From: Planctomycetota bacterium
GTDB lineage: Bacteria; Planctomycetota; PLA2
Length of the DNA stretch: 64,000 nt
Reading direction: 5' to 3'
NCBI GenBank assembly: GCA_021776735.1
Contig: JAJFFH010000041.1
Coordinates: 61,553 to 125,552 of the forward strand
This document shows positions 1 to 64,000 of the stretch, piece after piece (position 1 is the stretch's first letter; the number at the start of each line of letters is the position of its first letter). The position numbers and the translations under genes are program-made. The notes beneath the pieces are model-generated. The model ran no database searches. It saw nothing but the letters and a program-made list of their open reading frames with translations, and had not been told where the DNA came from.

Positions 1-541
1 GACCAAGAATCCGCAGCCGCATGTAGCCCATGATCCGGACCTGGTAGTTGAAGCTGCGCCGGTGATAGAGCATCACGACCGCCTTGCCGCCCGGCTTGAG
101 CACGCGGTGAACCTCATCAATGGCACGGGCGGGATCGGGTGTGTGATGCAGGACCCCATGGCTATAGACAAAGTCGAACGACGCGTCCGCCAGGCCGAGT
201 TCCAGGGCGCTATTGACCTGGAAGTCGCCGTTCAGCCCGAGAACCCGAAAGTGGCTCCGGCTGCGCTCCACGGCCGTCGGCGTGAGATCGACGCCGGTGT
301 AGCGCGCCCCATGATCGGCGAACAGCGTCCCGTCGGCCCCGTTGCCGCAGCCGATCTCCAGGACCCTCTTGCCCTTGGTGTCGGGAAACGGCACGAGCTC
401 CGGGATGTGCCACTCGGTCTCGTAGCGAAACCGGCGGTAGCGCGCAAAGAATTCGGCGTCGTCGCTCGCGTCCTTGACAAAATGCGTGCCGCAGGCTTCC
501 ACGTTCCAGAACCGGCGGACCTGATCCTGTGTTTTAGTCAT
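1..541 (-). CDS. class I SAM-dependent methyltransferase (partial; the C-terminus lies beyond the window start)
   Basis: Reverse-strand translation from the ATG at 541 reads MTKTQDQVRRFWNVEACGTHF...RVLEIGCGNGADGTLFADHGARYTGVDLTP...HRVLKPGGKAVVMLYHRRSF. Motif I (LEIGCGNG), an acidic motif II and the VLKPGG motif are typical of the Methyltransf_11/12 fold. It is missing from the ORF track because it runs off the window edge. Confidence 0.75.
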   Translation of the reverse strand, partial: MTKTQDQVRRFWNVEACGTHFVKDASDDAEFFARYRRFRYETEWHIPELVPFPDTKGKRVLEIGCGNGADGTLFADHGARYTGVDLTPTAVERSRSHFRVLGLNGDFQVNSALELGLADASFDFVYSHGVLHHTPDPARAIDEVHRVLKPGGKAVVMLYHRRSFNYQVRIMGYMRLRILG

Positions 542-605
542 TCCGGTCCGAGAGAGCCCATCCTCTACGGAATGAGATCGGTCGATCGGGGTGGGTTCGC
601 TAGCG

Positions 606-2648
606 CTAGCGTGACGACGAAGCGAGTAACGATTCGAGCGCCGGCACGAGCCGCGCAGCCGCGTCGTCCGACTCGCCGACTGACTCCTCGGCGAACCGCA
701 GTTGGCGCCCCGGCTCCGGCCGGCGGCCGAGGTCGGGCTCGAGCACCAAATCCGCGGCGGCGGCAGGCAGCGCTTCGCGCCCGGACCCGCCGATCCGCGC
801 GACCGGCAGGCCACGCTCCTTGGCGACAATGGCGCACCCGGCCCCGGCGCGCGAGTCGTCCACGACGACGATGGCGGGCGGCGCGGTCTCGATCAACGCG
901 GCGTAGCGCTCCATGACACGCACCATGGTGACGATGGCCTCGCCGACGGAGACATCGAGTTCGACATCGGGCGGCTCGAGGTCCAACTCCCGGAACTGCG
1001 CGTCCGTAAGCCCCAGATCGTCGCGGCGGCCGGTGAAGACAACCAGCGCATCGAGGGTGCCGCGGGCACGCGTGGCGCGGGCGAGCCCGGTCGCGCGGTC
1101 GAGCTGCTCCCGGTCGCTGGCGATGAAGTGAACGGGCGGGCACTCGGGAACGCGGATGGTCGTAACGGCGGTTACAGCCGGTTGGGTTTCGGGGGGCGCG
1201 GGGGCCGCGCCCGGCGCGGAATCCGCCACGGGCGCGAGAGCTGTCAGGCGGGCGTCCGCCTGGCGCAGCAGGTCGCACAAGACGGTGCGCTTTTCTTCGA
1301 ACAAAACGGGATCGTCGTTCGAGAAGGGCGCGCTCCATGCAGCCGTGCCCGACCCGCATTCCACGTGCTCGTCGACCAATACGCTGTGCGCCGACGCGGG
1401 ACGGCGGACCGCAAGGTCACGAACGCGCAAGCCCGCAAGGCCGAGATCGGTGGCCACGCGATCGAGAATGCCGCGGACATCCGCGGACTTTTCCGCGAGA
1501 GCCAGCGATCCGGCCGCGTACCGGCGGACAACATGCAGGCGCCGAAACGTTTTTCTGTGCCGAAGGATGCGGTTCCAGCGGTGGCGGCGGCACGACATCA
1601 GGTAGAGCACGAGGATCGCCCACAGACCGGCAACCGCGGCAAGACCCGCCAGGTTCGGCCAAAACGCCACGAAGGCCGCCTGAATCACGGCAAAAACACC
1701 GAGAAAGGCAAGCACGCGACCCGGACGGGTCCACAGGTCAAGCAGCAGATGATGGACGTGGCCGCGATCCGCCGAGAAGATCGGCTTGCCGCGCAGCCAG
1801 CGACGCACCGTCGACAAGAAGACATCGCCCAGCGGCAGGGCCAGGATTCCCAGCACGGCTGCGAGCGGCACCGGGCCGGACCCGTTGAGCGTGAACGCCG
1901 CCGCGAAAAACCCGAGCAGCAGGCTGCCCGCGTCGCCCAGGAAGATTCGCGCGCGCGACAGGTTGTGGCGCAGGAAACCCAACGCGCCGCCGGCCACGAC
2001 CAGCGCGGCACCGTCGGCGAAGCCACACAAGGCACAGGCCACGGCCACGACCAGCACCACCGTGGTTGCGAGGCCGTCCATGCCGTCGATCAGATTGACC
2101 GCGTTGGTGACCAGCACGACCCACGCGACGACAAAAAGGGCCTCGAATCCGCCGAGGCCGAGTTCGCCAAAGGGTTCGAGCGAAATCCCGGGCAGCCCAA
2201 AGCCCGATCCGAGGAGGGCGAGCGCGGCACCGACCTGCGCACAGACCTTGACGCCGGGGCTGACGCCGCGCACGTCGTCGACGGCGCCGACCATGAACAC
2301 GAGCCCCGCGCCGACGAGCAGGCCGATGTGCATCGGTCCGCCGGTCGCCGCCAGATAAACGGCCGCCGGCAAAAAGATCGCGAGTCCCCCCAGAAGCGGG
2401 GTCGGCCTGGTGTGAATCGAGCGGCCGCCGGGCAAAACGGTTGCGCCGGCCCAACGCGCCACGAGTCCCGCGAGGGGCGCCAGAATCCACGCGCCGACGC
2501 ATCCCGCAAGCACGAGTCCGGCCGCGGAAGGGCCTACGCGAGCCCCTACCGCCAACGCAAGAGCGCCAGCGATGATTGAAACTTGGATCGGCCGTCGGTC
2601 TGCGGCCTCCTCGGGTTTTTTCACTGTTAACCGTGGGCTTCTTGTCAC
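606..2648 (-). CDS. glycosyltransferase family 4 polyprenol-phosphate HexNAc-1-phosphate transferase (WecA/MraY type) with a ~300 aa C-terminal soluble extension
   Basis: 680 aa. The N-terminal half is polytopic membrane protein carrying the family-defining NAVNLIDGMDGLA motif and VGAVDDVRG. The C-terminal ~300 aa are hydrophilic and of unknown function. It sits next to a WbaP-like gene. Confidence 0.8.
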   Translation of the reverse strand: MTRSPRLTVKKPEEAADRRPIQVSIIAGALALAVGARVGPSAAGLVLAGCVGAWILAPLAGLVARWAGATVLPGGRSIHTRPTPLLGGLAIFLPAAVYLAATGGPMHIGLLVGAGLVFMVGAVDDVRGVSPGVKVCAQVGAALALLGSGFGLPGISLEPFGELGLGGFEALFVVAWVVLVTNAVNLIDGMDGLATTVVLVVAVACALCGFADGAALVVAGGALGFLRHNLSRARIFLGDAGSLLLGFFAAAFTLNGSGPVPLAAVLGILALPLGDVFLSTVRRWLRGKPIFSADRGHVHHLLLDLWTRPGRVLAFLGVFAVIQAAFVAFWPNLAGLAAVAGLWAILVLYLMSCRRHRWNRILRHRKTFRRLHVVRRYAAGSLALAEKSADVRGILDRVATDLGLAGLRVRDLAVRRPASAHSVLVDEHVECGSGTAAWSAPFSNDDPVLFEEKRTVLCDLLRQADARLTALAPVADSAPGAAPAPPETQPAVTAVTTIRVPECPPVHFIASDREQLDRATGLARATRARGTLDALVVFTGRRDDLGLTDAQFRELDLEPPDVELDVSVGEAIVTMVRVMERYAALIETAPPAIVVVDDSRAGAGCAIVAKERGLPVARIGGSGREALPAAAADLVLEPDLGRRPEPGRQLRFAEESVGESDDAAARLVPALESLLASSSR

Positions 2649-2780
2649 TTAGTCGGCAGCACGGCGGTTATTCCGGAACCTGACACCGGCCTAACCGGGC
2701 TGATGCGCCAGTATCGTCAGACGTTGGGCTGCAAACCTGATGCGCCAATATCGTCAGATGTTGGGCCGTAAACACTGCCC

Positions 2781-4160
2781 CTACCGCCCCATGTTCTTGT
2801 CGAAGACCACCCGAACCGTCTCGAGCAGGATGCGGAGGTCGAAAAGCACGCTGTGGTACTTGATGTAGAACATGTCGTAGCGCAGCTTCTCGACGGCATC
2901 CTCTTCGTCGGCGCCGTAGCGAAAGCGCACCTGCGCCCAGCCCGTCAGGCCCGGCTTGACCGCGTGGCGCTGGTCGTAGAACGGAATGCGCTGGCGGAGT
3001 TCCTCGACGAACACGGGGCGCTCGGGGCGCGGGCCGACAAAGCTCATCGTGCCCATCAAGACATTCCACATCTGCGGAATCTCGTCGATGCGGGCTTTGC
3101 GAATGAGGCGCCCGATCCGCGTGGCGCGCGGGTCGTCCTGCTGCGCCCACACCGCGTTGCCGCCCGTCTCGGCGTCCAGACGCATCGAGCGGAACTTGTA
3201 GACGGTGAACTCGCGCCCCCCGTGCCCGACGCGCGTTTGGCGGTAGATGACGGGGCCCGGCGACTCGATCTTGATCAGGATCGCGGTGATCAGCGAAACC
3301 GGAGCGCTGAGCACCAGTCCCACCGACGCAACGATGATGTCGAACGCGCGCTTGGTGAAGCGGCGCACGCGACCCGCACTGAATCCCTCGGAAAAGATGA
3401 GCCAGGACGGGCGCAGTTCCTCGACCGGGATCTTGCCCGCGATCTCTTCGTGAACGCGGGCTTCCTCGAGGATCTCGACGCCGGCGAGACGCACACGGAG
3501 CAGCGCTTCCAGCGGCAGGCGACGACGGCGATCCGGCACGGCCACGACGATCTTCTCGGCGCGCTGCTCGGTCGCGATGCGCTCGAGATCGTTGTAGGTG
3601 CCCAAGACCTCGCGGCCCCCGATGCGCCACCCCATCTCGTCTTCGGACTCGCCCAAAAACCCGACGATATCCCAGTCACGGCTGCGCAGATCGAGGATTT
3701 CGCGTGCGGTGCGCTGCGCCTCCTGGCCCACGCCCAAAAACAGCAGGCGACGGCGAAAGCCGGACTGGCGGCTCAGGAATTCGTAGATCATGCGACCGAG
3801 AATGACCACGGGCACGACGGCGAGGAGGAAGGCCGCGCTGGCGAGACCTTCACGCTGGATGCCCCACCACAGCGCGCCCGACGCGAGGAGCACGAGCGCC
3901 GATCCGGCGGCGATCCGCTTCCAGAACGTCGTGCGGTTCGGCCGGTGCCGGAAGTCGTACAGCCCGCACCAGAACAGCGAGGCCTTGATCCCGCCGAGGA
4001 GCAGCAGCGCATTCGCGATCCCGAGCGGCGACTGGAGCGGCGTAAGCCGCCCGCCATGGGCAAACGCACACCCACCAAGCAGCGCCAAGACGATCAAAAA
4101 GTCCTCCAGGAGGACATAAAAGAGCGTCACGCCCCGCACACGAACGCCGGCAAGATTCAC
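2781..4160 (-). CDS. exopolysaccharide biosynthesis polyprenyl glycosylphosphotransferase (WbaP/EpsE 'bacterial sugar transferase' family)
   Basis: 459 aa with four N-terminal TM helices. The C-terminal domain carries FDIIVASVGLVLSAPV...PGPVIYRQTRVGHGGREFTVYKFRSM...DEIPQMWNVLMGTMSFVGPRPERP, the hallmark of the initiating sugar-phosphate transferases. Confidence 0.85.
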   Translation of the reverse strand: MNLAGVRVRGVTLFYVLLEDFLIVLALLGGCAFAHGGRLTPLQSPLGIANALLLLGGIKASLFWCGLYDFRHRPNRTTFWKRIAAGSALVLLASGALWWGIQREGLASAAFLLAVVPVVILGRMIYEFLSRQSGFRRRLLFLGVGQEAQRTAREILDLRSRDWDIVGFLGESEDEMGWRIGGREVLGTYNDLERIATEQRAEKIVVAVPDRRRRLPLEALLRVRLAGVEILEEARVHEEIAGKIPVEELRPSWLIFSEGFSAGRVRRFTKRAFDIIVASVGLVLSAPVSLITAILIKIESPGPVIYRQTRVGHGGREFTVYKFRSMRLDAETGGNAVWAQQDDPRATRIGRLIRKARIDEIPQMWNVLMGTMSFVGPRPERPVFVEELRQRIPFYDQRHAVKPGLTGWAQVRFRYGADEEDAVEKLRYDMFYIKYHSVLFDLRILLETVRVVFDKNMGR

Positions 4161-4402
4161 GCCCCCCTATCGACCGAAGCCCCCCAAGGAGTTAACGATC
4201 GTCCCATTTCGATACTGTCCGGTCGTTGCTGTCCGACCTCCTGGCGGACCCGGCCTGTCGATTGGTCGCCGCTTTGGCCGTCCATACCGAGCCCGGCACA
4301 AAAGAGCGATGTTGACAATCCCGAAGACGTCGCAAACTATTATGCAATAGAGGCTTACGCACGATCCGTGTCGGAAATCGGCGGCGGGGAGCCGCAGCTC
4401 CC

Positions 4403-4945
4403 TCAAGCTAGAACGGGAGCAAACGGACGGCGATATTCGTAGGATGACTCGGGAACAGGGGGGCCGCAGAGCGTCAAAACACGTCTTCGAGGTCCGGCAT
4501 CGGTTCGCCGTCGAACCAAGTCCCGGAGGCGCCTGGTCACCGCGTGGATCGTCAGGGCGGGGAGCGCAACGAGCGTGTAATAGCCGCGAACAGTCACCGC
4601 GCGAATCCACAAGGACGGGAAGTCATCCCCGAGCCCGTAGCTGCGCGCCGAGTACCAGATGGCTCCGAACCCGACGATGGGCGAAACACACGCCGCGATC
4701 ACGACCACGGGACGTCCCCACCGTTTTTGCGAGCAGAGGAGCCACATGATGAGGGCTCGCGGGGCGGCGGACCACCCGACCCGCACGGCGTAGAGAAGCA
4801 TGGGCCGGCTCGCGCTCCATGTGTCCAGACTGCAGGATGCAAGGGTCAGCGCGCCGAAGACGAAGTGCGACCAGTACACCAGCCGGAGCAGGCGCGGCAT
4901 GTCACGCGGCGGCCAAAAGAACTGCCATGAGCTGCGGAGTCCCAT
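4403..4945 (-). CDS. hypothetical integral membrane protein
   Basis: 180 aa, rich in W/F/Y with several hydrophobic segments. This composition is unlike the GC-driven R/A/G/P artefact ORFs. It is co-directional with ispH and the sugar-transferase genes. Confidence 0.45.
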   Translation of the reverse strand: MGLRSSWQFFWPPRDMPRLLRLVYWSHFVFGALTLASCSLDTWSASRPMLLYAVRVGWSAAPRALIMWLLCSQKRWGRPVVVIAACVSPIVGFGAIWYSARSYGLGDDFPSLWIRAVTVRGYYTLVALPALTIHAVTRRLRDLVRRRTDAGPRRRVLTLCGPPVPESSYEYRRPFAPVLA

Positions 4946-5001
4946 GTGCTGACTTGTCGGCGGACATCGCCGTCCGTTTGCCCTTTTTGCGGTTCTATCC
5001 G

Positions 5002-5934
5002 CTACGTCCCGAGGTCCGTGGGCAGCGAGAACTGCACGCGCTCCTCGGCGACGGTCAGCTTTTCGACCGAGGTGGCGCCGTGGTGCCTCAGAGTTTCGAC
5101 GAGCTCCTGCACGAGCGTTTCGGGGGCCGATGCGCCCGCGGTGACGCCGACGGCTGTCGCCCCTTCGAGCCAGGCGGGGTCGAGATCAGCGGGGGTCTCA
5201 AGCAGGTGTGAATGCGCGCCGGCCTGGCGGGCGACCTCGACCAGCCGGTTCGAGTTCGAGGAGTTCGGCGCGCCGAGGACGAGAACGATCCCGCACTCCT
5301 TCACCATGGCCTTGACCGCGTTCTGGCGGTTTTGCGTCGCGTAGCAGATGTCTTCCTGCTTCGGGCCCGTGATCCCCGGATACTTCGCGCGCAGCGCCGC
5401 GACGATCGCCGCCGTGTCGTCCATCGAAAGCGTCGTCTGTGTGACGTAGGCGAGTTCCGTGTCCGCCGGGAGGTCGAGCGTCGCGACGTCTTCGACCTTC
5501 TCGACCAGCGCCATCGTGCCCTCGGGAACCTGGCCGAGCGTGCCTTCGACTTCGGGGTGGCCCGCGTGGCCGATCAGGATCAGGTGCCGCTCCCGGCGCG
5601 CCATCAAGTCCGCCTCGCGATGGACCTTCGTGACGAGCGGGCAGGTCGCGTCGATGTGGTTTAACCCGCGGGCGGCGGCGTCCGCGACCACGCGCTTCGC
5701 GACCCCGTGCGCTGAAAAGATCACGACCGCGCCCTCCGGAACCTCGTCGAGTTCCTCTACGAAGACGGCGCCCTTGTCGCGAAGCCGCTCGACGACATGC
5801 CGGTTGTGGACGATCTCGTGGCGCACGTAGATCGGCGCGCCGTACTTGTTGAGCGCGCACTCCACGATCTCGATCGCACGATCAACCCCCGCACAAAAAC
5901 CGCGCGGTTCGGCCAAAACGACTCGGAACGCCAT
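5002..5934 (-). CDS. ispH: 4-hydroxy-3-methylbut-2-enyl diphosphate reductase
   Basis: 310 aa. Full-length match to the IspH/LytB architecture, with the three conserved Cys ([29 protein letters not shown]) and the SAHGV and SSNSNRL motifs. Confidence 0.95.
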
Positions 5935-5992
5935 GCTCGGACTGTGGCATGGGAACCCGCGCCTGCCAAGTTTGGGGTACTCTCTGGCCGCG

Positions 5993-7171
5993 ATGTCACT
6001 TCGAATTCTCGCAGTCGCCGCGTGCCTCTTTTGTTCCTGGCATGGCCGGAACGCCGCCCTCGCGAGCGAAAAGGACGGCGGACATGCCGCCCCGCGCCGC
6101 TGGACGCACGCGCGCGGCCCGGCCGCCTACAACGGCAGGACCTTGGCCGAACCGGTGCGTTCCTGGGGCGGACCGCGGTGGACCTACCGCGCCCACGCCA
6201 AGGTGCGGGGCGTGCCGGTCACGTGGGACGGCATCGCGTTCGTCCTCGACGGCGCCGATCTCGTCGCACTCGACCTGGTGGATGGCAGCGTCTTGGCCCG
6301 CACCGCCGTCGCCGCGCGGCATCCGGAGATCGCGGTCGAGTCCCGCGCGGTCCTCGTACGCGAACAGGGCAACAGGCTGGCCCTGTTCCGCCTCGCCGAT
6401 CGCAAATTCCACCGCATCTGGAGCCATGAGTGCCAGCCGGACTCATCCGCCCCGCGCATCCTCGGCGGCGAAGTCTACTGGTGCGCGCCCGATGGCCTGC
6501 GCATGATCCGCCTCGGATCGCGCAAGCCCACATGGATCGCCGCGGGCCGGTACGCCGGCGCGCCTGCGGTGTATGGGGGCCACGTGTACGCACTGCGCGA
6601 GGACAGCGGAAAGCTGGTGCTGGCCGCGCACGACCGGGGCACCGGGAAGATCGCGGCGCGTGTTGATTTGGGGGCGGGGCGCGGTGGCGTCGTCGGCGTG
6701 TCCCAGCGCCTGGTGGCGGCGAAAGTCGGCAACGGCGAGTGGGCGTTTCTGGCCCGCCAAAGCAAAGACGGCAAGCTGACGCTCAAGTTCGGCAGCCGCC
6801 AGGACGCCAGCGGCGTTCCGCTCGTCGGCAACCGGGTCGGGATCGCGCGCACGGACGGGGGTTGGGCACTGTTGCGCTCGACCGCCGGAAAGAAGAGCCG
6901 CGTCGTGCTGATCAAGAAAAAGGACCGGCCCGAGCTGCTTGCCGGAGCCTGCAACGCCATCGCGCACCCGGGCTCCGACATCGGTTTCGGCACATGGTGC
7001 GGCGACGTTAACGCCAACACGATCCATTGGCACGCCAATGAGGGGAGGACATTGTCGGGAGGCGTCGCCTGCGCCGTCCCGGCGGGCCACCGCCGCCTGC
7101 TGATGGTGGCCGCGGACCGCAAGCAAATGGTTCTGCTCGGCCCCCGAATCATCGGGAAGCGCCTCAAGTAA
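5993..7171 (+). CDS. hypothetical secreted protein (possible beta-propeller)
   Basis: The ORF-track start at 5846 is extended. An ATG at 5993 gives a signal peptide, [18 protein letters not shown]. The body shows repeated G-x-V/hydrophobic strands consistent with PQQ-like propeller blades, but no catalytic motif was recognised. Confidence 0.5.
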
Positions 7172-7184
7172 GGAGATGGGCGTC

Positions 7185-8828
7185 ATGAAAAGCATCGCCG
7201 TCCTTGGGCTTTGTTGCTCTGCAATCCTCGCCGACAATGCCGTGCTTCGCGATCACACCGTGATCTCGGGCGGCGCCCGGCGCACCAACAACACGCTGGT
7301 AATCGGCGGACGCAAGGTGCCGCTTGACCAGGTGATCTTGTGGGAAAACAAGACGGGCATTCCCCAGCATGCGCCGACGCTTCAGGGCCACGTCGCCGGG
7401 TTGCGCGCACTCGCCGAACGCACCGTGCTCAAGACCTGCGTGGAACGGCTCCCCAAGGCCGTGTCCGCCAAGGACGGCGATGTTTGCGGACGCCTGCTCG
7501 CGCGCGCCATCGCGGCCGGCATGAACGCGGACGGCGTCGCGCGATGGAGCGCGCGCATCGAGGCCGGGGACAAGACGTCCGGGATCAAGGTGCCGGACCG
7601 CGAGGCGCTCGTCGATCTTCTGGCGGCACGCGCCCTCTCGATCCTCGACGACAACGAAGAGGACAAGCGCGGACTCGCCCTGCTGCGCGAAGCGTTGCGA
7701 CGTGACGCGAAGCACAGACAGGCACTTGAGGTGCTCGACGATTTCGCGCCGGAACGCTGGCGGGTCGGATACGCCAAGGAGGACGACATCCAGCGCGTCT
7801 GGCTCGACTGGAACATCGACGTCATCCAGCCGGGCATGCGCGCGGTCGGCTGGCGCCAGCCCGACGTGCGCAAGGCGGGTAGCGACTTTCGCTGGAAGCA
7901 GATCCGCGGCCCGCGCTCACTTCATGGGGCGCAGACCCAGGAGATCGCGTTCGTGACCGCGATGACGAACTCGAACGTCGTCGGCATGTGCACCAAGTAC
8001 GCCTGGAACTCGTGCAAGGCGCTCGACGAGATGTTTCACATCGAGAAGCCGTTGCGCGACGACAACCTGCCGCTCGTCATCTGGTTTTTTGAAAACAAGA
8101 AACAGTACCTCGACGTGAACGCGGGCCAGGGTGGGCGGCGCAACTTCCTCGCGATGACCGCGGGCTTCTATTCGCCCGGCGACAACATCTCGCGCTTTTT
8201 CTGGCCGACGAATCATCCCGCTCCGGCGCGCTCGGTGCGAGACACCTTCGTCCACGAACTGACCCACCATTGGATCCAGCGCCGCAACCCGCGGCTCGCA
8301 CCAAGCCTGCTCATGCGCAGCGTCAGCGTCCCCGGCTATTGGATCGTCGAGGGGTTCGCGACGTTCATCGAGGAAGGGCGCTACAACATCCGCACGAACG
8401 GGCGCTCGCACTTCAACGCGCACGCGAACTCGATCGACGTCATCGCAAGCCTCTCCGAGAGAGGCGAACTCATCCCGTGGCCGAAGCTGTACACGCTGTC
8501 GCAGGTCGATTTCCGCAATCCGAAAAAACTCAACCAGACCAAGCTCAGCGCGACCGCGCACAAGCGCTGGGCGACGCGCCCGCAACCGTTCCGTGCGATC
8601 CGACAGTTCTACGAACAGTCTGCCGCTACGTGCCACTACCTCTACTGGGGCGAGAAGGCCAAGTACCGCAACAAGCTGCTCGACTACGTCACCGTCTACT
8701 ACACCGCCCAGGAGGGCAAGACGGCGATCGAGGCCGCCTTCGGCATGACCGAGGAGGAACTCGGCAGACGGGTCGAGAAGTGGTGCAAGTCGGTGATCAA
8801 GAACGGCTGGCGCCCGCCGGGCGAGTAG
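7185..8828 (+). CDS. putative secreted zinc metallopeptidase (HExxH; DUF1570-like)
   Basis: The second ATG (7185) gives the signal peptide MKSIAVLGLCCSAILA, with AAGGAG 10 nt upstream. An HExxH zinc-binding motif sits in FVHELTHHW. The size and motif context resemble DUF1570 proteins. Confidence 0.6.
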   Translation: MKSIAVLGLCCSAILADNAVLRDHTVISGGARRTNNTLVIGGRKVPLDQVILWENKTGIPQHAPTLQGHVAGLRALAERTVLKTCVERLPKAVSAKDGDVCGRLLARAIAAGMNADGVARWSARIEAGDKTSGIKVPDREALVDLLAARALSILDDNEEDKRGLALLREALRRDAKHRQALEVLDDFAPERWRVGYAKEDDIQRVWLDWNIDVIQPGMRAVGWRQPDVRKAGSDFRWKQIRGPRSLHGAQTQEIAFVTAMTNSNVVGMCTKYAWNSCKALDEMFHIEKPLRDDNLPLVIWFFENKKQYLDVNAGQGGRRNFLAMTAGFYSPGDNISRFFWPTNHPAPARSVRDTFVHELTHHWIQRRNPRLAPSLLMRSVSVPGYWIVEGFATFIEEGRYNIRTNGRSHFNAHANSIDVIASLSERGELIPWPKLYTLSQVDFRNPKKLNQTKLSATAHKRWATRPQPFRAIRQFYEQSAATCHYLYWGEKAKYRNKLLDYVTVYYTAQEGKTAIEAAFGMTEEELGRRVEKWCKSVIKNGWRPPGE

Positions 8829-8919
8829 AAGCGAGGATCGACCTCGAGTAGTCGGGACAGGCTATACTCCGTCCCGATTCGAAATTGCGCGACAAACGCG
8901 CATACAGGAACGGACGGCG

Positions 8920-9489
8920 ATGCCCTTCGATTTGACGAGCTACACGATCCGGCGCAAGATCCTCACGATCCTGGGCGCCAAATTCCACGTCTACCGGCCG
9001 GATGGCTCTGTGGCGGCGTTTTCCAAGCAGAAGGCGTTCAAGCTGAAAGAGGACATTCGTCTGTTCACGGACGAGACGATGGCCACCGAACTGCTGTCGA
9101 TCCAGGCACGGCAGATTATCGACTTCGCCGCGGCCTATGATGTCGTCGATTCGGCGGAGGGACGAAAGCTCGGCGCGGCCCGGCGCAAGGGATGGTCGTC
9201 GATCTTTCGCGACTCGTGGGAGGTGCTGGACGAAGACGACCAGCCCATCGCGAAGCTGAAAGAGGACAGCGCCCTCGCGGCATTCGTACGCCGGATGATC
9301 GGCCTGATTCCCCAGACGTTCCACCTCAGGGGGATGGACGGCAAGCCGATCGCCACGTTGCGCGTGCGCTTCAACCCGTTCGTCTACAAACTGGATGTCG
9401 AGCTTGACCCGGACTGCGAACTCGATTCCCGTCTGGTCTTGGCTGTGGGCGTTCTTCTCGCGGCCATCGAGGGCCGCCAGAAGAGTTGA
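8920..9489 (+). CDS. hypothetical protein, possible LURP-one-related/tubby C-terminal-like fold
   Basis: 189 aa with balanced composition. The family call is tentative, by eye only. Confidence 0.4.
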   Translation: MPFDLTSYTIRRKILTILGAKFHVYRPDGSVAAFSKQKAFKLKEDIRLFTDETMATELLSIQARQIIDFAAAYDVVDSAEGRKLGAARRKGWSSIFRDSWEVLDEDDQPIAKLKEDSALAAFVRRMIGLIPQTFHLRGMDGKPIATLRVRFNPFVYKLDVELDPDCELDSRLVLAVGVLLAAIEGRQKS

Positions 9490-9490
9490 C

Positions 9491-9766
9491 GTGGCGCCGA
9501 CGGTCGAGTTTCACTGCGAGCACTGCGACAGCCTCTGCCGCGCGGCGAAGAGCATGGTCGGCGGCATCATCAACTGCAAGGAGTGCGGCCAGGCGACCGA
9601 AGTCCCGGGCATGAACGACCCGGCGTGGCGCATGCTAAACATGGGCGCGGTGATCTTCGTCGCGGGAATCACGACCCTGATCTACATGCGCGCCGGACCA
9701 ACTCCGGCACTGATCGTCGGCGTTGTCCTGTTCGCGCTCCTGAAGCTCCTGTCGCTCGCGCTCTGA
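9491..9766 (+). CDS. small zinc-ribbon membrane protein
   Basis: A GTG start follows the upstream stop. CEHC...CKEC forms a four-Cys zinc-ribbon, followed by two hydrophobic helices (AVIFVAGITTLIY, LIVGVVLFALLKLL). Confidence 0.45.
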   Translation: MAPTVEFHCEHCDSLCRAAKSMVGGIINCKECGQATEVPGMNDPAWRMLNMGAVIFVAGITTLIYMRAGPTPALIVGVVLFALLKLLSLAL

Positions 9767-9785
9767 ATTCCGCTACGCGGAATTC
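9765..9785. terminator. stop-codon-adjacent perfect hairpin between convergent genes (weak terminator candidate, no U-tract)
   Basis: GAATTCCGC-TAC-GCGGAATTC, a 9-bp perfect stem, begins inside the TGA of the 9491-9766 gene and faces the convergent BNR gene 3' end. Confidence 0.3.
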
Positions 9786-10078
9786 AGCAAGAACTCCAAT
9801 CCCGCTGCACGGGATTTGGCAACTGGATGAGCAGCCGGATGGTTGCGCACGACGGGTTGCCGATCCGTCCGATCTCGTCGACAAGCCGCGAAGCGACCAG
9901 CCGTCCGCCTGCACCGATCCGGCGCGACGGCCCGGACCCGCACGCGCGCCGAGGGGGTCGTCCACGGCTATTCGTTCTGCGCTACGCGGAGAACGAAAAA
10001 GGAGCGGCGCTCCGTACGAGCGCCGCCGTCTTCCGTCCATACCCTATTCTCGCGCCGTTTCTTCGGCGCCCTCGATCC

Positions 10079-11492
10079 CTATCGCCGCAGCGAAGAGTTC
10101 GCGTAGATGTCGTTTTGGCCGTTGCGGGAATCGCGCCAGACGACGTAGACCTGGTCCGCATCGATGTCGAGGCGCGGAAGCCGCGAATCCGCAGCGCCCG
10201 CCGCATCCGTATCGAGCCGGAGATCGGTGTCCCGCCAGCTCTCTCCGCCATCGGTGGTCGCCGTGAAACGAACGTCGCGGGCGCCATCGCGGGTGTCTTC
10301 CCACGTGACGTACGCGTTGTTGCCCGCCGCACGAATCTGGACAAAGTCCACACCGCCGGCAGCGCTCGCGTCCGTGTCGAGACGCAGATCGCCGTTGAAG
10401 GTCTCGGCCCGGTCGTTCGACGTGGCGACGAAGATATCGGACGTGCCGCTACGCTGATCGATCCAGGTGACGTAGACGTTGCCCTGGGCGCACGCCACGA
10501 TCGGGCGGAACGAGTTCGCCGCGCCGGCGACGTCGGTGTCGAGCCGCTGGTCGGCCACCTGCCAGGTCGTGCCGCCGTCGGTGCTGCGGTTGAAGTGAAT
10601 GTCCAACGCACCCGCGCGGTTGTCGACCCAGGCGACGTAGATGTTTTGGCCGTCGACATCGATGGCCGGATCGAACGAGAAGGCCGCACCGGCCGCGTCG
10701 GTGTCGAGGCGGACGTCGGCGGCGAGCCAGGTCGCGCCGTTGTCGGCCGACGTGTTGAAGAACACGTCGTTGTTGCCGTTGCGGTTGTCCATCCAGGTGA
10801 CATAAAGCCGCGTTCCGACGCGGGACAGGCGGGGCCGGTCGGACTGCGATGTGCCCGCGCCGTTGGCGTTGACGAGCGTCTCGTTGGTCCAGGTCACGCC
10901 GCCATCGGCGGACGAGCGAATCAGGATGTCGCGGCTGCCGTTGCGATCGTCCTCGAACAGGACGGTCAGGCTGCGGCCGTCGATCTGGCTGACCGAAACC
11001 AACGGGTCACCCGAGGCCGCGGCGCCCGCCGCGTCCTGGTCGAGCCGCACGTCGGCGCCCAGCCATGTGTTGCCACCATCGGTGGAGCGCTGGAGGCGAA
11101 TGTCCTTCTCGCCGTCACGCGCGTCTTCCCAGACAACCCAGAGGCTCTGGCCCCGGCAGGTGATCTCGGGATCGTCCGCGACCGACGCACCGGCCGCATC
11201 CGTGTTCAGGCGAACGTCCGCGGCGAGCCAGGTGCGGCCGCCGTCCGTCGACTTGTTGAAAAAGACATCGTTTTGCCCGTTGCGCACATCCACCCAGACG
11301 ACGTAGAGCACGCCGTTCGCGCAGCAAATCCGCTGCTTGGCACTTGCGGCCGCGCCGGCCACGTCAGTCTCGACGCGGACGTCGGTCGTAAGGAAGTTCT
11401 CCACAAACGCGGGCACGCCGCGGCTGCCATTGCTGCAACCGGCGATAGCGATGGCGAGCATGCTCGCCGCGATGACACCGAAACGCTTCATC
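10079..11492 (-). CDS. BNR/Asp-box repeat lipoprotein (sialidase-like beta-propeller)
   Basis: The start is trimmed to the ATG at 11492, giving MKRFGVIAASMLAIAIAGCS, a lipoprotein signal with lipobox. There are at least 6 repeats of S-x-D-G-G-x-T-W (STDGGRTW, STDGGNTW, SADGGVTW, SADNGATW, STDGGTTW, TTDGGESW). Confidence 0.75.
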
Positions 11493-11526
11493 TTGTCCTC
11501 CAGGGGTTTGCGCCCCTCAAGGGGCC

Positions 11527-12087
11527 GTGTCCGGACCCCGTATCGACGCAACGGCGTCCCGAACTAAGACGGTTTTGCAAATCGTCTCGAAACAGGCCGC
11601 GCGAAAGCGATTCGGAGGTCAATTCCCGCCGCCGTACCCCAATGATGAACGCGTGGACCAAGGGACAAGACTGAGACAGGAGTTCGTCGAGCGCGAAGAG
11701 CGCGCCCTGGCGAAAGCCGCGCTCCGCGAACACCGCAACCGGCTCAACGGTGCACTCGGCGGCGGACTCGCGGGCTTCGCCGCCGCCATCTCAACGGCAG
11801 CCGTCACGCGCCAGGCGATCCTGTGGCACTCCTTCGTCCTCGAAGCAACGCTGGGCGCGTGCGCGGGCTACCTTCTCGCGCGCCGCGGCGGCGGACTGCT
11901 CGTCGGCGTCGCCCTCTTCGTCGGCTCGTACGTTCTCGCCTTCCAAATCCGCGCCTCGGGCTTCGATCCGAGCGTCCTGTTCGCACCCGGCGACCTACGC
12001 GTCGCCATGGCCAGCCAAGGCCACCTCATGTCGATCGGCGTGCTGATCACCTGCGGCGGACTGCTCGGCCACATCATGGAGGACTAG
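11527..12087 (+). CDS. hypothetical membrane protein (start uncertain)
   Basis: The C-terminal two-thirds has Gly/Ala-rich TM helices (GGGLAGFAAAISTAAV, LLVGVALFVGSYVLAF). The ATG at 11527 lies only 35 bp from the divergent BNR gene start, so a later GTG near 11654 is an alternative. Confidence 0.4.
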   Translation: MSGPRIDATASRTKTVLQIVSKQAARKRFGGQFPPPYPNDERVDQGTRLRQEFVEREERALAKAALREHRNRLNGALGGGLAGFAAAISTAAVTRQAILWHSFVLEATLGACAGYLLARRGGGLLVGVALFVGSYVLAFQIRASGFDPSVLFAPGDLRVAMASQGHLMSIGVLITCGGLLGHIMED

Positions 12088-12204
12088 TCCGAGAATCCGC
12101 ATGGCGGATTCTCGATAGTCCGGGCCGGGTGCGGCTTCGCCGCTCGCGGCCCCACCCGAACCCGAACCCGAACCCGAACATGAGCGTGAATCGCCGTCCG
12201 TTTG

Positions 12205-12654
12205 CTACAGCTCTCCGTTGATCGCGTAACGCAAGAGCTGCACGACCTGTTCCGGTGTTTGCGCGACCGCGAGGGCGGCGCGATCGACTTCCTTTAGGGC
12301 GTGGGTGTGTTCCTCGGGGTGCAGAACGATCAGCGGTTTTCCCAGGGCCGCGGCGTAGCCGGCGTCGAACGCGGCGTTCCATTGGCGGTACTTCTCGCCG
12401 AAGCGGACCACGACGATGTCGGCCTTGCCGAGCAGCGTGCGCGTCCGCAGAGCGTTCACGCCCGCGCCCTTGTGGTCCTTCCAGGCGCCCTGATCCTCCG
12501 CGCCGAGGATGTGGACGCCGCAATCGTCGCTGGACGGGTGGTCGGTGACCGGCGCCGTCAGGGTGACCCGAAGTTCATGCGCGCGCACGCCCTCCGCGAT
12601 GCGGTCCCGCCAGTCCGTGTGGATCTCGCCGGAGAGATAGACATTCAGATGCAT
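12205..12654 (-). CDS. YtoQ family protein (nucleoside 2-deoxyribosyltransferase-like fold)
   Basis: The start is trimmed to MHLNVYLSGEIHTDWRDRI..., the typical YtoQ N-terminus. It is ~150 aa. Confidence 0.6.
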   Translation of the reverse strand: MHLNVYLSGEIHTDWRDRIAEGVRAHELRVTLTAPVTDHPSSDDCGVHILGAEDQGAWKDHKGAGVNALRTRTLLGKADIVVVRFGEKYRQWNAAFDAGYAAALGKPLIVLHPEEHTHALKEVDRAALAVAQTPEQVVQLLRYAINGEL

Positions 12655-12673
12655 GGCCCTATTCTGCGGTTCC

Positions 12674-13054
12674 ATGAGAGTTTCCCTCCTCGCCGCCTTC
12701 CCGCTTGCCGCGCTTCCGCTCGTCGCCCTCTTCGCCGCGTGCACCGAGGAATCCCCCACCCCGAAGGGACGGCCGGTCGTCCGGTACTACGAACTCAGCA
12801 AGATGTGACCGTACTGCCGAGAGGTCGTGGTCACGATCAACAAGCTCAAGATCAGCCCGAAGTGGAAGGACAAGGTCGATTTTGAGATCGTCCCCGCGAA
12901 GAGCGACGAGGGCGAAGCGGCGGTCACCCGCCATGGATGGCAGGCCCGGCACGGACTCGAGCTCATGCACGGGGACCGCGCGCTGGGCAACCTCGATGGC
13001 CACAGCTACGGCCAGGAGCAGATCGAAGCCTTGCTCGGGAAACACGTCCGCTGA
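12674..13054 (+). CDS. candidate selenoprotein: exported glutaredoxin-like lipoprotein with an in-frame UGA (Sec) in a U-P-Y-C motif
   Basis: The ATG at 12674 gives the lipoprotein signal MRVSLLAAFPLAALPLVALFAAC. It continues ...VVRYYELSKM-[TGA 12806-12808]-PYCREVVVTINKL..., in frame with the downstream 75-codon ORF (12827-13054). U-P-Y-C is the glutaredoxin CPYC active site with Sec in place of Cys. An imperfect hairpin (GUGACC...GAGA...GGUCAC, 12805-12834) starts at the UGA. Confidence 0.5.
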
Positions 13055-15294
13055 AACCGAACCGCGTTGCCGTCGTCGAACGAAACCTCGACGACTACCT
13101 CGCTCGCGCCCGCACGGCTGCGCCGCTTGCGCCCGGCGACCCGCTGCGTCCGGGAAGCGGCCTGTCGGCGCGCGCGGCCGTGCGTCTCTTCGAGGCGCAG
13201 GTTCTCTCGCGCTGCCTCGATGTCACCGCGCGTGAGCTCAAGGCGAAGGGCGCCGGCTACTACACGATCGCCAGCGCCGGACACGAACAAAACGCGGTCG
13301 TCGGCGCACGGGTTCGCCCCACCGACCCGTCGTTTCTGCACTACCGGTCCGGCGCCTTCATGATGGCGCGCGCGATGCAGGTTCCGGGCGCCACCCCGGT
13401 GTTCGACACCCTGCTCAGCCTCTGCGCCTCGTCGGACGATCCCATCGCGCAGGGCCGCCACAAGGTCTGGGGCAGCCGGCAACTCTGGGTGCCGCCGCAG
13501 ACGAGCACGATCGCGTCGCATTTGCCGAAAGCGGTCGGCTGCGCGTTCTCGATCGGCCGCGGGCGACGGCTAGGGATCGATCCCGGCGTGCCGGCGGACG
13601 CGCTGGTGTGCTGCACGTTCGGGGACGCTTCGGCCAACCACGCCAGCGCGCTGGCAGGCATCAACTCGGCTCGGTATGCACACCGCCGCGGCAACCCGGT
13701 GCCGATCCTGTTTGTCTGCGAGGACAACGGTATCGGCATCTCGGTGGAAACGCCGCGCCGCTGGATTCACGACGCCTTCGGCGATCTCGCGCATCTGCGC
13801 TACGTCGAAGCGGACGGCGAACTCGACGACGTGCATGACGCGGTCGCACAGGCCGTGGAGTTTTGCCGCGCGCATCGCGCCCCGGTCTTTTTGCACCTGC
13901 GCTGCCTGCGTCTTTGGGGCCATGCGGGCAGCGACATCGAGACGGCGTACCGCGCGCAAACGGAAATCGAGGCGATCGAGGGCCGCGACCCGCTGTTGCG
14001 CAACGCGCGCCGCCTGATCGAAACCGGCGCCGCCGATCCGGCCACACTGCGCGCGATCCTGCAGGACACCCGCGCGCGCGTAGCCGCCGCCGCCGAAGAA
14101 GCTGCCACGCGTCCGCACCTGACAACGCGCACACAGATCATGGCCCCGCTCGCGCCGTTCGACGAGGCGCGGTGCCGCGAAGACGGCGCGGGCACGGCGA
14201 GCGAACAGGCGCGCCGCGACCTGTGGGGCCAAACCCCGCCGGAAAAAGCGACCGCACCGACCAAACGCACGCTCGCCGCCCACATCAACGCCGCCCTCGC
14301 GGACGAGATGGCGCGTCGCCCGGAAATCGTCGTGTTCGGCGAGGACGTCGGCAAAAAAGGCGGGGTCTACTACGTAACGGCGGGGCTGCAGCGCCGCTTC
14401 GGCATCGCCCGCGTGTTCGACACCCTCCTGGATGAGACAACAGTCCTCGGCGTCGCCCAGGGCGCCGCGCACGTCGGCCTCCTGCCGATCCCGGAAATCC
14501 AGTACGTCGCGTATCTGCACAACGCCATCGACCAGTTGCGCGGCGAAGCCTCGTCGCTCTCGTTTTTCTCCAACGGCCAGTTCCAAAACCCGATGGTCGT
14601 GCGCATCGCGGGCCTCGCCTACCAAAAAGGCTTCGGCGGCCACTTCCACAACGACAACTCGATCGGCGCACTCCGCGACATCCCGGGCCTGATCCTCGCC
14701 ACGCCGTCCCGCGGCGACGACGCCGCCAAAATGCTGCGCGGCTGCATCGCTCTCGCCCGCACCTGCGGCCGCGTCGTGTGTTTTTTGGAACCGATCGCGC
14801 TCTACCACCAAAAAGACCTCTACGAAGACGGCGACGGCCGCTGGCTGACCGACTACCCCCCGCCCGGCGATATCCTCTTGCCCGGCGAAGTGCAGGTGTA
14901 CGGAGAAAACGCAGCGGACAAAAAGCAAACGGACGGCGATACCCCCGGCGATATCCTGGTCGTGACGTATGCGAACGGCGTGCGCCTGAGCCTGCGCGCG
15001 ACACGCCGCTCGGCGAACGCCCAAAACATCGCCGTTCTTGACTGTCGCTGGCTCAACCCGCTGCCCCTCGCGGCGATTCGCGCCGCGGCGAAGGGCAAGC
15101 GCAAGGTCGTGGTCGTCGATGAATGCCGCGCGACTGGCGGCGGCATCGCGGACGCGGTCATCGCCGATCTCGCGGAGCACGGCTACAAGGGCGAACTCAC
15201 CTCGGTGCGCGCCGCCGACTGTTTCGTGCCGCTCGGTCCGTCCACGGACGCGATCCTCGTGACCGAAGAACAGATCGAGGAGGCGCTCGCGTGA
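13051..15294 (+). CDS. TPP-dependent 2-oxoacid dehydrogenase E1 component, fused alpha-beta subunits (start uncertain)
   Basis: Alpha part: the TPP motif FGDASANHASALAGINSARY...VLFVCEDNGIGIS. Beta part: EIVVFGEDVGKKGGVYYVTAGLQRRFGIARVFDTLLDETTVLGVAQGAAHVGLLPIPEIQYVAYL. There is no ATG/GTG/TTG in frame after the upstream stop. Candidate starts are a CTG at 13051, overlapping the upstream TGA as CTGA, or the ATG at 12937, which would overlap the upstream gene by 118 nt. Confidence 0.8.
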   Translation: MKPNRVAVVERNLDDYLARARTAAPLAPGDPLRPGSGLSARAAVRLFEAQVLSRCLDVTARELKAKGAGYYTIASAGHEQNAVVGARVRPTDPSFLHYRSGAFMMARAMQVPGATPVFDTLLSLCASSDDPIAQGRHKVWGSRQLWVPPQTSTIASHLPKAVGCAFSIGRGRRLGIDPGVPADALVCCTFGDASANHASALAGINSARYAHRRGNPVPILFVCEDNGIGISVETPRRWIHDAFGDLAHLRYVEADGELDDVHDAVAQAVEFCRAHRAPVFLHLRCLRLWGHAGSDIETAYRAQTEIEAIEGRDPLLRNARRLIETGAADPATLRAILQDTRARVAAAAEEAATRPHLTTRTQIMAPLAPFDEARCREDGAGTASEQARRDLWGQTPPEKATAPTKRTLAAHINAALADEMARRPEIVVFGEDVGKKGGVYYVTAGLQRRFGIARVFDTLLDETTVLGVAQGAAHVGLLPIPEIQYVAYLHNAIDQLRGEASSLSFFSNGQFQNPMVVRIAGLAYQKGFGGHFHNDNSIGALRDIPGLILATPSRGDDAAKMLRGCIALARTCGRVVCFLEPIALYHQKDLYEDGDGRWLTDYPPPGDILLPGEVQVYGENAADKKQTDGDTPGDILVVTYANGVRLSLRATRRSANAQNIAVLDCRWLNPLPLAAIRAAAKGKRKVVVVDECRATGGGIADAVIADLAEHGYKGELTSVRAADCFVPLGPSTDAILVTEEQIEEALA

Positions 15295-16283
15295 GCCGAA
15301 TCGCCCTGTTCCTGCCCGGCCGCGGGTCGTACACGAAGCGAACGCGCAAATCGCTGCCGGACGGCCATCCGTTCGTCGTCCGCGCCGAGGAGTTGCGAGC
15401 GGAATACGGACTCGATCCGTTGATCGAGCTGGACCGGACCGAGCGCTGGCGTGGTGCGACCCACCTGCGTGCGGACAACGTGTCGCCGCTGATCTGGCTG
15501 GTCTCGATGATCGACGCCGAGCGCGCGAAGAACGAACACGATGTCGTCTGCGTCGGCGGCAACTCCATGGGCTGGTACACCGCGGTCGCCGTCGCGGGCG
15601 CCCTGTCGTTCGATGACGGCTTCCGGCTCGTGCAGGAAATGGCGCTCCTGCAGATGGAGTACAAGGACGGCGGGCAGATTCTCTATCCGCTGCTCGACGG
15701 ACAGTGGCGCGTCGACCCGCTTCAGGTCGAACGCGTCGAAAAAGCGCTGGCGGGCGCGCCGGGCGAGACCTTCCGCTCGATTCCGCTCGGCGGCTATCTC
15801 GTGCTCGCGGGCACGGAAAAAGGCATCGCCTATCTGCTCGACGCGCTGCCCACGGTCGAAATGGGCCCGAGCCTGTTCCCGTACCGCTTGAAACAGCATG
15901 GCCCCTACCACACGCCGCTGCTCGACTCGGTCGCGCACAAGGCGCAGTCGCGGCTCGCGCGGCTCGGCTGGAAGGCCCCCGAAATCGCGCTCGTCGATGG
16001 CTGCGGCGCGCGCTGGTCGCCGTGGTCCACCGACCCCGACGCGCTACGCGACTACACGCTCCGCACTCAAATCGTAACGCCGTTCGATTTCACGGCGTCG
16101 GTCTCGGCCGCGTTGCGCGAACACGCCCCCGAACTCATCGCGCTGGCCGGACCAGGCAACACGCTGGGCGGCATCTGCGGCCAGATCGCGGTCCAACAGC
16201 GCTGGCGCGGCATCGAAAGCCGCGACGACTTCGAACACGTACAGGAAAGCGACCGCCCGCTGGTCTGGTCGATGCGCCGATGA
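15291..16283 (+). CDS. acyltransferase-domain protein (FabD/malonyl-CoA:ACP transacylase-like fold)
   Basis: The GTG start overlaps the E1 stop (GTGA). ALFLPGRGSY corresponds to the FabD FPGQGSQ motif, GNSMGWYTAVAVAGALSFDDGFRLVQEM to the GHSLGEY nucleophile elbow, and HGPYHTPLL to the catalytic His region. Confidence 0.6.
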   Translation: MSRIALFLPGRGSYTKRTRKSLPDGHPFVVRAEELRAEYGLDPLIELDRTERWRGATHLRADNVSPLIWLVSMIDAERAKNEHDVVCVGGNSMGWYTAVAVAGALSFDDGFRLVQEMALLQMEYKDGGQILYPLLDGQWRVDPLQVERVEKALAGAPGETFRSIPLGGYLVLAGTEKGIAYLLDALPTVEMGPSLFPYRLKQHGPYHTPLLDSVAHKAQSRLARLGWKAPEIALVDGCGARWSPWSTDPDALRDYTLRTQIVTPFDFTASVSAALREHAPELIALAGPGNTLGGICGQIAVQQRWRGIESRDDFEHVQESDRPLVWSMRR

Positions 16284-17419
16284 GCCCGAGACGGCCCGCA
16301 GCCACTCTGCTGAAGGGCGCGACGATTTTTTACGCGGTTCTCGCGCTGCTCGCGTGGGGCTGGGCGGGCGTGTTCGACATCGCCCTGCTCGGAGAAACAT
16401 CGCCGTCCGTTCCTGCCGTCTTCCATGGCTTCATCCTGGGAATCGGTGTCGTCGTCTTGTCCGGCGCGCTCTACGCCGGATCACGTTCCGTGCGCCGCTC
16501 GTCGGAAATCCTCGAGCAGTTCCTGCGCGGCACGACCGTCCTCGGTGCCGTCTGGCTCGCGCTGATCTCCGGCTTCGCGGAAGAGGTCATGTTTCGCGGC
16601 GCGCTGTTCGGACAGCTCGGCCTGATCGGCACGTCGATCTTCTTTGGCCTCTGCCACTTCGTGCCGCTGCGCGCGTTTTGGTGGTATCCGATCTATGCCG
16701 CGTTCGCCGGCTACCTGTTCGGCGTACTTCGCGGCAGCAGCGGATCGGTGTGGCCGTGCGTCGTCGCGCATGTCGTTATCAACGGCATCAACCTGTCGTG
16801 GCTCGCGTGGCGAGTTCGAAAGCACGGCCGGCGGGTGCGGCGAACAACGACAACAGGAACGGACGGCGATGTTTCCCACGGCGAGGATCCCGACGCGTTT
16901 GCGCTGCCGGAAGAGATCGACGTGCCGGACACGTTCCCGTTCACGGTGTGGCGCTACGACTTGCGCGTCGAGCCGTCGGGCACGGATCGTCAGAATCTTC
17001 CGCTTTGCCTCGAAGGGGAAAACCTCGCGCTGTTTTCGTACGTCGACCGCGAAGAAGTCTACGACGCGCTACGCGGCGGCCGGTTTATCTTCGCCGAGTC
17101 GTTTCGCGCACCGCTGCGCCCGTTCCCCCACGATGTCGCGGCGTTTTCGGCGTACGTGTTCGACATCGTCACGGGCATCGAAGTAGCCGAGCGATATGTA
17201 GACGAAACCAGAACCGACGACGTCCGCGCCTGGAAGGTCGTGGCAAGACGCGGCGAATGGGTCAAGGTCCCCCTCGAAGTCCAACAACCCGAACCGGGAA
17301 GATTCGAAGTAGACCCCGACGAAGAAGATCAAGGCGTCCTGCGCGCACAGTGGACAACGTACCCCCGCTGGTTCCAGGACGGCATGCGTTTCAAGTACCC
17401 GCAACTGCGCGACTTGTAG
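16280..17419 (+). CDS. CPBP family intramembrane glutamic endopeptidase (CAAX protease/Abi-like) fused to a C-terminal soluble domain of unknown function
   Basis: The ATG start overlaps the upstream stop (ATGA). The TM domain carries motif 1 GFAEEVMFRG and FFGLCHF / VVAHVVING (motifs 2 and 3). A ~190 aa acidic C-terminal domain follows. Confidence 0.75.
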   Translation: MSPRRPAATLLKGATIFYAVLALLAWGWAGVFDIALLGETSPSVPAVFHGFILGIGVVVLSGALYAGSRSVRRSSEILEQFLRGTTVLGAVWLALISGFAEEVMFRGALFGQLGLIGTSIFFGLCHFVPLRAFWWYPIYAAFAGYLFGVLRGSSGSVWPCVVAHVVINGINLSWLAWRVRKHGRRVRRTTTTGTDGDVSHGEDPDAFALPEEIDVPDTFPFTVWRYDLRVEPSGTDRQNLPLCLEGENLALFSYVDREEVYDALRGGRFIFAESFRAPLRPFPHDVAAFSAYVFDIVTGIEVAERYVDETRTDDVRAWKVVARRGEWVKVPLEVQQPEPGRFEVDPDEEDQGVLRAQWTTYPRWFQDGMRFKYPQLRDL

Positions 17420-17490
17420 CCCGTCCGCCCACCGCCGGCTTGTCCGCCATGGCCCGCAAGGGCGACGACAAGAGGCGTCTCTGCGGACGC

Positions 17491-17568
17491 CGATCCTGAT
17501 CCCCGATCCCCGATCCCCGATCCCGACTCCCGATCCCCGATCCCGACTCCCGACGCCCGAGCCCGACG
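17491..17568. repeat. (CCCCGAT)/(CCCGA[CT]) microsatellite tract
   Basis: GATCCTGATCCCCGATCCCCGATCCCCGATCCCGACTCCCGATCCCCGATCCCGACTCCCGACGCCCGAGCCCGAC. It lies inside a 530-bp intergenic gap. Confidence 0.9.
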
Positions 17569-17953
17569 TGCCCACCGTAGCGGAACGTTCACGAACGAGG
17601 TTCACGTAGACGTGAAGCTATGCCAGACCGACGCGCGGCTCGCCTCTCTTTCTCATGGGCAACCCATACCTGTTTCCACAGGACGAACAGACTCCGGCCG
17701 ACACCGCCCCCGCCCCCCCCAAATCCAACATGGCGAGCGCGACGATTCTGTCGAGAGGTGCCCGCGCACGGTTTTTCGGCGCAAGCGGGCGGACGAAAGT
17801 GTGATCGATCGGTGGGCGTTGCTGCGCGACATCTTCAACGCCCGCCGCAACAAGGAAAAGTTGGCCGACAAGAAGCGAAAGATCCAGACGCGCCCCGGGG
17901 TCTGAAAGAATCCCCGGGTCGAAGGGAAGAAGAAAAGCAAGGCGACAAGTCGG

Positions 17954-19264
17954 ATGCCGAAGATCATGGCTCTTGTTCTGTCTCTCGTGCTGGCTTCCTG
18001 CAGCGGCTCCAATGATCTTGCGGCGGTCGTGGCGCAGGCACTCCCGCCAGTCTCTTTCGGGGATGCGCCGATGTACGCCCGGGTTTGCGCAAGCGCGAGC
18101 GACGCCGACATCGTTGCAGTGTCGTCGTACGAGGACATGAACGTTAACGTTCGCGTACCGGGGTCTGACCCCTTGGTGGAGACAACGATCAACTTCTCGA
18201 GTTGTCCCCAGGGCGTTGTGGTCGGCACGGATGACGCGGGCGCCAAGTTCTTGATCGTGTCAACGGTCAACTACGAGACCAACGAGTCGAGCCTGGTGTG
18301 GTTCGTCGATACCGACGCAGACGATCTGCCGGATAGCGCGAGCAAAGCCCTGATCGAATCCGTGAGCGATGCTCACATCGTGTCGCTGAGCTATGACCAA
18401 GACGACGTCGTAATGTATGCGCTGGACGGCAAGAACGACCTCATCTATCGCTACACGGACACGTCGGGCGACAATGTCCCGGACGCGTCCTCGCGATCGA
18501 CGATGATCGAGGCGGGCGGAGTCTTGGGCCCGAAGGTCCGTGCGAGAGAGATCCTGGCAGCCACGGCCAACAGCGTGGTGGTGATCCCGACCATGGACTC
18601 CAAGCCGGGCCGGTTTTACCCCCTGATCCGTACATTCACCGGCGTCTATCTGGACCTGAAGCATGTGCTCTCGGACACGAACGCGGATGGCGTAGCGGAT
18701 GCAGCCGTGTCGGACCCTCTTTTTGGATTCCAAGAAAGCGTGGAGAGCGTGCTTGAGCACGGAGACGACACGGTCCGGATCAAGGGCGCAGACGAGACTG
18801 CGTACTCGGTCGTGGCGGAAACGCCGGCGGGCGTTCAGGAAGTTCTGGCCACATTCGTCGGCAACGGCTTGGCTCAAGAACTCAGCCTCTCGCGGGATCT
18901 GGACGGGGAAGACGAGCTGCTGCTGATTCGTGACTCGGACAACGCGGTGCTCTCTCGCGAACAGGTGAGCGACGAGGGGGCCACACACGTCTACGCTATC
19001 ACTGGCGTCGGTGCGACCCTCGAGGGCGGGATCATGAAGTTCTCCGGCACCAATCTGACGGGGACCGAGAGTGTGACGATGCGCGTGCAGGGGGCTGACT
19101 CATGGACTACCGGAACCGTCACGGGATTCACGAGTGAGGAGCTGACGGTTGCAGTGCCCGACCTTGAACTCGACCCGGGCGACATCAGTCAGTTCGCCGT
19201 CCAAATTTCCGACGGGACCACAACGTTGTTCTGTCGGTGGGGAGTTTACGTTCGAGGACAGTAG
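17954..19264 (+). CDS. hypothetical lipoprotein
   Basis: The signal peptide MPKIMALVLSLVLASCSGS carries a lipobox. The protein is acidic and Ser/Thr/Asp-rich, with GC lower than its surroundings. Confidence 0.65.
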   Translation: MPKIMALVLSLVLASCSGSNDLAAVVAQALPPVSFGDAPMYARVCASASDADIVAVSSYEDMNVNVRVPGSDPLVETTINFSSCPQGVVVGTDDAGAKFLIVSTVNYETNESSLVWFVDTDADDLPDSASKALIESVSDAHIVSLSYDQDDVVMYALDGKNDLIYRYTDTSGDNVPDASSRSTMIEAGGVLGPKVRAREILAATANSVVVIPTMDSKPGRFYPLIRTFTGVYLDLKHVLSDTNADGVADAAVSDPLFGFQESVESVLEHGDDTVRIKGADETAYSVVAETPAGVQEVLATFVGNGLAQELSLSRDLDGEDELLLIRDSDNAVLSREQVSDEGATHVYAITGVGATLEGGIMKFSGTNLTGTESVTMRVQGADSWTTGTVTGFTSEELTVAVPDLELDPGDISQFAVQISDGTTTLFCRWGVYVRGQ

Positions 19265-19389
19265 CAGCCGAGTGGCCCGGCCCCGTGCGACCCGAGCGAC
19301 TACGAGCGGCTGGGATCAGTCATCTATTCCCAAAGGCGTCGCGTCCGTCAGCTTCCGTCCGATGAGTTTCGCGCCCACGGCGATTCTGG

Positions 19390-20907
19390 TCAGTCGTTAC
19401 AGGCCAGGTTTGGCGTGGACGCGGCGTCCAGAATCAGCACAACCTGCCTCAAGTGCGGGCCTGTATCGCCGCCGAAGCCACCGGCCAGGACGGTGGTGCC
19501 CTTATTGTCGACGAAGCCGACGTGGCCTGCCATCGCCACGGGCAGTTCGACGTTCGGGACCGTGAAGACCACGACGTCGGGCAGGCCGAACGGGCCGACG
19601 GGGAGATACTGGCACACCTCGAGCGATCGGAGCGCGGGCTTGCCGGGCGCGGAGATTTGAAAGCCGCCGGCGGCGAGGGCGCGGCCAAGAATGCCATCGC
19701 GGCGGGTCACCGTGTGCGCGCCGCGGCGGTCGCGCAAGAAGTCCGTTGCGCCCCAGACGAAGTTCGAACCGAAGTCGTAGATGAGACACGAGCGCGTGTC
19801 GCCGCCGACGAGCATGATCCGGTCGTTATCGACGCGCAAGGCGTCTCCGGAGCGCGCGCGGCCGTCGACTTCCCGTCGCGGACGCAGTTCGTCGCCGTCG
19901 AAGAAGCCCGCTTCGCCGAAGAAATTGCCGGTCCCTACGTAGACCTTGCTAAAGCCGAGCGTCGCCATGGTGTGCTGCGCACTCGGTCCGGCCAGCACGC
20001 CCACGGCGAGAACGAACTGGTTGCCGTCGAGAATCTCGCCGTCGTCGAGGGGGTTATCCTCGGTCGCATCGCCGAAGCCGCCGGTGATCAGGGCCTTGGC
20101 GCCACCCTCATACGCTGCAGCGGCGTGCCAGCGACGCGCCCGGATCATGTCGGGCCCGTTCCCGACCACGCCCGAGATCGGATCGAAGAATTCGGTCGAG
20201 CGCAGGGGTTCGCCGCCCGGCGACGAAACGCCTCCGGCAATCAGCACACGCCCGTCGCGCAGGATCGTCAGCGTGTGCTCGGCGCGCGACACGCCCATCC
20301 GGGTGGCCAGGACCGAAAACGTGCGCGTCTCGGGATCCCAGACCTCGATGGTGTCGGTCGCAGTGTTCTCGTCCGTGAATCCGCCGAAGATGGCGTACCG
20401 ACCGTCGGCAAGCTGGATAGTGCGCGCGAGGTAGCGGCCGATGTTCAGGACGTTCGGCCCCAAGTCGATGACCTGGTCGGGTCGCACCGTCAGCGCACCG
20501 TTGCTCGTGATGAAACAAACCTCGGAACCGGGCTGGATAAAATCGTTGCCCTCGGCGGCACGAACCGCTCCGACGAAACGGAGCGTGTACTTCACGTTCG
20601 GCTCGAGGTCGGCGATGGGCCGCACCTCGAGGTTGTTCGAGTTGAACGCGCGGACGACAAGGTCGATCCCGACCGCCTGGCCGTCCCCGTCGAAGAGACG
20701 GATGTTGGCCAGGGTCAGCGTGGACGTGTCCGCGGCCTTGGTAAACGTGACCGCGATCGAACCGCTGACGGGCGCGTCGATCGCCCCGTCGGACGGCACG
20801 GTGCCGCTCAGCCCGAATACGAGGACCGCGCGACCGCCGCCTCCCCCACCGCAGCCCAAGGCAAGCCCGAGCAGCAACGCGAACAACAACGCCTGTACGC
20901 TTCTCAC
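19390..20907 (-). CDS. Kelch/galactose-oxidase-like beta-propeller lipoprotein
   Basis: The real start is the GTG at 20907 (MRSVQALLFALLLGLALGCGGGG), with an AAGGAAGG Shine-Dalgarno 4 nt upstream. The body has repeated GG(F/V)xxxxxxxxxxxVxxYDP blades. The ORF-track extension to 22107 is a stop-free artefact antisense to rtcB. Confidence 0.7.
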   Translation of the reverse strand: MRSVQALLFALLLGLALGCGGGGGGRAVLVFGLSGTVPSDGAIDAPVSGSIAVTFTKAADTSTLTLANIRLFDGDGQAVGIDLVVRAFNSNNLEVRPIADLEPNVKYTLRFVGAVRAAEGNDFIQPGSEVCFITSNGALTVRPDQVIDLGPNVLNIGRYLARTIQLADGRYAIFGGFTDENTATDTIEVWDPETRTFSVLATRMGVSRAEHTLTILRDGRVLIAGGVSSPGGEPLRSTEFFDPISGVVGNGPDMIRARRWHAAAAYEGGAKALITGGFGDATEDNPLDDGEILDGNQFVLAVGVLAGPSAQHTMATLGFSKVYVGTGNFFGEAGFFDGDELRPRREVDGRARSGDALRVDNDRIMLVGGDTRSCLIYDFGSNFVWGATDFLRDRRGAHTVTRRDGILGRALAAGGFQISAPGKPALRSLEVCQYLPVGPFGLPDVVVFTVPNVELPVAMAGHVGFVDNKGTTVLAGGFGGDTGPHLRQVVLILDAASTPNLACND

Positions 20908-21099
20908 GCGACCTTCCTTTATAGCCTCACGAGGCCCCCCGAGGCCCCGCCAAAAGGAGAAGTGCCGAATTCCGCCCGAAAATGAGAAAATGCAGGGGGC
21001 GCGGGGGCGGGCCGGCAACCAAACATCGCCGTCCGTTTGCTGTGGTCTGAGGCCGCCCCCCATGCGAACCTCCGGCCCGCTCGCCGGTTGATTGTTTCG

Positions 21100-22323
21100 A
21101 TGTCGAACTACGAACTTTTCAAGAACGACGACGGGGTCCCGATCAAGGCGTGGGTCCGCGGTGTGCCGCTGGATCAAAAGGCCGTGGATCAGCTCCGGAA
21201 CGTCGGGAAGCTGCCGATTATTCACCGTTGGGTGGCCGCGATGCCGGACGTGCATTGGGGCATCGGCGCGACCGTCGGCAGCGTCATTCCGACCGCGAAC
21301 GCGATCATTCCGGCTGCCGTTGGCGTTGATATCGGCTGCGGCATGATGGCCGTGCGTCTCAGCCTCGACGCCGGCGATCTTCCGGACGATCTGCGCCCGA
21401 TTCGCACGGCGGTTGAGAAGGCGGTGCCGCACGGTCGCACGGACCGCGGCGGGCGCAACGATCGCGGTTCGTTTTCCAGGCCGAGTGCTCCCGCGGAAAA
21501 GGCGTGGCGCAAGCTCAAGCTGGGTTACGCCGAGATCATCGACCGGTATCCGCGACTCGATCGCGGCAAGACGGCGCAGCAACTGGGCACGCTCGGCACG
21601 GGCAACCACTTCATCGAGGTCTGTCTCGACGAGACCGATGGCGTGTGGGTCATGCTGCATTCCGGCTCGCGCGGCGTGGGCAATCGCATCGGCATGAACT
21701 TCATCCAGCTCGCTAAAAAGGACATGCGCGGCCACCTGAGCAACCTGCCGGACAAAGACCTGGCGTACTTCTCCGAAGGCTCGGAACACTTCGACGACTA
21801 CGTGATGGCCGTCGAGTGGGCGCAGCGGTTCGCCCGCATCAACCGCGACCTGATGATGCAGGCGGTGCTCGACGCGTTGCATCGTTCGAAGCACCTGCCG
21901 AAGTTTCGCGCGGACCTGATGGCGGTAAACTGCCACCACAACTACGTGGCCCGCGAGCACCACTACGGCAAGGATGTTTTTGTCACGCGCAAGGGCGCGG
22001 TCCGCGCGGGCGAAGGCGATCTCGGCATCATCCCGGGCTCGATGGGCGCCAAGAGCTACATCGTCCGCGGCAAGGGCAACCCCGAGAGTTTCTGCTCGTG
22101 CGCCCACGGCGCGGGCAGAGCCATGTCACGCACGGAAGCCAAGCGCCGCTACACCGTCGACGACCACATCCGCATGACGGAGGGCGTGGAATGCCGCAAG
22201 GACGCCGCGGTGATCGACGAGACCCCGGCGGCGTACAAACCGATCGACAAGGTGATGGAGGCGCAGCGAGATCTGGTGGAAGTGGTCCACACGCTGAAGC
22301 AGGTCGTGTGCGTGAAGGGGTAG
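21100..22323 (+). CDS. rtcB: RNA-splicing ligase RtcB
   Basis: The start is trimmed to MSNYELFKNDDGVPIKAWV. RtcB signatures are present: GIGATVGS, DIGCGM, GTLGTGNHFIE, HSGSRGVGN, CHHNY and the HGAGR metal/GMP-His region. Confidence 0.9.
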   Translation: MSNYELFKNDDGVPIKAWVRGVPLDQKAVDQLRNVGKLPIIHRWVAAMPDVHWGIGATVGSVIPTANAIIPAAVGVDIGCGMMAVRLSLDAGDLPDDLRPIRTAVEKAVPHGRTDRGGRNDRGSFSRPSAPAEKAWRKLKLGYAEIIDRYPRLDRGKTAQQLGTLGTGNHFIEVCLDETDGVWVMLHSGSRGVGNRIGMNFIQLAKKDMRGHLSNLPDKDLAYFSEGSEHFDDYVMAVEWAQRFARINRDLMMQAVLDALHRSKHLPKFRADLMAVNCHHNYVAREHHYGKDVFVTRKGAVRAGEGDLGIIPGSMGAKSYIVRGKGNPESFCSCAHGAGRAMSRTEAKRRYTVDDHIRMTEGVECRKDAAVIDETPAAYKPIDKVMEAQRDLVEVVHTLKQVVCVKG

Positions 22324-22441
22324 TAGACCGCCCGTATGACCGCTCGCCAGAATCGCGTCGGGCCGTACCGGTCGGAACCCGATGGCTGAAGCAATGAACT
22401 GACCGTGACGCCGCCGCTGCCTTCCGTTCGCACACGGAGGG

Positions 22442-22630
22442 TCACTCTTTGTAAACGAACCAGTTAATGAGGCCCAAGGGCGCGCCCCACAGAGCTCCTT
22501 GCAAGAACCACCTAATCACGCCGTCAAGAGTCTGTGAGGTCGCTCCAGCACACAGGCCACCAGCTGCCCCGGCCACGACTGCGACTAGCGCCATCTCGCG
22601 GATCGCAGCGCGCACGTCACCAGCTGTCAA
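22442..22630 (-). CDS. hypothetical small membrane protein
   Basis: 62 aa with Gly/Ala-rich hydrophobic stretches. Its start overlaps the upstream stop (ATGA) in the low-GC islet. Confidence 0.3.
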   Translation of the reverse strand: MTAGDVRAAIREMALVAVVAGAAGGLCAGATSQTLDGVIRWFLQGALWGAPLGLINWFVYKE

Positions 22631-22845
22631 CCGCCTCTCCTCATCCTATCCAGTAATTCCGGAGTCGCCCGCCTGTGGACAACCAAGCTCTCAAGCAACG
22701 TCACCTGCTCTCGGGCGAGTTGATCGGCGCACTCGAAGAGGTCGGCGCGAACCACGGCATCCTCCTGTGGACTGTAGAGCAGGCTGTCAGCGCTCGTTTC
22801 AGTTCCTTGGTGGTCAAAAACGCAAGCGTCCAAGAGATTCGGCAT
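22627..22845 (-). CDS. hypothetical small protein (low-GC islet)
   Basis: 72 aa with balanced composition. It lies immediately downstream of the 17-bp direct repeats at 22986-23034. Confidence 0.35.
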   Translation of the reverse strand: MPNLLDACVFDHQGTETSADSLLYSPQEDAVVRADLFECADQLAREQVTLLESLVVHRRATPELLDRMRRGG

Positions 22846-22985
22846 ACGTATCGTTCCTCACCTTCTGCTCGGCGCGAACCACCCCAGCTTCCTGTGCATC
22901 AGATTGTCAGCCAACGTCAATAACTCTCCCGCATCTGCCACAGACCGTAGCAGCAGTCCTTCACTGGGTAGACACCGTTTTCCTC

Positions 22986-23034
22986 TACATTTATGGCTTT
23001 CCCCTACACTTATGGCTTTCCCGTAAATGTATGG
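22986..23034. promoter_or_regulatory. two 17/18-bp direct repeats plus inverted flank (iteron/operator-like) in a low-GC islet
   Basis: TACATTTATGGCTTTCCC (22986-23003), TACACTTATGGCTTTCCC (23005-23022), then GTAAATGTA, the inverse of TACATTTA. It lies between the 23123-23461 ORF and the start of the 22845..22627 ORF. Local GC is ~50% versus ~68% in the flanks. Confidence 0.45.
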
Positions 23035-23122
23035 TCTTCGGGCGCCTTCGGCACAACGGGCATGGGTCGCGGCTTGGTCATGCGCAGCGCGGCCCCGCGA
23101 CGACCCGTGCCCAATGCCGAGG

Positions 23123-23461
23123 TCACGCTTCCGGCTGCGCGCCGCCCGGGAGATCATCCAAGAAGTCGTCCATGGCTCCGAGAACACGCTCGGCGACCTT
23201 CCGAGTCCTCGAGACCTTGAGGATTTGGCGCAGCACGCCGCGGGCCTTGTCGACCGCGACCACAGTACAATCCATACAGTGCGCCGTTTCCTTCGCGGTC
23301 CGGCTCAGCACCACATGATATGCATGCATCGCCTGGTTGTATGTAAGCTCCAAAACGGCCACGACGTGGCAAAATGCGGGCCACGATATGCCGCCGCCGA
23401 ACCAGTCGGGCGGCTCGGGGCCGAAGTTTGCCGGACCTAGACTTCTCCGATTTCTTGCCAT
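23123..23461 (-). CDS. hypothetical protein (low-GC islet; possible small regulator)
   Basis: 112 aa with non-artefactual composition. It lies upstream of the direct-repeat operator candidate. Confidence 0.35.
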   Translation of the reverse strand: MARNRRSLGPANFGPEPPDWFGGGISWPAFCHVVAVLELTYNQAMHAYHVVLSRTAKETAHCMDCTVVAVDKARGVLRQILKVSRTRKVAERVLGAMDDFLDDLPGGAQPEA

Positions 23462-23587
23462 TTCCGCCTCCGGAGCTCTTGTGCTCCACTGACTTGTCGA
23501 TCCAGACCGATCAGTTCCGCAAACCGAAGCTGCAATTATCTGCGATAGTAGGCAGGCGTCAACCCCCTTTCATGCCGGAGATTATCG

Positions 23588-24034
23588 ATGAGTCGCGTGA
23601 TCCTTGTTCTCAATGCTCTCGTACTTTTGATAAACTTTTATGTCTCGTACGCGAGTTCGAACTCGCAGATCGGGCTCTTGCAGTCCACGGCGCGTGCCAC
23701 GAACGTTCCGCAACGCGTCGGCGTCACCCGGGCCGACGATGTCGCGTTCCTCCGCCTGGCGCAGTCGCTCAACGGGGCGATCCCCGCGGATCGCACGGCA
23801 GCGCTCACGAAAGCCCAGTTTCGAGCCGTACGCGATGCGATGCGGATCTACCGGCAGGCGATCCGGGCCGGGGTCGGCGATGCGCTGGACGGCGACGCCT
23901 CGGTGCCCGCAAAACCGGAACTCGACCAGATCGGGAAACAGGTCCGACTCGAGGTCGAGGAGGTTCTGGGCCGCGCCATTCGAGGCGACAATCTGATACG
24001 GCAGCTTACGACCGCCGTCATTCGGTTCGGATAG
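23588..24034 (+). CDS. hypothetical secreted/membrane-anchored protein
   Basis: The N-terminal hydrophobic segment is VILVLNALVLLINFYVSYA. The remainder is helical and Ala/Arg-rich. Confidence 0.45.
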   Translation: MSRVILVLNALVLLINFYVSYASSNSQIGLLQSTARATNVPQRVGVTRADDVAFLRLAQSLNGAIPADRTAALTKAQFRAVRDAMRIYRQAIRAGVGDALDGDASVPAKPELDQIGKQVRLEVEEVLGRAIRGDNLIRQLTTAVIRFG

Positions 24035-24047
24035 CCGGCGCCTCTCG

Positions 24048-24638
24048 CTACGGCAGCTTCGCGACCGCGAGCACCTTCGTCGGCGGGCCGCCCTTGGCTC
24101 CGCCCTGCGGTTCCAGCGAGACGGCAAAAGCATCGCCGTCCGTGAGCTGTTTCACGGTGATCTCTCGCTCTTTGACGATCCCGAGGCTGATCGGCTTGCC
24201 ATTGCGGATGCGCCAGAGTTCGTAGTCGCGGCCCGGCGGCGGTTGCAGCTTGTCGAAGGTCACGACCGCGCGGCTCGCGTAGAACGTGACGTGGCCGAGG
24301 CCCGCGAGCGGGATGTCGATGCCGCGTTCCTGCTCGTCGCGCGGAGTGAGAAACAAGAACAGCGCGGCGGCGGCGGCCGTCGTGGCGAGGGCGATCAGCA
24401 ACAGCCGGCGGCGGCGCGGGGGGCGGGTCGCTTGCAGGACACGCGTGCGTAGTTCCGGGGGCGGCGCGGCGACCGGCGCGGTCATCGCCAGCAGCAGGAC
24501 CGCCTCGTCGAGTTCCTGCGTTTCCGGATCGACGAAGTCGCGGGCCAGGAACGTGTCGAGCTCGGACTGCTCCGCGGCGTCGAGCGCGCCGAGCGCATGG
24601 CCCGCGTACAGTTCGAGGAAGCGCTCGCGCTCGCTCAT
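24048..24638 (-). CDS. anti-sigma factor (RskA-like: N-terminal sigma-binding helix, TM, C-terminal anti-sigma-K-like domain)
   Basis: The start is trimmed to MSERERFLELYAGHALGALDAAEQSELDTFLARD. A TM helix (LLLIALATTAAAAALFLFL) follows. The ATG overlaps the stop of the ECF sigma gene. Confidence 0.7.
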   Translation of the reverse strand: MSERERFLELYAGHALGALDAAEQSELDTFLARDFVDPETQELDEAVLLLAMTAPVAAPPPELRTRVLQATRPPRRRRLLLIALATTAAAAALFLFLTPRDEQERGIDIPLAGLGHVTFYASRAVVTFDKLQPPPGRDYELWRIRNGKPISLGIVKEREITVKQLTDGDAFAVSLEPQGGAKGGPPTKVLAVAKLP

Positions 24639-25147
24639 GACGCGGCCTCTCCGGCGAGCCGTTCGCGCAGCGCGAGCAGGCCGCGGCGGCACCACGTCTT
24701 CACGGTGCCGAGCGGGTAACGGGTGTGCGCGGCGACTTCCGACTGGGTCATGCCCTCAAAAAACGCAAGCTCCAACACCTCGCGCCAGCGCGGGTCGATC
24801 TCTTCGAGCGCCCGGCGGACACGGGCGTGACGCTGCACGTCATCCAGACGTTGCACGGGGTCCTGCGAGGGTCTCGGTACGGGCGCGGGCATCGAGGATT
24901 CCGCCCGCCGACGCGAATTCAAGCTGCGCCGACGGTCCAAGGCACGTGAACGCACCATCGTGACGAGCCAAGCGGCGGGCGTGCCACGCTTCGGATTGAA
25001 CAGATCGCGCGTGCGCCACCACTGCAACCAGACCTGCTGCAACACGTCCGCGGCATCCGCGGGCTCCCCGAGAATGCGCAACGCGACGCCATACAGCATG
25101 CCGCCATACCGGTCGTACAAATCAGCAGTCGCTTCACTCGGGACCAT
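24635..25147 (-). CDS. ECF-family RNA polymerase sigma-70 factor
   Basis: 170 aa. Region 2 is YDRYGGMLYGVALRILGEPADAADVLQQVWLQWWR, and region 4 is VLELAFFEGMTQSEVAAHTRYPLGTVKTWCRRGL. Confidence 0.85.
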   Translation of the reverse strand: MVPSEATADLYDRYGGMLYGVALRILGEPADAADVLQQVWLQWWRTRDLFNPKRGTPAAWLVTMVRSRALDRRRSLNSRRRAESSMPAPVPRPSQDPVQRLDDVQRHARVRRALEEIDPRWREVLELAFFEGMTQSEVAAHTRYPLGTVKTWCRRGLLALRERLAGEAAS

Positions 25148-25249
25148 GGTCGTTCGTTCGATCTACGAAAAAACTCGCCGACCGGATTCAGGAAAAGTGG
25201 GATTAGGGGGCCCGGGGGCAACGGGAGGGAAACTGCGCGCCCATACCCG

Positions 25250-25648
25250 CCCCAGCGCCAGAAGGCGCAACGGCGGACCCGAACCCGACTCCCGAACCCG
25301 ATCCCCGATCCCGTTCGCGACCGAACGACACGGCTCACGTCGAAGGGAGTGCCGTATGACGACAACCGACCTCTCCGCGGCTTTCCGGATCGGGGTCCGG
25401 GATCGGGTGCGGGATCGGGCCATGAGCTCGTGGGCGGATCGGCGGTCGGGGACTCCTGTCGGAAGGGGCGCCCGTCGAAGGAGTCTTCCATGACCGCTGC
25501 TTCTCGGACGCCGGGATCGGGGGCGGGATCGGGATCGGGCTGAACTCGCGGGCGGATCGGTTGTCGGGGGACTCGTCTCGGGAGAGCGCCTATCGCCCCC
25601 TTCCACTTGCGTGGGGCGAAAGGCGCTCCCCGTCGAAAGGAATCTTCT
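25250..25648. repeat. composite intergenic repeat region: CCCGAT-type tracts plus three tandem ~135-160 bp copies of the four-helix-bundle gene 5' end
   Basis: Units ending in CGTCGAAGGGAGTGCCGTATGACGACAACCGACC (ATG 25356), CGTCGAAGGAGTCTTCCATGACCGCTGC (ATG 25490) and CGTCGAAAGGAATCTTCTATGACCGACAACCGAA (ATG 25649, the real gene). They are interspersed with GGGATCGGG/CCCGATCCC tracts and GCGGGCGGATCGG(C/T)(G/T)GTCGGGG boxes. Confidence 0.8.
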
Positions 25649-26056
25649 ATGACCGACAACCGAAACTTCTCCGCAGCCTCACGGGGCTCTCCCTTGGCAC
25701 CGCACCAGCGGCTTGATGTTTATCGCTTGGCGATCCGGCTGTTTGCTGGAGTTGAAGAATCCGCCGCTTCGTTTCCTCGTGGATACGGAGCGATCAAGGA
25801 TCAGTTGCGGCGTTGCGCAACGGGTACGGTGCTCAACATCGCCGAGGGTGCGGGGCGCTGGAATCCCGCCGACAAGGCTTACCGCTACACCATTGCGCAG
25901 GCGGAGTGTCTGGAATGCGCTGCCGCGCTCGAGATGGCCACGATCGTCAGGGTCATCCCGCAGGAGACATCCGACAAACTAATGTCGTACGCGAATCGAG
26001 TCGGCGCGATGCTGACTCGGCTCATCCAGAGTCAGCGCGCACGCACCCCGGGTTGA
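25649..26056 (+). CDS. four-helix-bundle protein (TIGR02436 / 23S rRNA intervening-sequence protein family)
   Basis: The start is trimmed to MTDNRNFS. YRLAIRLFAGVEESAASFPRGYGAIKDQLRRCATGTVLNIAEGAGR and the AQAECLECAAALE helices are characteristic of the family. It is preceded by two tandem copies of its own 5' end. Confidence 0.7.
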   Translation: MTDNRNFSAASRGSPLAPHQRLDVYRLAIRLFAGVEESAASFPRGYGAIKDQLRRCATGTVLNIAEGAGRWNPADKAYRYTIAQAECLECAAALEMATIVRVIPQETSDKLMSYANRVGAMLTRLIQSQRARTPG

Positions 26057-26139
26057 TCCCCGGGGTCGCCGTAGCGCTTTTCTGCCCGGCGATCACACCA
26101 CAGCTGCTCAACCAAAGCCGCGCGCCAATCCCCGGCGAG

Positions 26140-26540
26140 CGCTACGTCTTACGCGAACGTCGTTCGTGAACGTGAACGATCGAACAGGAACATCGCGGTC
26201 GGTATGCGCGGGGATCGGGCTCGGGAGTCGGGGGCGGGGTCGGGTTCGCCGCTGCGCCTTCGGCGCTGGGGCGGGATGAATTCGCGGGCGGACTGGTTGA
26301 TCCCGGGCCGGGCGGCTCATTTTCTCGCCATTCTTCTTCTGGCCTTCGTGTGCTTCGCGCCCTTCGTGGTTGCCCCTCGTTCCTCTCATTCTCCGTGGAC
26401 CTCCGTGGCCCTCCGTGTTTACTTCTGAGCGTCGATCGCGCCGCGGTTGCTCGAATCCGAACCGTACGTCGGCACCGGTAAGCGCTACGTGAACGTCGTT
26501 CGTGAACGTGAACGTCGAACAAACATCGCCGTCTGTTTGC
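26140..26540. repeat. composite intergenic repeat region with paired GAACG/CGTTC palindromic boxes
   Basis: GCGCTACGTCTTACGCGAACGTCGTTCGTGAACGTGAACGATCGAACA (26141-26186) and GCGCTACGTGAACGTCGTTCGTGAACGTGAACGTCGAACA (26482-26521). Each contains the palindrome GAACG-T-CGTTC and a direct GTGAACG x2. There is a reverse-orientation copy at 38737-38770. GGGATCGGG tracts occur at 26205-26250, and a lower-GC T-rich patch at 26283-26430. Confidence 0.8.
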
Positions 26541-26594
26541 TTACGGCGCTACTTGTTCCCCTTCACTGCCCTGGTTCGTGGAGTCGGGCGAGCA

Positions 26595-27125
26595 CTAGTC
26601 CACAAGTTCGTTGTGGATTGAGGCGGTGACCAGCAGCGTGCAGCCGCCCTTGGTCGAAAGCGGGCCGTGTTCTGTGCCTTCTTCGAAGCGGGAGTAGTCG
26701 CCCGCCTTCATGTCCAGACTGCCGTCCTTGAGGTCGCCGGAGACGACGTAGCACTCCTCGGCGCCCGCGTGGCGGTGGCAGGGGTAGGCGGCGCCGGGTT
26801 CCATGCGCACGAGCACCGTCTGCTGGTCGGATTCGTCGTCGCGGTGCAGGACGCACACTTCTACGCCGGGGACGCCGGTCGGGACCCAGTCGGCGTTGTC
26901 GTGGCGGACCACCGTGAGGCCGCGCCGGGCGCGTCGGACCACGCGGACGCGCAGGCTCGCGGGCGGCTCGGCTTCGGGGGCGGCGTGGACAAACTGGTCC
27001 GAGGCGCGCCGGAACTCTTCGACTTCACGACGCAGTTCCGGATCGGTGCGCATCGCGCGCTCGAACGCGGCGGTCTCTTCGGGGCTGAGCGCCCCCAGGG
27101 CGTAGAGCTCTAGATGATCTCTCAC
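26595..27125 (-). CDS. ChrR-like anti-sigma factor (N-terminal ZAS-like helix domain plus C-terminal cupin)
   Basis: The GTG start overlaps the upstream sigma gene stop (GTGA). The N-terminus is HLELYALGALSPEETAAFERAM. The C-terminal cupin is VLHRDDESDQQTVLVRMEPGAAYPCHRHAGAEECYVVSGDL. Confidence 0.75.
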   Translation of the reverse strand: MRDHLELYALGALSPEETAAFERAMRTDPELRREVEEFRRASDQFVHAAPEAEPPASLRVRVVRRARRGLTVVRHDNADWVPTGVPGVEVCVLHRDDESDQQTVLVRMEPGAAYPCHRHAGAEECYVVSGDLKDGSLDMKAGDYSRFEEGTEHGPLSTKGGCTLLVTASIHNELVD

Positions 27126-27697
27126 AACTGCACCTCGGCCAGAACGCCGCGCAGTTGGCGCATGCCGGTCCGGATTCTGGTCTTGACGGTGCCCAGCGGC
27201 TCGCCGCGCGCCTCGGCGACCTGCGAATACGACAGGCCCTTGAAGTACGCGGCTTCGATGCACTCGCGCTGCTCGGGAGGCAACGCACCGACGGCGGCGC
27301 GGACCAGCGTGGCCGCCTCGCCTGCTGCGGACACCTCGTCGGGACGCGGCGCCGCGTCCACAAAGGCCGCGCTGTCTTCCAGCACGGTTTCGCGGTCGGC
27401 ACGCCGGCGTTTCTTGCGCAGGTGGTCCAGCGCACGCGAGCGGGTAATCGTCAGCAGCCACGTCAAGGGGCTGCCGCGCTCGCCATCGAAGCTGTCCGCC
27501 TTGCGCCAGACCTGGTCATAGGCGTCGAGCGTGGCTTCCTCGGCCGAGGCGGCGTCGCCGACGATACGCAGCGCGAGACCGAACGCGCGCCGGCGGGTCT
27601 TGTCGTAGAACTCCGCGAGCGCGTCCGGATCCCCCGCGGCCATACGCCGCAGGTACCCGCCGAGCACTTGAAATTCGTCGTTCAAACCGAGCCACAT
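27122..27697 (-). CDS. ECF-family RNA polymerase sigma-70 factor
   Basis: The start is trimmed to MWLGLNDEFQVLGGYLRRMAAGDPDALAEFYDKTRRRAFGLALRIVGDAASAEEATLDAYDQVWR (region 2). Region 4 is CIEAAYFKGLSYSQVAEARGEPLGTVKTRIRTGM. Confidence 0.8.
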   Translation of the reverse strand: MWLGLNDEFQVLGGYLRRMAAGDPDALAEFYDKTRRRAFGLALRIVGDAASAEEATLDAYDQVWRKADSFDGERGSPLTWLLTITRSRALDHLRKKRRRADRETVLEDSAAFVDAAPRPDEVSAAGEAATLVRAAVGALPPEQRECIEAAYFKGLSYSQVAEARGEPLGTVKTRIRTGMRQLRGVLAEVQL

Positions 27698-27899
27698 CCT
27701 AAAGAACCTACGCCGGGGCCTTGGGATCGGATTGCGCTTTTTTTCTTGGATTTCCGCCAAATCCGGAGGCGCCGCTGCCGCGTAGTCACCAGCGTTCCCG
27801 CCCCGCGAGCGGGGCAACCGGTGTGGCCACCGAACGCAACTCACCCTTTCCCCCGACCCCCCAAAACCAATCGGGTCAAAGACCCCACGAATCAGAACC

Positions 27900-29348
27900 A
27901 TGAGACAAACGATCGTTTTCTTCGGCCTCGCGCTGGCCGCGCTGCTGGGCACCGCCCTGGCGACGAGCCACCGCGAAGCCCCGGGCACGACCAAACGCCC
28001 GAAGGTCGACTCGACCGACTTCTACATGTTTCGCAGCTACGAGCCCGGGCGTGAGAACTACGTCACGATCGTGGCGAACTATCAGCCGCTCCAGGAGCCG
28101 GGCGGCGGACCGAACTACTTCTACCTCGATCCGGATGCCCTGTATGAGATCCACATCGACAATGACGGCGATGCCGTCGAGGACCTGACCTTTCAGTTCC
28201 GCTTCAAGAACGACTTCAAGGGCCTGACCGTGCCGGTCGGTCCCGAAGGCGACAAGCAAGACGTCGAGGTCGCGCTGGTCAATATCGGCCCGTTCGGTGC
28301 CGACAGCGACGCCGCGCTCAACGTGATGGAGACGTACTCGCTCACGATGGTCGAAGGTGATCGCCGAACCGGCACCAAGACCGCGCTCACCCACTCGAAC
28401 GGCCAGACCGCGTTCGGCAAGCCGTTCGACAACATCGGCTCAAAGTCGATCCCGGACTACGACGCGTACGCCCAAAAGTTCGTGCACGAGTTCAACCTTC
28501 CTGGCGCATCGATGCCCGGCCGCGTGTTCGTCGGCCAGCGCAAGGACCCCTTCGTCATCGCGCTCGGCGACACGTTCGACCTCGTTAACCTCAACCCGCT
28601 CGGCTCCGAGTCGGGCAACCGCGACACGTTCGCCTGCTACAACGTCACGTCGATCTGCATCGAGCTTCCGATCGGGTTCCTCACGAGCAACGGCGAAGAG
28701 GTCATCGGTGCCTGGACCGCCGCCAGCGTGCGACAGGTCAGCCTCGCCAACCCGAAGCCTTCCAAGAACGGCAAGGGCGCGACGGTCGATGGCGGCGCGT
28801 TCGTGCAGGTCTCGCGCCTGTCCGGCCCGCTCTTCAACGAGCTGCTCGTCGGCCTGCGCGACAAGGACCGCTACAGCGCGGCGGAGCCCAAGGACGACGC
28901 GCAGTTCGACACCTACGTCAACCGCCCGACGCTCCCGACGCTGCTTGAGATTCTCTTCGGCGTGACCGCGCCGACGCTGTTCCCGCGGGCCGACCTGCGC
29001 CAGGGCTTTTTGACCGGCGTGCCCGGCCTGAACCAGCCGGCCAACGTCGTGCCCGGCGAGATGCTGCGTCTTAACACCGCGATCGCACCGACACCGCACG
29101 CCGAGCAGAGACGCCTCGGAGTCCTCGAGGGCGACCTCGCGGGCTTCCCGAACGGCCGCCGCCCCGGTGACGACATCGTCGATATCGTCTTGCGTGTCGC
29201 AATGGGCGTGCTCTTGCCCGAAGACGTGGCCCCCAGTGGCCAGCTTCCGTTCACCGACGGCGCGTTCGCTGACGCGAGCGTCGTCAACCCCGCCTTCCCG
29301 TACCTGAAGACGCCGCTCGCGGGCAACCTTGCGGGCAACAAGGAGTAG
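27900..29348 (+). CDS. DUF4331 domain-containing secreted protein
   Basis: The signal peptide MRQTIVFFGLALAALLGTALA is followed directly by the SHREAP motif that marks the DUF4331 N-terminus. It sits downstream of a divergent ECF sigma/ChrR pair. Confidence 0.75.
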   Translation: MRQTIVFFGLALAALLGTALATSHREAPGTTKRPKVDSTDFYMFRSYEPGRENYVTIVANYQPLQEPGGGPNYFYLDPDALYEIHIDNDGDAVEDLTFQFRFKNDFKGLTVPVGPEGDKQDVEVALVNIGPFGADSDAALNVMETYSLTMVEGDRRTGTKTALTHSNGQTAFGKPFDNIGSKSIPDYDAYAQKFVHEFNLPGASMPGRVFVGQRKDPFVIALGDTFDLVNLNPLGSESGNRDTFACYNVTSICIELPIGFLTSNGEEVIGAWTAASVRQVSLANPKPSKNGKGATVDGGAFVQVSRLSGPLFNELLVGLRDKDRYSAAEPKDDAQFDTYVNRPTLPTLLEILFGVTAPTLFPRADLRQGFLTGVPGLNQPANVVPGEMLRLNTAIAPTPHAEQRRLGVLEGDLAGFPNGRRPGDDIVDIVLRVAMGVLLPEDVAPSGQLPFTDGAFADASVVNPAFPYLKTPLAGNLAGNKE

Positions 29349-29350
29349 CC

Positions 29351-29569
29351 GTGAAAAAGCTCGCCCTTCTTCTCGCTCTCGCCGCCGCCGGATGCAGCTC
29401 CGGCGGCGGCGCCCAAGCCCCCAACGGGCAGGCGACACAGGTCAGCCTCCCGCAGTTTGTCCGCGATCTGGTCGCCGCGACCGCTGACGACACCGACCCC
29501 GTCGACCTCACCAACGTCGAGGTCCTCGACATCGACACCCTGGACGACTTCTCGGACCTCTTGCAATGA
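29351..29569 (+). CDS. small acidic lipoprotein
   Basis: The GTG start sits 3 nt after the DUF4331 stop. MKKLALLLALAAAGCSSGG carries a lipobox. It is 72 aa. Confidence 0.45.
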   Translation: MKKLALLLALAAAGCSSGGGAQAPNGQATQVSLPQFVRDLVAATADDTDPVDLTNVEVLDIDTLDDFSDLLQ

Positions 29570-30405
29570 CCCGAGTCGTCGTCCTGCTCCTTCTGGCCGT
29601 TCCCGCACTCCCCCACGAGTTCTGGATCGAGCCGGACCAATTCAACACCGAGCCGGGCCAGTTGGTCCGGCTCGGACTTCGGGTAGGCGACGGCTATCCC
29701 GGCGAAGCCTACGCCCGCAACCCGCGTCACGTCCGCCGTTTTTTTGTCCGCGAGGCGGGCCAGGACATCGCTGTCCCGGGCCGACCCGGTGCCAACCCCG
29801 CGGGAGCCGTCAGGCTGACGCGTCCCGGCCTCGCGGTCGTCGGCTACCGCAGCCACGCGACCCGCATCGAACTCCCGGCCAAGAAGTTCAACGCCTACCT
29901 TGCCGAAGAGGGCCTGACCCAAATCATCGCCGTCCGTAAGCTACGGGGCGAACTGAACAAACCCGGACGGGAGCTGTTCTCGCGCTGCGCGAAATCACTG
30001 ATCGCCTGCGGGCACGGCAAGGGCCTCGACCAACGCCTCGGACTCGAGCTCGAACTCGTCGCCGACGCCAACCCGGTCCGCATGCTCGCAGGCGCCACAC
30101 TCCCGGTGCGGCTGTTCTTAAAAGGCAAGCCGCTCCCACGCGCGCTCGTCCTCGCGTTCCGCCATGGCGAGTCGAAGCCGGCGCTTCGAGTGCGCACCGA
30201 CAAGGCCGGCCGCGCCCGGCTCGACCTTTCCGGCGGCCGCTGGCTGATCAGCGCGGTCCACATGCGCCCGGCGGCCAAGGGGTCGAACGCGGACTGGGAG
30301 AGCCTCTGGGCATCCCTGACGTTTCAGCGCAAGGCGAAGCGGAAGAAACCTGCGAAGCGCGAAAACCCAGCGAAGCGCGAAAAACCGCGGGCGAAAGCAA
30401 ATTAG
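29566..30405 (+). CDS. DUF4198-like periplasmic protein
   Basis: The start overlaps the upstream stop (ATGA). After the signal peptide, the HEFWIEPDQF start is typical of DUF4198 proteins. The lysine-rich C-terminal tail is KAKRKKPAKRENPAKREKPRAKAN. Confidence 0.55.
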   Translation: MTRVVVLLLLAVPALPHEFWIEPDQFNTEPGQLVRLGLRVGDGYPGEAYARNPRHVRRFFVREAGQDIAVPGRPGANPAGAVRLTRPGLAVVGYRSHATRIELPAKKFNAYLAEEGLTQIIAVRKLRGELNKPGRELFSRCAKSLIACGHGKGLDQRLGLELELVADANPVRMLAGATLPVRLFLKGKPLPRALVLAFRHGESKPALRVRTDKAGRARLDLSGGRWLISAVHMRPAAKGSNADWESLWASLTFQRKAKRKKPAKRENPAKREKPRAKAN

Positions 30406-30516
30406 GGAGGCGGGGGCAGTCGCCGCGCGAATAATGGCCTTCGGCAGCGGGTAGAGCCGCACGAGTCCACCCGTTGGGGGTGGTTCCAGCGATAATGCTC
30501 GCTGCCGGAGGGACGC

Positions 30517-31083
30517 GTGGAACATAACGTCTATCTATACAGCGCTTGGGTTGGCTGCACGCTGATCGTTGCCCAGGTCGTTCTCCAGGTCTTCGGGATC
30601 ATGGACGACACCGACGTGGATACCGGCGCCGATGCCGCGGACACCGGCATGGGTGACGCAGGACATGACGGGCACGGCAACCTCTTCTTCGGCATCCTGT
30701 CGTTCAAGACCCTGTCCGCGTTCGCCGGATTCTTCGGCCTCACCGGCCTCGCCCTGATCGACGCCGGTTGGGGCCTCGCCGCGCGTGTCGCCGGTTCGAT
30801 CGGCGCGGGTTTCGCCAGCATGGTCGTCATCGGTTGGCTGATGCGCAGCCTGTCGCGCCTGAACGCATCCGGCACCGTCCAGATCGCCAACGCCGTTGGA
30901 TGCGCTGCGACTGTCTATTTGCGCATCCCGGCAGGCAAGGAAGGACTCGGCAAGGTCACGGTGGAGTTGCAGGGCCGGAGCCTGGAACTACCGGCGCTGA
31001 CGGACGGCGAGGCCATCGAAACCGGCCGCCGCGTGCGCGTGGTCGCCGCGGACGGCAGCACCCTCACCGTGGAACCCGCTTGA
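30517..31083 (+). CDS. NfeD-like membrane protein (OB-fold partner of SPFH proteins)
   Basis: TM helices (ALIDAGWGLAARVAGSIGAGFASMVVIGWL) are followed by a C-terminal beta-barrel, GKVTVELQGRSLELPALTDGEAIETGRRVRVVAADGSTLTVEP. It is immediately upstream of a flotillin gene. Confidence 0.7.
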   Translation: MEHNVYLYSAWVGCTLIVAQVVLQVFGIMDDTDVDTGADAADTGMGDAGHDGHGNLFFGILSFKTLSAFAGFFGLTGLALIDAGWGLAARVAGSIGAGFASMVVIGWLMRSLSRLNASGTVQIANAVGCAATVYLRIPAGKEGLGKVTVELQGRSLELPALTDGEAIETGRRVRVVAADGSTLTVEPA

Positions 31084-31153
31084 AGCGCAACATCGGCCTC
31101 ACGCCCGCGACGCCGGGAGCACGACGAAGGTCTAAGAAAGGGAGGAACCAGAC

Positions 31154-32848
31154 ATGAATTTGGCCTATTTGCTCGCAGCCGCGCCCGAGACGGGTGTGCT
31201 GATCGCCGCGTTTGCCGCGATCGTTTTCTTCAGTTTCGTCATCCTGATCGTCAAGCGCTACAAGCGCTGTCCCTCCAATAAGATCCTCGTGGTCTACGGC
31301 AAGGTGGCCGGCAGCGAGGTCGCCCACACGGTTCACGGCGGCGGCGCGTTCGTCTGGCCGGTCATCCAGGACTACGAGTATCTCGACCTCGATCCGCGCC
31401 AGATCGAAATCCCGCTCAAGGGCGCGCTGTCGCTGGAGAACATCCGGGTCAACGTGCCGTCGGTGTTCACGGTCGCGATCGGAACCGAGCCGGCATTCAT
31501 GCAAAACGCGGCGGTCCGCCTGCTCAGGCTGCGCCCGCAAGAAATCGAAGCGCAGGCCCGCGACATCATCTTTGGACAGCTTCGCCAAGTGATCGCCTCG
31601 ATGCGGATCGAGGAGATTAACCGCGATCGCGACTCGTTCTTGTCTTCGATCCAGGAGTCGCTCGAGCCCGAGCTCAAAAAGATCGGCCTGCTCCTGATCA
31701 ACGTGAACATCACGGACATCACGGACGACTCCGGCTACATCGAGGCGATCGGCCGCAAAGCCGCGTCCACGGCCATCCAGCAGGCGGAGATCGACGTCGC
31801 CGAGCAAAAGAAGAAGGGTGCGGTCGGGATCGCGAAAGCCAACCGGGAAAAGGACATCGATGTCGCGATCGCGCAAAAGGAACGCGACATCGGCACGAAG
31901 GACGCCGACAAGGAACGCGTGATCCAGGTCGCGAACATGGAACGCGACGCCCGGATCGGCGAGGAGCGCGCGAACGCGGAACGCGACGCGCAGATCGCGG
32001 ACGCGGAGCGCGGGAAGCGCGTCGCGGTCGCGGAGGCGAACGCCACGGCCACCGAGGGCGAGAACGTCGCGCAGGCCAAGGTCGCCGAGGCCAACGCCGA
32101 GCTCGCGGTCAAGCGCGCCGAGGCGTACGAACGCGGCGAGACGAGAAAGCGCGTCGCCGAGGCCAACGTCCTAAAGGCGCAGTATGAGGCGCAGGCCGAA
32201 GCCGCACGCTCCGAAAAGGAGAAGGTCGAGGCCGAGAAAATGGCCGAGCTCGTCGCGGTCGCCAACGCGCAAAAGGCGCGCGTCACGGTCGATGCGGAGG
32301 CGGAAGCCGACAAGCGCCGCATTCACGCCGAGGGCGAGGCGAAGGCGATCTACGCGAAACTCGAAGCCGAGGCACGTGGCCAGTTCGAAATCCTCCAGAA
32401 GAAGGGTTTGGGCTTCGCCGAGATCGTCGCGGCCTGCGGCGACTCGCAGTCGGCGTTCCAGATGCTGATGCTCGAGCACATCGACAAGCTGTCCGAGACC
32501 GCGGCGCAGGCGATCAGCAACATCAAGTTCGACAAGATCGTCGTGTGGGACGGCGGCGCGGGCGGCGCAGGCGGCACCGACGGCAAGAGCGCCACGGCCG
32601 GCTTTCTGTCCAACCTCGCCGGCAGCCTGCCTCCCATGCTGCACATGATGCGCGACATCGGCGGCGTCGAGATGCCCGAGTACTTCGCCAAGATGGTCGA
32701 GGCCAAGGAGAAGGAGAAGGAAAACGAACAGACAGGAACGGACGGCGATGCCTCCAAGGACGCGACCAAAAAGCCGGACGGCGGCGGCTCCGGAGGCCGC
32801 AAGTCCAGAAAACGCGGCGGCAGAGACCCGGAAACGCCCAACGTCTAA
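31154..32848 (+). CDS. flotillin-like SPFH/band-7 protein (FloT/YqiK type)
   Basis: An N-terminal TM is followed by an SPFH domain (ILVVYGKVAGSEVAHTVHGGGAFVWPVIQDYEYLDLDPRQIEI...). A long Ala/Glu/Lys/Arg coiled-coil flotillin region (EAERGKRVAVAEANATATEGENVAQAKVAEANAELAVKRAEA) follows. Confidence 0.9.
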   Translation: MNLAYLLAAAPETGVLIAAFAAIVFFSFVILIVKRYKRCPSNKILVVYGKVAGSEVAHTVHGGGAFVWPVIQDYEYLDLDPRQIEIPLKGALSLENIRVNVPSVFTVAIGTEPAFMQNAAVRLLRLRPQEIEAQARDIIFGQLRQVIASMRIEEINRDRDSFLSSIQESLEPELKKIGLLLINVNITDITDDSGYIEAIGRKAASTAIQQAEIDVAEQKKKGAVGIAKANREKDIDVAIAQKERDIGTKDADKERVIQVANMERDARIGEERANAERDAQIADAERGKRVAVAEANATATEGENVAQAKVAEANAELAVKRAEAYERGETRKRVAEANVLKAQYEAQAEAARSEKEKVEAEKMAELVAVANAQKARVTVDAEAEADKRRIHAEGEAKAIYAKLEAEARGQFEILQKKGLGFAEIVAACGDSQSAFQMLMLEHIDKLSETAAQAISNIKFDKIVVWDGGAGGAGGTDGKSATAGFLSNLAGSLPPMLHMMRDIGGVEMPEYFAKMVEAKEKEKENEQTGTDGDASKDATKKPDGGGSGGRKSRKRGGRDPETPNV

Positions 32849-32952
32849 CCGGCCCCCGCCCCCGCTCCTCCCCGCCCCCCCAACCCGGTTTCAACGCGCC
32901 CGTCGCTTCCGCGGCGGGCGCTTCTCTTTTGCTTGTCGGGTACGCTGCGCGC

Positions 32953-33387
32953 ATGGCGAAGCTTGAGCGCATCTGGATCAAGAGAACGGACAAGAGTCCG
33001 CGCATGGACCCGCGCGACCGCGCGACGATGGTGACCGACTACGGTCTCGAGGGCAACGCCGACCACGGCGGCAAGCGGCAGATTACGATCCTGTCGGCGG
33101 AACGCTGGGCGGAGGCTGTGCGCGGTCTTGCCGCCGATCTCGATCCCGTGCTGCGCCACGCCAATCTCCTGGTGTCGGACATCGATCTCGAAGACAGCTG
33201 CGGCCGCACACTGCGCGTCGGCAACTGCCGCATCGAGATTCTCGGCGAGACCAAGCCGTGCAGCTTCATGGACCAGCAACACGCGGGTCTGCTCGACGCG
33301 CTTAAGCCGCATTGGGGCGGCGGCTGCTACGGCAAGGCACTCGACGACGGCGACATCCACGCCGGCGACGCCGTCGCCTGGGAGTAG
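32953..33387 (+). CDS. MOSC domain-containing protein
   Basis: The start is trimmed to MAKLERIWIKR. HGGKRQITILSAERW...RVGNCRIEILGETKPCSFM matches the MOSC beta-barrel with its conserved Cys. Confidence 0.65.
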   Translation: MAKLERIWIKRTDKSPRMDPRDRATMVTDYGLEGNADHGGKRQITILSAERWAEAVRGLAADLDPVLRHANLLVSDIDLEDSCGRTLRVGNCRIEILGETKPCSFMDQQHAGLLDALKPHWGGGCYGKALDDGDIHAGDAVAWE

Positions 33388-33668
33388 CAACCTCGCGCGC
33401 GACCATCGCACCGGGCACTTTCGTGTCCCGTTTATTTGAGATCGCATTTGCGTGCAGGGTGCCCAGTGATAACCAATACCTGGCGGCGCACAGTAAACCC
33501 CATTCCCCTTCTACGATCCCCTGTCGCGCGTCGCCGTTGCTCCGACATTCCCGTTCCGGCTCGCTGTTCCCCAGTAATGTGGGGACGGCCCTCCCATGGC
33601 CGACTCCTACACCGGAACGGAACAACCGGCTCCGTCGTCATTTTGCACTCTTGGCGGCGGGGCCACCT

Positions 33669-33697
33669 TTCATTTGCCGGCATGGCCGGCAAATGAA
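33669..33697. promoter_or_regulatory. perfect 13-bp inverted repeat with 3-bp spacer (operator-like palindrome)
   Basis: TTCATTTGCCGGC-ATG-GCCGGCAAATGAA lies in the 715-bp lower-GC region upstream of the PilX-like gene. No U-tract follows, so it is not an intrinsic terminator. Confidence 0.45.
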
Positions 33698-33884
33698 TAG
33701 CGGTTGGGGCGTCCCCGCGCATGCGGACCCGAGCGGATCCGTACTGAGCGACCCCTCCCGACGTCGAACCGAACGCATGAAATGAGAGCGATTGACAAGC
33801 CGCGCGGTCATCAGTCATCCGCAGGCACGGGGGTTGTTCGACGGCCCGCATCGCACGCGGGCGGGTGGTTCGTCCGCCCCGCTA

Positions 33885-33911
33885 GAAATCGTCGCGCAGC
33901 GCGACGATTTC
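33885..33911. promoter_or_regulatory. perfect 13-bp inverted repeat with 1-bp spacer (operator-like palindrome / RNA hairpin)
   Basis: GAAATCGTCGCGC-A-GCGCGACGATTTC is directly abutted by a copy of the genome-wide motif (ATCGCCGTCCGTTTGC, 33912-33926). It lies 190 bp upstream of the PilX-like gene start. Confidence 0.45.
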
Positions 33912-34103
33912 ATCGCCGTCCGTTTGCTGCCTCGGATCTCCGTCCCCACCGAACCCTATCAGGACGTGATTTCTTGGCGGCCCACTTGCCTTCGTCATAC
34001 CCAGTGCTAAGCCTTACCTGGAAACACACAGTATTGGATCCGGCACTGTTGTCTCGCTTCGGGACGGTCGGATCCGCCTAGGAAGAACACACGAATCGAC
34101 ACC

Positions 34104-36347
34104 ATGCACGAGACCCGATTTATCCGCCGCGGCGGAGCCCGACACTCGCAGCGGGGCACGATTCTGGGTGTGGTCCTGTTTATCGCAACCGCCGTCGCGG
34201 CGCTTGCGGCGATCACGTCCGGACGCGTCGTCACCGAGACGAAGATGCAACGCACGCTGGAGCAGGAGACGCGCGCCTACAGCGAGGCGTACGCCCAGCT
34301 TCAGATGGCCCTCAACGTCGTGAATACGAGCGCGTACAACGACAACAACGAAAACCTGGAACTCAAGTCCTCGATCGAAGGCGGGCACGGCGGCACCGCC
34401 GGCACCGGGGAGGGCGAGAAAGTTGCCGAATGGCTGCAGGACCCCGAAGGAGTCGTGCACGGCAAGATTCGCGGCACCGACGTGCGCGTCTATCGCGGCA
34501 AGGACTACCTGAAGCGGCTCGCCGACCTGAAGGACAAGCCGGTGGGCAACGTCGATCCGGACAACGACTCGCGGTCGTACTACGTCCTTGAGGCCGCTGG
34601 CCGGTCGGGCCGCACGACACGGCTCGTTTCCGCCCTCGTGCGCGAGAACCAGCCGTTCAGCTCGTTCGTGTTTTTCCAGAACCGCCATCCGCTTGGCGTG
34701 TCCGGCGCGCCCCGCGGGTTGATTCACAGCAACGACGCCTTGGCGTTCTACTTCCCGAACGGGGACTACACCGACGGCGTTTCGGCGGTCAACGGTTTCG
34801 AGTACGAGGCCGGCGCGACCCAGGGGAACACGTCGATCAACGACGGCAACCCCGAGGCCACCGAGATCAGGCTGGACGAGGCCGACTTCGACGAGCTCAA
34901 GACCAAGGCCGACCTGTTCGTGGGCGACACGGACCTCGACGCCGACATGAAGCTCTACGACGACGGACGCGTCCGAATCCGCCAGTACACGCAGCCGCGC
35001 TGGGAGCAGATCGAGCGCACCTACGAATACGAGGTGATCACCGGCTACGAGACGGACACGGTCACCGAGACCCAGCAGGTGCAGGTCGGCACGACCACCG
35101 AGACGCGCACGCGCACGGTCCAGACCGGCACGACCACCGAGGAGTATGAGTACACCTACCAGGTGCAGGTCGGCACGACCACCGAGACGCGCACGCGCAC
35201 GGTCCAGACCGGCACGGTCACCGAGGAGCGCACGCGCCAGGTTCCGATCTACGACACCCGCACCGTCACCTGCACGCGCCAGGTGCGCATCTTCGTCCCC
35301 TACGACGATGGCAGCGGCGGCACGGCGGTCGGCGGCGGCGCGGAAGGCGTCGCGGGCGAGTACCAGTGGGTCACGGAAGAGTACGAGTGCGAAGAGACCT
35401 ACATCTCCGGCTACGAAACCGAGACCTACACGGTCGAGGTTCCCGTCTACGAGGAAGAGACCTACACGGTCGAGGTCCCCGTCTACGAGGACCGCACCGA
35501 GACACGCACGCGCGAAGTTCCCGTCTACGAGGAAGAGACCTACGAGGTCGAGGTTCCCGTCTACGAGGAGCAGGAGGTCCAGGTCGAGCAGGAGTCGCCG
35601 ATCTACGAGACCCGCGAGTACACCTACTTCGAGTGGCAGCACTTCCCGCCGGAACTCCAGTCAACCGACTGGGTCACGATTCCCGAGAAGGGCGGCACGA
35701 TCTACATCGAGGGCCGCATCACGAAGCTGCGCGGCGAACTCAACGGCCGCCTGACCATCGTCGGCAACGAGAAGGTGCGCGTCACCGGCAGCATCCAGTA
35801 CGTCGATGACGACGGTGACGCCGCCATGGTCAACGGCGACGACTACGGCCAGGAGTACGGCCGCAACTCGGACTACAACGGCCACAGCGTGCTCGGCGTC
35901 ATCGCCCGCGACGACATCCTGTTCACGCACAACATGCCGAGGAACGCGGAGATCAACGCGACGCTCCTGTCCGCGACCGGCCGCGTCGGCATCTCCGGCT
36001 TCGAAATCTCCGAGGACGGCGAGCCGGTCAAGAACCACTACTACGGCCTCGAGTGGGAAGAAACCCTCGTCGAGGCTGCGTACGACTACACAGACTACAA
36101 GACCAAGACGTTCCGCAAGGACTCGCTCCGACGCCTCGGCGGCATCGTCTCGAACGACCGCATCCTCGAAACGTTCATTGGACAGCGAAACGACGGCACG
36201 GCATTCGTCGACGCCGGCTTCAAGCGAGGCCGCATGCGTTACGACTACAACCTGCTGTTCAACCCGCCGCCCAACTTCGTCGAGGTCCCGCGGCCGGTCG
36301 TCACCTCGATCGTCCCGATCTACTTCGTCCGCAATGGCGACGACTAG
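34104..36347 (+). CDS. PilX-N-like (type IV pilus minor-pilin-like N-terminus) large repetitive surface protein
   Basis: The N-terminal anchor QRGTILGVVLFIATAVAALAAITSGRVVTETKMQRTLEQETRAYSEAYAQLQMAL resembles the PilX_N / pseudopilin helix. The central part has tandem repeats (QVQVGTTTETRTRTVQTGT twice, ETYTVEVPVYEE x3-4). The C-terminal domain is acidic and Tyr-rich. Confidence 0.55.
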   Translation: MHETRFIRRGGARHSQRGTILGVVLFIATAVAALAAITSGRVVTETKMQRTLEQETRAYSEAYAQLQMALNVVNTSAYNDNNENLELKSSIEGGHGGTAGTGEGEKVAEWLQDPEGVVHGKIRGTDVRVYRGKDYLKRLADLKDKPVGNVDPDNDSRSYYVLEAAGRSGRTTRLVSALVRENQPFSSFVFFQNRHPLGVSGAPRGLIHSNDALAFYFPNGDYTDGVSAVNGFEYEAGATQGNTSINDGNPEATEIRLDEADFDELKTKADLFVGDTDLDADMKLYDDGRVRIRQYTQPRWEQIERTYEYEVITGYETDTVTETQQVQVGTTTETRTRTVQTGTTTEEYEYTYQVQVGTTTETRTRTVQTGTVTEERTRQVPIYDTRTVTCTRQVRIFVPYDDGSGGTAVGGGAEGVAGEYQWVTEEYECEETYISGYETETYTVEVPVYEEETYTVEVPVYEDRTETRTREVPVYEEETYEVEVPVYEEQEVQVEQESPIYETREYTYFEWQHFPPELQSTDWVTIPEKGGTIYIEGRITKLRGELNGRLTIVGNEKVRVTGSIQYVDDDGDAAMVNGDDYGQEYGRNSDYNGHSVLGVIARDDILFTHNMPRNAEINATLLSATGRVGISGFEISEDGEPVKNHYYGLEWEETLVEAAYDYTDYKTKTFRKDSLRRLGGIVSNDRILETFIGQRNDGTAFVDAGFKRGRMRYDYNLLFNPPPNFVEVPRPVVTSIVPIYFVRNGDD
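35076..35216 (+). repeat. intragenic tandem duplication (84-nt period, 57 nt identical) inside the PilX-like gene
   Basis: CAGGTGCAGGTCGGCACGACCACCGAGACGCGCACGCGCACGGTCCAGACCGGCACG occurs at 35076-35132 and again at 35160-35216, encoding QVQVGTTTETRTRTVQTGT twice. GAGACCTACACGGTCGAGGT(T/C)CCCGTCTACGAGGA repeats at 35401-35580. Confidence 0.85.
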
Positions 36348-36475
36348 ATCATCCAATCCCCAGATTCCCCGATTCGCAGATTCCCCGGCGGGCGGCCCAA
36401 GAGGTCGCCCGCCTTTTTTCGTTTGAAGGGCACTCGGAGACAGCAAACGGACGGCGATTTTCTACAATTTCCGCG

Positions 36476-37354
36476 ATGATCCAGCTCAATCGTCTGGAGG
36501 GCTTTTATTGGGTCGCCAAAACCGGCGGCTACGCCAAGGCCGCCCGAGCGTTTCCCTATCCCATTACGCAGCCCGCCGTCTACCAACAGGTGAAGAAGCT
36601 CGAGGCCGAGGTCGGCGTGGCGCTGTTCGAGCGAGCGGGCAAGGACACGATCCTGCTCACGCCCGCCGGTCGCAAGCTCCACGAATTCGTCGAGCCGTTT
36701 TTTGCGGAACTCAAGGCGCTGACCCGCGCGCTGCGCGCCGGCGATCTCGGCGGCGAACTGCGCGTCCAGGCGTCGGCGCTGTTCTTGCGACATCTCATGC
36801 CGGCGTGGATCCGCCGCCTCGCGCGGCGCTCGCCGCAGGTGCGGATCGACCTGCAGGAGCTTCCCGAGCGCGGTCCGGACCCGCTTCGAAGCGGCGACAC
36901 GGACCTCGTCGTCACCTATCTGGACGAGGATCGACCCGGCGTCGAGACCCGCCACATCGCCGATCTGCATGCGTTTTTGGTCCTGCCCGCAGACCATCGG
37001 CTCGCGGAACGAAAACAGCCGCGCCTGCGCGACCTCGCCGGCGACCCGTTTGTCGGCTTCACCCCGGGAACCCTGCCGCACGAACTCCAACTCGAGGAAC
37101 TCGCACGGCACGGTGTGGTTCCGCAGCGCACGATCAACGCCAGCTCGGCCGACACGATCCTGGGCTTTGTCGAGTCGGGCGTCGGCTACTCGCTGGTGCC
37201 GTCACTGCGTGAGGACGGCCCACGTCTGCGCGGAGTCGTCGCCAAGCGACTCACCGGCAAGCGCCACCGCTATCCGGTGTACGCCGCCTGGCGCGAGAGC
37301 TCGAACGAAAACCCGCTCATCACCGCCGCGCTCGCCGTTGCGCCGACTCCGTAA
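36476..37354 (+). CDS. LysR-family transcriptional regulator
   Basis: The start is trimmed to MIQLNRLEGFYWVAKTGGYAKAARAFPYPITQPAVYQQVKKLEAEVGVALFER, a LysR HTH. A LysR substrate-binding domain follows. Confidence 0.85.
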   Translation: MIQLNRLEGFYWVAKTGGYAKAARAFPYPITQPAVYQQVKKLEAEVGVALFERAGKDTILLTPAGRKLHEFVEPFFAELKALTRALRAGDLGGELRVQASALFLRHLMPAWIRRLARRSPQVRIDLQELPERGPDPLRSGDTDLVVTYLDEDRPGVETRHIADLHAFLVLPADHRLAERKQPRLRDLAGDPFVGFTPGTLPHELQLEELARHGVVPQRTINASSADTILGFVESGVGYSLVPSLREDGPRLRGVVAKRLTGKRHRYPVYAAWRESSNENPLITAALAVAPTP

Positions 37355-37358
37355 CGGT

Positions 37359-38282
37359 ATGCCCACCCAACACGAGGATCGATCCAGGCGCGGACCGCTA
37401 ATGGTCTGCTACCCCGGCCACGACGTGCCCGAACTTGCGGGCGTGATCGCTGTCGACTCCGGCGCGGAAGTGTTGATCCAAGGGGTGCCGACAAGGACGG
37501 ATCTACAGGCCCACCCCGACCTGCGCGCCGTGGTAATCCCCTACGCGGGCGTTCCCAGCCGCACGCGCGAGCTGCTCCGCGAATTCCCGCAGGTTGCCCT
37601 GTACAACCTGCACCACAACGCCGCCTCGACCGCGGAGACCGCGATGGCACTGTTCCTGGCCGCCCAAAAGCGCGTGGTGCCGATCGACCGCGCGCTGCGA
37701 CAACACGACTGGTCGCCCCGCTACAACAGCGACCGCCCCGGCGGCTGCGACAACCAGACAACGGTCGTGCTTGGCTTCGGTTCGATCGGGCGTCGCATCG
37801 GGCGTGCGTGCGAGGGGCTCGGCATGAGCGTGATCGGCCTGCGGCGCAGCACACCGGTCCCGCCCCGCGACGCGTTGCCGCAAGCGAGCGCGCTGTTTGT
37901 CTGCGTGCCCTGGACCGAGGAAACCGAGGGCCTGATCGGCGTGGAAGAACTCCGGCTGCTCCCGGACGGGGCGGTCGTGGTCAACGTCGCACGAGGCCCG
38001 GTCATCGACGAGGCGGCGTTGTACACAGAACTCAAGAGCGGACGCCTCGCCGCTGGCCTCGACGTGTGGTGGAACTACCCGAAGAACGACGAAGACCGCA
38101 AACACACGCAGCCCGCAAACCACCCGTTCCACGAACTCGACAACGTGGTGATGAGCCCCCACCGCGCCGGTCACACCGCCGAAACAGAACACCTCCGCCA
38201 AACGCACCTCATCCAGGTACTCGCCGCCCTGGCCCAAAACCAAACCCCACCCAACCGCGTAGATCTGGACCGCGGGTATTGA
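37359..38282 (+). CDS. D-isomer-specific 2-hydroxyacid dehydrogenase family protein (NAD-binding)
   Basis: The Rossmann motif is VVLGFGSIGRRIGRACEGLGMSVIG. The catalytic region is VNVARGPVIDEAALYTELKSGRLAAGLDVW...SPHRAGHT. The start is placed 5 nt after the LysR stop. Confidence 0.75.
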   Translation: MPTQHEDRSRRGPLMVCYPGHDVPELAGVIAVDSGAEVLIQGVPTRTDLQAHPDLRAVVIPYAGVPSRTRELLREFPQVALYNLHHNAASTAETAMALFLAAQKRVVPIDRALRQHDWSPRYNSDRPGGCDNQTTVVLGFGSIGRRIGRACEGLGMSVIGLRRSTPVPPRDALPQASALFVCVPWTEETEGLIGVEELRLLPDGAVVVNVARGPVIDEAALYTELKSGRLAAGLDVWWNYPKNDEDRKHTQPANHPFHELDNVVMSPHRAGHTAETEHLRQTHLIQVLAALAQNQTPPNRVDLDRGY

Positions 38283-38329
38283 ACCCATCCACCCCACCGC
38301 CCCCAAGACACCCGGTGGATCCCGCCCCC

Positions 38330-38988
38330 GACTTGTCCGCCATAGCTCCGCCGGGAGCGACGGCGGTCCCCGATCCGAACCGATCCGAACCCGAGCCCGA
38401 CCGTTCTCGTTCACTTAGCGCTTGCTCCATACGCGGGAGTCGATCACTCGAACGACCCGCGACATAGTCGCGACCCGATCTCCGATCCCCGAACCCGTTC
38501 GCGTTTACGACCGACGTTCTCGTTCACGGAGCGCTTGCTCCATACGCGGGAGTCGATCACTCGAACGACCCGCGACACAGTCGCGATCCGATCCCCGATC
38601 CCCGATCCCCGATCCCCGATCCCCGATCCCCGATCCCCGATCCCGATCCCGATCCCCGATCCCCGATCCCCGAACCCGATCCCGATCCCGATCCCGATCC
38701 CGAACCCGATCCCGAACCCGACCCGGACCCGGACCCCGATCCCGTTCACGTTCACGAACGACGTTCACGTTCATGTAGCGCTTGCTTGTTCTCATGCCAG
38801 CGGGCACGACCCGCGCCCCCTGCGCGAGCGCTCGAATTCTTGTTGGCCTCCAGGCGGGAGGGCGCCTATCGCCCCCTTCCACTTGCGTGGGGCGAACGAC
38901 GTTCTCGTTCGCGTACCGCTTGCTGCGGCCAGAGGAACGAGTAGCTCGTCGCGCTTGTCTTTCGCTCCCCCTTTCCGCCCGCGCCCCC
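38330..38988. repeat. 700-bp composite intergenic repeat region: CCGAT microsatellites, two tandem ~114-bp units, and GAACG boxes
   Basis: The tandem units are 38402-38480 and 38516-38594 (CGTTCTCGTTCAC(T/G)(T/G)AGCGCTTGCTCCATACGCGGGAGTCGATCACTCGAACGACCCGCGACA(T/C)AGTCGCGA(C/T)CCGATC). A (GATCCCC)n tract spans 38586-38745. CGTTCACGTTCACGAACGACGTTCACG sits at 38737-38770. GCGCCTATCGCCCCCTTCCACTTGCGTGGGGCGAA (38857-38895) is also present at 25578-25615. Confidence 0.85.
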
Positions 38989-41328
38989 CTATTCCTCTTC
39001 CGGCCGCTTTTTGGGCAGCGCCCAGTTCCAATCGAACCAGCCGGCGGCGCGGACGCCGCCGTCGCTCTTTTGGAGAAAGTCCGCGCCAAAGATCGCGTAG
39101 TCGGGGTAGCCGACGCCCGACACGAACGGCAAGAGACCGTAGCCCGCGCGCGCACCTGTGGCGCCGGTGTGGCCGAACACGCCGACCAACCCCGCGTCGT
39201 CGCCGCGCATCGGATAGACGAAGACGCAGCCGAGGTCGGTGCCCTTCCACGTCCGGTTTCCGAGCGTGATGCTGCCGCGGCGCACGCGCAGGGGGCAGGC
39301 GTCCGGCAACAATCGGGCGAACGCGCCGTTTGTATCCGCGTTGCCGAACAGAATCACGTTGCGGTTCTCGAAGGCGTCTGCGTCGGCCAAGTACGTGGCG
39401 TCGGTCACGATCGGCACGTCGCCGTTCGCGCGATACCACCACGCTTGCGCGTCGTGCCGTGCGCGGGCGAGCGATTCGGTGTCGTCCTTGCCGATCACGA
39501 AGACAAAGCCGCGGCCGAACGCGCGCTTGAACGGGCCGCTGCGCCCCGGGTGCTTCTCGGTTACGGACCGCTCGCCGACGGTCCAACCCAGACGCGTGAG
39601 AAAGAACTCGGCGTCCGACGCCGCGTGCACAACCTGGCCGTCGATCACAAAACGCCGTGCGTCGCCCTCCAGCCCGACGCCGAAGCGGCGCACGTTCCTG
39701 GTCTCGATCTCAACCCGCCCCACGCGACGGCGGGCCTGCACGCGGGCGACCTGTCCGTACTCGTTGGGTTGCAGGATCGAAACCCAGTGGTGGTGTGCGT
39801 CGATCGAGGGGTCGGCCGTCGCGAAGTCGAGCTGGTCGGGATCACGGTTGCGCTTCGTGCGCCGAAACAAATCGAAGATTCCCGGAAAATCCACGCAATC
39901 GACACCCTTGGAACGCGGGCCGTTCCACCAGTGCTTCTTGTCCGGCTCAAAGTGCACCTCGGGCGCCGCGCCCGCGTCGCGAAGCGCCTTTTCCATGCGG
40001 CGGCCCTCGCTCGCCGGTACGTTGTCGTCCGCCGCGCCATGCAGGATGAACGTCGGTAGCTGCACGAGATTGGTGACCAGCGCAAGGGTGTCGGAGGAGA
40101 GATCCGCCGCGTGCCAGAGCGCTGCGCGCTTGGACGGCTGCGCACCGCCGCCGACGTACGAGGCAAACGAACACCAGCCCGCCGACGGCGCGATCGCGGC
40201 AAAACCGTCCGGATCGTTTGCCCCAAGGTGCCACGTTCCGTGCCCGCCCATCGAGTGGCCGGTCAGATACAAGCGGCTTCGATCCGCGCCGGTCCACGCG
40301 ACCGCGTGCTCCAGGACCTCGTACGCATCCGTGCGCCCCCAGTCCTGCCAGTCGAAACCGAACGGGCGCCGGTTCGTCGGGGCAACGATCCACAGATCGT
40401 CCTTCCGATGGTAGCTGCGCACCTGATTGAACGCATCGACCCCTGCGCCGTGCAACGTCAGGACCATCCCGGCGCCGGCGCGCTTGCGCGGCGCGAGCAC
40501 CGAGTACTGCTGAACCGTGCCATCGATCCGCGAGCGAAACGTGACCCGACGTACATCCGACGCCTCTTTGACCTTGACCTTCACGGCCGTACGCGCCGCA
40601 CCGCACGCCACCTCGATATCGAAGACATCGCCGTCCGTACGCTTTTTGCCGCGAGCCCGCCCCTGCACCCGACGCACCCCCAGCGGCACGAGGCCGGCCG
40701 GATACGCACGACCGCCCGCGCGCAGCGGACCGGACCAGCGATCGGAAAGATTCATGATCGGCACCGAGAGCAAGAGCCGGTCGCGCCGCCCCTTCACCGC
40801 GTGTGGCGCCGTCAGGTCGCGATCCGCAAACAACAATCGCGACTCGCCCGCGAGCGCGGGGTCGTCGAACGCAAAGCGAAAGCGTCCGCGCACGCCGCGC
40901 ACATACAGGTGGTTGACGCCGCGCCGGAGCTGCACGGGTACGCCCGCGTGGCCACCGCTGTACACGTCGCCGACGAATGCGTCGCCGTTCAGATAGAACA
41001 CCGAGCCGCCGGGAACGCGGGCAAGCAACACGCTGTCCTCGTCCGAGCGCACGGTCGCATAGGCCATCGCCATCCGGCCGGCGACAAACCCCTTCTCGTT
41101 GGGCTTGGCGCGCGTCCATTTTTTCTCGCCGCGAGTGCCACGCACGGCCTCGCCCTCGCGCGGCGGCGCCGCGTCGCGGGGCACGATGTAGCGCGCCAGC
41201 AGCGCGCCGGGATTGAACGGGTGCCGCGTGCGCCGATCGACCGGCTCGATGACCAGCCAATCGCCAAAAACCGGTTCGCCGGCGGCAGCCCAGGCCGCGG
41301 CGAGAAGGAGAACCAGAAGTACTCGCAC
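38989..41328 (-). CDS. secreted alpha/beta-hydrolase (S9-peptidase/esterase-like) with a large N-terminal domain
   Basis: The real start is the GTG at 41328 (MRVLLVLLLAAAWAAAG signal peptide). The nucleophile elbow GHSMGGHG sits in LYLTGHSMGGHGTWHL. The 5' ORF-track extension is an artefact. Confidence 0.7.
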   Translation of the reverse strand: MRVLLVLLLAAAWAAAGEPVFGDWLVIEPVDRRTRHPFNPGALLARYIVPRDAAPPREGEAVRGTRGEKKWTRAKPNEKGFVAGRMAMAYATVRSDEDSVLLARVPGGSVFYLNGDAFVGDVYSGGHAGVPVQLRRGVNHLYVRGVRGRFRFAFDDPALAGESRLLFADRDLTAPHAVKGRRDRLLLSVPIMNLSDRWSGPLRAGGRAYPAGLVPLGVRRVQGRARGKKRTDGDVFDIEVACGAARTAVKVKVKEASDVRRVTFRSRIDGTVQQYSVLAPRKRAGAGMVLTLHGAGVDAFNQVRSYHRKDDLWIVAPTNRRPFGFDWQDWGRTDAYEVLEHAVAWTGADRSRLYLTGHSMGGHGTWHLGANDPDGFAAIAPSAGWCSFASYVGGGAQPSKRAALWHAADLSSDTLALVTNLVQLPTFILHGAADDNVPASEGRRMEKALRDAGAAPEVHFEPDKKHWWNGPRSKGVDCVDFPGIFDLFRRTKRNRDPDQLDFATADPSIDAHHHWVSILQPNEYGQVARVQARRRVGRVEIETRNVRRFGVGLEGDARRFVIDGQVVHAASDAEFFLTRLGWTVGERSVTEKHPGRSGPFKRAFGRGFVFVIGKDDTESLARARHDAQAWWYRANGDVPIVTDATYLADADAFENRNVILFGNADTNGAFARLLPDACPLRVRRGSITLGNRTWKGTDLGCVFVYPMRGDDAGLVGVFGHTGATGARAGYGLLPFVSGVGYPDYAIFGADFLQKSDGGVRAAGWFDWNWALPKKRPEEE

Positions 41329-41375
41329 GCGCGCAGGATACAAGGCCCGCCCGATCCACGTTCTAATGAGCCACG

Positions 41376-42740
41376 GTGCACACCTCCCAGCTTTCCCCCT
41401 CCCGGCGCCCTCCCCCGCTCTTTTGGTTGCTTGCCATTCTTTGCGCTGCCTTTCCCAACTCCGCGGCCGCCGACGAGGACTCGCTGGCGGGCGAACTTGC
41501 CACGCTGGTGGATCTGCCGGATCCCGTGAGCCGCCGCAAGCGTGCGGACGAGTTGGCGAAGCGGGACGATCTTGATCCCAAGAGCGTACGGACGGCGATG
41601 CTTTCGTTCGCGCATGTGGGCGGCGCGCGGGCAGGTGAGTACACCCGCGAGGTGACGCTCGTCCTGCCGGGCAAGGGCGGCAAGGGGTATGACGCCGTTG
41701 CCGCGACGATCCCGTTGTATGTGCCGCAAAACTACGCGCCCGCACGACCGACGCCGCTCCTTTTGGCGCTGCACGGGGCGGGGGGACGCGGGCTCAACCA
41801 GATCGGAATCTGGCGCCACGTCGCGGAGGCTACGGGGATGATCGTCGCCGCGCCTGACGAGCCGGGAGCCAACGAGGGCTATGCGTTTTCCGCCCGCGAG
41901 CGGGACGCCGCCCTCGCCGCGCTGCGTTGGGTACGACGCCATTTCAACATCGACGAGAACCGCATCCACCTCGCGGGCGTCAGCCGCGGCGGGCACATGA
42001 CGTGGGATCTCGGCACGCGCCGGCCCGACCTTTGGGCGTCGCTCGCGCCGATGATCGGCGGGCCCCGTTTCGACACCCGCCGCGGGCAAAACAACCTGCG
42101 GTTCATCCCCAACATCGCGCATCTCCCCATCCGCTGCCTGCAGGGCCAGAAAGACCAGGCCGGGCTTATCTTCAACCTGAAGCTCGGGTTCGAGCGTCTC
42201 AAGGAGGCCCAGGCGCCCGACGCCGAACTGCTGCTGTTTCCGAAACTCGGGCACTCGTTTCGCTTCGAGTCCGTGAAGTGGTCGAAGTTCCTGCCCGCGG
42301 CGCGGCGCAATCCGCTGCGGCGCCGCGTCGTGCGTCTGGCCGCGTCGAAGAGCGAGACCCGCGCGGCCTGGGTGGAAGTCACGCGGCTGGACCGCACGGT
42401 CAAGGAAAGCTTCATGCCGCGCGTGGTTGCCGCGCAATGGAACAATCTCGACCTCGACGGCAAGCGCCGGTATCTCGCGGCCGCCGCCGACAAGCGCACG
42501 GCGAGAATCGACGCCGAGATGGTCGCGCCGGGTCGTTTTCGGGTACGTAGCCAACGCGTCAAGGGATTTCGGCTGCTGCTGACGCCGGAAATGCTTAAGG
42601 CCGGCGCGCCCGTGGAAATCATCTGGAACGGGCGGGTGCGCAAGAAATCCGTCCGCATCAGCAAGCGGGTGCTGCTTCGGGAATTCGCCGAACGGTTCGA
42701 TCGCGCGTTCGTACCTGTGGCGGAGGTGCGCGTCCCGTAG
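41376..42740 (+). CDS. secreted esterase / PHB-depolymerase-like alpha/beta-hydrolase
   Basis: The signal peptide is LFWLLAILCAAFPNSAAA. LLLALHGAGG marks the oxyanion region and IHLAGVSRGGHMTW the GxSxG nucleophile. It is divergent from the other hydrolase gene, with a 48-bp spacer. Confidence 0.7.
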   Translation: MHTSQLSPSRRPPPLFWLLAILCAAFPNSAAADEDSLAGELATLVDLPDPVSRRKRADELAKRDDLDPKSVRTAMLSFAHVGGARAGEYTREVTLVLPGKGGKGYDAVAATIPLYVPQNYAPARPTPLLLALHGAGGRGLNQIGIWRHVAEATGMIVAAPDEPGANEGYAFSARERDAALAALRWVRRHFNIDENRIHLAGVSRGGHMTWDLGTRRPDLWASLAPMIGGPRFDTRRGQNNLRFIPNIAHLPIRCLQGQKDQAGLIFNLKLGFERLKEAQAPDAELLLFPKLGHSFRFESVKWSKFLPAARRNPLRRRVVRLAASKSETRAAWVEVTRLDRTVKESFMPRVVAAQWNNLDLDGKRRYLAAAADKRTARIDAEMVAPGRFRVRSQRVKGFRLLLTPEMLKAGAPVEIIWNGRVRKKSVRISKRVLLREFAERFDRAFVPVAEVRVP

Positions 42741-42784
42741 GCAGGACTCGCGATTCGCGGGTGGTGCCCCTTATAGTCCCCCTC

Positions 42785-43333
42785 ATGCTCGAGACCGCGC
42801 AAGAGTGGATCGACCGGCTCGACCTGAAGCCCTTGGAGATCGAAGGCGGCTATTACCGCGAGATCTGCCGATCGGACGAAACCATCGAAGCCAACAAGCT
42901 GCCCGTCCGGTATGCGACGCCGCGGGCGATGTACACGTCGATCTACTACCTGCTGACCCCGGAGTCATGCTCGCTGATGCACCGTCTCCAGACCGACGAA
43001 TTGTTCACGTTCGTGGCCGGCGACCCGGTCAACATGCTGTTGCTCTACGAGACCGGCACGGGCCGCGAGGTTCGAATCGGCAACTCCGGCGAGCCGGGCA
43101 TCGAGCCGCACTTTTGCGTGCCGCGCCGCGTCTGGCAGGGCTGCAACCTCGAATCAGGAGGCAAGTTCGCCCTGCTGACGGCCACCGTGGCCCCCGGATT
43201 CGACCGGCTCGACTTCGAACTCGGCAAGCGCAACGCCCTCGTCGAGACGTACTCGTCGTTTAAGTGGCGCATCAAGTCGCTAACGCGCGCCACCGCCGAT
43301 TCCGACTCCACGGGACCGACGGCCGACGGTTGA
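42785..43333 (+). CDS. cupin-domain protein (DUF985/cupin_5-like)
   Basis: The start is trimmed to MLETAQEWIDRL. A beta-rich cupin-like core follows. Confidence 0.55.
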   Translation: MLETAQEWIDRLDLKPLEIEGGYYREICRSDETIEANKLPVRYATPRAMYTSIYYLLTPESCSLMHRLQTDELFTFVAGDPVNMLLLYETGTGREVRIGNSGEPGIEPHFCVPRRVWQGCNLESGGKFALLTATVAPGFDRLDFELGKRNALVETYSSFKWRIKSLTRATADSDSTGPTADG

Positions 43334-43478
43334 TCCGGCACGGCTAGTCCGGCGGCCGCGCTCAACGGAGCGACGCGGACCGAGCGACCCCGGAGCGCGC
43401 GGCCCCGGGCCGAGTCGAGCCGTCGCCTCAGCGGGCGATTCCAACGCCTGATCTCCGGCGAATCGGACTTGGCCCGCT

Positions 43479-44399
43479 CTACTTCGGTTTGCCGCGGGGT
43501 GCATCGCCGCCTGTTCCTTCGTCCGCGCTCTCTCGGGTATCGGCGTTCTCCATGGTGTCAGCCAGCACCGTGTCAGCCAGCACCGTGTCATCCAGCACCG
43601 TGTCAGCCAGCATGGATCGAACGTACTCCGTCAACCGGGCGTTCACGGACACCCCGCTCTCTCCGCGATGGGTCGCGCGTCCGTCCAGGCTCAGGAACGC
43701 GCCGCCCGACGCCTCGATCACCGGCCTGAGTGCCGCGGTATCCCAAATCGCCAGCACCGGATCGAACATCGCCTCCGCTCGCCCGGTCGCGACAAGAAGA
43801 TGGCCGTAGCAATCCCCCCAACCGCGCGACCGGCCGAATCTGGCGCGGATCGCCGCCAGGAGGCTCTCCTGGCCCACGATCTCGAAGCCGCGCGCGGAGG
43901 TCCAGCAGGCCAGCGCTTGCTCCGGTCGACCCTCGTCCGACACCCGCGCCGGAACGACACGTTCGCCCGAGGGCCCGCCGATACCACGCACCCAAAACGC
44001 TCCCTCCCTGCGAGACGCGTACACCATTTCGCCGAGTGCGGGCATGTAGATCACGCCGATGATCGGCTCGCCGTCCTCCTCGAGCGCCACCAGCGTGCCG
44101 TAGAGCGGGACGCCGCGAGCAAACGACTTCGTGCCGTCGATGGGGTCGAGGATCCAGGTCCGCCCAGTCGTGCCCTCATCGACGCCGTACTCTTCACCGA
44201 CGATGCCGTCGTCGGGAAAGACGGCCGCGATGTGATCACGCAAGACGACCTCTGCCTCGCGGTCGGCCCGCGTTACGGGTGTGCCGTCACGCTTCTTGTC
44301 GAGGCCGAGAGCGGAGCCGCCGAAGTACTTGAGCGTCACGGCGCCGGCCGCCCGCGCGGCCTCCACGGCAAAGCGGAGTGATTGGTTGGTGATTTCCAT
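43479..44399 (-). CDS. inositol monophosphatase family protein (possibly histidinol-phosphatase HisN-like) with a repetitive C-terminal tail
   Basis: The start is trimmed to MEITNQSLRFAVEAARAAGAV. The IMPase motifs are WILDPIDGTKSF (DPIDGT) and WGDCYGHLLVATGRAEAMFD. The C-terminus is encoded by a 15-nt tandem repeat (ADTVLADTVLDDTVLADT). Confidence 0.8.
   Translation of the reverse strand: MEITNQSLRFAVEAARAAGAVTLKYFGGSALGLDKKRDGTPVTRADREAEVVLRDHIAAVFPDDGIVGEEYGVDEGTTGRTWILDPIDGTKSFARGVPLYGTLVALEEDGEPIIGVIYMPALGEMVYASRREGAFWVRGIGGPSGERVVPARVSDEGRPEQALACWTSARGFEIVGQESLLAAIRARFGRSRGWGDCYGHLLVATGRAEAMFDPVLAIWDTAALRPVIEASGGAFLSLDGRATHRGESGVSVNARLTEYVRSMLADTVLDDTVLADTVLADTMENADTRESADEGTGGDAPRGKPK
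43545..43604. repeat. 15-nt tandem repeat x4 at the 3' end of the IMPase gene
   Basis: GTGTCAGCCAGCACC, GTGTCAGCCAGCACC, GTGTCATCCAGCACC, GTGTCAGCCAGCATG. On the gene strand this encodes (A/D)DTVL repeats. Confidence 0.85.
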
Positions 44400-44545
44400 C
44401 GGTGCTGGCCCAAGGATACGGTCCCGGGGATACGGTCCGACGACGAGACGCGGAGGCAGACCGAAAACACGCGGACCGGCGGTCTGCCTCCCTCCACGCG
44501 ACCGCCCGGTCAATACGGACCGGCGGGCCGGCGAACACGAAGTGA

Positions 44546-46006
44546 CTACTCGATTCTGATCACGGCCTCCCCGCCATTCCTGGGGGTCTTGATCGAGACA
44601 TTGCGATCGATACGCCGCACCTTCCCGGTTCGAGGATCCGTCAGCACCACCTTGACGAGCACGCCGTACCATGCATCTGAGCGAACACCGGGGTAGACCG
44701 CCGCGGCGCGTTTCTGGAACCGAATCGCCATGTTCTCGCACGGAGCACTGATGAAGAGTGTCCCGGTTCCACGCCACATGGCGAAGGTCGCGAGCTTTCC
44801 TTCGACTTCCACGCCTCCCGGGAACTTCAGCCGAATGCGGGACGGGTGGGATCGCCCGTTGGGAACCTCTCCTTTGCGCCAGGGAGCGTGCGCCAGCCCG
44901 AACTTCGGGTGCCAGCACGTCAGTGTGGCCGACACCGCCAAACGCGGTGGGCGCCGCTTCCATTTCCGGCGATTCGCCTCCACGAAGACCCCAGACGGGT
45001 TGTACGACTTCATCAGATTGAGCGCCGTCATATCCAGCCGACCGACACCGATCCATGTTCCCTCCGGCACCGGCCGACCGTCCACCTGGGGCCACTTGAG
45101 TTGTTGCGTGACCGCGGCGCCGGACAAATCGATCCGGGCGGTCTTCCGACTGGCGTAACGGTAGCGAGGACCGTCGTCTGCGACCCAAAAGAGGTGGAAC
45201 GCCGAGTCCGGAAGCACGCGCAGGCCGGTCTTGGTCACTGTTTCGATGCGCCACCGGTCACCGTTCGTGTACCAGCGCCACGCGTCGATCCGACGCGGAG
45301 GTCCGGGCGTGGCCGCGGTCCTGTCCGGAATACAGAGCACGTACTGTCGTTCTTCGGCCGGAAGCCCGGCCGGCCAGGCGACCGGGACGAAGCGCCCGCG
45401 ATCGACGTGCATGACCGTCGTCACTCCCGCCCTGAGAAACGTGCCCGGGGGCCACGCTATCACCGAGTCCCCTATCACCTCGATCATGTTGTCGACCCCT
45501 GCGGGAACCGACACCTCCAGCCTGCCCGTCGGGATACCGACCCGACGCACGTCGAACACTGGGGCCCCTTTGTCCCAGCCAGAATGGAAGTGCCGTACCT
45601 CGACGCGCAGGCCGCGCAGATCCTGTTGGTTCACGTCTTTGACAACGACTGTCGCGGTCCGGGCCCGTTTGAGTTCCACGCGAACGCGCGCTGGTGTCTT
45701 CGCGTTCACCAAGACGACGACCAGGTCGTAGTTGCGGTTGTACACGTACAGCCGGTCACCAACCGAACAGGTCAACTGGGAGCCGCTCGTGGCACGGACG
45801 ACACGCTCTCCACGGGTCACCGTGCGACGTGCCGCGACCGGCTTGCCCGTGGTCTTGTCAACGGCCGTGAGTACAAGCTGGCGCTCCTCGGCGTGTGCCG
45901 ATACACCCAGAGAGAAAACACCAAAACACAGTGCGGCAAACCGGATCGCCCGGTCGCGAACGGGGAGCCCCCGGCGATGCCGGGGGCCCTTGCCTGAAAG
46001 CATCAT
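44546..46006 (-). CDS. hypothetical secreted protein (third gene of a 3-gene secreted-protein operon)
   Basis: The start is trimmed to MMLSGKGPRHRRGLPVRDRAIRFAALCFGVFSLGVSAHA (signal peptide). The body is beta-rich with non-artefactual composition. Confidence 0.55.
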   Translation of the reverse strand: MMLSGKGPRHRRGLPVRDRAIRFAALCFGVFSLGVSAHAEERQLVLTAVDKTTGKPVAARRTVTRGERVVRATSGSQLTCSVGDRLYVYNRNYDLVVVLVNAKTPARVRVELKRARTATVVVKDVNQQDLRGLRVEVRHFHSGWDKGAPVFDVRRVGIPTGRLEVSVPAGVDNMIEVIGDSVIAWPPGTFLRAGVTTVMHVDRGRFVPVAWPAGLPAEERQYVLCIPDRTAATPGPPRRIDAWRWYTNGDRWRIETVTKTGLRVLPDSAFHLFWVADDGPRYRYASRKTARIDLSGAAVTQQLKWPQVDGRPVPEGTWIGVGRLDMTALNLMKSYNPSGVFVEANRRKWKRRPPRLAVSATLTCWHPKFGLAHAPWRKGEVPNGRSHPSRIRLKFPGGVEVEGKLATFAMWRGTGTLFISAPCENMAIRFQKRAAAVYPGVRSDAWYGVLVKVVLTDPRTGKVRRIDRNVSIKTPRNGGEAVIRIE

Positions 46007-46014
46007 CACTCCAC

Positions 46015-48522
46015 CTACTCCACAGAAACTTGGTAGTAGGTCAAGATTCCGTCCTCGGGGGAATTGTGCAGCGTGTCCAGCACCTGAACGCGACCGTTCG
46101 GACCGAGCCCCTCGATACGAATCGGAAAGTCGAGGCGGACGGGGCGGTTCGGGTCGGGTTCGAACCGGATCGTGACCGTGTTGCTGCCCACGCCCTCCAC
46201 CAGCACGTCGCCGGCGTTTTCCGGCAGACCCAGGGACGCAATCGTCACTCCCTCGGCAACGTCCAGCCGCAAGAGTCCGCCCCGAGTCGGGTCCAGCCTG
46301 CTCAGATGCAGGGTTCCAGCCGCAATCGACACGTCCGGATCGACAACCTCGATCTCGACCGTGCGGTTCGGGAGTCCCGCCGCGTGCAAGACCGCCTGGG
46401 TAAGTCCGGGCGCCGCGGCGCGGACCAGGAAGTGCCCGACCGTCGCGTCCCGATCGATGCTCTTGGTCGCATCCCCCTGCAGATCGATAAGGCCGGTATT
46501 GCCGATCTCGACCGACACCGCACGGTCGGAGACCCGATCGCGCGCAAACCTGAATCCGATCGGAACGACCGCGCCTACCGGAACCCGAATCCGCCGCACG
46601 GCAAGCCATTGGTCGTTAACCGCCCTGACTGTGATCCGCAGGGTCTGCCCGGCTCCGCGCAGCGTAAGTTCGGCCGTGCCCTCGACATCGTTGAGTTGCA
46701 GGGGCACCACCACTTGCGACTCGCCGGCGGGAATCGAGACCGACTCCGGAGGGAACACGAGGAGCCCGAACGGGTCGTTGGTTTCGACAACGAACTCCGA
46801 GGCCGCCGTCGAGATGCCGGAAAAGGCGAACCTTCCGACACGCAGGTCCGGCACGGGATCGCCCCGCACCACTTCGACAAAATCGCCACGCCCCGGAGCC
46901 TGCGAGCCACCGGCGAACGCGGCCCAGACGGCGGGCTTCGTCGCTCCGGCCACATCGTCGGCCGAGGTCTCGACGGGAAGATCGACCGGTCCCCCGGCTT
47001 CCCCGACCGGTGTGAGGATCACCTGGGCCGATCCTGCCTGCACCGCGTGAAAGTGCAATGCGGCAAGCGTGGTTCCCGAACGCACCACAAGCTGTTGCCG
47101 TCCGCCGAAGTTCAGGCGTCCGGCGGGCTCGCAGCTCACCTGAAAAGTCAAGGCGCGTGCGAGCGGCGCGGCGAGGGCGAGACGCACGCGACCGGCCAGC
47201 GAACCGATGTCGCTCTGAACGCCCCACGGCCTCACGATCGACGCGGCGACACTGGTCGAGTGGACGCCGTCACCCGGTAGTTGCCAGGTAGTCCGAGACC
47301 GCGCGCGACGATCGTCACGATTGGGACGCGGTCGCTCCGGTTCAGGAGCCGGTTCGACCGTGTCTGGCGACCCGTCGCCACTTGCGCCTTCGCTGGGACC
47401 ATGGCCCCCACCGGTCTCCGGTCCGCCGGGATCGTCGCCACCGGAGTCCGGCGCCGGAGGATTCGGACCGCCGCCGGGGGTCGTCGGCCCTCCGGGCGTA
47501 CCGGGATCGGACGGGGGCGGGGGAGGCGCCTCCGGGTCGGGCTTGGATATTGCCCTCGCCCACACTTGGAGTTCGTTGCGGACCGTGAACTCCTTGAGAG
47601 AGACCGTCACGGTGCTACCGTTCGTGGCGGTTCGGGCCACGAGCGTCACGTTGCCGGTCGAAGACACCAGGAAGGACTCCGCAAGTGTGGTCTTCCCCGT
47701 AACGACCTTCGTGACGACCAGTGGCTTCGTCTGCCCGGAATCGCCATCCGATCTCGCGTAGCGTCGACTGATACCGACGGAGTGCGCCTCCGACTTGGAG
47801 GTAGTACTCGTCGAGTTTCCTCCACTCTCGACACCGTCGGATCCGACCTTGGAGCGGTTGCCTGACGACTTCGAGGTGGTCTCGGTCTGCGTCGTGCTGT
47901 CCTCGGACGTCGCCTGCTCCGCAACAACAGCGTTCAGGGAGAACACGTGTTCGACGTCGTGGATATCACGGGCGAGCCCCCGAAGCTTGACTCGCCCCTC
48001 GGCGATCGCGCTTCCGGAAATGTCCCAATCCCACAAAAACTGGATCGTGTTCTTGGCCTTGATCTCGCCCCACTCGCCCTTGGCCCGGGAGACTCGGCCC
48101 TCCTTCTCGAGCATTCCCCACGCCTGGGAAGAGACGCTTGTCGCGTCGGCGGAGTCAGTGTCGGTCACCTGCCCCTCTGCGCGAAGGGTTGCCCCATGGA
48201 CCTTCCAGTGGATGTAGTCCGTTGCGGCCCACTTTTTCTTGTCGTCGGCCTTCCCCCCTTGGCGGAGATCGTAGTGCTCCGCTCCGTCGAAGACCTCGCC
48301 CTTGTCCGGGTCGTGCTCGGTCTCATCGTTGATGAAACCGCTGCCGGGCTCGCCGATGTTCGCCGGATGCGACGGTGCGGCGTACGCGCTCGACGTAACT
48401 TCGCCCGTCGGACCGGCGCACGCGGGCAACACGCCCGGGCCCGCCACGAGGAACACCGCCATCACCGCGGTGAGCCATCGTTGTCGCCGTTGCCGGCGCT
48501 CTCGCTTTCGAATGGTTCTCAC
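46015..48522 (-). CDS. hypothetical large secreted lipoprotein with Pro/Gly-rich linker
   Basis: The signal is MRTIRKRERRQRRQRWLTAVMAVFLVAGPGVLPACAG (lipobox). The N-terminal domain is Lys/Asp/Glu/Ser-rich, the central linker is PPPPPSDPGTPGGPTTPGGGPNPPAPDSGGDDPGGPETGGG, and the C-terminal domains are beta-rich. Confidence 0.6.
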   Translation of the reverse strand: MRTIRKRERRQRRQRWLTAVMAVFLVAGPGVLPACAGPTGEVTSSAYAAPSHPANIGEPGSGFINDETEHDPDKGEVFDGAEHYDLRQGGKADDKKKWAATDYIHWKVHGATLRAEGQVTDTDSADATSVSSQAWGMLEKEGRVSRAKGEWGEIKAKNTIQFLWDWDISGSAIAEGRVKLRGLARDIHDVEHVFSLNAVVAEQATSEDSTTQTETTSKSSGNRSKVGSDGVESGGNSTSTTSKSEAHSVGISRRYARSDGDSGQTKPLVVTKVVTGKTTLAESFLVSSTGNVTLVARTATNGSTVTVSLKEFTVRNELQVWARAISKPDPEAPPPPPSDPGTPGGPTTPGGGPNPPAPDSGGDDPGGPETGGGHGPSEGASGDGSPDTVEPAPEPERPRPNRDDRRARSRTTWQLPGDGVHSTSVAASIVRPWGVQSDIGSLAGRVRLALAAPLARALTFQVSCEPAGRLNFGGRQQLVVRSGTTLAALHFHAVQAGSAQVILTPVGEAGGPVDLPVETSADDVAGATKPAVWAAFAGGSQAPGRGDFVEVVRGDPVPDLRVGRFAFSGISTAASEFVVETNDPFGLLVFPPESVSIPAGESQVVVPLQLNDVEGTAELTLRGAGQTLRITVRAVNDQWLAVRRIRVPVGAVVPIGFRFARDRVSDRAVSVEIGNTGLIDLQGDATKSIDRDATVGHFLVRAAAPGLTQAVLHAAGLPNRTVEIEVVDPDVSIAAGTLHLSRLDPTRGGLLRLDVAEGVTIASLGLPENAGDVLVEGVGSNTVTIRFEPDPNRPVRLDFPIRIEGLGPNGRVQVLDTLHNSPEDGILTYYQVSVE

Positions 48523-48609
48523 GTTCTTTTGCTCCTTTTTTTCTCGTCACCCGGCGACGACCGAGTGCTCGTTTCACTTGCTACGGGAGGACTCCGGCGG
48601 CGAGCGCCC

Positions 48610-49132
48610 CTACCCCGCGCTCGCGATGACGACGCGCACGAGCCGCTGCATGAGGTCTCCTTCGTGGAGCGCGGCGCCGCGGAGCGCCATGGCCGTTTCT
48701 CGCCCGAGCCGCTGGCGCAACGCGCCGAACAAGACCCGCGCTCGCGCGCCATCAGGCGCGTTCTTTTCCCACTGCGCAGCCGCGCCGCGCAACTCGACGG
48801 CGCAGCGCACGACTTCGCGGTACAGCGTCGCCATCTGCTCTTCCGTCAGTTGGTCCGCCGCGCCCATGCGGTCGAGATACTTTGCCAGCCGAACCACCAC
48901 CGGCCCAGCGCGGGGCGAAATCGGTTCCGAGTCGTGGGCGCGGTTCGCCGACGCCCCGACCGGGGCCGCAGCCGTCCGCAAAGCGACGGCGTCGAATCGG
49001 ACCGTCGGTACGCTGCCGACCGCCCGCCCGGTCGTGCGCATGACCGCGTTGGAGGTCTCCGACGCCGTCATGGCAACGATGAAGTTCGTGGTGAGAATCA
49101 AGAGATTCGCGATGAGCAGCGCACGCGGCATG
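48610..49132 (-). CDS. hypothetical membrane-anchored protein (first gene of the operon)
   Basis: The start is trimmed to MPRALLIANLLILTTNFIVAMTAS (signal anchor). The soluble part is helical. Confidence 0.45.
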
Positions 49133-49475
49133 GGGTTGTCCTCCGAAAAAGGCGGTCTCACCCCTAAGTCGCAAAACGGGTCGCGCATTCCGCCACGCAC
49201 GACAGTGCAAAAGCGGTGGGCGGTCTCAGTAACCTCCCGCGCTACCGCGGCTTACGCCGCTTGACGATTGGGGAGAACTGCGCGAGATTTCTTACCGAAG
49301 GTGGATGCGCGCCAATCGTTTGGCGCGAATGGAGCCGCGTTCGCGACCGACGTCCACGTAGACGTACCGCTTGCCACCGGCAGAAGACAGGACAGCGCGG
49401 ACCCAGGGACACCGCCGCATCCCGAACCCGAACACCCCCTTCCCCGCGGCCCCTCCCCAGCCCAAAAGAGCTACG

Positions 49476-50624
49476 ATGGCCATCATGCGCCTCGTGGTTG
49501 TTTGCCTGCTCGCGGCTGTTGCCCTTGCGGACCTTACTCCCGACAAGATTGCCTTGCTTCCGGGGCTGTGGCCCCGCGAGCGCCGCGCTGTCAACCGCGC
49601 GCTCAAACAAGCCGACGACCCGCACGCAACACTTCGCGGGGCAGGCATCGCGGGTGATCTGGTCACGCGCCTCGACGCGATCACCTCGGGCGCGTGCCTG
49701 AACGAGCGGTACGCGCATGCACTGGTCCGCACCATCCCCACGCTGACCGACAAGCAGCGGCGCCTCTTCGCACAACTCGTCCCCGCGACGGACGGCGCAC
49801 AGCAAGCCCTCCTCGCCCAGCGAACGCGGCTCGAGCATCTGCCGTCCAGCGAAGGCGAGGCGCTTCGCAAGCGTCTGCGCGCGCAGTTCGATCTGCAGCA
49901 CGTCCGCATCGAGAAGCGCTTTTGGCGCGTTGCGCTCTACGCCCTGACGAAGGAACAGCGCGCATGGATGCGCCCGCGCCAGCTTCAGCCCTACTCGTTC
50001 CCGCTCGACGCGCTCAACCACGTCTATCAGCTCCCGGGCCTGACGCCGAGCCAGGCCGCGCGCGTCCAGGCGCTCGTCACCGAATACGAATCGGAGTCCG
50101 CGGCCGACGCCGCCGAGAACGCCCGCCTCCAGACCGAACTGACGCGCGCGGACCCGACCAAGCGCGAGCGCCTCCAGAAAGCCGCGCAAGCCGTGACCGA
50201 CCGCCTCGCCTACCGCCTCAAAGACGTGATCGAACGCAGCGTCGCCATCTACACCGGGGCCCAGATCAAGGAAATCGACGCGATCCCGCCCATGACCTCC
50301 GCGGCCGACCGCCACCGCCATCCCGGCGACCTCCTCCACGGCCTCACGCTGACGCCGGACCAGACCAAACGCGCGCACGCGCTGGGCCGGCGCATCCAAC
50401 GGGCCCACCAAAAAGCCGGCCGCGAACTCAACACACGCCGCCGGAAACTCGCCGCCGCCGAAATGGGCTCCGACGCCCCGCAAGCGCTGACGATGCAAAT
50501 GATGCAACACAACGCCACGGCCGAGCGCGTCGCCGCCATGGAACAGGCCGGTCGCAAACTCGTCCTGGAGGTCCTCACCCCGTCCCAGGTCGCGACGTGG
50601 GTCGTCTCGCCTCACGAGAGGTAG
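49476..50624 (+). CDS. periplasmic LTXXQ-motif repeat protein (Spy/CpxP/ZraP-like)
   Basis: The start is trimmed to MAIMRLVVVCLLAAVALA (signal peptide). There are six LTxxQ motifs (LTPDK, LTDKQ, LTKEQ, LTPSQ, LTPDQ, LTPSQ) in an all-helical Arg/Ala/Gln-rich protein. Confidence 0.65.
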   Translation: MAIMRLVVVCLLAAVALADLTPDKIALLPGLWPRERRAVNRALKQADDPHATLRGAGIAGDLVTRLDAITSGACLNERYAHALVRTIPTLTDKQRRLFAQLVPATDGAQQALLAQRTRLEHLPSSEGEALRKRLRAQFDLQHVRIEKRFWRVALYALTKEQRAWMRPRQLQPYSFPLDALNHVYQLPGLTPSQAARVQALVTEYESESAADAAENARLQTELTRADPTKRERLQKAAQAVTDRLAYRLKDVIERSVAIYTGAQIKEIDAIPPMTSAADRHRHPGDLLHGLTLTPDQTKRAHALGRRIQRAHQKAGRELNTRRRKLAAAEMGSDAPQALTMQMMQHNATAERVAAMEQAGRKLVLEVLTPSQVATWVVSPHER

Positions 50625-50734
50625 ACGAAGCAGGCCAGAAGACCCTCGCAGGCGAAAGCGTACGGACGGCGATGTCTTGGAGCTGGCCGTGGTCTTTCGG
50701 CCGGCGGCGCAGGTTTGGACGACCCTCTGCAATT

Positions 50735-50932
50735 CCATACCGAGCCCGGCACAAAAGAGCGACTTTGGCCTCCCTTTTGACGTAACCTCCTGCAAGGCAA
50801 TCACTTACGCCTCCGACGGCCGCGCAGTCCCGTAACTTGTTTCCACATAACGAGTTACGTCTCCCACGCGCCTAAAACCACCCTTTTGTGCCGGGCTCGG
50901 TACTGCCGGCCAGCAGGGCTCGGTACTGCCGG
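50735..50932. repeat. MITE-like element with 17-bp perfect terminal inverted repeats
   Basis: The left arm is CGAGCCCGGCACAAAAG (50741-50757) and the right arm CTTTTGTGCCGGGCTCG (50883-50899), 125 bp apart. An inner palindrome is GTAACTTG...CGAGTTAC. A direct repeat GGCTCGGTACTGCCGG x2 follows. The left end (CCATACCGAGCCCGGCACAAAAGAGCGA) is also present as a solo copy at 4282-4309. Confidence 0.6.
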
Positions 50933-51042
50933 CTGGCAACGCACCCAATCAACAGGGAGCACCCGATGGCTCCGGGGCCGCGGCGGTCCATGGCTTCCGG
51001 AAATCCGTGAGAACTTCCCGGCGCGATTACGTCAAAGCAGAC

Positions 51043-51789
51043 ATGAGAATCGCCGTCGGTTTGCTTACGTTCGTTTCCGCCGCTGTTTCTTGTTGGGCGC
51101 CTCTCGAACTGGGCGCCGCCTTGGCGGAATCCGACCTCGTCGTCGTGGCCACGCTGGAGCGGGACAAGAAACCCAAGCCCGGCTTCGGCACGCTGCGCGT
51201 CCACAAGGTCCTCGCGGGCAAGAAGCCGAAGATCTGCACGCTGCGCTGGCTGCCGGAAAACGTCATGGCTCCCAGCGGCGTCATGCGGCACCACCACCGG
51301 GTCGGGCAGCGACTCGTCTACCTGCTGAAAGAGAACGCGGACGGTTCGTACGGAGCCGGCCACCCCACGCTCATCCAGGATCCGAAACGGCTGCCGGAGC
51401 TTCGCAAGGCCCTGATGGGCCCGCTGTATCGGCTGACGCTGGAAAAGTACTCCGTGAAGACCGGCCGGGCCGTCTGGGCCGTACTCGAGATTCGTACCGT
51501 ACAGCCGAAGCTGACTACCGACCGATGGTTGCAAACGGACGGCGATGTCTTGGAACGCGGCGGCCTGGCGCGGCTCGCATTGCTACGCCAGGGCCAAACC
51601 GAGGTCAGGGGTAAGGTGCGCCAGGCCGCGAAGCCCAGGGGAATCGTGGTCACGCCGGACAAGCCGCACCGTGTTCGCCTCGACCTGCGCCGGTACTTCG
51701 ACCTGAAACCGGACACGTCCTACCGGCTCTGGTTCGGGGAAGGGCCGCAGCGCCGCTCCCGGGTCGCCGTGTTCCGCATCGTCAAGTAG
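51043..51789 (+). CDS. hypothetical secreted protein
   Basis: The start is trimmed to MRIAVGLLTFVSAAVSCWAPLELGAALA (signal peptide). It is Lys/Arg-rich with beta-strands. Confidence 0.5.
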   Translation: MRIAVGLLTFVSAAVSCWAPLELGAALAESDLVVVATLERDKKPKPGFGTLRVHKVLAGKKPKICTLRWLPENVMAPSGVMRHHHRVGQRLVYLLKENADGSYGAGHPTLIQDPKRLPELRKALMGPLYRLTLEKYSVKTGRAVWAVLEIRTVQPKLTTDRWLQTDGDVLERGGLARLALLRQGQTEVRGKVRQAAKPRGIVVTPDKPHRVRLDLRRYFDLKPDTSYRLWFGEGPQRRSRVAVFRIVK

Positions 51790-51856
51790 GGGATCTGTCC
51801 CGGACGAGCACGGGTTACCGAGCCGTTACGGGCGGAGTGCGTTCGCGGGCGTAGTC

Positions 51857-54184
51857 TTGTTTGTGATGAGAAACATCGCCGTCCTTGGCTCCCTTCTGAT
51901 GCTCGCCCTTGTTTCGCCGCGCACGCTCGCGCAGGAGCGGCAGGACACGCTGTTCCTGCACGCGACGCAGGTCGTGGTTCCGCAGCACCGCGCGTACATC
52001 TTGCGCAGAACTTCTGTGTCGCGCCGGATCAGGCCCCCTATTCGGGTGCAGCCCGTCCGCATCGAGGGGGTTTCGGTGCACGTGAAGATTCGCGAGCGCG
52101 CGGCCACGACGACGCTCGAAATCGCGCTCGTGAATCCCGCGGCGCGCCAGGCCGAAGCGGTCTTGCTGCTGCCGGTGCCCGACGGCGCGGCCGTCTCCGC
52201 GTTTCACTTCGACGGGGTCAGCAAGGAGCCGACCGCGCGCATCCTGCCCAAGGACGAGGCGCGGCGCATCTACGACCGCATCGTGCGCAAGATGCAGGAT
52301 CCGGCGTTGCTGGAATTCGCCGGCCACGATCTTGTGCGCTCGAGCGTGTTTCCGGTGCCGGCGCACGGACGCCAGAAGGTGCGGCTCACCTACGACCACA
52401 TGCTCCCGGCGGCAAACGGACGCATCGACTACGAGCTTCCGCGCAGCGAAGCGCTGGACACGGGAGCCCCCTGGAACGTCACGGTCGACATCGTCTCGAA
52501 GGCGCCGATCGCGACGGTCTACTCGCCGAGCCACGCCGTCAAGACGTTTCGCAAGGGCGACAAGCACCTGACCGTAAAACTCGACGGCAAGGCTGATCCG
52601 GGCGCGTTTCGGCTCTCGTACATGATCCAGCGCGATGCGGTCACGGCGTCGCTGTTTGCGTATCCCGATCCCAAGATCGGCGGCGGGTACTTCCTGCTTG
52701 TCGCAGGTATGCCCCCGCGCGGCAAGACGGTCGCCGCGACCGTGAAGCGCGAGGTCACGATCGTGCTCGACCGCTCCGGCAGCATGGCCGGCGAGAAGAT
52801 GGATCAGGCCCGCGCCGCTGCGCTCCAGGTGATCGAGGGGCTGCACGACGGCGAGGCCTTCAACATCATCGACTACTCGACCACCGTCGAGATGCTCGCG
52901 CCGCGACCGTTGATCAAGACCCGCGAGACGCTGCTCAAGGCGCGCCAATACATCGCCGGCCTGCACCCGGTCGGCGGCACCAACATCCACGACGCGCTGG
53001 TCGAAGCACTGCGCCAGGAACGGGTCGACAAAACGATGCTCCCGCTCGTGCTGTTTTTGACCGACGGCCTGCCCACGATCGGCCAAACGTCGGAAAGCGC
53101 GATTCGCAAGGCAGTGGAGACCGGCAATCCGTACCGCCGTAGGGTGTTCACGTTCGGCGTCGGCGACGACGTCAACGCGCCGCTGCTCGACCGCGTCGCC
53201 GAAATGACGCGCGCCGTTCCGACCTACGTGCGCCCGAAGGAAAACGTCGAGGTCAAGGTCGGCGACGTCTTCGCGCGCCTGTACGGCCCGGTGTTCTCCG
53301 ACGGCAAGCTCACCACGGTGGACAGTGGCGGCACGGTCGTCACGGACGTGGCGCACGATCTGATCCCGGCGGTCGTGCCCGACCTGTTCGACGGCGACCA
53401 GCTCGTTGTACTCGGCAAATACCGCGGCAAGGGGCCGCTGCGCTTCCGCCTCAACGGAAGTTTTCTGGGCAAGCCGAAAGCGTTCGACATGTCGTTCTCG
53501 CTCGCCGAAGCGACAACGCGCCACGCGTTTGTCCCGCGCCTCTGGGCCAGCCGGCGCATCGCATACCTGGTCGATCAGATTCGCCAGGCGGGCGGCAACC
53601 TGCCCCGCGGCCACGTCAGCCGCGTCGGCCAATCCATCGCGAACGACCCGCGGTTCAAGGAGCTGTACGCCGAGATCCTGCGCCTGAGCGCCGAGTTCGG
53701 CGTCCTGAGCGAGTACACCGCGTTCCTGGCAACCGAAGGCACGGTGCTGCACGGCTCTCGCAGCCTGGCCTCGTTGCTGCGCGAGCAGCTCGATCGCAAG
53801 GCCGTAAAAACACGCTGGGGCCGCGCCGCCGTGAACCGCGCGCAAGACAACGACCGCGGCAAGAAGCAGGTCGCCGTCGATAAGCGCAACCGCTACACGA
53901 GCCCGGAGGGCAAAACGGTCACCATCAAGGGCTGCCAGCAATACAACGACCGCGCGTACTTCAAGCGCGGCAAGACGTGGATCGACGGCGCGATGATCGC
54001 CGGAAAGTCGGCGCCCAAGACCCTGAAGCCCGACATCACGATCCAGTTCGGTACCCCGGAGTTCACCAAGCTCCTCGGCGAACTCGTGAAAGCCAACCGC
54101 CAGGGCGTGCTCGCGCGCCGCGGCGATCTCTATCTCCGCTTCAAGAACAAGACAATCCTGGTCCGCAACGATTGGAAGGAATAA
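51857..54184 (+). CDS. VIT (vault protein inter-alpha-trypsin) plus von Willebrand factor A domain protein
   Basis: The signal peptide is MRNIAVLGSLLMLALVSPRTLA. The N-terminal region is VIT-like. The vWA domain carries the MIDAS motif TIVLDRSGSM, plus LTDG and FTFGVGDDVN. A long C-terminal domain follows. Confidence 0.8.
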   Translation: MFVMRNIAVLGSLLMLALVSPRTLAQERQDTLFLHATQVVVPQHRAYILRRTSVSRRIRPPIRVQPVRIEGVSVHVKIRERAATTTLEIALVNPAARQAEAVLLLPVPDGAAVSAFHFDGVSKEPTARILPKDEARRIYDRIVRKMQDPALLEFAGHDLVRSSVFPVPAHGRQKVRLTYDHMLPAANGRIDYELPRSEALDTGAPWNVTVDIVSKAPIATVYSPSHAVKTFRKGDKHLTVKLDGKADPGAFRLSYMIQRDAVTASLFAYPDPKIGGGYFLLVAGMPPRGKTVAATVKREVTIVLDRSGSMAGEKMDQARAAALQVIEGLHDGEAFNIIDYSTTVEMLAPRPLIKTRETLLKARQYIAGLHPVGGTNIHDALVEALRQERVDKTMLPLVLFLTDGLPTIGQTSESAIRKAVETGNPYRRRVFTFGVGDDVNAPLLDRVAEMTRAVPTYVRPKENVEVKVGDVFARLYGPVFSDGKLTTVDSGGTVVTDVAHDLIPAVVPDLFDGDQLVVLGKYRGKGPLRFRLNGSFLGKPKAFDMSFSLAEATTRHAFVPRLWASRRIAYLVDQIRQAGGNLPRGHVSRVGQSIANDPRFKELYAEILRLSAEFGVLSEYTAFLATEGTVLHGSRSLASLLREQLDRKAVKTRWGRAAVNRAQDNDRGKKQVAVDKRNRYTSPEGKTVTIKGCQQYNDRAYFKRGKTWIDGAMIAGKSAPKTLKPDITIQFGTPEFTKLLGELVKANRQGVLARRGDLYLRFKNKTILVRNDWKE

Positions 54185-54188
54185 GGAC

Positions 54189-55347
54189 AATGCTCTCCCC
54201 CTCCCGCGCCCGAACTCTCTCATTGGCCCTCCTACTGGCAATGCTCTCCCTGGCATCGGCCCAAGAGGTAACCGAAGTCAAGGACGGCGATGCCTCAAAG
54301 AAAGCGGCCGGCAAAAAAACCGTCGATCTCTGCATTTGCCTCGATACGAGCGGCTCCATGCGTGGGCTGATCGACTCGGCGCGTTCGCGCATCTGGTCGG
54401 TCGTTAATGATCTCGCGCTGGCCAAGCCGACGCCGCGGCTGCGGGTCGCGCTGATCGCGTACGGCGGCGGCAGCTACGATTCAACCAAGGGCTGGGTCCA
54501 GGTCCAGACCGGTTTCACGGAAGATCTCGACCTAGTGTCCAGCAAGCTGTTCGCGCTCAAGGCGACGGGAAGCACGGAGTACGTCGGGCGCGCGCTGCAG
54601 ACCGCGATGGCGTTCGATTGGCAAAAGGGCACCGACGCGCTCAAGCTGATCGTCGTCGCGGGCAACGAGTCCGCCGACCAGGATCCCGCGGTACCGTTTC
54701 GCGACATGTGCAAGACCGCGATCACGGGCGGCGTCATGGTCAACTCGATCTACTGCGGCGCCGCCGGACACGCGGACGCGGCCGGCTGGAAGGAGATCGC
54801 GCTGCTGTCGGACGGACACTACGCCGTCATCGAGCAGCACGGAACCGTGACGCTGCAGTCTCCGTTCGACAAGAAGATCGCCGCGCTCTCGACCGCGGTC
54901 AACTCGACGTACGTCGCCTTCGGCAAAAAGGGCAAGGAAGGGGTGGCGCGTCAGGAAGCGGCCGATAACGACGCGGGCGCGATGGGCGAAGATACCGCCG
55001 CGTTGCGTGGCAGCTCCAAGGCCAGCAAGCTCTACTACAACCGCTGGTGCCTCATCGACAGCCTGGACCGCAGACAGGTGAAGCTCGAGGAGGTCAAGGA
55101 CAAGGATCTGCCCAAGGAGATGCGGGGCATGACACTCGAGCAAAAAAAGGCGCACCTCGACAAGAAGCGCGCCGAGCGCAAGAAGATCCAGGCCGAGATC
55201 AAGGTGATCAGCGCGAAGCGTGCCGGATGGATCGCGACCGAGATGAAGAAGCGCGCGATCAAGGACAACCGATCGTTCGACGCCGCGGTGCGCAAGGCGA
55301 TCCGCGCGCAGGCCAAGCAAAAGGGCTATAAGTTCGAGCAGGAGTAG
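54189..55347 (+). CDS. secreted von Willebrand factor A domain protein
   Basis: The signal peptide is MLSPSRARTLSLALLLAMLSLASAQE. The vWA MIDAS motif is DLCICLDTSGSM, with IVVAGNE. The C-terminal region is Lys/Glu-rich coiled coil. Confidence 0.75.
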
Positions 55348-55352
55348 CCCGC

Positions 55353-56030
55353 ATGGCCCGCACAGTTCTCGTAGTCGAAGACGATGCCGCGATTCGCCGC
55401 GGCATCGTCGATACCCTCGCCGCCGGCGGGTACCGCGCGCTCGAAGCGGGTGCCGGCGACGAGGCGCTCAAGATGGCGCTGGAGCAGGATCCCGATCTGT
55501 TGGTGCTCGACATCAAGCTGCCCGCGATGGACGGCTTCACGGTGCTCGAGGAGCTGCGCAAGTCGCGCCCGTCGCTGCCCGTGATCATCGTGACCGCACT
55601 CGGCAACGAGTCGGACCGCGTGCGCGGTTTGCGCATCGGCGCGGACGACTACGTCGTAAAGCCGTTTTCCGCGCTGGAGCTTCTCGAACGCGTCAAGGCG
55701 GTCCTGCGTCGCTCCGCCGAGCGCCCGGAAACGGTCGGCACGATCGAGATCGCCGGGCGGACGATCAACCTCGAAGAACGCCTGATCACGTTTGCCGACG
55801 GACACACCTCAGACATCTCCGAGAAGGAAGCCGAGTTGCTGCAATACCTCGCGGCCTCGCGCGGCCGGACCGTGAGCCGCGACGAGTTGTTGCAGCATGT
55901 CTGGGGTCTTGATCCGAAGGGGGTCTCGACGCGCACGATCGACATGCACATCGCGCGGCTGCGCGACAAGCTCGGCGACGACGCCGGTCTGATCGCCACG
56001 GTGCGCGGCAAGGGCTACCGGCTCGCGTGA
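55353..56030 (+). CDS. OmpR-family two-component response regulator
   Basis: The receiver domain carries the phospho-acceptor Asp in VLVVEDD...LLVLDIKLPAMDGF...YVVKPF. The C-terminal winged-helix is RDELLQHVWG...TRTIDMHIARLRDKL. Confidence 0.9.
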   Translation: MARTVLVVEDDAAIRRGIVDTLAAGGYRALEAGAGDEALKMALEQDPDLLVLDIKLPAMDGFTVLEELRKSRPSLPVIIVTALGNESDRVRGLRIGADDYVVKPFSALELLERVKAVLRRSAERPETVGTIEIAGRTINLEERLITFADGHTSDISEKEAELLQYLAASRGRTVSRDELLQHVWGLDPKGVSTRTIDMHIARLRDKLGDDAGLIATVRGKGYRLA

Positions 56031-57637
56031 CGACACGCTGGCTGTGGCCCGGATTCATCGCGACAAACATCGCCGTCCTTGGCGTTCTCGCCTGGGCTTC
56101 GGCCAAGGTGATGGAGCTCGAGCGCAACGAGACCCGTGCTCTCGCGGATGCCCGGAACGAGAAGCGCTTCCGGGTCGCCATGCGCGAGGTCGAGCAAGAC
56201 GTGCTTTTGTTCCTCGAGCGCGAGCAGACGCGGCCGCCGCGTTCCTACCGGCCGTTCGCCGAGTTGCCACGTCGCGCGTACGCCAAGCGCGACCTCCAAC
56301 AGATCGAGCAGGACGAGATTCTCGCGCAGTCCGAGTTGCTGGGCGAGGACAAGCCGGCGTTCACGTTGCTGCACTTCGAGACGAACCGCGACGGCGAGGT
56401 TGTGTCGCCGCAGGTGCCGGGCGCGAACTACTACGAGATTTGCGGCATCGCGCCAGCCACGATCGAAAAAAACAAGACGCACCTGGCGCGCGTGCGACAG
56501 ATGGTGGACGTGCGCGAGCTCGCGCGGCAGGTCGCGCGCGAGACGGCGTGGCGAAACGCCCGCGGCGACCAGCGCGCGGGCAAGAAGATGAAGGGCGCCG
56601 ACAACGTCGACGCGACGATCGGTCCGCTGCAACCGGTACTGCACGACGGTGAGCTGTTCTTCATGCGCGAAATCCGCCACGCGGGCCGCTACTTCCAGGG
56701 GTTCCTCATCGACTGGCCGAGCCTGCGCGCGCACCTGCTCGGCCTGATCCATCCGCGCTTTCCCGGCGCGAGACTCCGGCTCGTCGCCGACGATGCCGCG
56801 CGCAACCTCGTGTCCCTACCGGCGACCCTCACGGTCGTGCGCCCGCCCGTCGGCCGCCGCGGCTGGACGGCGTCGCACACGGTGCTGCTTACGACGTGGC
56901 TCGTCGTCGGGTTCGCACTCGCGGTCGCGGGCGCCGCACTGCACCGCGCGCTCACGTTCGGACAAAAGCAGCGCCGCTTCGCGAGCAACGTCACGCACGA
57001 ACTGCGCTCGCCGCTCACGACGTTTCGGCTGTACTCCGAGTTGCTCGCCGCGGGCCTCGTCCCCGACGACGAAAAGAAGGCGGAGTATCACGCCACGCTG
57101 CACCGCGAGTCGGGCCGCATGGCGCAGATGGTGGAAAACGTCATCGCGCACGCCCGCCTCGAAGAGGGCCGCGCGCACATGCAACCCCGCCCGATCGCCA
57201 TCGGCGCGCTCCTCGAAGACTGTCGTCCGGACCTCGAGCGCCGCGCAGGCGTCCACCCGCTGACGATCGAAACCGACGCGGTCAAAGACATCGCCGTCCT
57301 GGCCGATCCCGCCGCCGTCGGCCAGATCCTGGTCAACCTGATCGAGAACGCCGCAAAATACGCCCCGGGCCCGATCACGCTGCGCGCCCAAGTCCACCAC
57401 CGCACCGCACGCCTGCACGTCCGCGACCAGGGCCCCGGCATCCAACCCGACGAAGCCCGCCGCATCTTCCAACCCTTCGACCGCGGCCACAAAGACGAAA
57501 CCGACCCGGTCCGCGGCCTGGGCCTGGGCCTCGCGTTGGCCAGAGGTCTGGCGCACGACCTGGGCGGCGACCTGACGCTGGAACATCCGGACGCCGGCGG
57601 CGCCTGCTTTGTCCTGACGCTGCCCTTGGCGGGGTAG
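56027..57637 (+). CDS. sensor histidine kinase
   Basis: The GTG start overlaps the regulator gene stop. There are two TM helices and a periplasmic domain. The H-box is SNVTHELRSPLT, the N-box LVNLIENAAKYAP, the G1 box RDQGPGI and the G2 box GLGLGLALARGLA. Confidence 0.9.
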   Translation: MTTRWLWPGFIATNIAVLGVLAWASAKVMELERNETRALADARNEKRFRVAMREVEQDVLLFLEREQTRPPRSYRPFAELPRRAYAKRDLQQIEQDEILAQSELLGEDKPAFTLLHFETNRDGEVVSPQVPGANYYEICGIAPATIEKNKTHLARVRQMVDVRELARQVARETAWRNARGDQRAGKKMKGADNVDATIGPLQPVLHDGELFFMREIRHAGRYFQGFLIDWPSLRAHLLGLIHPRFPGARLRLVADDAARNLVSLPATLTVVRPPVGRRGWTASHTVLLTTWLVVGFALAVAGAALHRALTFGQKQRRFASNVTHELRSPLTTFRLYSELLAAGLVPDDEKKAEYHATLHRESGRMAQMVENVIAHARLEEGRAHMQPRPIAIGALLEDCRPDLERRAGVHPLTIETDAVKDIAVLADPAAVGQILVNLIENAAKYAPGPITLRAQVHHRTARLHVRDQGPGIQPDEARRIFQPFDRGHKDETDPVRGLGLGLALARGLAHDLGGDLTLEHPDAGGACFVLTLPLAG

Positions 57638-57737
57638 GAAGCAACACCGGAAGGAAAGCAAACGGACGGCGATGTTTGTCCGACCTCGAACCGCCCGCGC
57701 GGCAACCCAGACTGACGGACAATGCTCGCCAAGGTTC

Positions 57738-57956
57738 CTAGACCTCGACGCGGGTGATGAACACGTCGCTCTTAAACCGCCGCCCGACCTCGGACGGGTC
57801 GGCTTCCTCGAAGAAGAGCGTGAGCGCCTCGATGAGGTTGGCCCGAGCCCCCTCAACAGTATCGCCCTGGCTGGCGATATCGAGTTCGGGACAGAGCGCA
57901 ACGTAGCCGTCACCCTCGCGCTCGATGATCGCCGTCATCTGACGCTTGTTGGACAT
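57738..57956 (-). CDS. HicB-family antitoxin-like protein (orphan; no hicA seen)
   Basis: 72 aa. MTAIIEREGDGYVALCPELDIASQGDTVEGARANLIEALTLFFEE matches the HicB/UPF0150 N-terminal domain pattern (xIEKDEDGYVAYCPELPGCxSQGDTxEEAL). No HicA-like ORF was found in any frame of the flanking 250 bp. Confidence 0.6.
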   Translation of the reverse strand: MSNKRQMTAIIEREGDGYVALCPELDIASQGDTVEGARANLIEALTLFFEEADPSEVGRRFKSDVFITRVEV

Positions 57957-58077
57957 GCAGACATTCTACTCGCGATGCGGCCGGATATGGCGTGTCGCAC
58001 AAAACGACAAGGGAATACGTCGCGACCTCGAACGCCGCGCAGTACGCCAAGACTGGACAGGGGATTCCCGCTTGGAG

Positions 58078-58165
58078 ATGGCACAGTATCCCTACGGTGC
58101 CAGGCGATCCTGCGGCGCCGTGGCGACCGCGCTCTCCCCGAATCGCGCCATCGGACTGGCCCGAG
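58078..58165. repeat. left copy of an intergenic repeat unit (GGCACAGTATCC ... CTCTCC(C/G)CGAATCGCGCCATCGGACTGGC) that also flanks the PD40 gene on the right (60218-60370)
   Basis: CTCTCCCCGAATCGCGCCATCGGACTGGC is at 58135-58163 and CTCTCCGCGAATCGCGCCATCGGACTGGC at 60222-60250. GGCACAGTATCC is at 58080-58091 and 60354-60365. TGCCAGGCGATCCTGCGGC at 58099 is the reverse complement of GCCGCAGGATTGCCTGGCA at 60341. Confidence 0.7.
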
Positions 58166-58500
58166 TCGGGCCGCATGGCGCAGATGGTGGAAAACGTCAT
58201 CGCGCACTCGCGCCTCGAAGAGGGGCGCGCGCGCATGCAACCGCGCCCGATTGCACTCGGCACGCTCCTCGAAGAGTGCCGCCCGGATCTGGAGCGCCGC
58301 GCAGGCGTCCACCCGCTGACGATCGAAACCGACGCGGTCAAAGACATCGCCGTCCTGGCCGATCCCGCCGCCGTCGGCCAGATCCTGGTCAACCTGATCG
58401 AGAACGCCGCAAAGTACGCCCCGGGCCCGATCACGCTGCGCGCCCAAGTCCACCACCGCACCGCACGCCTGCACGTCCGCGACCAGGGCCACCCCAGCGG
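58161..58500 (+). pseudogene. duplicated fragment of the histidine kinase HATPase region (copy of 57106-57435, ~93% identity), not a functional gene
   Basis: A nucleotide-level near-repeat of the HK gene segment encoding GRMAQMVENVIAH(A/S)RLEEGRA...LVNLIENAAKYAPGPITLRAQVHHRTARLHVRDQG. It lacks the H-box and a start codon, and it is preceded by intergenic repeat sequence. Confidence 0.6.
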
Positions 58501-58504
58501 CGCC

Positions 58505-60121
58505 ATGCAACGGAGCAGACTCCCTCGACGGACCTCGCCACTGAGTACCGCACGTCCTCGGCTACAATCGCGCGCAGTGTCGTGGCTCAAGGTTCTGGTA
58601 TTCGTGGCGCTGATCGCGGCTGCGTATCTCCTCTCGCGCCACAGAGCCACGCCCTCCATGGTGCCGCAAGGCGAGGTACAAGTCGGCGCGGACCATGAAC
58701 TGGAGTTCCGCGCCGAGACCGTGGCAATCCCTGGTGGACGACGATTTCATCTGTCGTCGCGGAACGGAGTCGTCGATTTGGTGTTGCTCGACGCCAAGGG
58801 CGCTGGACGGTTTGCGTTCGGCGATGGACGATTTGAACAGCGCACCGCTGAGCCCGGAGCGGGCTTTGTTTCGGATGTTGCGGCGTGGCTCGACAAGTCG
58901 ACACCGCCTCGAAAACCGGGCCGGCTTGCAACATTCCTCTTCTCCTACGTGCGCCTCGGCGCAACAGACGGCTGGGAAGCGAACAAACTGTTTCTGCGCT
59001 TCGGTGCCCGCGAAGCCGAGGTGTATCTGAACGTCGCGCCCGATGGCAAGCGCGTCCGCCTCCTGGAGAAACATCAGGACTACGCGGCCGACTTGCTCGC
59101 AGTACTCGCCATCGCCGTGCGGGACGGAATCCCTCCGCGCAGATCGACAAGCAGCGACAAGCACATGGCCTCGGACGAACCCCTGTTTGCTCGGCCCACT
59201 TCGCTGACCGCGCAGGGTCGGCTCCACGACGGAGTGTGGTCGACGACGGGATTCGTCGGAATCATCGACAACCGCCGCGTCGTGCATTGGGCGAGCCCCG
59301 GGGCAGAGCCGACAACGGTCGGGACATCGATCGGTATCGTCACGGCACTGGCGCCTGCGCCCCGTAGCACTCGGATCGCCGCCGTGGTTGTGCATCCGAA
59401 GCGGGACGGTTCCTACTCAAGCGAGGATCCGACCGAACTGGTGATCTTCATGCCCGGAAACGAACCGCGTACGCTGTTGCGCTCTGAGGTGGAATTCAAG
59501 CTGATGAGTCACGCATCGGTGGTCTGGTCACCGGATGGGACACGCCTTGCCGTCTCAGCGCCCGGCGGCAAGAAAGTCCCACGGAAGAGCCACGTGAGGG
59601 TCATCGACGCCCGCTCCGCGGAGGTGCTGCAGAGCACGGAGAAGGCGCTGGACCTGGAACCGGTGCTGTGGTCGGCGAAGGGGCTGACGTTGGTGCGGCG
59701 CGACTTTGTAGGCGCGGACATCCTTGAATCGCACTACTCGTGGGATCCGGAGCACGGAGTTCCGAAGAAACTGCCCGCGCTGAAAGGTGTTTCGTCACCT
59801 GACGGTCGTTTCCTGGTCGGGGCGGAGGGCCAAGGTGTCCTGGTTGTCTGGGGTCCCGATGGATCGCGAAGATACGCCAGCCAGTCTGAAGAAGACCGTG
59901 CCGTCGTGAGTTCCTTGAGCGAGTTTCCGATCGTCTGGTGTGGTCCACACCACGTCGTGCTGGGAACAGATGATCCTGTCGTACTCGACCTCAATACACT
60001 CACCGTGCGACTGCTGTTCCCTGCGCGGGCCTGGACCCTGGTCGCGGCGAGTCCTGACGGCGACAACGTACTGTGCCTTTCGCCAGACGGTGAAGCGCAT
60101 TGGGGGAGTACGAAAAAGTGA
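58505..60121 (+). CDS. membrane-anchored PD40/TolB-like beta-propeller repeat protein
   Basis: The ORF track fuses this gene to the upstream HK fragment. The likely start is the ATG at 58505 or the GTG at 58578, before the TM helix WLKVLVFVALIAAAYLL. The C-terminal half has WSPDG/SSPDG/ASPDG/LSPDG repeats typical of PD40 blades. Confidence 0.5.
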   Translation: MQRSRLPRRTSPLSTARPRLQSRAVSWLKVLVFVALIAAAYLLSRHRATPSMVPQGEVQVGADHELEFRAETVAIPGGRRFHLSSRNGVVDLVLLDAKGAGRFAFGDGRFEQRTAEPGAGFVSDVAAWLDKSTPPRKPGRLATFLFSYVRLGATDGWEANKLFLRFGAREAEVYLNVAPDGKRVRLLEKHQDYAADLLAVLAIAVRDGIPPRRSTSSDKHMASDEPLFARPTSLTAQGRLHDGVWSTTGFVGIIDNRRVVHWASPGAEPTTVGTSIGIVTALAPAPRSTRIAAVVVHPKRDGSYSSEDPTELVIFMPGNEPRTLLRSEVEFKLMSHASVVWSPDGTRLAVSAPGGKKVPRKSHVRVIDARSAEVLQSTEKALDLEPVLWSAKGLTLVRRDFVGADILESHYSWDPEHGVPKKLPALKGVSSPDGRFLVGAEGQGVLVVWGPDGSRRYASQSEEDRAVVSSLSEFPIVWCGPHHVVLGTDDPVVLDLNTLTVRLLFPARAWTLVAASPDGDNVLCLSPDGEAHWGSTKK

Positions 60122-60495
60122 GATCGCAAGCGCGGTCGATAGCCCGACACGGAAGTGAGAGACACGGAGTCAACCCGATTGGCCGGGCCGATCGCGCGAA
60201 ACCATCCGGGCGGCGCTGCTCTCCGCGAATCGCGCCATCGGACTGGCGCGATTTCGGCCCTAGTCGGTGCGGCAGGATTACATGGCGCCGTACTCTCCTT
60301 ATCGCGCCACGGGCCTGGCGCGACTCACCGCGGATCGTTGCCGCAGGATTGCCTGGCACAGTATCCGACATGAAGCTCCTGACGCGCTGATGCTCCCCGG
60401 CAAGGCGATCCCCCGCTCAGCCCCCTTCCCCCACATTCCGAAATCCGATCTGAAACGATCCGATCGGCCCGGGAACTCGTTATCGGAATCAGACG

Positions 60496-63400
60496 ATGAC
60501 GGCTCGTTCGCGGATTGATCCTGAAGCGCTGCTCGCGCATCGCGACTTCGTGCGGGCGCTTGTGCTGCGGCTCGTTGGGGAGCCGCACGCGGCCGACGAT
60601 GTCGTGCAGGAGACTTGGCTCGCGGCGTTGCAGAACGCGCCCGCTCGGCCGCGATCGCTGCGGGCGTGGCTCGCTCGCGTGGCGCGCAATCTCGCGTTGC
60701 GACACGCGCGCCGGGAGGTCCGGTTGCGCCAGCGCGCACGCAAGGCCCCGCAGCCCGACGCGCCTCGCGATCCGGCAGGCGCGCTCGAACGCGTCCACGC
60801 CGAACACGCCGTCGTCGCCGCGCTGCTCGAACTCGACGAGCCGTACCGCACCACGCTCCTGCTGCGCTATTACGACGACCTCGCCCCACGCGAAGTCGCG
60901 GCGCGGCTCGGCGTCCCGGCAGCGACCGTCCGCACGCGGCTCAAGCGCGGCCTCGACACGCTGCGCGCGCGCCTCGACCAACAACACGGCGGACCCGACG
61001 GCGGCCGACGCGCCTGGGCGCTCCCGCTCATCCCGCTCCTGATTCCGATCGCGGCCGTCAAAGGGGCGGCGGCAACCACGGGAGGAATCGTGCTCATGAC
61101 CGGCAAAGGCAAGGCACTCGCCGCGGCGGCACTCCTACTCGCCGCGCTGCTCGGCTTCTGGAAACTCTCCGACCGCGCCGGCACGCCGCGCGCACGCACT
61201 GATGCCGAGCGTCCCACGCAAGGCGGTCCGATCACGAGAAAGCAAACGGACAGCGATGTTCCCGAGCCGGCGCGCGACCGAGCGACTGTCGCCGTCGCGG
61301 TGCGCGTCCTGGACCCCGACGGCCACCCTGTTCCGGACGCGCAGGTCGGCGCCTACGCCATGGCTCACATCGAGCTCGGCGTGCCGCTGTTCACCGGACA
61401 AGACGACCTCTTCGCGGTTTCAAAACCGGTGCTGACCCGTCGCACCGACGCAGCCGGCGAGGCGTCGTTTCCCCTCCCCCTGTCCACGAGCACGGTGTTT
61501 GAAGCGACGGCGCAGAGCCATGCACGGGCACGCTCACGCGTCGTGGCGCTGCCCGCCGGCAGCACGGCTCCGCCTCCGGTCGTCCTACACCTGCGCCCGG
61601 CGCACGCGCTCACCGGCACCGTGCGCGACGACACGGGGGCACCGTGGCCGGGTGTCGCCGTGTGGTTGACGTCGCCCACGTTCGGCCAGCGTCTTCCCGT
61701 TCGCGAGTTGGCGGCCCGCACGATCACGGACAAGCTGGGGCGTTATCGCTTCGGCGATTCGGCTGCGGGTGACTACGGCCTTTGGTGCGGCTCCCCGGCC
61801 GCGAGCCCGTCGCGCCGGGCGATCGTGCGACTGCCTCACGTCACCGTGTTCGATGTCGTGCTGCCGCGCGGTGGTTGCGTGCACGGTGTCGTCACGCGAA
61901 CCGATACCGGCGCGCCCGTCGCCGGCGCTACGGTCGAGATCCACGGCGTGAAGGGCTCGCTCACGAAGGTCCGCACGAACGCGCAGGGCGAGTACCGCGT
62001 CGCGCATCTCGGCGGCCGCGCCGTTTTCCGCATCCGGGCGCGCGCCGCCGGCTTGTGCCTGCGCCTCGAAAACAACGGACAGGACCACCGCTGGATCCCG
62101 CTCGGCGCGGACGAGACCTACCGCCACGACCTGAAGCTCGAGTCGGCGCCCGAGGTGTACGGCGTCGTCCGCGGCCCCGACGGGCCGCTCGCCGGCATCG
62201 CCATCGCCGCGTATCACCAGGCGCCTCAGTGGCACCTCAACGGCGCGCGCACGGTCACGGACTCCGAGGGCCGCTATCGGTTGTCCGTCGCCCCCGTCCG
62301 CCACCAACTCAGCGCCGCAGGCGGCGGCTTCGCGGTCCCCGCTAACCAGCAGTGGCTTCGTCCGCTCGACCAGGCGACCGGCAGCGAACCGTTCGTCGTC
62401 GATGTTCCCGAGCGCGGTGCGATCCGTTGCGATCTTGAACTTGCGTCCATGCGCGCCGGGGGAATTCGCCTCGCCGGACGCGTGACCAACGACACGGACG
62501 ATCCGGTCGCCGGGGCCCTGGTCAGTGTGTTCATGCAACGTACCTGGACCGACGCTGCCGGCGCGTTCGAGCTCGACGGAATCAAGGGCGAGCAGACGTG
62601 GGTCGTTGTTGCCGCCGACGGCTTTCGCACGATCCAAAAAAGCATCGCCGTCCGTTCCGGTAGTCCGATCTCGCTCACGCTGGAACGCGCGCGCACCGTG
62701 ACCGGCCGGGTCACCGCCGGCGACGGCGCGACACTGGACGACGCCGCGGTTCTGATCGCGGTCTTGCCTCGCGGCTGGGCCCGCACTCGGGACCGCGCCG
62801 CGAAGTTCGACGCGCTCTGGAGCCGCGCCGAGCGCGTGCGCGCCGCCCGCGACGGATCGTTCACGTTCACGGTTGTCGATGGCCGCCTCCGCTACGTGCG
62901 CGCGACGGCCCGCGGGCGGTCGCTCGGGCCGCCCGTCGCTCTCGGCTCCGGCGACACCGAGCTCGTGCTGACCGTGCCGGAGGGCGGCGCTCGAACCGGG
63001 CGCGTGCTCGACGCCGACTCCGGAGAGCCGATCGCCGGCGCTCGGATTCGCACGCAAGGGATAGGAGCGGCGCGACACAACCCGTTCGCCAAGGACGGCG
63101 ATGCCTTTGGACCGAATGCGCCCGTCGTGGCCGTGTCCGCCGCGGACGGAACGTTCGTGGTCGCGCGGGCCCCCACGCATCGAGTTCGCGTTGCGGTGGA
63201 AGCGTTCGGCTACCGGCCGCACGAAGTCGTCGCGGACGAGTCGATCGGCGAGGTGCGTCTCGCGCCGAATGCCGTCGGCCTCGCGGGAACCGTGCGCTAC
63301 GACGACGGCGCGCCCGCCATCGGTCTTGTCGTGTTCGCCGATCCTGCGGACGGCAAGTCACGACGCGTGTCCGGTCTCGGCACGAGTCCGACCGGCCGCT

Positions 63401-64000
63401 TCGAACTGCGCGGACTGCGCGACGCCTCCTACCGCATCACGGTCGGCGGCCGCGGTTCGATCACGCGCACGAGTAGACCAATGCGGCCCGGACGCGCGGG
63501 ACTGGTGCTCACGGTACGTCGCGCGCGAGCGGGCGAGGACGAGATCCATCCGCGGCCTGTTGAGGGCGACGGCGTTCTCGCGGGGCATGTGGTCGACTTC
63601 TCCGGGCACGGGATAGCGGACGCGAAGATTCGGGTGCAGTGGAAACGGGGAATGCGTGCCGGCACAACCAACGCGGACGGCGCCTTCTCGATCCGCGGAC
63701 TGGCCGACGGCGAGTACCGCGTCTCCGCCAACCTGCCCGGAGGCTGGTTCCCCCAGTCCATCGACGGCGTGAAACCGGGCACAACGACGCTGCGGCTGGA
63801 GTTCGGTACGGTGACCGGGGTCGTCGTGGACGAAAACGGACAACCGGTCGCCGGCGTCGCGCTCCGGGCGCATCCACGGCCCTTCAACTCCAAACGCGGC
63901 TTTCGCGAGGTCCGCACGGGCCAAGACGGCCGGTTCACGATTACGGGCCTCTTGCGCGAGCAATACAAGCTGACGTTGAAACAGGAGCGCGGGCAGCCGG
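60496..64000 (+). CDS. ECF sigma-70 factor fused in one polypeptide to a TM helix and a long array of carboxypeptidase-regulatory-like (CarboxypepD_reg) beta-sandwich repeats (partial; continues past the window end)
   Basis: The ATG at 60496 opens a frame that is stop-free to position 64000 (>1167 codons). Sigma region 2 is ALLAHRDFVRALVLRLVGEPHAADDVVQETWLAALQ, and region 4 is TLLLRYYDDLAPREVAARLGVPAATVRTRLKRGL. The TM helix is ALAAAALLLAALLGFW. At least 8 repeats follow of the pattern G-x-V-x-D-x-x-G-x-P-x-x-G-A-x-V...DG-x-F/Y...L-x-x-G-x-Y (e.g. GTVRDDTGAPWPGVAVWL, GVVTRTDTGAPVAGATVEI, GRVTNDTDDPVAGALVSV, GRVLDADSGEPIAGARIRT, GHVVDFSGHGIADAKIRV, GVVVDENGQPVAGVALRA). It is absent from the ORF track because there is no in-window stop. 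Confidence 0.75.
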   Translation, partial: MTARSRIDPEALLAHRDFVRALVLRLVGEPHAADDVVQETWLAALQNAPARPRSLRAWLARVARNLALRHARREVRLRQRARKAPQPDAPRDPAGALERVHAEHAVVAALLELDEPYRTTLLLRYYDDLAPREVAARLGVPAATVRTRLKRGLDTLRARLDQQHGGPDGGRRAWALPLIPLLIPIAAVKGAAATTGGIVLMTGKGKALAAAALLLAALLGFWKLSDRAGTPRARTDAERPTQGGPITRKQTDSDVPEPARDRATVAVAVRVLDPDGHPVPDAQVGAYAMAHIELGVPLFTGQDDLFAVSKPVLTRRTDAAGEASFPLPLSTSTVFEATAQSHARARSRVVALPAGSTAPPPVVLHLRPAHALTGTVRDDTGAPWPGVAVWLTSPTFGQRLPVRELAARTITDKLGRYRFGDSAAGDYGLWCGSPAASPSRRAIVRLPHVTVFDVVLPRGGCVHGVVTRTDTGAPVAGATVEIHGVKGSLTKVRTNAQGEYRVAHLGGRAVFRIRARAAGLCLRLENNGQDHRWIPLGADETYRHDLKLESAPEVYGVVRGPDGPLAGIAIAAYHQAPQWHLNGARTVTDSEGRYRLSVAPVRHQLSAAGGGFAVPANQQWLRPLDQATGSEPFVVDVPERGAIRCDLELASMRAGGIRLAGRVTNDTDDPVAGALVSVFMQRTWTDAAGAFELDGIKGEQTWVVVAADGFRTIQKSIAVRSGSPISLTLERARTVTGRVTAGDGATLDDAAVLIAVLPRGWARTRDRAAKFDALWSRAERVRAARDGSFTFTVVDGRLRYVRATARGRSLGPPVALGSGDTELVLTVPEGGARTGRVLDADSGEPIAGARIRTQGIGAARHNPFAKDGDAFGPNAPVVAVSAADGTFVVARAPTHRVRVAVEAFGYRPHEVVADESIGEVRLAPNAVGLAGTVRYDDGAPAIGLVVFADPADGKSRRVSGLGTSPTGRFELRGLRDASYRITVGGRGSITRTSRPMRPGRAGLVLTVRRARAGEDEIHPRPVEGDGVLAGHVVDFSGHGIADAKIRVQWKRGMRAGTTNADGAFSIRGLADGEYRVSANLPGGWFPQSIDGVKPGTTTLRLEFGTVTGVVVDENGQPVAGVALRAHPRPFNSKRGFREVRTGQDGRFTITGLLREQYKLTLKQERGQP

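Follow-up and report, generated by a model that had tools for sequence, protein, structure and literature searches.

A hyper-abundant, non-palindromic DNA word in an uncultured planctomycete genome: a possible uptake or self-recognition tag

Introduction

To date, self-DNA uptake tags are known solely from relatives of Neisseria and Haemophilus. In the Neisseriaceae the uptake sequence (DUS) has the core GCCGTCTGAA, which is extended to the 12-mer AT-GCCGTCTGAA and occurs in several dialects, and its receptor ComP is a minor type IV pilin; the predicted receptor of the Pasteurellaceae counterpart (USS) is ComN/PpdA. Terminators contain about half of all DUS/USS copies, and these sequences are reportedly scarce in newly acquired DNA. 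Published DUS/USS occur in both orientations, are spread by mutation and recombination, are under-represented in coding DNA, have a reading-frame bias tied to codon usage, and are associated with enriched tripeptides, poorly conserved gene parts and dialects (PMC2817400; bioRxiv 10.1101/2025.10.24.684340). A 64-kb stretch of DNA from an uncultured Planctomycetota MAG (hereafter the window) carries a dispersed word of 10-12 bases, ACGGACGGCGAT, about once per 2 kb (1 per 2.2 kb) and in both orientations. A first-pass annotation likened this word to uptake signals, which raises the question of what kind of element it is, and what might read it.

Results

Abundance and extent of the motif

The 11-mer GGACGGCGATG has 23 exact matches on both strands of the 64 kb, against 0.16 +/- 0.37 expected from dinucleotide-preserving shuffles. 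With up to three mismatches the 20-mer matches 17 times (0.00 expected), and with up to one mismatch the 12-mer ACGGACGGCGAT matches at 29 sites (14+/15-). The window holds 31 sites in total (Table 1); all 25 copies listed previously are genuine, but six had been missed (7470+, 8910+, 29926-, 31000+ with one mismatch, 57289- and 58345-). The perfect 10-mer core has a density of 0.42 per kb in the window; GC-matched control loci totalling 510 kb carry it at 0.006 per kb, a 72-fold difference. One-mismatch variants reach only 1.5 times the control level, a very sharp specificity peak. The hyper-abundance of the word in the window is confirmed as real.

Table 1. Copies of the motif in the window. 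Coordinates are window positions; the last column gives the state of the site elsewhere.
Position	Strand	Match	Context	Relatives
4423..4434	+	exact 12-mer, AGCAA 5' flank	last codons/3' end of ORF 4403-4900(-), antisense	unalignable in relative L049
4966..4977	-	exact	intergenic, 24 nt past ispH/lytB stop	core kept at orthologous place in L049, flanks are indels
7194..7205	-	AAGG variant	antisense, codons 4-7 of signal peptide MKSIAVLG	kept in L049; other residues in motif-less orthologues
7470..7481	+	AAGG variant	sense, KDGD	kept in L049; variable loop in A1
8910..8921	+	exact	terminal ATG is start codon of LOR-family gene 8920-9489	kept in L049
12190..12201	-	exact	convergent intergenic spacer, 3 nt past YtoQ-like gene stop	kept in L049
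14929..14940	+	exact	sense, TDGD in E1 dehydrogenase gene	one core base differs in L049
16399..16410	-	exact	antisense, off-phase, near 5' end of Rce1-like gene	
16859..16870	+	exact	sense, TDGD	
21025..21036	-	full 20-mer consensus	sense, TDGD in Kelch/Big_5 protein gene	
24132..24143	-	exact	sense, TDGD near 3' end of anti-sigma gene	
26525..26536	-	1 mismatch (ACAGACGGCGAT), full flanks	intergenic, 58 nt past stop codon	
29926..29937	-	exact	antisense, IAVR	
31000..31011	+	weak, 1 mismatch (ends GAG)	sense, TDGE; possibly proto-site or decayed site	
32738..32749	+	exact	sense, TDGD near 3' end of SPFH gene	
33912..33923	-	exact, AGCAA flank	intergenic, adjoins palindrome 33885-33911	
36447..36458	+	exact	intergenic, intrinsic terminator on one side, LysR gene start on other	
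40627..40638	-	exact	sense, TDGD in S9 peptidase gene	local identity to motif-less orthologue 1/11
41588..41599	+	exact	sense, off-phase, near 5' end of esterase gene	kept in L153
50662..50673	+	exact	intergenic, 37 nt past stop codon	
51049..51060	-	1 mismatch (ACCGACGGCGAT)	intergenic	
51535..51546	+	exact	sense, TDGD	
51875..51886	-	AAGG variant	antisense, signal peptide MRNIAVLG of VIT-VWA protein	kept in L153
54280..54291	+	AAGG variant	sense, KDGD	kept in L153
56069..56080	-	AAGG variant	antisense, IAVL, N-terminal membrane segment of histidine kinase	one base different in L153
57289..57299	-	exact 11-mer core, CCA 5' flank	antisense, IAVL in histidine kinase 56027-57637	
57662..57673	+	full 20-mer consensus	convergent intergenic spacer, 24 nt past stop codon	
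58345..58355	-	exact 11-mer core	second histidine kinase, paralogous to 57289 site	kept in L153
61246..61257	+	1 mismatch (ACGGACAGCGAT), full flanks	sense, TDSD	
62644..62655	-	exact	antisense, IAVR	
63091..63102	+	AAGG variant	sense, KDGD	

The core word GGACGGCGAT(G) is extended in the window genome to AGCAA-ACGGACGGCGAT-G-YYY, within a site consensus of RR-AGCAA-ACGGACGGCGAT-G-YYY. Flanking conservation is present as a 5' AGCAA and a 3' G-YYY, which contribute ~8.5 bits, and the information is limited to ~-7..+17 around the 12-mer. Comparison of the flanks of the window sites detected no homology among copies beyond ~24 nt, in agreement with the original view that the sites are short and independent and do not derive from one larger repeat. 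An origin as mobile-element fragments (IS end, MITE or REP-like), as a repeat within coding sequences, or as an artefact of assembly or adapters would explain the bare repetition and nothing more. Such origins are barely conceivable, and effectively refuted, given the short homology, the in-frame copies within unrelated genes, and the presence of copies at orthologous positions in independent JGI and Logan assemblies; moreover, the motif is non-palindromic and occurs within genes as well as between them, the proteins that carry it are unrelated to one another, and a purely protein-level cause is rejected by the synonymous-codon permutation described below.

The balance of 14+/15- was counted within one replichore, along DNA whose cumulative GC skew is monotonic. 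As the earlier contrast with Chi implied, it cannot be reconciled with a Chi-like skew of 75:25 (P = 0.006). A Chi-like or 'self' tag for a helicase-nuclease (RecBCD, AddAB) or a defence system, tuning degradation and recombination of the cell's own DNA, would fit a density of 1 per 2.2 kb, which resembles that of E. coli Chi, and a lineage-specific word. Chi, KOPS and other architecture-imparting oligomers are likewise short, asymmetric and hyper-abundant, and are also read on DNA; however, they are 5-8 nt long, as are the known Chi sites, and strongly co-oriented with replication, whereas the motif spans 12-20 nt and is unskewed, and we regard this alternative as very unlikely. Spacing is no more even than random (CV 0.90 vs 0.97, P = 0.38), a comparison with little power in 64 kb. 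No close inverted pairs of the motif occur in the 64 kb (minimum spacing 278 bp), and no participation in terminator hairpins was found in the window.

Placement in and between genes

Ten of the 31 copies are intergenic, about one third rather than the half first estimated, compared with 15% of the DNA (P = 0.014). Of the 22 genic copies, around 20 have the same codon phase (P = 3e-8), which encodes (T/K)DGD or, on the opposite strand, IAV(R/L), and IAV is found 15 times against 4 for VAI. Minority codons are used: DGD is spelled GACGGCGAT in 11 of 20 cases, yet GAT accounts for 25% of Asp codons, and CTT, rightly described as a rare Leu codon, for 9% of Leu codons in window genes. Genic copies occupy poorly conserved protein segments; they are found in signal peptides, in variable loops and towards the ends of genes, and the residues they encode are missing from orthologues lacking the motif. 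When synonymous codons are permuted so that neither the proteins nor the codon usage change, 3.1 +/- 1.6 copies are expected in coding DNA against the 19 observed, and permutation of codon order gives 0.7. This upholds the proposal of conservation at the DNA level over the protein level.

An RNA-level element, acting in 3'-UTRs or mRNAs through an RNA-binding protein or small RNA, could be read from the five intergenic copies that lie 3-58 nt past a stop codon in sense orientation, and from the genic surplus of sense over antisense copies (13 to 9). We find it extremely unlikely: the nine antisense genic copies include several conserved in a relative, the sites have no Rfam family match and no shared secondary structure in folds, and the codon phase is the same in both orientations, a property of the DNA duplex. 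The constraint on the motif is at the level of DNA, rather than of protein or RNA.

Conservation and turnover in relatives

In a sister lineage (IspH 88% identical) this core recurs at 0.4-0.7 per kb with other flanks, and three separate genomic regions drawn from the two lineages have similar core densities (0.39-0.74 per kb). The sister lineage, whose aligned DNA is 59-77% identical to the window, retains 9 of 14 window cores unchanged at orthologous positions, compared with 9% of background 10-mers (P = 5e-7), and some conserved cores sit within intergenic DNA that cannot be aligned on either side of them. Among lineage-specific sites, most are one or two bases apart, the remainder lying in poorly aligned or unalignable DNA; orthologous sites are conserved, with turnover by single substitutions. 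The sister-lineage sites read CCA-GGACGGCGAT-GCTTTC, as against AGCAAAC-...-GTTT in the window genome, and AC precedes the core in 19 of 27 window-genome sites but in 3 of 14 sister-lineage sites (P = 0.007). Syntenic relatives with IspH identity of 80% or less contain zero copies, and no substitute hyper-abundant word was found in them. The motif is restricted to a narrow lineage, with flank 'dialects'. A 2.5-kb segment missing from relatives at that position nonetheless carries three copies.

Descent of copies from near-matches through single substitutions, a lineage-specific word and machinery not seen in the window would all suit a by-product of sequence-specific mutation or repair bias that has no reader, such as very-short-patch-like repair or biased gene conversion of near-matches. 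Known repair biases, however, target words of 4-6 bases rather than 12-20 bases carrying ~30 bits; the two-sided flanking consensus and the different flanks of the sister lineage point to a macromolecular footprint; and efficient conversion would deplete one-mismatch variants, which are undepleted at 1.5 times controls. We consider such a bias improbable.

Discussion

The motif is best explained as a dispersed, non-palindromic recognition word acting at the level of DNA, which has built up genome-wide in one narrow planctomycete lineage through point mutation and stays at fixed places. It fits most of the genomic hallmarks of DUS/USS that were examined. The analogy first drawn with uptake signals extends to the reading-frame bias, the excess in intergenic and poorly conserved places, point-mutation turnover and lineage-specific flanks, but not to inverted terminator pairs, which the motif lacks in comparison with both DUS and USS. 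With DUS it shares a 10-12-nt asymmetric core with dialects among related lineages, a density of ~1 per 1-2 kb in both orientations, an intergenic excess with a reading-frame bias in genes, build-up in permissive places by mutation and recombination, and the hexamer GCCGTC, on the reverse strand. The two are nonetheless non-homologous: the CTG after GCCGT in the DUS core is CCG in the motif and the rest differs, the motif adds the 5' AGCAA and 3' G-YYY consensus, and its host belongs to another phylum (Planctomycetota, 66-73% GC). A GCCGTC-like core had been ascribed to both known systems, which holds for Neisseria DUS but not for Pasteurellaceae USS (AAGTGCGGT / ACAAGCGGT, with AT-rich flanking segments; PMC2817400). 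Since the motif lacks the CTG of DUS, and USS lacks a core of this kind, we rejected the hexamer as a sign of relatedness. The likeness to USS lies instead in a core with a weaker flanking consensus, a majority of copies in genes in one or two favoured frames, enrichment of encodable tripeptides, location in weakly conserved parts of proteins and close to gene ends, positions conserved among related species with point-mutation turnover, and a slight surplus of copies in coding orientation, as in A. pleuropneumoniae (PMC2817400); USS differs in having no sequence similarity to the motif, whose spacing in 64 kb is not detectably more even than random. HIP1 (GCGATCGC, cyanobacteria) and REP/BIME are also lineage-specific hyper-abundant short words, HIP1 occurring inside genes too, but HIP1 and REP are palindromic, and REP is intergenic and structured, whereas the motif is asymmetric, unstructured and longer.

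The main rival, which we judge rather unlikely, is an array of high-affinity sites bound by monomers of an abundant sequence-specific cytoplasmic DNA-binding protein. The binder could be a nucleoid-organising protein; alternatively, the word might be recognised by a DNA translocase of the non-polar kind or by a transfer protein, much as the 8-bp recognition repeats of Streptomyces are by TraB. The sites would be maintained by selection for a chromosome-level function rather than by uptake bias. Conservation of orthologous positions whatever the coding context, an asymmetric core used in both orientations, the sharp specificity (perfect cores 72 times, one-mismatch variants 1.5 times controls) and the lack of a competence link within the window are consistent with such an array. 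Against this, the known nucleoid and segregation sites (parS, matS, Noc and SlmA sites) are palindromes that occur tens of times less often, a function needed once per 2 kb would be expected in syntenic sister lineages, which have neither copies nor a substitute word, and single-substitution turnover and flank dialects sit more naturally with a drive process.

We therefore tentatively prefer, at somewhat short of even confidence, an uptake or self-recognition tag. Several observations run against this reading: terminator pairs are absent from the window, though terminators account for about half of DUS/USS copies; three copies lie in the segment missing from relatives; spacing is no more even than random; the specificity peak is very sharp; and the window and the relatives' loci have no competence or type IV pilus genes. 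The gene at 34104, previously called 'PilX-like', matches neither a pilin nor PilX in Pfam, even with the threshold relaxed to E <= 1. A literature search on natural transformation in Planctomycetota found nothing, and to our knowledge none has been described.

If the motif is an uptake tag, we infer that its reader would be an uptake receptor and its host competent. A surface or periplasmic DNA receptor for natural transformation would prefer double-stranded DNA containing the word, so that same-species DNA would be taken up and recombined more often. Every recombination event would then spread and restore copies, a molecular drive, while selection on proteins would keep them to tolerant places. 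Should this prove true, the planctomycete word would represent a third such system, beside those of Neisseria and Haemophilus relatives.

Abundance of the motif

Counting both strands, the 64-kb window contains 23 instances of GGACGGCGATG, compared to 0.16 ± 0.37 in dinucleotide-preserving shuffles. The 20-mer AGCAAACGGACGGCGATGTT of the first-pass annotation gives 17 matches with up to three mismatches (0 expected), and ACGGACGGCGAT with at most one mismatch gives 29 sites. All 25 copies listed in that annotation are true copies, and six more had been overlooked (see table). The perfect 10-mer core is present at 0.42 per kb in the window and 0.006 per kb in 510 kb of GC-matched (62–72%) control loci from other bacteria, a 72-fold enrichment which falls to 1.5-fold for one-mismatch variants and is absent for two-mismatch variants over the same controls. 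In separate loci of the source genome and of a sister lineage, a motif-bearing relative, the density is 0.39–0.74 per kb, which would extrapolate to thousands of copies per genome. Outside these genomes, a 17-mer search of genome contigs returned at least 46 lone chance matches in unrelated taxa, none of the 46 listed having a second copy, and a 16-mer search of viral contigs gave 19 lone chance matches and no motif-rich phage. Metagenome relatives picked by IspH (≤64% identity) as a negative control contain 4 copies in 717 kb, and a full-text literature search for the word retrieved unrelated primers only.

Coordinates of motif copies and other features of the window
Position	Strand	Feature	Detail
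7470	+	Motif copy	Overlooked in the first-pass annotation
8910	+	Motif copy	Overlooked in the first-pass annotation
29926	-	Motif copy	Overlooked in the first-pass annotation
31000	+	Motif copy	Overlooked in the first-pass annotation
57289-57299	-	Motif core	Overlooked in the first-pass annotation; in kinase gene 56027-57637
58345-58355	-	Motif core	Overlooked in the first-pass annotation; in kinase gene 58175-60121
49476-51789		Segment	Genes of 382 and 222 aa, neither with a Pfam family; motif copies 50662, 51049 and 51535
56027-57637		Histidine-kinase gene	Paralogue of 58175-60121
58175-60121		Histidine-kinase gene	Paralogue of 56027-57637
12154-12179		C-rich microsatellite	
17490-17567		C-rich microsatellite	
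25278-25313		C-rich microsatellite	
25387-25419		C-rich microsatellite	
38588-38743		C-rich microsatellite	
38397-38609		Tandem duplication	113-bp unit, 93% identical, intergenic spacer
22.1-23.1 kb		Region of ~1 kb	No gene called by our codon-usage caller
22979-23034		AT-rich repeat	19-nt unit TTTCCCCTACATTTATGGC, 2.9 times
33669-33697		Perfect palindrome	13-nt arms
33885-33911		Perfect palindrome	13-nt arms
34104-36347		Gene	747-aa protein
35087-35588		In-frame tandem repeats	36-39-nt units, (E)TYTVEVPVYEE-like
60562-63999		Open frame	No stop; runs past the window end

Anatomy and orientation

Alignment of the copies on the 12-mer reveals conservation from about -7 to +17, with the consensus RR-AGCAA-ACGGACGGCGAT-G-Y-Y-Y, and flanks that played no part in site selection carry ~8.5 bits. 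Conservation among the aligned copies ends at the edges of this interval, which makes them independent short sites, as had been proposed, and not pieces of an IS end, MITE or larger repeat, there being no wider flank homology. REP, MITE and IS-end repeats are palindromic or share extended flank homology, and are intergenic, whereas the motif has neither palindromy nor flank homology and about 21 of the 31 copies lie within genes; HIP1 differs as well, being palindromic. An origin as a mobile-element fragment, protein repeat or artefact is effectively excluded. Copies 57289 and 58345 are not independent of one another, because an identical 26-nt stretch that includes the core is common to the two neighbouring histidine-kinase paralogues. 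Palindromic flanks (GCAAAC...GTTTGC) were considered and rejected, both arms being present in only 3 of 29 copies.

The 29 sites divide into 14 on the forward and 15 on the reverse strand, and a 75:25 skew is rejected (P = 0.006), in agreement with the first-pass view that orientation is balanced. Cumulative GC skew is monotonic across the window, so this balance is not an average over two replichores. Chi and KOPS elements are 5–8 nt long and strongly co-oriented with replication, a polarity the motif does not have, and a Chi-like self tag is accordingly a very improbable account of the sites. Over all motif sites there is marginal alternation of orientation (19 runs compared to 14.5 expected, z = 1.8).

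It is even less probable that the motif acts as an RNA element. Antisense copies are conserved, no common hairpin emerges when the ten intergenic copies are folded together with adjacent sequence, and Rfam and ARAGORN searches of the window returned nothing, tRNAs included.

Position in genes and spacers

The window has a GC content of 66% and belongs to an uncultured Planctomycetota genome. A Logan contig from SRR15505515 encodes a protein 100% identical to the window's IspH, and the named homologues close to this IspH are all 'Planctomycetota bacterium' MAGs. Genes were called with our own codon-usage caller, which agrees with the Logan calls over one 8-kb contig, and are of ordinary kinds: sugar transferases, IspH, an E1 dehydrogenase, ECF sigma/anti-sigma pairs, DUF4331 and DUF4198 proteins, an SPFH protein, peptidases, VIT-VWA proteins and two-component systems. 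Intergenic DNA, 15% of the total, holds 10 of the 31 copies (P = 0.014). Intergenic DNA plus the 100 nt next to each gene end, together 31% of the DNA, accounts for 16 of the 31 (P = 0.012). Sites of a transcription-factor regulon would be found in the promoters of its target genes; this candidate was rejected given the many copies inside genes and the three between convergent gene ends, for which a promoter or operator role is excluded. Also rejected were a start-codon or ribosome-binding-site element, since a start codon coincides with the 8910 copy alone, and an ECF-type promoter (GGAAC...CGTC), as no second box is conserved downstream.

Around 20 of 22 genic copies occupy a single codon phase (P = 3e-8), sense copies reading ACG|GAC|GGC|GAT and encoding (T/K)-D-G-D, and antisense copies reading ATC|GCC|GTC|CKT and encoding I-A-V-(R/L). 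The motif imposes minority codons: GAT (25% of Asp), CGT (10% of Arg) and CTT (9% of Leu in the window, as rare as the first-pass annotation had it). DGD is spelled GACGGCGAT in 11 of 20 cases, and the tripeptide IAV occurs 15 times, compared to 4 for the reversed VAI. Together these place the constraint on the DNA, with the proteome shifted too. When proteins and codon usage are held fixed and synonymous codons permuted, 3.1 ± 1.6 coding copies are obtained against 19 observed, upholding the earlier claim of conservation at the DNA rather than the protein level; permuting codon order within genes leaves 0.7.

Conservation and turnover among relatives

The sister lineage is represented by JGI contigs Ga0255745_1008579, Ga0255745_1004521 and Ga0248485_1008830 and a Logan contig (GC 72–73%; identity 88% for IspH and 80% for the VIT-VWA protein). 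Two distinct regions of its genome contain the same core, at 0.39–0.71 per kb. Syntenic blocks with 59–77% DNA identity were aligned with MAFFT; of 14 window cores, 9 are unchanged at their orthologous positions, compared to 9% of all other 10-mers (P = 5e-7), and some conserved cores stand amid indel-filled intergenic flanks, for example after ispH and after a YtoQ-like gene. Sites restricted to one lineage mostly differ by 1–2 substitutions, the remainder lying in poorly aligned or unalignable DNA. This conservation of orthologous sites, together with the one- or two-base differences, indicates that point mutations create and destroy sites and that existing sites are then maintained. Repair or gene-conversion bias operating without any reader is a rather improbable explanation of these sites.

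The flanks form dialects, AGCAAAC-core-GTTT in the source genome and CCA-core-GCTTTC in the sister lineage. 'AC' precedes the core at 19 of 27 source-genome sites but 3 of 14 sister-lineage sites (P = 0.007), and 'CAAAC' at 9 of 27 and 0 of 14, respectively (P = 0.017). The syntenic loci L048, L131/L132 and L133, from relatives with 78–80% identical IspH, contain zero motif copies and no alternative hyper-abundant 10–12-mer in 5–21 kb each. Syntenic genomes free of the motif comprise the SRR15505517_14691 lineage, Ga0451564_000878 and Ga0224508_10014086. In the 15.7-kb locus L155 of a more distant relative, whose VIT protein is 62% identical, perfect 10-mer cores occur twice, at 8892 and 10063, where ~0.1 would be expected from the controls; both are without the flank consensus and could reflect chance or a trace of older low-level presence.

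Within proteins, genic copies fall in signal peptides and variable loops, and alignments confine the residues they encode, for example IAVLG in signal peptides and KDGD/TDGD in loops, to motif-bearing lineages. Of the 10 site-orthologue comparisons that could be used (8 distinct sites), 9 have 0–5 of 11 residues identical locally, compared to 42–62% gene-wide; site 56069 is the exception, with a local identity slightly above the gene-wide value. Taken together, these data establish the motif as an asymmetric recognition word acting at the DNA level and read in the duplex, which is lineage-specific and young, has spread by point mutation, is actively maintained, and is tolerated mainly at places where proteins permit.

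Comparison with DNA uptake sequences

The DNA uptake sequences (DUS) of the Neisseriaceae and the uptake signal sequences (USS) of the Pasteurellaceae number hundreds to thousands of copies genome-wide (~0.3–1 per kb), are spaced more evenly than random, and lie for about half in terminators, intergenic copies often forming inverted pairs. Competent cells import DNA bearing these sequences preferentially, through a dedicated receptor (ComP or the predicted ComN), a type IV pilus and ComEA/ComEC. The first-pass annotation suggested a role for the motif of this kind. DUS and USS are similarly numerous in either orientation, arise via mutation and homologous recombination, are under-represented in coding DNA with a reading-frame bias tied to codon usage, enrich the tripeptides they can encode, favour poorly conserved gene parts and come in dialects (PMC2817400; bioRxiv 10.1101/2025.10.24.684340). 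The motif is alike in being non-palindromic and equally frequent in either orientation with no replication skew; in a spread that went through point mutation, with no inserted repeat unit; in its intergenic excess, frame bias and enrichment of encodable tripeptides; in the location of its genic copies in poorly conserved protein parts; and in its lineage-specific dialects, absent from four relatives' loci (IspH ≤80%). On most testable genomic criteria it resembles DUS and USS, yet by descent it does not belong to them: those occur in Proteobacteria and this in Planctomycetota, and sequence relatedness is lacking. The GCCGTC-like core that had been thought common to both classes stands for Neisseria DUS, as that hexamer alone, and the motif lacks the CTG found after GCCGT in their core; it fails for Pasteurellaceae USS, which have nothing in common with it (cores from PMC2817400).

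To our knowledge, DNA uptake sequences are the sole well-understood class with this combination of properties. It is this that leads us to our best explanation, which we put forward tentatively and at slightly under even confidence: a receptor associated with transformation would read the motif as a tag of self DNA, and uptake bias with recombination would amplify it. What the analysis shows is the enrichment, the constraint at the DNA level, the conservation and turnover of sites, and the restriction to a lineage with dialects; we infer that the reader is an uptake receptor and the source organism competent.

Several observations weigh against uptake. Unlike DUS and USS, the motif forms no terminator inverted pairs in the window, where folds show no motif-based hairpin and the copy at 36447 lies outside the obvious terminator. 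Spacing shows no detectable evenness over this short 64-kb stretch (CV 0.90 compared to 0.97 for random placement, P = 0.38; shortest distance 278 bp). The specificity peak is very sharp, with one-mismatch variants only 1.5-fold in excess. Three copies lie in a 2.5-kb segment missing at this position from the relatives, and the two genes at 49476-51789, which hold copies 50662, 51049 and 51535 within their segment, are absent there from the syntenic loci L153 and L155. A literature search found no report of transformation in Planctomycetota. Finally, neither the window nor the relatives' loci contain competence or pilus genes, and the 'PilX-like' label given to the gene at 34104 could not be sustained, there being no Pfam pilin or PilX match even at E ≤ 1; its product carries a membrane anchor at the N-terminus and matches the YTV repeat only marginally. 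The main rival, in which the sites form an array for an abundant cytoplasmic DNA-binding or translocating protein, is less likely than uptake.

Other features of the window

The 700-bp spacer that precedes the gene for the 747-aa protein contains both perfect palindromes, and the second adjoins a motif copy while falling outside the motif consensus. Intergenic C-rich microsatellites with 6–7-nt units (CCGATCC, CCCGAA, ACCCGA) reach 24 copies, and their opposite strand, of the form GGGxxxGGG..., is therefore G-quadruplex-prone. One array directly adjoins motif copy 12190, and the tandemly duplicated 113-bp unit merges into the long CCGATCC array. The AT-rich TTTCCCCTACATTTATGGC repeat lies within the ~1-kb region where no gene was called. 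The open frame at the window end encodes ECF sigma regions 2 and 4 at its N-terminus, and after these come Big_1 and eight or more CarboxypepD_reg repeats. It is either a sigma factor extended by a giant C-terminal part or a pair of genes merged by the caller.

Implications

Knowledge of sequence-specific DNA uptake has come over decades from two proteobacterial families only, and a 2025 survey knows of uptake-enhancing sequences only in Neisseriaceae and Pasteurellaceae (bioRxiv 10.1101/2025.10.24.684340). The motif may possibly, and here we are more doubtful than confident, mark a third, independently evolved DNA-uptake specificity system, the first outside Proteobacteria and in an uncultured planctomycete lineage, with its own 12–20-bp tag built on the ACGGACGGCGAT core and a putative receptor. 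We know of no description of natural transformation in Planctomycetota. The putative system appears recent, as sister lineages with ~80% identical housekeeping proteins lack the motif. If the uptake reading is wrong, a conserved 12–20-bp asymmetric word every 2 kb still requires a reader. If it is true, this phylum would include natural transformers that favour their own DNA. The system would be young, and its origin could be bracketed phylogenetically, the motif being present at 88% IspH identity and absent at ≤80%. Given this apparently recent origin and the absence from sister lineages, contrasting the gene content of motif-bearing and motif-free genomes could pinpoint the receptor gene, and the motif would offer a practical tag to improve the genetic transformation of planctomycetes.

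What the first reader, a model, noticed from the sequence alone, without database searches (positions are those of the whole stretch)
12674..13054. In-frame UGA inside a glutaredoxin-type U-P-Y-C motif: candidate selenocysteine-containing exported glutaredoxin at the head of an operon
An ATG at 12674 opens a 44-codon stretch encoding a lipoprotein signal peptide (MRVSLLAAFPLAALPLVALFAAC). It runs ...RPVVRYYELSKM, a TGA at 12806-12808, then continues in the same frame as PYCREVVVTINKLKISPKWKDKVDFEIVPAKSD...HGLELMHGDRALGNLDG...IEALLGKHVR.

Reading TGA as Sec gives U-P-Y-C, the canonical glutaredoxin CPYC active site with the N-terminal Cys replaced by Sec. The flanking pattern fits a Grx/NrdH fold: a beta-strand VVRYY before the motif, V-x-F-E-I after it, and a G-x-x-x-G-x-L-D-G turn.

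A signal peptide followed by a stop and then a thioredoxin-fold protein that lacks its redox motif would make little sense, while the read-through product is a coherent ~126 aa exported redox protein. An imperfect hairpin (GUGACC-N18-GGUCAC, with an inner CC-GAGA-GG tetraloop) begins at the UGA, where bacterial SECIS elements sit. The alternative GTG start at 12827 has its only Shine-Dalgarno candidate (GAGAGG) just 2 nt away, which is too close.
Basis: partly seen in the sequence, partly recalled or inferred. Interest (0 to 1): 0.8.

Follow-up and report, generated by a model that had tools for sequence, protein, structure and literature searches.

The report
New selenocysteine thioredoxin-fold lipoprotein gene
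The "stop" codon at 12806 almost certainly encodes selenocysteine in the active site of a small, lipid-anchored, exported redox protein; this protein family is nearly always made with selenium and is missed by gene callers and by current selenoprotein catalogues.

Summary
ATG 12674 opens a frame with a lipoprotein signal peptide, an in-frame TGA at 12806-12808, then P-Y-C and 78 more codons to TGA 13052.

Comparative evidence makes selenocysteine (Sec) the only reasonable reading:
- Twelve independent lineages (28-64% identical) keep TGA at exactly this column. All read U-P-[FYH]-C, or U-G-R-C in one paralogue. All have a signal peptide and an invariant lipobox Cys upstream in the same frame.
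- One homologue has TGC there (CPFC).
- An AlphaFold model of the Cys form is a minimal thioredoxin fold, with the U/CxxC at the start of helix 1.
- Every Sec lineage has a hairpin with bacterial SECIS geometry. In sister clades it shows compensatory changes.
- In the window the best candidate is GGUCGU-GGUC-ACGAUC (12823-12838). Its GGUC loop lies 20 nt after UGA, against 18 nt in E. coli fdhF.

It is not a glutaredoxin by family tests. It matches no Pfam or NCBIfam model, including the catalogued selenoprotein models. Invariant HG and GH motifs replace the glutaredoxin/thioredoxin signatures.

No sel genes or tRNA-Sec lie in the window, and the rest of the genome could not be searched.

Verdict: a real, previously uncatalogued family within the well-known class of thioredoxin-fold UxxC selenoproteins.

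The parts
12638..12665 (+). Promoter-like site TAGACA-16 nt-TATTCT. The -10 box ends 8 nt before ATG 12674, so the mRNA is probably leaderless or nearly so.
   Evidence: 9 of 12 matches, with 0.0 expected in shuffles. Both hexamers are identical in L001. Only 19 nt separate the divergent YtoQ start (12654) from ATG 12674.
12674..13054 (+). Complete selenoprotein gene: 126 codons including Sec45, plus the stop TGA 13052-13054.
   Evidence: The frame and peptide are conserved on both sides of the TGA in 12 lineages.
12674..12742 (+). Lipoprotein signal peptide MRVSLLAAFPLAALPLVALFAA, ending in the lipobox Cys23 (12740-12742).
   Evidence: The Cys column is invariant in all 12 aligned full-length sequences and is preceded by A, G or S.
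12806..12808 (+). In-frame UGA read as selenocysteine (Sec45).
   Evidence: TGA sits at the same alignment column in window, L001/L006, L010, L012, L014 (two paralogues), L017, L018, L019, L020, L022 and L023. L011 has TGC there.
12806..12817 (+). Redox motif U-P-Y-C (family consensus U-P-[FYH]-C).
   Evidence: P46 and C48 are invariant. In the model of the Cys form the motif lies at the N-terminal end of helix 1.
12823..12838 (+). Best SECIS candidate: GGUCGU / loop GGUC / ACGAUC, with 20 nt between the UGA and the loop.
   Evidence: The stem pairs are kept in L001 (A-U in place of G-U) and in L010 (U-G in place of U-A). The geometry fits the consensus quoted. The E. coli fdhF loop is also GGUC, 18 nt after its UGA. 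The stem alone is weak: -4.6 kcal/mol, matched by 28-29% of random positions.
12805..12834 (+). It is an alternative fold, mutually exclusive with the SECIS candidate above.
   Evidence: -13.9 kcal/mol, z = -2.4. It is kept in L001 and, with a U-G pair, in L010, but I saw no equivalent in the other clades (by eye, sequences). Its loop is only 11 nt from the UGA, against 16-37 nt in the consensus.
12950..12955 (+). Invariant His93-Gly94 at the start of strand 3, the position held by the cis-Pro in thioredoxins and glutaredoxins.
   Evidence: The cis-Pro equivalence is inferred from the standard thioredoxin-fold topology.
12998..13003 (+). Invariant Gly109-His110 in the loop after strand 4.
13057..15294 (+). 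Downstream gene: a fused alpha/beta E1 component of a TPP-dependent 2-oxoacid dehydrogenase. Its start codon is unresolved.
   Evidence: Pfam E1_dh, Transket_pyr and Transketolase_C. The synteny is conserved in L001, L006, L007, L008 and L010. The conserved N-terminal peptide begins 2 nt after the Sec-gene stop.
12205..12654 (-). Divergent neighbour: YtoQ-type nucleoside 2-deoxyribosyltransferase-like protein.
   Evidence: Pfam PF11071, E = 3.5e-65. It holds the same position in L001, L006 and L010.

Best explanation
Positions 12674-13054 are one gene for a 126-residue selenoprotein.

How it is made (inferred from the established bacterial Sec pathway):
- Transcription probably starts a few bases before, or at, the ATG, from the TAGACA/TATTCT promoter.
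- At UGA 12806 the elongation factor SelB, carrying Sec-tRNA(Sec), is recruited by a hairpin in the next ~35 nt and inserts selenocysteine instead of terminating. The most likely hairpin is GGUCGU-GGUC-ACGAUC (12823-12838). The overlapping GUGACC...GGUCAC fold is the alternative.
- The product is exported. It is lipid-modified and cleaved at Cys23, which leaves a membrane-anchored protein on the outer face of the cytoplasmic membrane or in the periplasm.

What it does (inferred from fold and motif):
- The mature part is a minimal thioredoxin fold (b1-a1-b2-a2-b3-b4-a3). Sec45-Pro-Tyr-Cys48 sits at the N-terminus of helix 1, so Sec holds the exposed, attacking position of a CxxC thiol-disulfide oxidoreductase.
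- It most likely reduces or isomerises disulfides, or other oxidised S/Se species, in the cell envelope through a selenenyl-sulfide intermediate.
- Two invariant histidines (H93, H110) flank the active site. They either tune the site or bind a metal together with Sec and Cys.

What is shown and what is not:
- Shown: the gene structure, the conservation of the TGA, the Cys homologue, the predicted fold, the lipobox, and the conserved hairpins.
- Inferred: SelB/SECIS recognition, the export route, the catalytic role, and the substrate, which is unknown.
For: 1. TGA conservation. Twelve independent lineages from different samples and sources carry TGA at the same column, flanked by conserved peptide ([VIL]-x-[YF]-Y-x-[ILW]-x-x-x-U-P-[FYH]-C); alignment.

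2. Sec/Cys pair. P0011/L011 has TGC there, in a full-length 142-aa lipoprotein with CPFC.

3. Database picture. An exhaustive HMMER search of 1.84 billion representatives with the 81 C-terminal residues found 12 relatives. Eleven are 61-87-aa calls that begin just after the motif, and the only full-length one is the Cys form. Seven of those eleven truncated calls were traced to their contigs (P0002, P0004, P0007, P0008, P0009, P0012, P0013, P0014 minus none: eight look-ups covering P0002, P0004, P0007-P0009 and P0012-P0014); in every locus examined the missing N-terminus lies upstream of a TGA. P0005, P0006 and P0010 were not looked up.

4. Coding signal on both sides of the TGA: GC3 is 0.84 and 0.88.

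5. TGA is otherwise a normal stop here. The E1 and sigma-70 genes end at TGA with complete Pfam domains, and no other credible in-frame TGA exists in the window.

7. SECIS.
- All 11 tested lineages have a hairpin with the consensus geometry: 3-9 nt loop, G in the first two loop positions, 16-37 nt from the UGA.
- Their stabilities exceed background: Fisher p = 0.001 over all 11, and p = 0.004-0.02 with one lineage per clade.
- In the sister clades, 4 of 7 stem pairs show compensatory changes; 81.6% of cells are paired against 37-49% in slid controls; 0 of 500 shuffles reach the covariation score.
- In the window's clade, synonymous sites across the hairpin are fully conserved in the comparisons with L010 (5/5 and 6/6, against about 58% elsewhere).

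8. One contig (L014) carries two Sec-containing paralogues.
Against: - No selA, selB, selD or tRNA-Sec lies in the 64-kb window or in any related locus. The rest of the genome could not be searched.
- The window's own SECIS candidate is weak taken alone. It is -4.6 kcal/mol for the stem, against the consensus whole-element threshold of -7.5, and 28-29% of random positions do as well. Two mutually exclusive hairpins compete for the same bases.
- Only one Cys homologue was found.
- The structure was predicted for the Cys homologue, at 30% to 36% identity depending on the alignment, not for the window protein itself.
- There is no experimental evidence of selenium incorporation.
Confidence: 0.86

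Rival explanations
1. UGA 12806 is read through, but not as selenocysteine. A near-cognate tRNA (Trp or Cys) or some other local recoding event fills the position, so the protein is an ordinary thiol protein made at low yield.
For: The Sec machinery was not found in the window. UGA followed by C is a leaky termination context (own knowledge), and the C is conserved because of the Pro codon.
Against: - The UGA aligns with the catalytic Cys of a CxxC motif and with a TGC homologue, which is the hallmark of Sec/Cys pairs (criterion as used in PMC1088965).
- Keeping a leaky stop at a catalytic residue in 12 lineages, when a single mutation to TGC or TGT would give full yield, is implausible.
- Conserved and covarying hairpins at SECIS distance have no role in this model.
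Confidence: 0.07
2. There are two separate products. One is a short 44-aa signal-peptide ORF that ends at TGA 12806. The other is a 75-aa protein starting at GTG 12827, as annotated in public records. Alternatively the gene is a pseudogene.
For: Gene callers in NCBI, JGI, ENA and Logan all call it this way.
Against: - The called downstream starts differ between lineages and fall inside a conserved helix.
- The 75-aa product would lack strand 1 and the whole active site of the fold.
- The Cys homologue is one continuous protein.
- The upstream peptide, the lipobox and the P-x-C between the TGA and the called start are conserved at protein level.
- A pseudogene would not keep the same single TGA and both open frames in 12 lineages.
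Confidence: 0.03
3. The TGA is a sequencing or assembly error for TGC or TGT.
For: None beyond the general possibility.
Against: The identical sequence appears in an independent Logan assembly (L004). TGA occurs at this site in assemblies from at least 10 unrelated samples.
Confidence: 0.005
4. UGA is reassigned genome-wide, as in genetic code 4 or code 25.
For: TGA is unusually rare as a stop among the window's confident genes: 4 of 18.
Against: Genes with complete Pfam domains end at TGA, including E1, the sigma-70 factor and the 2-hydroxyacid dehydrogenase. No other gene in 64 kb has an in-frame TGA. The selenoprotein gene itself ends in TGA.
Confidence: 0.01

Closest known systems
Thioredoxin-fold UxxC selenoproteins of bacteria, e.g. 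Sec-thioredoxin, Sec-glutaredoxin, thiol:disulfide interchange protein, and the DsbG-like / Rcas_1661 family thioredoxin-like (seleno)lipoprotein, as listed in Table 1 of PMC13188914
   Same: Sec holds the N-terminal position of a UxxC motif at the start of helix 1 of a thioredoxin fold. A hairpin lies in the coding sequence just after the UGA. A Cys-containing homologue exists. Like the Rcas_1661 family, it is a lipoprotein.
   Different: - No Pfam or NCBIfam model of any of these families reaches its cut-off. The best is 16 bits against 140; NF041057 scores 11.9 against 190, and only over the signal peptide.
- The signatures are distinct: invariant H-G in place of the cis-Pro, and G-H-x-[YFW]-G after strand 4.
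- Sec forms outnumber Cys forms about 12 to 1. The usual pattern is many Cys homologues and sporadic Sec forms (abstract of PMC1088965).
Glutaredoxin (PF00462), CPYC type
   Same: It has the minimal b-a-b-a-b-b-a topology without the N-terminal extension of thioredoxin. The window protein reads U-P-Y-C. Eight of 12 members give weak sub-threshold Pfam hits (best E = 0.01).
   Different: It scores below the gathering threshold. The family motif is UPFC or UPHC. It lacks the TVP cis-Pro and the GG-x-x-D glutathione-binding motifs (own knowledge of glutaredoxin motifs, set against the alignment). It is exported as a lipoprotein, whereas classical glutaredoxins are cytoplasmic. The best structural matches are thioredoxins.
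Archaeal and thermophile glutaredoxin-like protein disulfide oxidoreductases and small redoxins (PDB 1a8l, 1j08, 1nho, 1fo5)
   Same: These are the closest solved relatives by sequence profile, aligned across the CxxC, helix 1 and strand 2.
   Different: The E-values are only marginal (0.002-0.02). Those proteins are cytoplasmic and Cys-only, and some have two domains.
E. coli fdhF SECIS element
   Same: Both are hairpins inside the coding sequence with a GGUC apical loop, 18 nt (fdhF) or 20 nt (window) after the UGA.
   Different: The stem sequence is unrelated. No bulged U is evident. SelB binding is untested. A competing hairpin overlaps it.
Sco/SenC-type thioredoxin-fold copper proteins
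   Same: Both are membrane-anchored thioredoxin-fold proteins of the envelope in which a Cys pair plus histidine could form a metal site (resemblance recalled from own knowledge).
   Different: Sco has CxxxC and a single distal His. No sequence or specific structural match was found here. This is a lead only.

Membership tests
Bacterial selenoprotein gene (UGA = Sec) | In-frame UGA conserved at the same position in orthologues, with coding conservation on both sides | tested here: met
   12 lineages, 28-64% identical downstream of the site; the upstream lipobox and strand 1 are conserved.
Bacterial selenoprotein gene (UGA = Sec) | Cys-containing homologue with Cys aligned to the UGA | tested here: met
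   P0011/L011 has TGC in CPFC. Only one such homologue was found. PMC1088965 asked for at least two when screening new families.
Bacterial selenoprotein gene (UGA = Sec) | bSECIS hairpin downstream of the UGA: loop 3-9 nt, stem 4-16 bp, G in the first two loop positions, 16-37 nt spacing, MFE <= -7.5 kcal/mol | tested here: inconclusive
   The geometry is met in the window (12823-12838) and in all 11 tested lineages. The window's stem energy alone is -4.6, and 28-29% of random sites do as well. The sister clades give strong hairpins (-8.4 to -13.2) with covariation.
Bacterial selenoprotein gene (UGA = Sec) | selA, selB, selD and tRNA-Sec present in the genome | not testable with these tools
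   None in the 64-kb window or in related loci. The genome is not in the searchable genome collection.
Bacterial selenoprotein gene (UGA = Sec) | Selenium shown in the protein (75Se labelling or mass spectrometry) | not testable with these tools
   This needs an experiment.
Thioredoxin-fold superfamily | b-a-b-a-b-b-a core with CxxC at the N-terminus of helix 1, and structural similarity to thioredoxins | tested here: met
Thioredoxin-fold superfamily | cis-Proline before strand 3 | tested here: not met
   An invariant His-Gly occupies this place.
Glutaredoxin (PF00462) | Score at or above the Pfam gathering threshold | tested here: not met
   13.5 bits against 22.9 for the window protein. The best of the 12 members has E = 0.01.
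Glutaredoxin (PF00462) | CPYC-type active site together with the TVP and GG glutathione-binding motifs | tested here: not met
   U-P-Y-C occurs only in the window; the family reads U-P-F-C, U-P-H-C or U-G-R-C. HG[LF] and GHx[YFW]G stand where the TVP and GG motifs would be.
Catalogued prokaryotic selenoprotein families (NCBIfam and Pfam models in Table 1 of PMC13188914) | Match to the family's model above its curated cut-off | tested here: not met
   Six members were scanned against NCBIfam release 20. The best scores were TrxA 16.2 vs 140, TsoX 13.4 vs 52, SaoT 12.7 vs 65 and Rcas_1661 11.9 vs 190. Pfam gave nothing above threshold.
Bacterial lipoprotein | N-terminal signal peptide ending in a lipobox [LVI..]-x-[AGS]-C | tested here: met
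   The window reads LFAAC. The Cys is invariant, with A, G or S at position -1, in all 12 aligned sequences. This is a pattern check only; no dedicated predictor was available.

The most novel reading that the evidence does not exclude
This is not just another selenium version of a thiol oxidoreductase. It is a family that is selenoprotein by default. In it, Sec45, Cys48 and the two invariant histidines (H93 in place of the cis-Pro, H110 after strand 4) would form a Se/S/N2 metal- or metalloid-binding site on the outer face of the membrane, for example for copper, mercury or selenium/tellurium handling.

In the window's clade there is a second possibility. The downstream E1 dehydrogenase has no canonical start codon after the selenoprotein's stop. 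Its translation may depend on ribosomes that have successfully decoded the UGA, which would make E1 expression depend on selenium supply.
Probability: 0.15. Interest if true: 0.75.

Novelty: new member of a known kind. Interest (0 to 1): 0.58.

Why it matters
- It adds a family to the prokaryotic selenoproteome that current pipelines miss. In all eleven truncated database entries found, the protein is cut to a 61-87-aa fragment that lacks its active site. No Pfam or NCBIfam model covers it.
- Sec forms outnumber Cys forms about twelve to one. This family therefore appears to need selenium rather than merely tolerate it, which makes it a useful case for asking what Sec does that Cys cannot.
- It is an envelope lipoprotein. 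That places selenium chemistry outside the cytoplasm, where few bacterial selenoproteins are known.
- Practically, the alignment made here could seed a family model, so that annotation pipelines call these genes correctly.

Tried and rejected
- The genome-contig scan with the family alignment gave one hit, in Xanthomonas cissicola. Reading it showed an out-of-frame chance match inside an rRNA methyltransferase gene. It was rejected. The scan also shows that the window's genome and its relatives are not among the species representatives.
- The first metagenome scan with the 13-sequence alignment failed because no stretch was conserved enough. A narrower alignment gave two new loci.
- A look-up of the window's YtoQ protein, meant to identify the source assembly, found nothing.
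- A literature search for the sample and assembly accessions found nothing, so the organism remains unidentified.
- I tested whether L012 (GCA_021776825.1; same sequencing run as the window's Logan copy) is a paralogue from the same genome. GC is 0.698 against 0.663, and the tetranucleotide correlation is 0.92 against 0.98 within the window. It is probably a different organism, so it does not count as a second selenoprotein of this genome.
- I searched the window for other selenoprotein candidates. The only other TGAs with coding-like flanks appear to be antisense-frame artefacts.
- Rfam and ARAGORN on the window found nothing.
- The afdb50 structure library was unavailable.
- A final profile search for annotated or Cys-containing relatives returned only the same truncated entries, all unnamed.
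- I considered ATG 12937, overlapping the selenoprotein gene, as the E1 start. It was rejected as a general solution because L010 has a stop in that frame 9 codons before the selenoprotein's stop.
Full report
**1. The observation**

- ATG 12674 opens MRVSLLAAFPLAALPLVALFAAC TEESPTPKGRPVVRYYELSKM. TGA follows at 12806-12808.
- The same frame continues PYCREVVVTINKLK...LLGKHVR to TGA 13052-13054.
- GTG 12827 lies 2 nt after GAGAGG.
- GUGACC (12805-12810) pairs with GGUCAC (12829-12834). That 34-nt hairpin folds at -13.9 kcal/mol, z = -2.4.
- Third-position GC is coding-like on both sides of the TGA: 0.84 upstream and 0.88 downstream.
- A scan of all six frames of the 64-kb window looked for TGAs flanked by coding-like frames. 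It returned this site and four others that I read as antisense-frame artefacts.

**2. Relatives and the TGA**

- A first word-indexed search found only two database entries. Both are 75-aa calls from the downstream start.
- An exhaustive HMMER search of 1.84 billion cluster representatives used the 81 residues after the TGA. It found 12 relatives. Eleven are 61-87-aa fragments that begin shortly after the motif. One, P0011, is a full-length 142-aa protein.
- In every Sec-type locus an ORF with a signal peptide and lipobox lies immediately upstream, in the same frame, and ends in TGA. After the TGA come P-[FYH]-C and the rest of the domain:
  - L001/L006: ...PVVRYYQINEQ*PFCRK
  - L010: ...PVVRFYVWSKT*PFCQK
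  - L012: ...ELRYYVIGPQ*PFCQR
  - L014: ...RIEYYEISKR*PFCAS
  - L017: ...RIEYYEISKR*PHCQR
  - L018: ...RVVYYVISEA*PFCTK
  - L019: ...EVRYYVIGDA*PFCQK
  - L020: ...EIRFYTLSET*PFCMK
  - L022: ...ELVYYELSKS*PHCQT
  - L023: ...RVEYYEISKK*PFCAR

- A family HMM run over six-frame translations of all loci found a second paralogue on L014, also with TGA (...YSRVSPG*GRCNM).
- P0011/L011 has TGC at the same column (IVYYELNEV-C-PFC).
- In the 12-sequence alignment the invariant columns are the initiator Met, the lipobox Cys, Tyr39, the U/C column, Pro46, Cys48, His93-Gly94 and Gly109-His110.
- This meets the standard comparative criterion for a selenoprotein: a conserved in-frame TGA, a Sec/Cys pair, and conserved flanks. 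It is the criterion used in PMC1088965. I found only one Cys homologue, where that study asked for two.

**3. Alternatives to Sec**

- *Sequencing error.* Excluded. An independent assembly has the identical sequence (L004), and TGA recurs in at least ten unrelated samples.
- *Genome-wide reassignment of UGA.* Excluded. Genes with complete Pfam domains end at TGA (E1, sigma-70 and others), and no other in-frame TGA is seen.
- *Two separate genes, or a pseudogene.* This does not fit. The conserved P-x-C and helix 1 residues lie between the TGA and the called starts. The called starts differ between lineages. The Cys form is one continuous protein. The 75-aa product would lack strand 1 and the active site.
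- *Read-through by a near-cognate tRNA.* Not formally excluded, but it does not explain twelve lineages keeping a stop at a catalytic residue, nor the conserved hairpins.

**4. Fold and family**

- AlphaFold2 on P0011 with a 10-row alignment gave pLDDT 84, with most of the domain above 90 (10-residue block means 87-98).
- The element order is strand 47-52, helix 58-73, strand 79-84, helix 88-97, strands 105-109 and 115-120, helix 126-137. This is the minimal thioredoxin fold, with Cys57/Cys60 at the N-terminus of helix 1.
- A sequence profile of the family reaches PDB entries only marginally. The best are the Pyrococcus protein disulfide oxidoreductase and a glutaredoxin-like protein, at E = 0.002-0.004.
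- Pfam gives nothing above threshold. Glutaredoxin scores 13.5 bits against 22.9, and eight of 12 members give sub-threshold Glutaredoxin hits.
- NCBIfam release 20 contains the models used to name catalogued selenoproteins. It gives nothing near a cut-off.
- The 2026 review PMC13188914 lists 119 prokaryotic selenoprotein families and subfamilies with their model accessions. None of those models matches.
- The NCBI record itself carries the 75-aa truncated call.
- I therefore file this as a thioredoxin-fold UxxC selenoprotein of a family not yet catalogued. I do not file it as a glutaredoxin.
- The invariant His-Gly sits where thioredoxins and glutaredoxins have the cis-Pro. The invariant Gly-His sits in the strand 4 / helix 3 loop. 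From the general architecture of the fold, both positions border the CxxC. This last point is an inference, because I could not measure distances in the model.

**5. SECIS**

- The consensus quoted in PMC13188914 has five parts: a 3-9 nt apical loop, a 4-16 bp upper stem, a G in the first two loop positions, 16-37 nt between UGA and loop, and MFE <= -7.5.
It is present only in the window clade (window, L001 and, with a U-G pair, L010). I saw no equivalent in the other clades by eye.
- A scripted search for the consensus geometry found, in the window clade:
  - window: GGUCGU-GGUC-ACGAUC, 12823-12838, 20 nt spacing
  - L001: GAUCGU-GGUC-ACGAUC
  - L010: GAUCGU-GGUC-GCGAUC
  Both sequence differences keep pairing.
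- In the other clades the search found:
  - L012: GGCCGC-CGUGC-GCGGUC
  - L020: GGCCGC-CGUGC-GCGGCC
  - L014: GCGUGCC-GUC-GGCACGC
  - L018: AGGUCGCC-GUG-GGCGACCU
  - L019: CGCC-GUG-GGCG
  - L022: CCGC-CGUGC-GCGG
  - L017: AGCGCAU-CGUGC-AUGCGCU
  - L023: GCGCAU-CGUGA-AUGCGC

- The pattern is permissive in GC-rich DNA. In the window, 28% of random positions reach -4.6 kcal/mol and 7% reach -8.4.
- Against each locus's own background, the combined probability is 0.001 for all 11 lineages. It is 0.004-0.02 with one lineage per clade.
- For the seven codon-aligned sequences of the sister clades:
  - 4 of 7 stem pairs show changes on both sides;
  - 81.6% of cells pair, against 37-49% when the partner is slid;
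  - no shuffle out of 500 reaches the covariation score.
- Seven sequences is a small sample.
- In the window clade, identical amino acids across the hairpin always use identical codons in the comparisons with L010 (5/5 and 6/6), against about 58% in the rest of the gene.
- I confirmed that the E. coli fdhF sequence TGACACGGCCCATCGGTTGCAGGTCTGCACC is present in 5,419 of 5,426 E. coli genomes, under fdhF. Its GGUC loop is 18 nt after the UGA, and by my scoring its contiguous upper stem is worth only -2.0 kcal/mol. So the weak energy of the window's stem does not disqualify it.
- Which of the two overlapping hairpins in the window is the functional one remains open.

**6. Context**

- A promoter-like TAGACA-16-TATTCT lies at 12638-12665 (0.0 expected in shuffles) and is conserved in L001. 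Its -10 box ends 8 nt before the ATG. There is no Shine-Dalgarno sequence, and only 19 nt separate the gene from the divergent YtoQ gene. The mRNA is therefore probably leaderless.
- In the window clade the neighbours are conserved: YtoQ on the opposite strand, then the selenoprotein, then a fused E1 dehydrogenase component, then a 330-aa unknown and a CPBP/Rce1-like protein.
- In other clades the neighbours differ. They include CarboxypepD_reg-like proteins, PAP2, HSP90 and a two-component sensor. No partner is shared across the family, and the substrate cannot be deduced from context.

**7. What could not be done**

- No sel gene or tRNA-Sec lies in the window or in the related loci.
- The source genome is not in the searchable genome collection and could not be identified.
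- This is the main gap. It is the reason confidence stops at about 0.86.

**8. Verdict**

- The gene encodes an exported, lipid-anchored, thioredoxin-fold selenoprotein with Sec in the attacking position of U-P-Y-C.
- It belongs to a rare family that is nearly always Sec-containing, is absent from Pfam, NCBIfam and the 2026 catalogue, and is truncated in every Sec-type database entry found.
- Within the field this is a new member of a well-known kind, not a new mechanism. It is worth reporting and modelling, but it is not a surprise to a selenoprotein specialist.

Noticed in passing
window 13051-13180 (also L001 1755-1815 and L010 836-971): The E1 dehydrogenase gene has no canonical start codon where its conserved protein begins.
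- The conserved peptide P[ND]RVAVVERNLD.YLA... starts 2 nt after the selenoprotein's stop, in the -1 frame, in three lineages.
- Substitutions there are biased to third codon positions (16 of 30, and 11 of 19), so the stretch looks coding.
- The first ATG, GTG or TTG is a GTG about 41 codons later, inside the conserved region.
- In L010 the E1 frame has a stop 9 codons before the selenoprotein's stop, so an overlapping upstream start is not general.
- Possible explanations are a non-canonical start (CTG 13051; ATA in L010) or termination-reinitiation coupled to the selenoprotein.
   Followed up: partly
window 12638-12673: The promoter-like TAGACA-16-TATTCT ends 8 nt before ATG 12674. The 19-nt spacer between the divergent YtoQ gene and the selenoprotein gene is nearly identical in L001. 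This suggests a leaderless transcript, with the -35 element lying inside the YtoQ coding sequence.
   Followed up: partly
whole window (18 Pfam-supported genes): Stop-codon usage is TAG 11, TGA 4, TAA 3. This is unusual for a 66% GC genome, where TGA normally dominates (own knowledge). Related loci from other organisms are TGA-rich. The sample is small and the cause is unknown.
   Followed up: partly
L014 1697-1975: The contig that carries the L014 family member also has a second paralogue of the family. It has its own in-frame TGA (motif U-G-R-C instead of U-P-F-C), a lipobox LVFLGAC, and a CGCCGC-CGUGC-GCGGUG hairpin. The two copies flank three large genes with faint CarboxypepD_reg-like hits.
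   Followed up: partly
L011 948-1106: Directly after the only Cys-form gene there is a second copy in tandem. It shows a signal peptide and lipobox LLLAAGC before being cut by the contig end, so whether it is Sec or Cys is unknown.
   Followed up: no
window 5002-12654 compared with L006 760-8476: Gene order is conserved between the window and L006, a metagenome contig with 72% GC: LytB/IspH, a PQQ_2/BamB-like protein, two unknowns, a BNR/sialidase-like protein, an unknown, then YtoQ. This marks L006 as a fairly close relative of the unidentified source organism.
   Followed up: no
window 27122-30405: An ECF-type sigma factor gene lies next to DUF4331 and DUF4198 genes, and an RskA-like anti-sigma factor lies at 24048-24695. 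These are unrelated to the finding.
   Followed up: no

What the first reader, a model, noticed from the sequence alone, without database searches (positions are those of the whole stretch)
60496..64000. Single-polypeptide ECF sigma factor, TM helix and at least 8 CarboxypepD_reg-like repeats (membrane-tethered sigma with giant extracytoplasmic sensor array)
From the ATG at 60496 one frame stays open to the window end (>1167 codons). The first ~170 aa are a complete ECF sigma factor, with region 2 (ETWLAAL) and region 4 (LLLRYYDDLAPREVAARLGVPAATVRTRLKRG). A TM helix follows (AAALLLAALLGFW).

After the TM comes a long array of ~90-aa beta-sandwich repeats with the G-x-V-x-D-x-x-G-x-P-x-x-G-A-x-V signature of carboxypeptidase-regulatory-like domains.

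The cognate anti-sigma appears to have been replaced by covalent tethering of the sigma factor to the membrane, with an extracytoplasmic repeat array as the presumptive sensor. This may imply regulated proteolysis for release.

The six-frame track missed the gene entirely. The opposite strand shows only long artefact ORFs.
Basis: partly seen in the sequence, partly recalled or inferred. Interest (0 to 1): 0.65.

Follow-up and report, generated by a model that had tools for sequence, protein, structure and literature searches.

The report
Membrane-anchored ECF sigma factor fusion
This is a real 1354-residue gene that joins a small alternative sigma factor, one membrane-spanning helix and twelve beta-sandwich repeats outside the cell; it belongs to a very large, uncharacterised family of Planctomycetota proteins and is interesting but not a new kind of system.

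Summary
The frame from ATG 60496 is open to the window end. The full protein was recovered from an identical public contig: 1354 aa, with the stop 558 nt past the window.

Architecture:
- ECF sigma2 and sigma4 domains (aa 14-163)
- a conserved juxtamembrane motif (GG-D-R-R-A-W-x-L-A-L-x-P-L; W174 kept in 99% of 137 relatives)
- one TM helix (aa 206-227)
- a disordered spacer
- 12 CarboxypepD_reg/transthyretin-like repeats, and nothing else

The fusion is not an artefact. 78 of 79 related genome loci, and 145 of the 148 closest cluster representatives, have the sigma domain followed by a hydrophobic segment. Most are 600-1400 aa. No anti-sigma domain is detectable. There is no adjacent anti-sigma gene, no site-2 protease among the ORFs scanned, and no conserved neighbourhood.

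The best reading is a single-pass, N-in/C-out "one-component" sigma factor released by regulated proteolysis. That step is inferred, not shown.

The kind is known (IutY, ECF48/52/53, planctomycetal ECFs with large C-terminal extensions). This gene is a repeat-rich member of it. What seems undescribed is the conserved Trp motif where an anti-sigma domain would sit. Interest is moderate to low.

The parts
60496..64000 (+). Coding sequence of the sigma-TM-repeat fusion protein. The window holds codons 1-1168. The full gene is 1354 codons and stops 558 nt beyond the window end.
   Evidence: Open frame. 100% identity over 1168 aa to P0112, which is 1354 aa. L080 bases 1-5540 equal window 58461-64000 with 0 mismatches; the gene is L080 2036-6100.
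60535..60723 (+). Sigma-70 region 2 (aa 14-76), including DDVVQETW.
   Evidence: Pfam PF04542, E 1.6e-14. AF2 pLDDT 93-98.
60808..60984 (+). Sigma-70 region 4 (aa 105-163), helix-turn-helix for the -35 element.
   Evidence: Pfam PF08281 (2.3e-11) and PF04545 (2.5e-08). AF2 pLDDT 94-98. Foldseek matches sigma4 structures at rmsd about 1 A.
60985..61110 (+). Conserved cytoplasmic juxtamembrane segment (aa 164-205): H-G-G-(D)-R-R-A-W-x-L-x-L-x-P-L, a variable stretch, then G-x-x-x-M-x-x-K-x-K. No known family matches it.
   Evidence: Alignment of 30 genome homologues. Conservation over 137 representatives: W174 0.99, G169 0.93, L178 0.91, R171 0.88, P180 0.85, G197 0.91. AF2 helix 172-182 with pLDDT about 85. 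No Pfam or NCBIfam anti-sigma hit at E<=10.
61111..61176 (+). Single transmembrane helix (aa 206-227, KALAAAALLLAALLGFWKLSDR).
   Evidence: Kyte-Doolittle maximum of 1.89 at aa 207-225. AF2 helix 206-227. 94% of 137 relatives have a TM-grade window here.
61177..61284 (+). Extracytoplasmic spacer (aa 228-263). It is Pro/Arg/Thr/Asp-rich and not conserved.
   Evidence: AF2 pLDDT 45-58 with no secondary structure. Mean consensus fraction 0.26.
61285..61587 (+). Beta-sandwich repeat 1 (aa 264-364).
   Evidence: Self-built repeat HMM, iE 2e-24. Pfam Big_1 and CarboxypepD_reg.
61600..61863 (+). Repeat 2 (aa 369-456).
   Evidence: iE 4e-24.
61870..62076 (+). Repeat 3 (aa 459-527).
   Evidence: iE 5e-21.
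62146..62391 (+). Repeat 4 (aa 551-632).
   Evidence: iE 7e-27.
62461..62682 (+). Repeat 5 (aa 656-729).
   Evidence: iE 3e-24. This is the best Pfam CarboxypepD_reg stretch, aa 659-728.
62689..62976 (+). Repeat 6 (aa 732-827).
   Evidence: iE 2e-22.
62983..63246 (+). Repeat 7 (aa 830-917).
   Evidence: iE 3e-18.
63271..63516 (+). Repeat 8 (aa 926-1007).
   Evidence: iE 5e-27.
63568..63804 (+). Repeat 9 (aa 1025-1103).
   Evidence: iE 1.5e-28. AF2 model has pLDDT 94.3 and seven strands. Nearest PDB folds are the carboxypeptidase N/D/M transthyretin-like domain, CnaB/SdrD/UafA B-repeats, the teneurin TTR domain and the SusC NTE domain.
63802..63999 (+). Repeat 10 (aa 1103-1179), cut by the window end. 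Repeats 11 (aa 1186-1268) and 12 (aa 1272-1341) lie beyond the window.
   Evidence: Pfam on the C-terminal 246 aa of L080 finds 3 CarboxypepD_reg stretches, 8.4e-26.

Best explanation
The gene encodes a single-pass (N-in, C-out) membrane protein. A complete ECF sigma factor is its cytoplasmic head. A conserved segment of about 40 residues and one TM helix anchor it to the cytoplasmic membrane. A disordered spacer and a stalk of 12 transthyretin-like beta-sandwich domains form the extracytoplasmic part.

It is one member of a very large family, mainly from Planctomycetota. In this family the same sigma-motif-TM module is combined with different ectodomains, most often CarboxypepD_reg arrays.

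The most likely mode of action is a "one-component" sigma factor. While anchored, the sigma domain is held inactive, by the membrane tether and/or by the conserved Trp motif folding back on the sigma domains. An extracytoplasmic event acting on the stalk or spacer leads to site-1 cleavage. Intramembrane cleavage of the Ala-rich TM helix by a site-2 protease encoded elsewhere then releases the sigma domain to bind RNA polymerase.

Shown: gene integrity, domain composition, family-wide conservation of the fusion and the motif, absence of a recognisable anti-sigma domain or partner gene, and predicted single TM helix.

Inferred: topology (from hydrophobicity, AF2 and the usual extracellular location of such repeats), inactivity of the tethered form, every proteolytic step, and the nature of the signal.
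For: Gene and domains.

The fusion is conserved:
- 79 genome loci, mostly Planctomycetota, plus Kofleriaceae, Binatia and the cultured Engelhardtia mirabilis Pla133.
- In 78 of them the sigma match sits in one ORF, typically 700-1430 aa, with a hydrophobic segment near aa 190-240.
- Nine of nine full-length ORFs tested are Sigma70_r2 + r4_2 + CarboxypepD_reg.
- 2308 50%-identity cluster representatives match aa 1-265 at E<=1e-30. Of the top 148, 145 have the hydrophobic segment and 123 are at least 600 aa. Of those 123, 117 carry 1-12 repeats.

Orthologue P0114 aligns colinearly over all 12 repeats at 35% identity, so the array is stably inherited.

Single TM. K204 and K206 are conserved on the cytoplasmic side.

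No anti-sigma domain or gene.

Precedent for proteolytic release of a membrane-anchored sigma fusion: IutY is cut by Prc and RseP, and the same is predicted for ECF48/52/53 (PMC8999054). The nearest solved sigma sequences, M. tuberculosis SigE and B. subtilis SigW, have membrane anti-sigma factors that are degraded by regulated proteolysis (established knowledge).
Against: - No protease site, processed form or site-2 protease gene could be examined. None is encoded among the 35 window ORFs or 6 L080 ORFs scanned.
- The positive-inside signal is weak: 1.72 versus 1.31 K+R in the 12 residues on either side of the TM.
- No conserved upstream promoter dyad was found that would indicate autoregulation.
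- No conserved neighbouring genes give a functional hint.
- After intramembrane cleavage the conserved motif would stay attached to the sigma domain. If it is inhibitory, a further trimming step is needed.
- The ectodomain consists only of stalk-type domains with no obvious ligand-binding tip, so calling it a sensor is an assumption.
Confidence: 0.55

Rival explanations
1. The sigma factor works while still anchored, as ToxR and CadC do. It recruits RNA polymerase and promoter DNA to the membrane. The ectodomain controls activity through clustering or conformation, without any proteolysis.
For: No protease gene is linked to the locus or conserved near homologues. About 40 residues between sigma4 and the membrane could give enough reach. 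Membrane-bound one-component transcription activators are established (general knowledge).
Against: A sigma factor must be buried in the roughly 400-kDa holoenzyme, with sigma4 on the beta-flap. No membrane-tethered active sigma is reported in the reviews read (PMC8999054, PMC8103513). The only tested fusion, IutY, needs cleavage.
Confidence: 0.15
2. The conserved Trp motif is a minimal built-in anti-sigma peptide. It would be comparable in size to class-II anti-sigma factors such as CnrY. It would dock on sigma4 or sigma2, and signalling would relieve this autoinhibition by conformational change rather than by cutting the protein.
For: The motif is as conserved as the sigma domains (mean consensus fraction 0.55, against 0.60 for sigma2 and 0.67 for sigma4; W174 0.99). 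AF2 predicts a helix at aa 172-182 with pLDDT about 85, next to low-confidence flanks. This suggests it packs against something.
Against: No coordinates or contacts were available, so docking was not seen. There is no sequence similarity to any anti-sigma family. How a rigid single TM helix would transmit a conformational signal is unclear. The motif could equally be a membrane-interface helix or a recognition site for a protease or adaptor.
Confidence: 0.12
3. The fusion is an evolutionary by-product. A duplicated sigma2-sigma4 cassette landed in front of a pre-existing surface-protein gene, as proposed for planctomycetal ECFs in PMC7671368. The extension has no regulatory role. It might only localise the protein, or the protein might mainly be a surface stalk.
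For: The same sigma-motif-TM module occurs with unrelated ectodomains: FGE-sulfatase in P0143 and domains of about 200 aa with no Pfam hit in P0028, P0049 and others. Paralogues are numerous within a genome. A truncated sigma-only copy sits 560 nt upstream of a full fusion in L081. Neighbourhoods are not conserved.
Against: The junction is not fortuitous. The motif, the K-x-K, the TM helix and W222 are conserved across 137 diverged representatives. An orthologue keeps all 12 repeats in order at 35% identity. That implies purifying selection on the whole protein.
Confidence: 0.1
4. The protein has a two-TM hairpin (aa 173-195 and aa 206-227), which would leave the repeats in the cytoplasm.
For: In this particular protein aa 173-193 reach a Kyte-Doolittle score of 1.8 over 19 residues.
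Against: This segment aligns with the R-A-W-x-L-A-L-x-P-L motif. The motif is too short and too polar to span the membrane in 88% of relatives. It contains three prolines. AF2 splits it into two short helices, the second with low confidence. CarboxypepD_reg, CnaB and TTR repeats are typical of secreted or surface proteins.
Confidence: 0.04
5. The fusion is an assembly or sequencing artefact that joins a sigma gene to a downstream gene.
For: The best genome hit, L001, is split into two overlapping frames. This shows that such loci do sometimes carry frameshifts in MAGs.
Against: The window and a separately assembled Logan contig have identical DNA. The protein is also recorded from an NCBI assembly with a 148,983-bp contig. 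The fusion is the rule across the family.
Confidence: 0.01

Closest known systems
IutY of Pseudomonas putida (ECF243 sigma/anti-sigma hybrid)
   Same: One polypeptide with an N-terminal ECF sigma domain, one TM segment and a C-terminal periplasmic part. Release by regulated intramembrane proteolysis (Prc, RseP) is experimentally shown (PMC8999054).
   Different: IutY keeps a FecR-type anti-sigma domain between the sigma domain and the TM, and it signals through a TonB-dependent transducer. Here there is no FecR or other anti-sigma hit, the linker is only about 40 aa, no TonB-dependent receptor gene was found nearby, and the ectodomain is a 12-repeat stalk.
ECF52 (SCO4117 of Streptomyces coelicolor), ECF48 and ECF53
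   Same: An ECF sigma domain fused to a membrane-spanning C-terminal extension with a proline-rich extracytoplasmic stretch and a beta-rich (carbohydrate-binding) domain. Activation by proteolysis is proposed (PMC5826349 abstract; PMC8999054).
   Different: Those are actinobacterial and carry a zinc-finger (ZAS-type) anti-sigma element before the TM. The window protein has no Cys at all in aa 1-430 and no His/Cys motif in aa 160-205 (sequence). Its extension is far longer.
Planctomycetal ECFs with large C-terminal extensions (ECF57 / former ECF01-Gob; the clade analysed by Pinto and da Fonseca 2020)
   Same: The same phylum, many paralogues per genome, conserved sigma2/sigma4 with large and highly variable C-terminal extensions of varied Pfam content, and no conserved genomic context (PMC7671368; PMC7826278). 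This matches.
   Different: ECF57 is described with WD40-like repeats and two conserved cysteines linking sigma2 and sigma4 (PMC8999054). Neither is present here. Group assignment with the ECF Hub models could not be run. That ECF01-Gob has a TM helix right after sigma4 is my recollection of Jogler et al. 2012, a paper not held here.
Canonical sigmaE-RseA and SigW-RsiW systems
   Same: The closest solved sigma sequences and folds. The overall logic is the same: cytoplasmic sigma, single-pass membrane partner, extracytoplasmic sensing, and site-1 then site-2 proteolysis (established knowledge).
   Different: In those systems the sigma factor and the membrane protein are separate chains held together by a 4-helix anti-sigma domain. 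Here they are one chain and no such domain is present.
RsgI-sigmaI systems of Bacilli and Clostridia
   Same: A single-pass membrane regulator whose extracytoplasmic part consists of a disordered juxtamembrane region plus beta-sandwich modules that contact polymers of the cell envelope or substrate, coupled to intramembrane proteolysis (abstracts of PMC9732909 and PMC10575876; further details from general knowledge).
   Different: RsgI is an anti-sigma factor that is separate from sigmaI. There is no sequence relationship.
NOMO (eukaryotic ER protein built of 12 consecutive transthyretin-like domains plus one TM)
   Same: Weak Pfam hits to NOMO1-like_9th, NOMO_3rd and EMC7_beta-sandw. A rod of about 12 similar beta-sandwiches anchored by one TM helix. 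NOMO's role as a luminal spacer is recalled from memory and is only a lead.
   Different: NOMO has no sigma domain and is eukaryotic. The similarity is at the level of the fold and the repeat number only.

Membership tests
ECF (group 4) sigma-70 family sigma factor | Sigma2 and sigma4 domains are present, and sigma1.1 and sigma3 are absent. | tested here: met
   Pfam finds Sigma70_r2 and r4_2/r4 only. TIGR02937 scores 75.6 bits against a cut-off of 42.9. AF2 pLDDT is above 90 over both domains. The fold matches ECF sigma structures.
ECF (group 4) sigma-70 family sigma factor | Binds core RNA polymerase and directs transcription from cognate promoters. | not testable with these tools
   No conserved upstream promoter dyad was found among 76 upstream regions.
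Named ECF subfamilies in NCBIfam (SigE-Streptomyces type, SigW, SigK, Rhodopirellula/Verrucomicrobium gvs1 and others) | Score at or above the curated cut-off of the subfamily model. | tested here: not met
   All specific models fall far below their cut-offs, for example TIGR02983 at 73.9 against 141.6 and TIGR02989 at 54.4 against 124.6.
Sigma/anti-sigma fusion of the IutY type (ECF243) | A FecR-type anti-sigma domain between sigma4 and the TM helix. | tested here: not met
   No FecR hit in the whole protein. No anti-sigma family in aa 158-263 at E<=10.
ECF48/52/53 fusions | A zinc-finger (ZAS-like) element before the TM helix. | tested here: not met
   There is no Cys in aa 1-430 and no zf-HC2 hit.
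ECF57 (planctomycetal, C-terminal extension) | WD40-like repeats in the extension and two conserved Cys linking sigma2 and sigma4, as described in PMC8999054. | tested here: not met
   There is no WD40 or PQQ hit in the protein and no Cys in the sigma domains. The review applies these features to "some members" only.
ECF57 or any other ECF Hub group | Assignment by the ECF Hub group HMMs on the sigma2-sigma4 core. | not testable with these tools
The supplementary group descriptions are not held.
CarboxypepD_reg (PF13620) repeat proteins | Pfam score above the gathering threshold and a seven-strand transthyretin-like sandwich. | tested here: met
   259.5 bits against 32.3, in 10 stretches. Three more stretches lie in the C-terminal part. 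The AF2 model of repeat 9 has pLDDT 94 and its neighbours include carboxypeptidase N/D/M domains.
Substrates of regulated intramembrane proteolysis (site-1 then site-2 protease) | Cleavage in the ectodomain followed by cleavage within the TM helix by an M50 protease. | not testable with these tools
   No Peptidase_M50 hit among the ORFs scanned in the window and in L080. The rest of the genome was not available.
Single-pass type II (N-in/C-out) membrane proteins | One TM helix, with the N-terminus in the cytoplasm. | tested here: inconclusive
   One confident helix at aa 206-227. Family-wide there is one TM-grade segment. The charge bias is weak. No dedicated topology predictor was available, and orientation rests on the sigma domain having to be cytoplasmic.

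The most novel reading that the evidence does not exclude
The whole family could be a self-contained three-in-one signalling device, in three parts:
- The near-invariant Trp motif directly after sigma4 would be a previously undescribed minimal intramolecular anti-sigma element.
- The stalk (12 domains here; roughly 40-50 nm if extended, which is my estimate at about 3.5-4 nm per domain) would act as a mechanical or proteolytic tripwire. It would span the planctomycetal periplasm and report envelope damage, outer-layer detachment or foreign proteases.
- Any cut in the stalk or spacer would license site-2 cleavage and release of the sigma factor.

With thousands of diverged members, this would be one of the largest unrecognised classes of bacterial transmembrane signalling proteins.
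Probability: 0.15. Interest if true: 0.6.

Novelty: new member of a known kind. Interest (0 to 1): 0.33.

Why it matters
[quoted passage not shown] This locus shows that one very large planctomycetal family puts the sigma factor, the membrane anchor and the extracytoplasmic part in one chain, with no recognisable anti-sigma domain. At least 2308 50%-identity cluster representatives match aa 1-265 at E<=1e-30.

That raises a concrete, testable question: how is a sigma factor kept silent, and how is it released, when no anti-sigma is present? The conserved Trp motif is an obvious target for mutagenesis. A homologue exists in a cultured strain, Engelhardtia mirabilis Pla133.

For annotation, such genes are currently named only "sigma-70 family RNA polymerase sigma factor". 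Their membrane and surface nature is therefore missed.

Tried and rejected
1. Recovering the 3' end.
   - The word-indexed protein search with aa 1-265 gave only proteins of 443 aa or less, with a best identity of 59%. That wrongly suggested the source was absent and the relatives short.
   - The genome-contig scan found only 31-51% relatives.
   - An exact 48-mer search in metagenome contigs found nothing.
   - The exhaustive HMMER search found the identical 1354-aa protein, and the encoding-contig look-up returned its DNA.
2. Conserved gene neighbourhood. All-against-all BLASTP of ORFs within 7 kb in 79 loci gave a largest cluster of only 10 loci with mixed position and strand. No partner gene emerged.
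3. Shared ECF-type promoter. A dyad search (4-mer, N15-19, 3-mer) in 76 upstream regions gave only GC-rich noise equal to the reverse-strand control. A GGAAC-N17-CGA match right at the ATG of the window gene is probably chance. The sigma-70 promoter and terminator scan was uninformative.
4. Split versions that might expose an ancestral anti-sigma.
   - P0027 is a sigma-only protein followed by a secreted protein with its own signal peptide, not an anti-sigma.
   - P0031 is a truncated paralogue next to a full fusion.
5. Site-2 protease nearby. None was found among the ORFs scanned. A few ORFs shorter than 310 aa were not scanned.
6. Domain orientation in the AF2 model. Foldseek gives global rmsd of 12-18 A to both anti-sigma-bound and holoenzyme sigma structures, so nothing can be said about a closed or open state.
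7. Literature. No paper in the held library links an ECF sigma factor with CarboxypepD_reg repeats. Jogler 2012 and Wiegand 2020 are not held. The supplements of the two classification papers are not held.
8. Rfam on the whole window gave no hits.

Full report
**Observation**

The frame starting at ATG 60496 is open for 1168 codons to the end of the window. An in-frame stop lies at 60451-60453, and there is no alternative start codon before the ATG. Codon-position GC is 0.75/0.56/0.82, the same pattern as the other genes in the window.

The ORF list omits the gene only because it runs off the window end. The long antisense ORFs, such as 61585-63222 (545 aa), are the usual high-GC artefacts.

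Domain evidence:
- Pfam finds Sigma70_r2 (aa 14-76), Sigma70_r4_2 (aa 105-155) and ten CarboxypepD_reg stretches at E 1.7e-78.
- NCBIfam places the N-terminus in the general ECF superfamily, above the cut-off. It places it in none of the named subfamilies.
- The nearest solved sequences and folds are ECF sigma factors: M. tuberculosis SigE/SigL/SigH, B. subtilis SigW, AlgU and RpoE. They match over aa 10-161 only.

**Full length**

The word-indexed protein search missed the protein. So did the genome scan and an exact 48-mer metagenome scan. The exhaustive HMMER search returned P0112, 1354 aa, which is 100% identical over all 1168 residues in the window.

The contig encoding it is L080, from Logan assembly SRR15505515 (25,962 bp). 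It is base-for-base identical to the window over the 5540 shared bases. The same protein is also on record from an NCBI assembly with a 148,983-bp contig. The stop codon lies 558 nt beyond the window end.

A repeat HMM built from the protein itself finds 12 repeats:

| Repeat | Residues |
|---|---|
| 1 | 264-364 |
| 2 | 369-456 |
| 3 | 459-527 |
| 4 | 551-632 |
| 5 | 656-729 |
| 6 | 732-827 |
| 7 | 830-917 |
| 8 | 926-1007 |
| 9 | 1025-1103 |
| 10 | 1103-1179 |
| 11 | 1186-1268 |
| 12 | 1272-1341 |

The protein ends right after the twelfth repeat, with no further domain. Repeat 9 models as a seven-strand sandwich with pLDDT 94. Its structural neighbours are the transthyretin-like domain of carboxypeptidases N/D/M, CnaB-type B-repeats of Gram-positive adhesins and pilins, the teneurin TTR domain, an S-layer protein and the N-terminal extension of a SusC transporter. 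These are stalk or spacer modules of surface proteins. None is a dedicated ligand-binding domain.

**Junction and topology**

The protein has two hydrophobic stretches, aa 173-193 and aa 206-225. Aligned with 30 genome homologues, the first one corresponds to a family motif directly after sigma4: L-D-x-x-H-G-G-D-R-R-A-W-x-L-A-L-x-P-L-A.

Over 137 diverged representatives the conservation is W174 99%, G169 93%, L178 91%, R171 88% and P180 85%. After a variable stretch come G197 (91%), M201 (72%) and K204/K206 (63-71%), then the TM helix ending in W222 (72%). The motif's mean conservation is 0.55. That is close to sigma2 (0.60) and sigma4 (0.67), and far above the TM helix (0.34), the spacer (0.26) and repeat 1 (0.22).

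Only 12% of relatives reach TM-grade hydrophobicity in the motif region, against 94% in the second segment. AlphaFold predicts three elements in this region (64-sequence alignment):
- the sigma domains at pLDDT 93-98
- a short helix at aa 172-182 at about 85
- one long helix at aa 206-227, followed by a disordered spacer

The family is therefore single-pass. The sigma domain must be cytoplasmic, so the repeats are outside. The charge bias supports this only weakly.

Between sigma4 and the TM there are about 40 residues. That is too short for a four-helix class-I anti-sigma domain. There is no cysteine for a zinc-binding anti-sigma motif. No Pfam or NCBIfam family matches even at E<=10.

**The fusion is real and common**

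The genome scan returned 79 loci:
- mostly Planctomycetota MAGs
- two Kofleriaceae
- one Binatia
- the cultured Engelhardtia mirabilis Pla133

In 78 of them the sigma match lies in a single ORF, typically 700-1430 aa where the contig allows, with a hydrophobic segment near aa 190-240. All nine full-length ORFs tested are Sigma70_r2 + r4_2 + CarboxypepD_reg. The exception, L001, has two overlapping frames that together span about 1360 codons, which looks like a frameshift.

In the 1.84-billion-protein library, 2308 50%-identity representatives match aa 1-265 at E<=1e-30. Of the top 148:
- 145 have the hydrophobic segment.
- 123 are at least 600 aa.
- 117 of those 123 have 1-12 repeats, most often 3-4.

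The window protein sits at the top of that range. Orthologue P0114 (1337 aa) aligns colinearly through all twelve repeats at 35% identity, so the array is inherited position by position.

The same sigma-motif-TM module also occurs with other ectodomains. P0143 has an FGE-sulfatase domain, and several proteins of about 400 aa have no Pfam hit in that part. Many MAGs hold several paralogues. One locus has a truncated sigma-only copy just upstream of a full fusion.

**Context**

Upstream, on the same strand:
- a VIT-VWA protein and a VWA protein
- an OmpR-type response regulator and a histidine kinase
- a 552-aa protein with no family hit
- a 375-nt intergenic region

Downstream:
- an Amidohydro_2 gene and a HEAT-repeat gene, both on the opposite strand
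- an unknown gene
- an 821-aa protein with one weak CarboxypepD_reg hit

No Peptidase_M50 or anti-sigma gene was found among the ORFs scanned. No gene family recurs near the homologues; the largest cluster covers 10 of 79 loci. No shared upstream dyad was found.

**Mechanism**

The anatomy is that of a canonical sigma / membrane anti-sigma pair collapsed into one chain, but without the anti-sigma domain. The most economical reading is a membrane-anchored, inactive sigma factor released by regulated proteolysis. There would be a first cut in the exposed stalk or the disordered spacer, then intramembrane cleavage of the Ala-rich helix by the site-2 protease that nearly all bacteria encode.

The precedent is IutY, where Prc and RseP do exactly this. 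The same is predicted for the actinobacterial ECF48/52/53 fusions (PMC8999054).

None of these steps is shown here. The near-invariant Trp motif is the most informative new detail. It may hold the sigma domain inactive as a minimal intramolecular anti-sigma. It may lie at the membrane interface. Or it may be a recognition site for a protease or adaptor. If it is inhibitory, it would have to be trimmed after release.

Rivals:
- transcription from the tethered state, as with ToxR
- purely conformational signalling
- a functionally neutral fusion produced by duplication and insertion, as proposed for planctomycetal ECFs in PMC7671368

The strong conservation of the junction and the colinear orthologue argue against the last rival.

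**Comparison and novelty**

Three things are already published:
- Membrane-spanning ECF fusions (PMC8999054, PMC5826349).
- C-terminal extensions as the second most common mode of ECF regulation (PMC7826278).
- Planctomycetal ECFs with large, variable extensions, many paralogues and no conserved context (PMC7671368; PMC7826278).

NCBI names close relatives "sigma-70 family RNA polymerase sigma factor".

The protein fails the stated hallmarks of the IutY type (FecR domain), of ECF48/52/53 (zinc finger) and of ECF57 as described in the review (WD40 repeats, two cysteines). Its ECF Hub group could not be determined. I found no paper in the held library that describes the sigma-TM-CarboxypepD_reg architecture or the Trp motif.

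I therefore file it as a new, unusually repeat-rich member of a known kind, with one feature, the motif in place of an anti-sigma domain, that deserves a specialist's look.

**Verdict**

| Aspect | Result |
|---|---|
| Observation | confirmed |
| Architectural interpretation | supported |
| Mechanistic interpretation | plausible but untested |
| Interest | 0.33 |

Noticed in passing
window 58097-58166, 60209-60364; L080 6210-6360 (135-260 nt past the stop of the gene, beyond the window): A composite intergenic repeat flanks the sigma-fusion gene on both sides. It consists of a hairpin, AATCGCGCC-N8-GGCGCGATT, followed about 20 nt later by the 17-mer GCAGGATYRCCTGGCAC. There are two tandem units of about 71 nt upstream, about 1.5 units downstream, and one more copy in the next intergenic region upstream. 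Shuffled sequence gives about 0 matches. The RNA fold is not better than shuffles (z = -1.1). It could be a REP/MITE-like element or an array of regulator binding sites.
   Followed up: partly
window 60985-61110 (aa 164-205) and homologues: A family-wide motif, H-G-G-D-R-R-A-W-x-L-A-L-x-P-L, sits directly after sigma4 (W 99% conserved in 137 representatives). It matches no Pfam or NCBIfam family and I did not find it described in the literature searched.
   Followed up: partly
window 51707-57637: Four genes lie on the same strand: a VIT-VWA protein (825 aa), a VWA protein (456 aa), an OmpR-type response regulator and a histidine kinase. They lie 2.9-8.8 kb upstream of the sigma gene. No link to the sigma gene is supported by the other loci.
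   Followed up: no
L081 5001-5636 and 6195-9404: In another Planctomycetota MAG, a 211-aa sigma-only paralogue keeps the Trp motif but lacks the TM helix. It sits 560 nt upstream of a full 1069-aa sigma-TM-CarboxypepD_reg fusion. This looks like a tandem duplication with truncation.
   Followed up: partly
L001 9971-14051: The best genome-collection hit is split into two overlapping ORFs in different frames (372 aa and 1042 aa). This is a probable frameshift, either an assembly error or a pseudogene, in an otherwise colinear homologue of about 1360 aa.
   Followed up: partly
P0143 (770 aa), P0028, P0049 and similar proteins: The same sigma-motif-TM module is joined to other ectodomains. P0143 has an FGE-sulfatase domain. 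A group of proteins of about 400 aa has a shared C-terminal ending (…VTVERELSL..P) and no Pfam hit.
   Followed up: partly
window 27786-30402: Adjacent DUF4331 (E 2e-141) and DUF4198 genes. DUF4198 also gives weak hits inside the repeats of the sigma-fusion protein.
   Followed up: no
window 30496-32845: An NfeD-like gene followed by an SPFH/Band 7 gene, a classic membrane-protein pair.
   Followed up: no
(tool behaviour): The word-indexed protein search returned only relatives of 443 aa or less and missed the identical 1354-aa protein. The exhaustive search found the identical protein and showed that most relatives are 600-1400 aa. Length distributions from the indexed search are misleading for this family.
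   Followed up: yes
window 7104-8825, 17906-19261, 34011-36344, 46018-48546, 49362-51786: Several long ORFs with coding-type GC3 (420-843 aa) have no Pfam hit at all.
   Followed up: no
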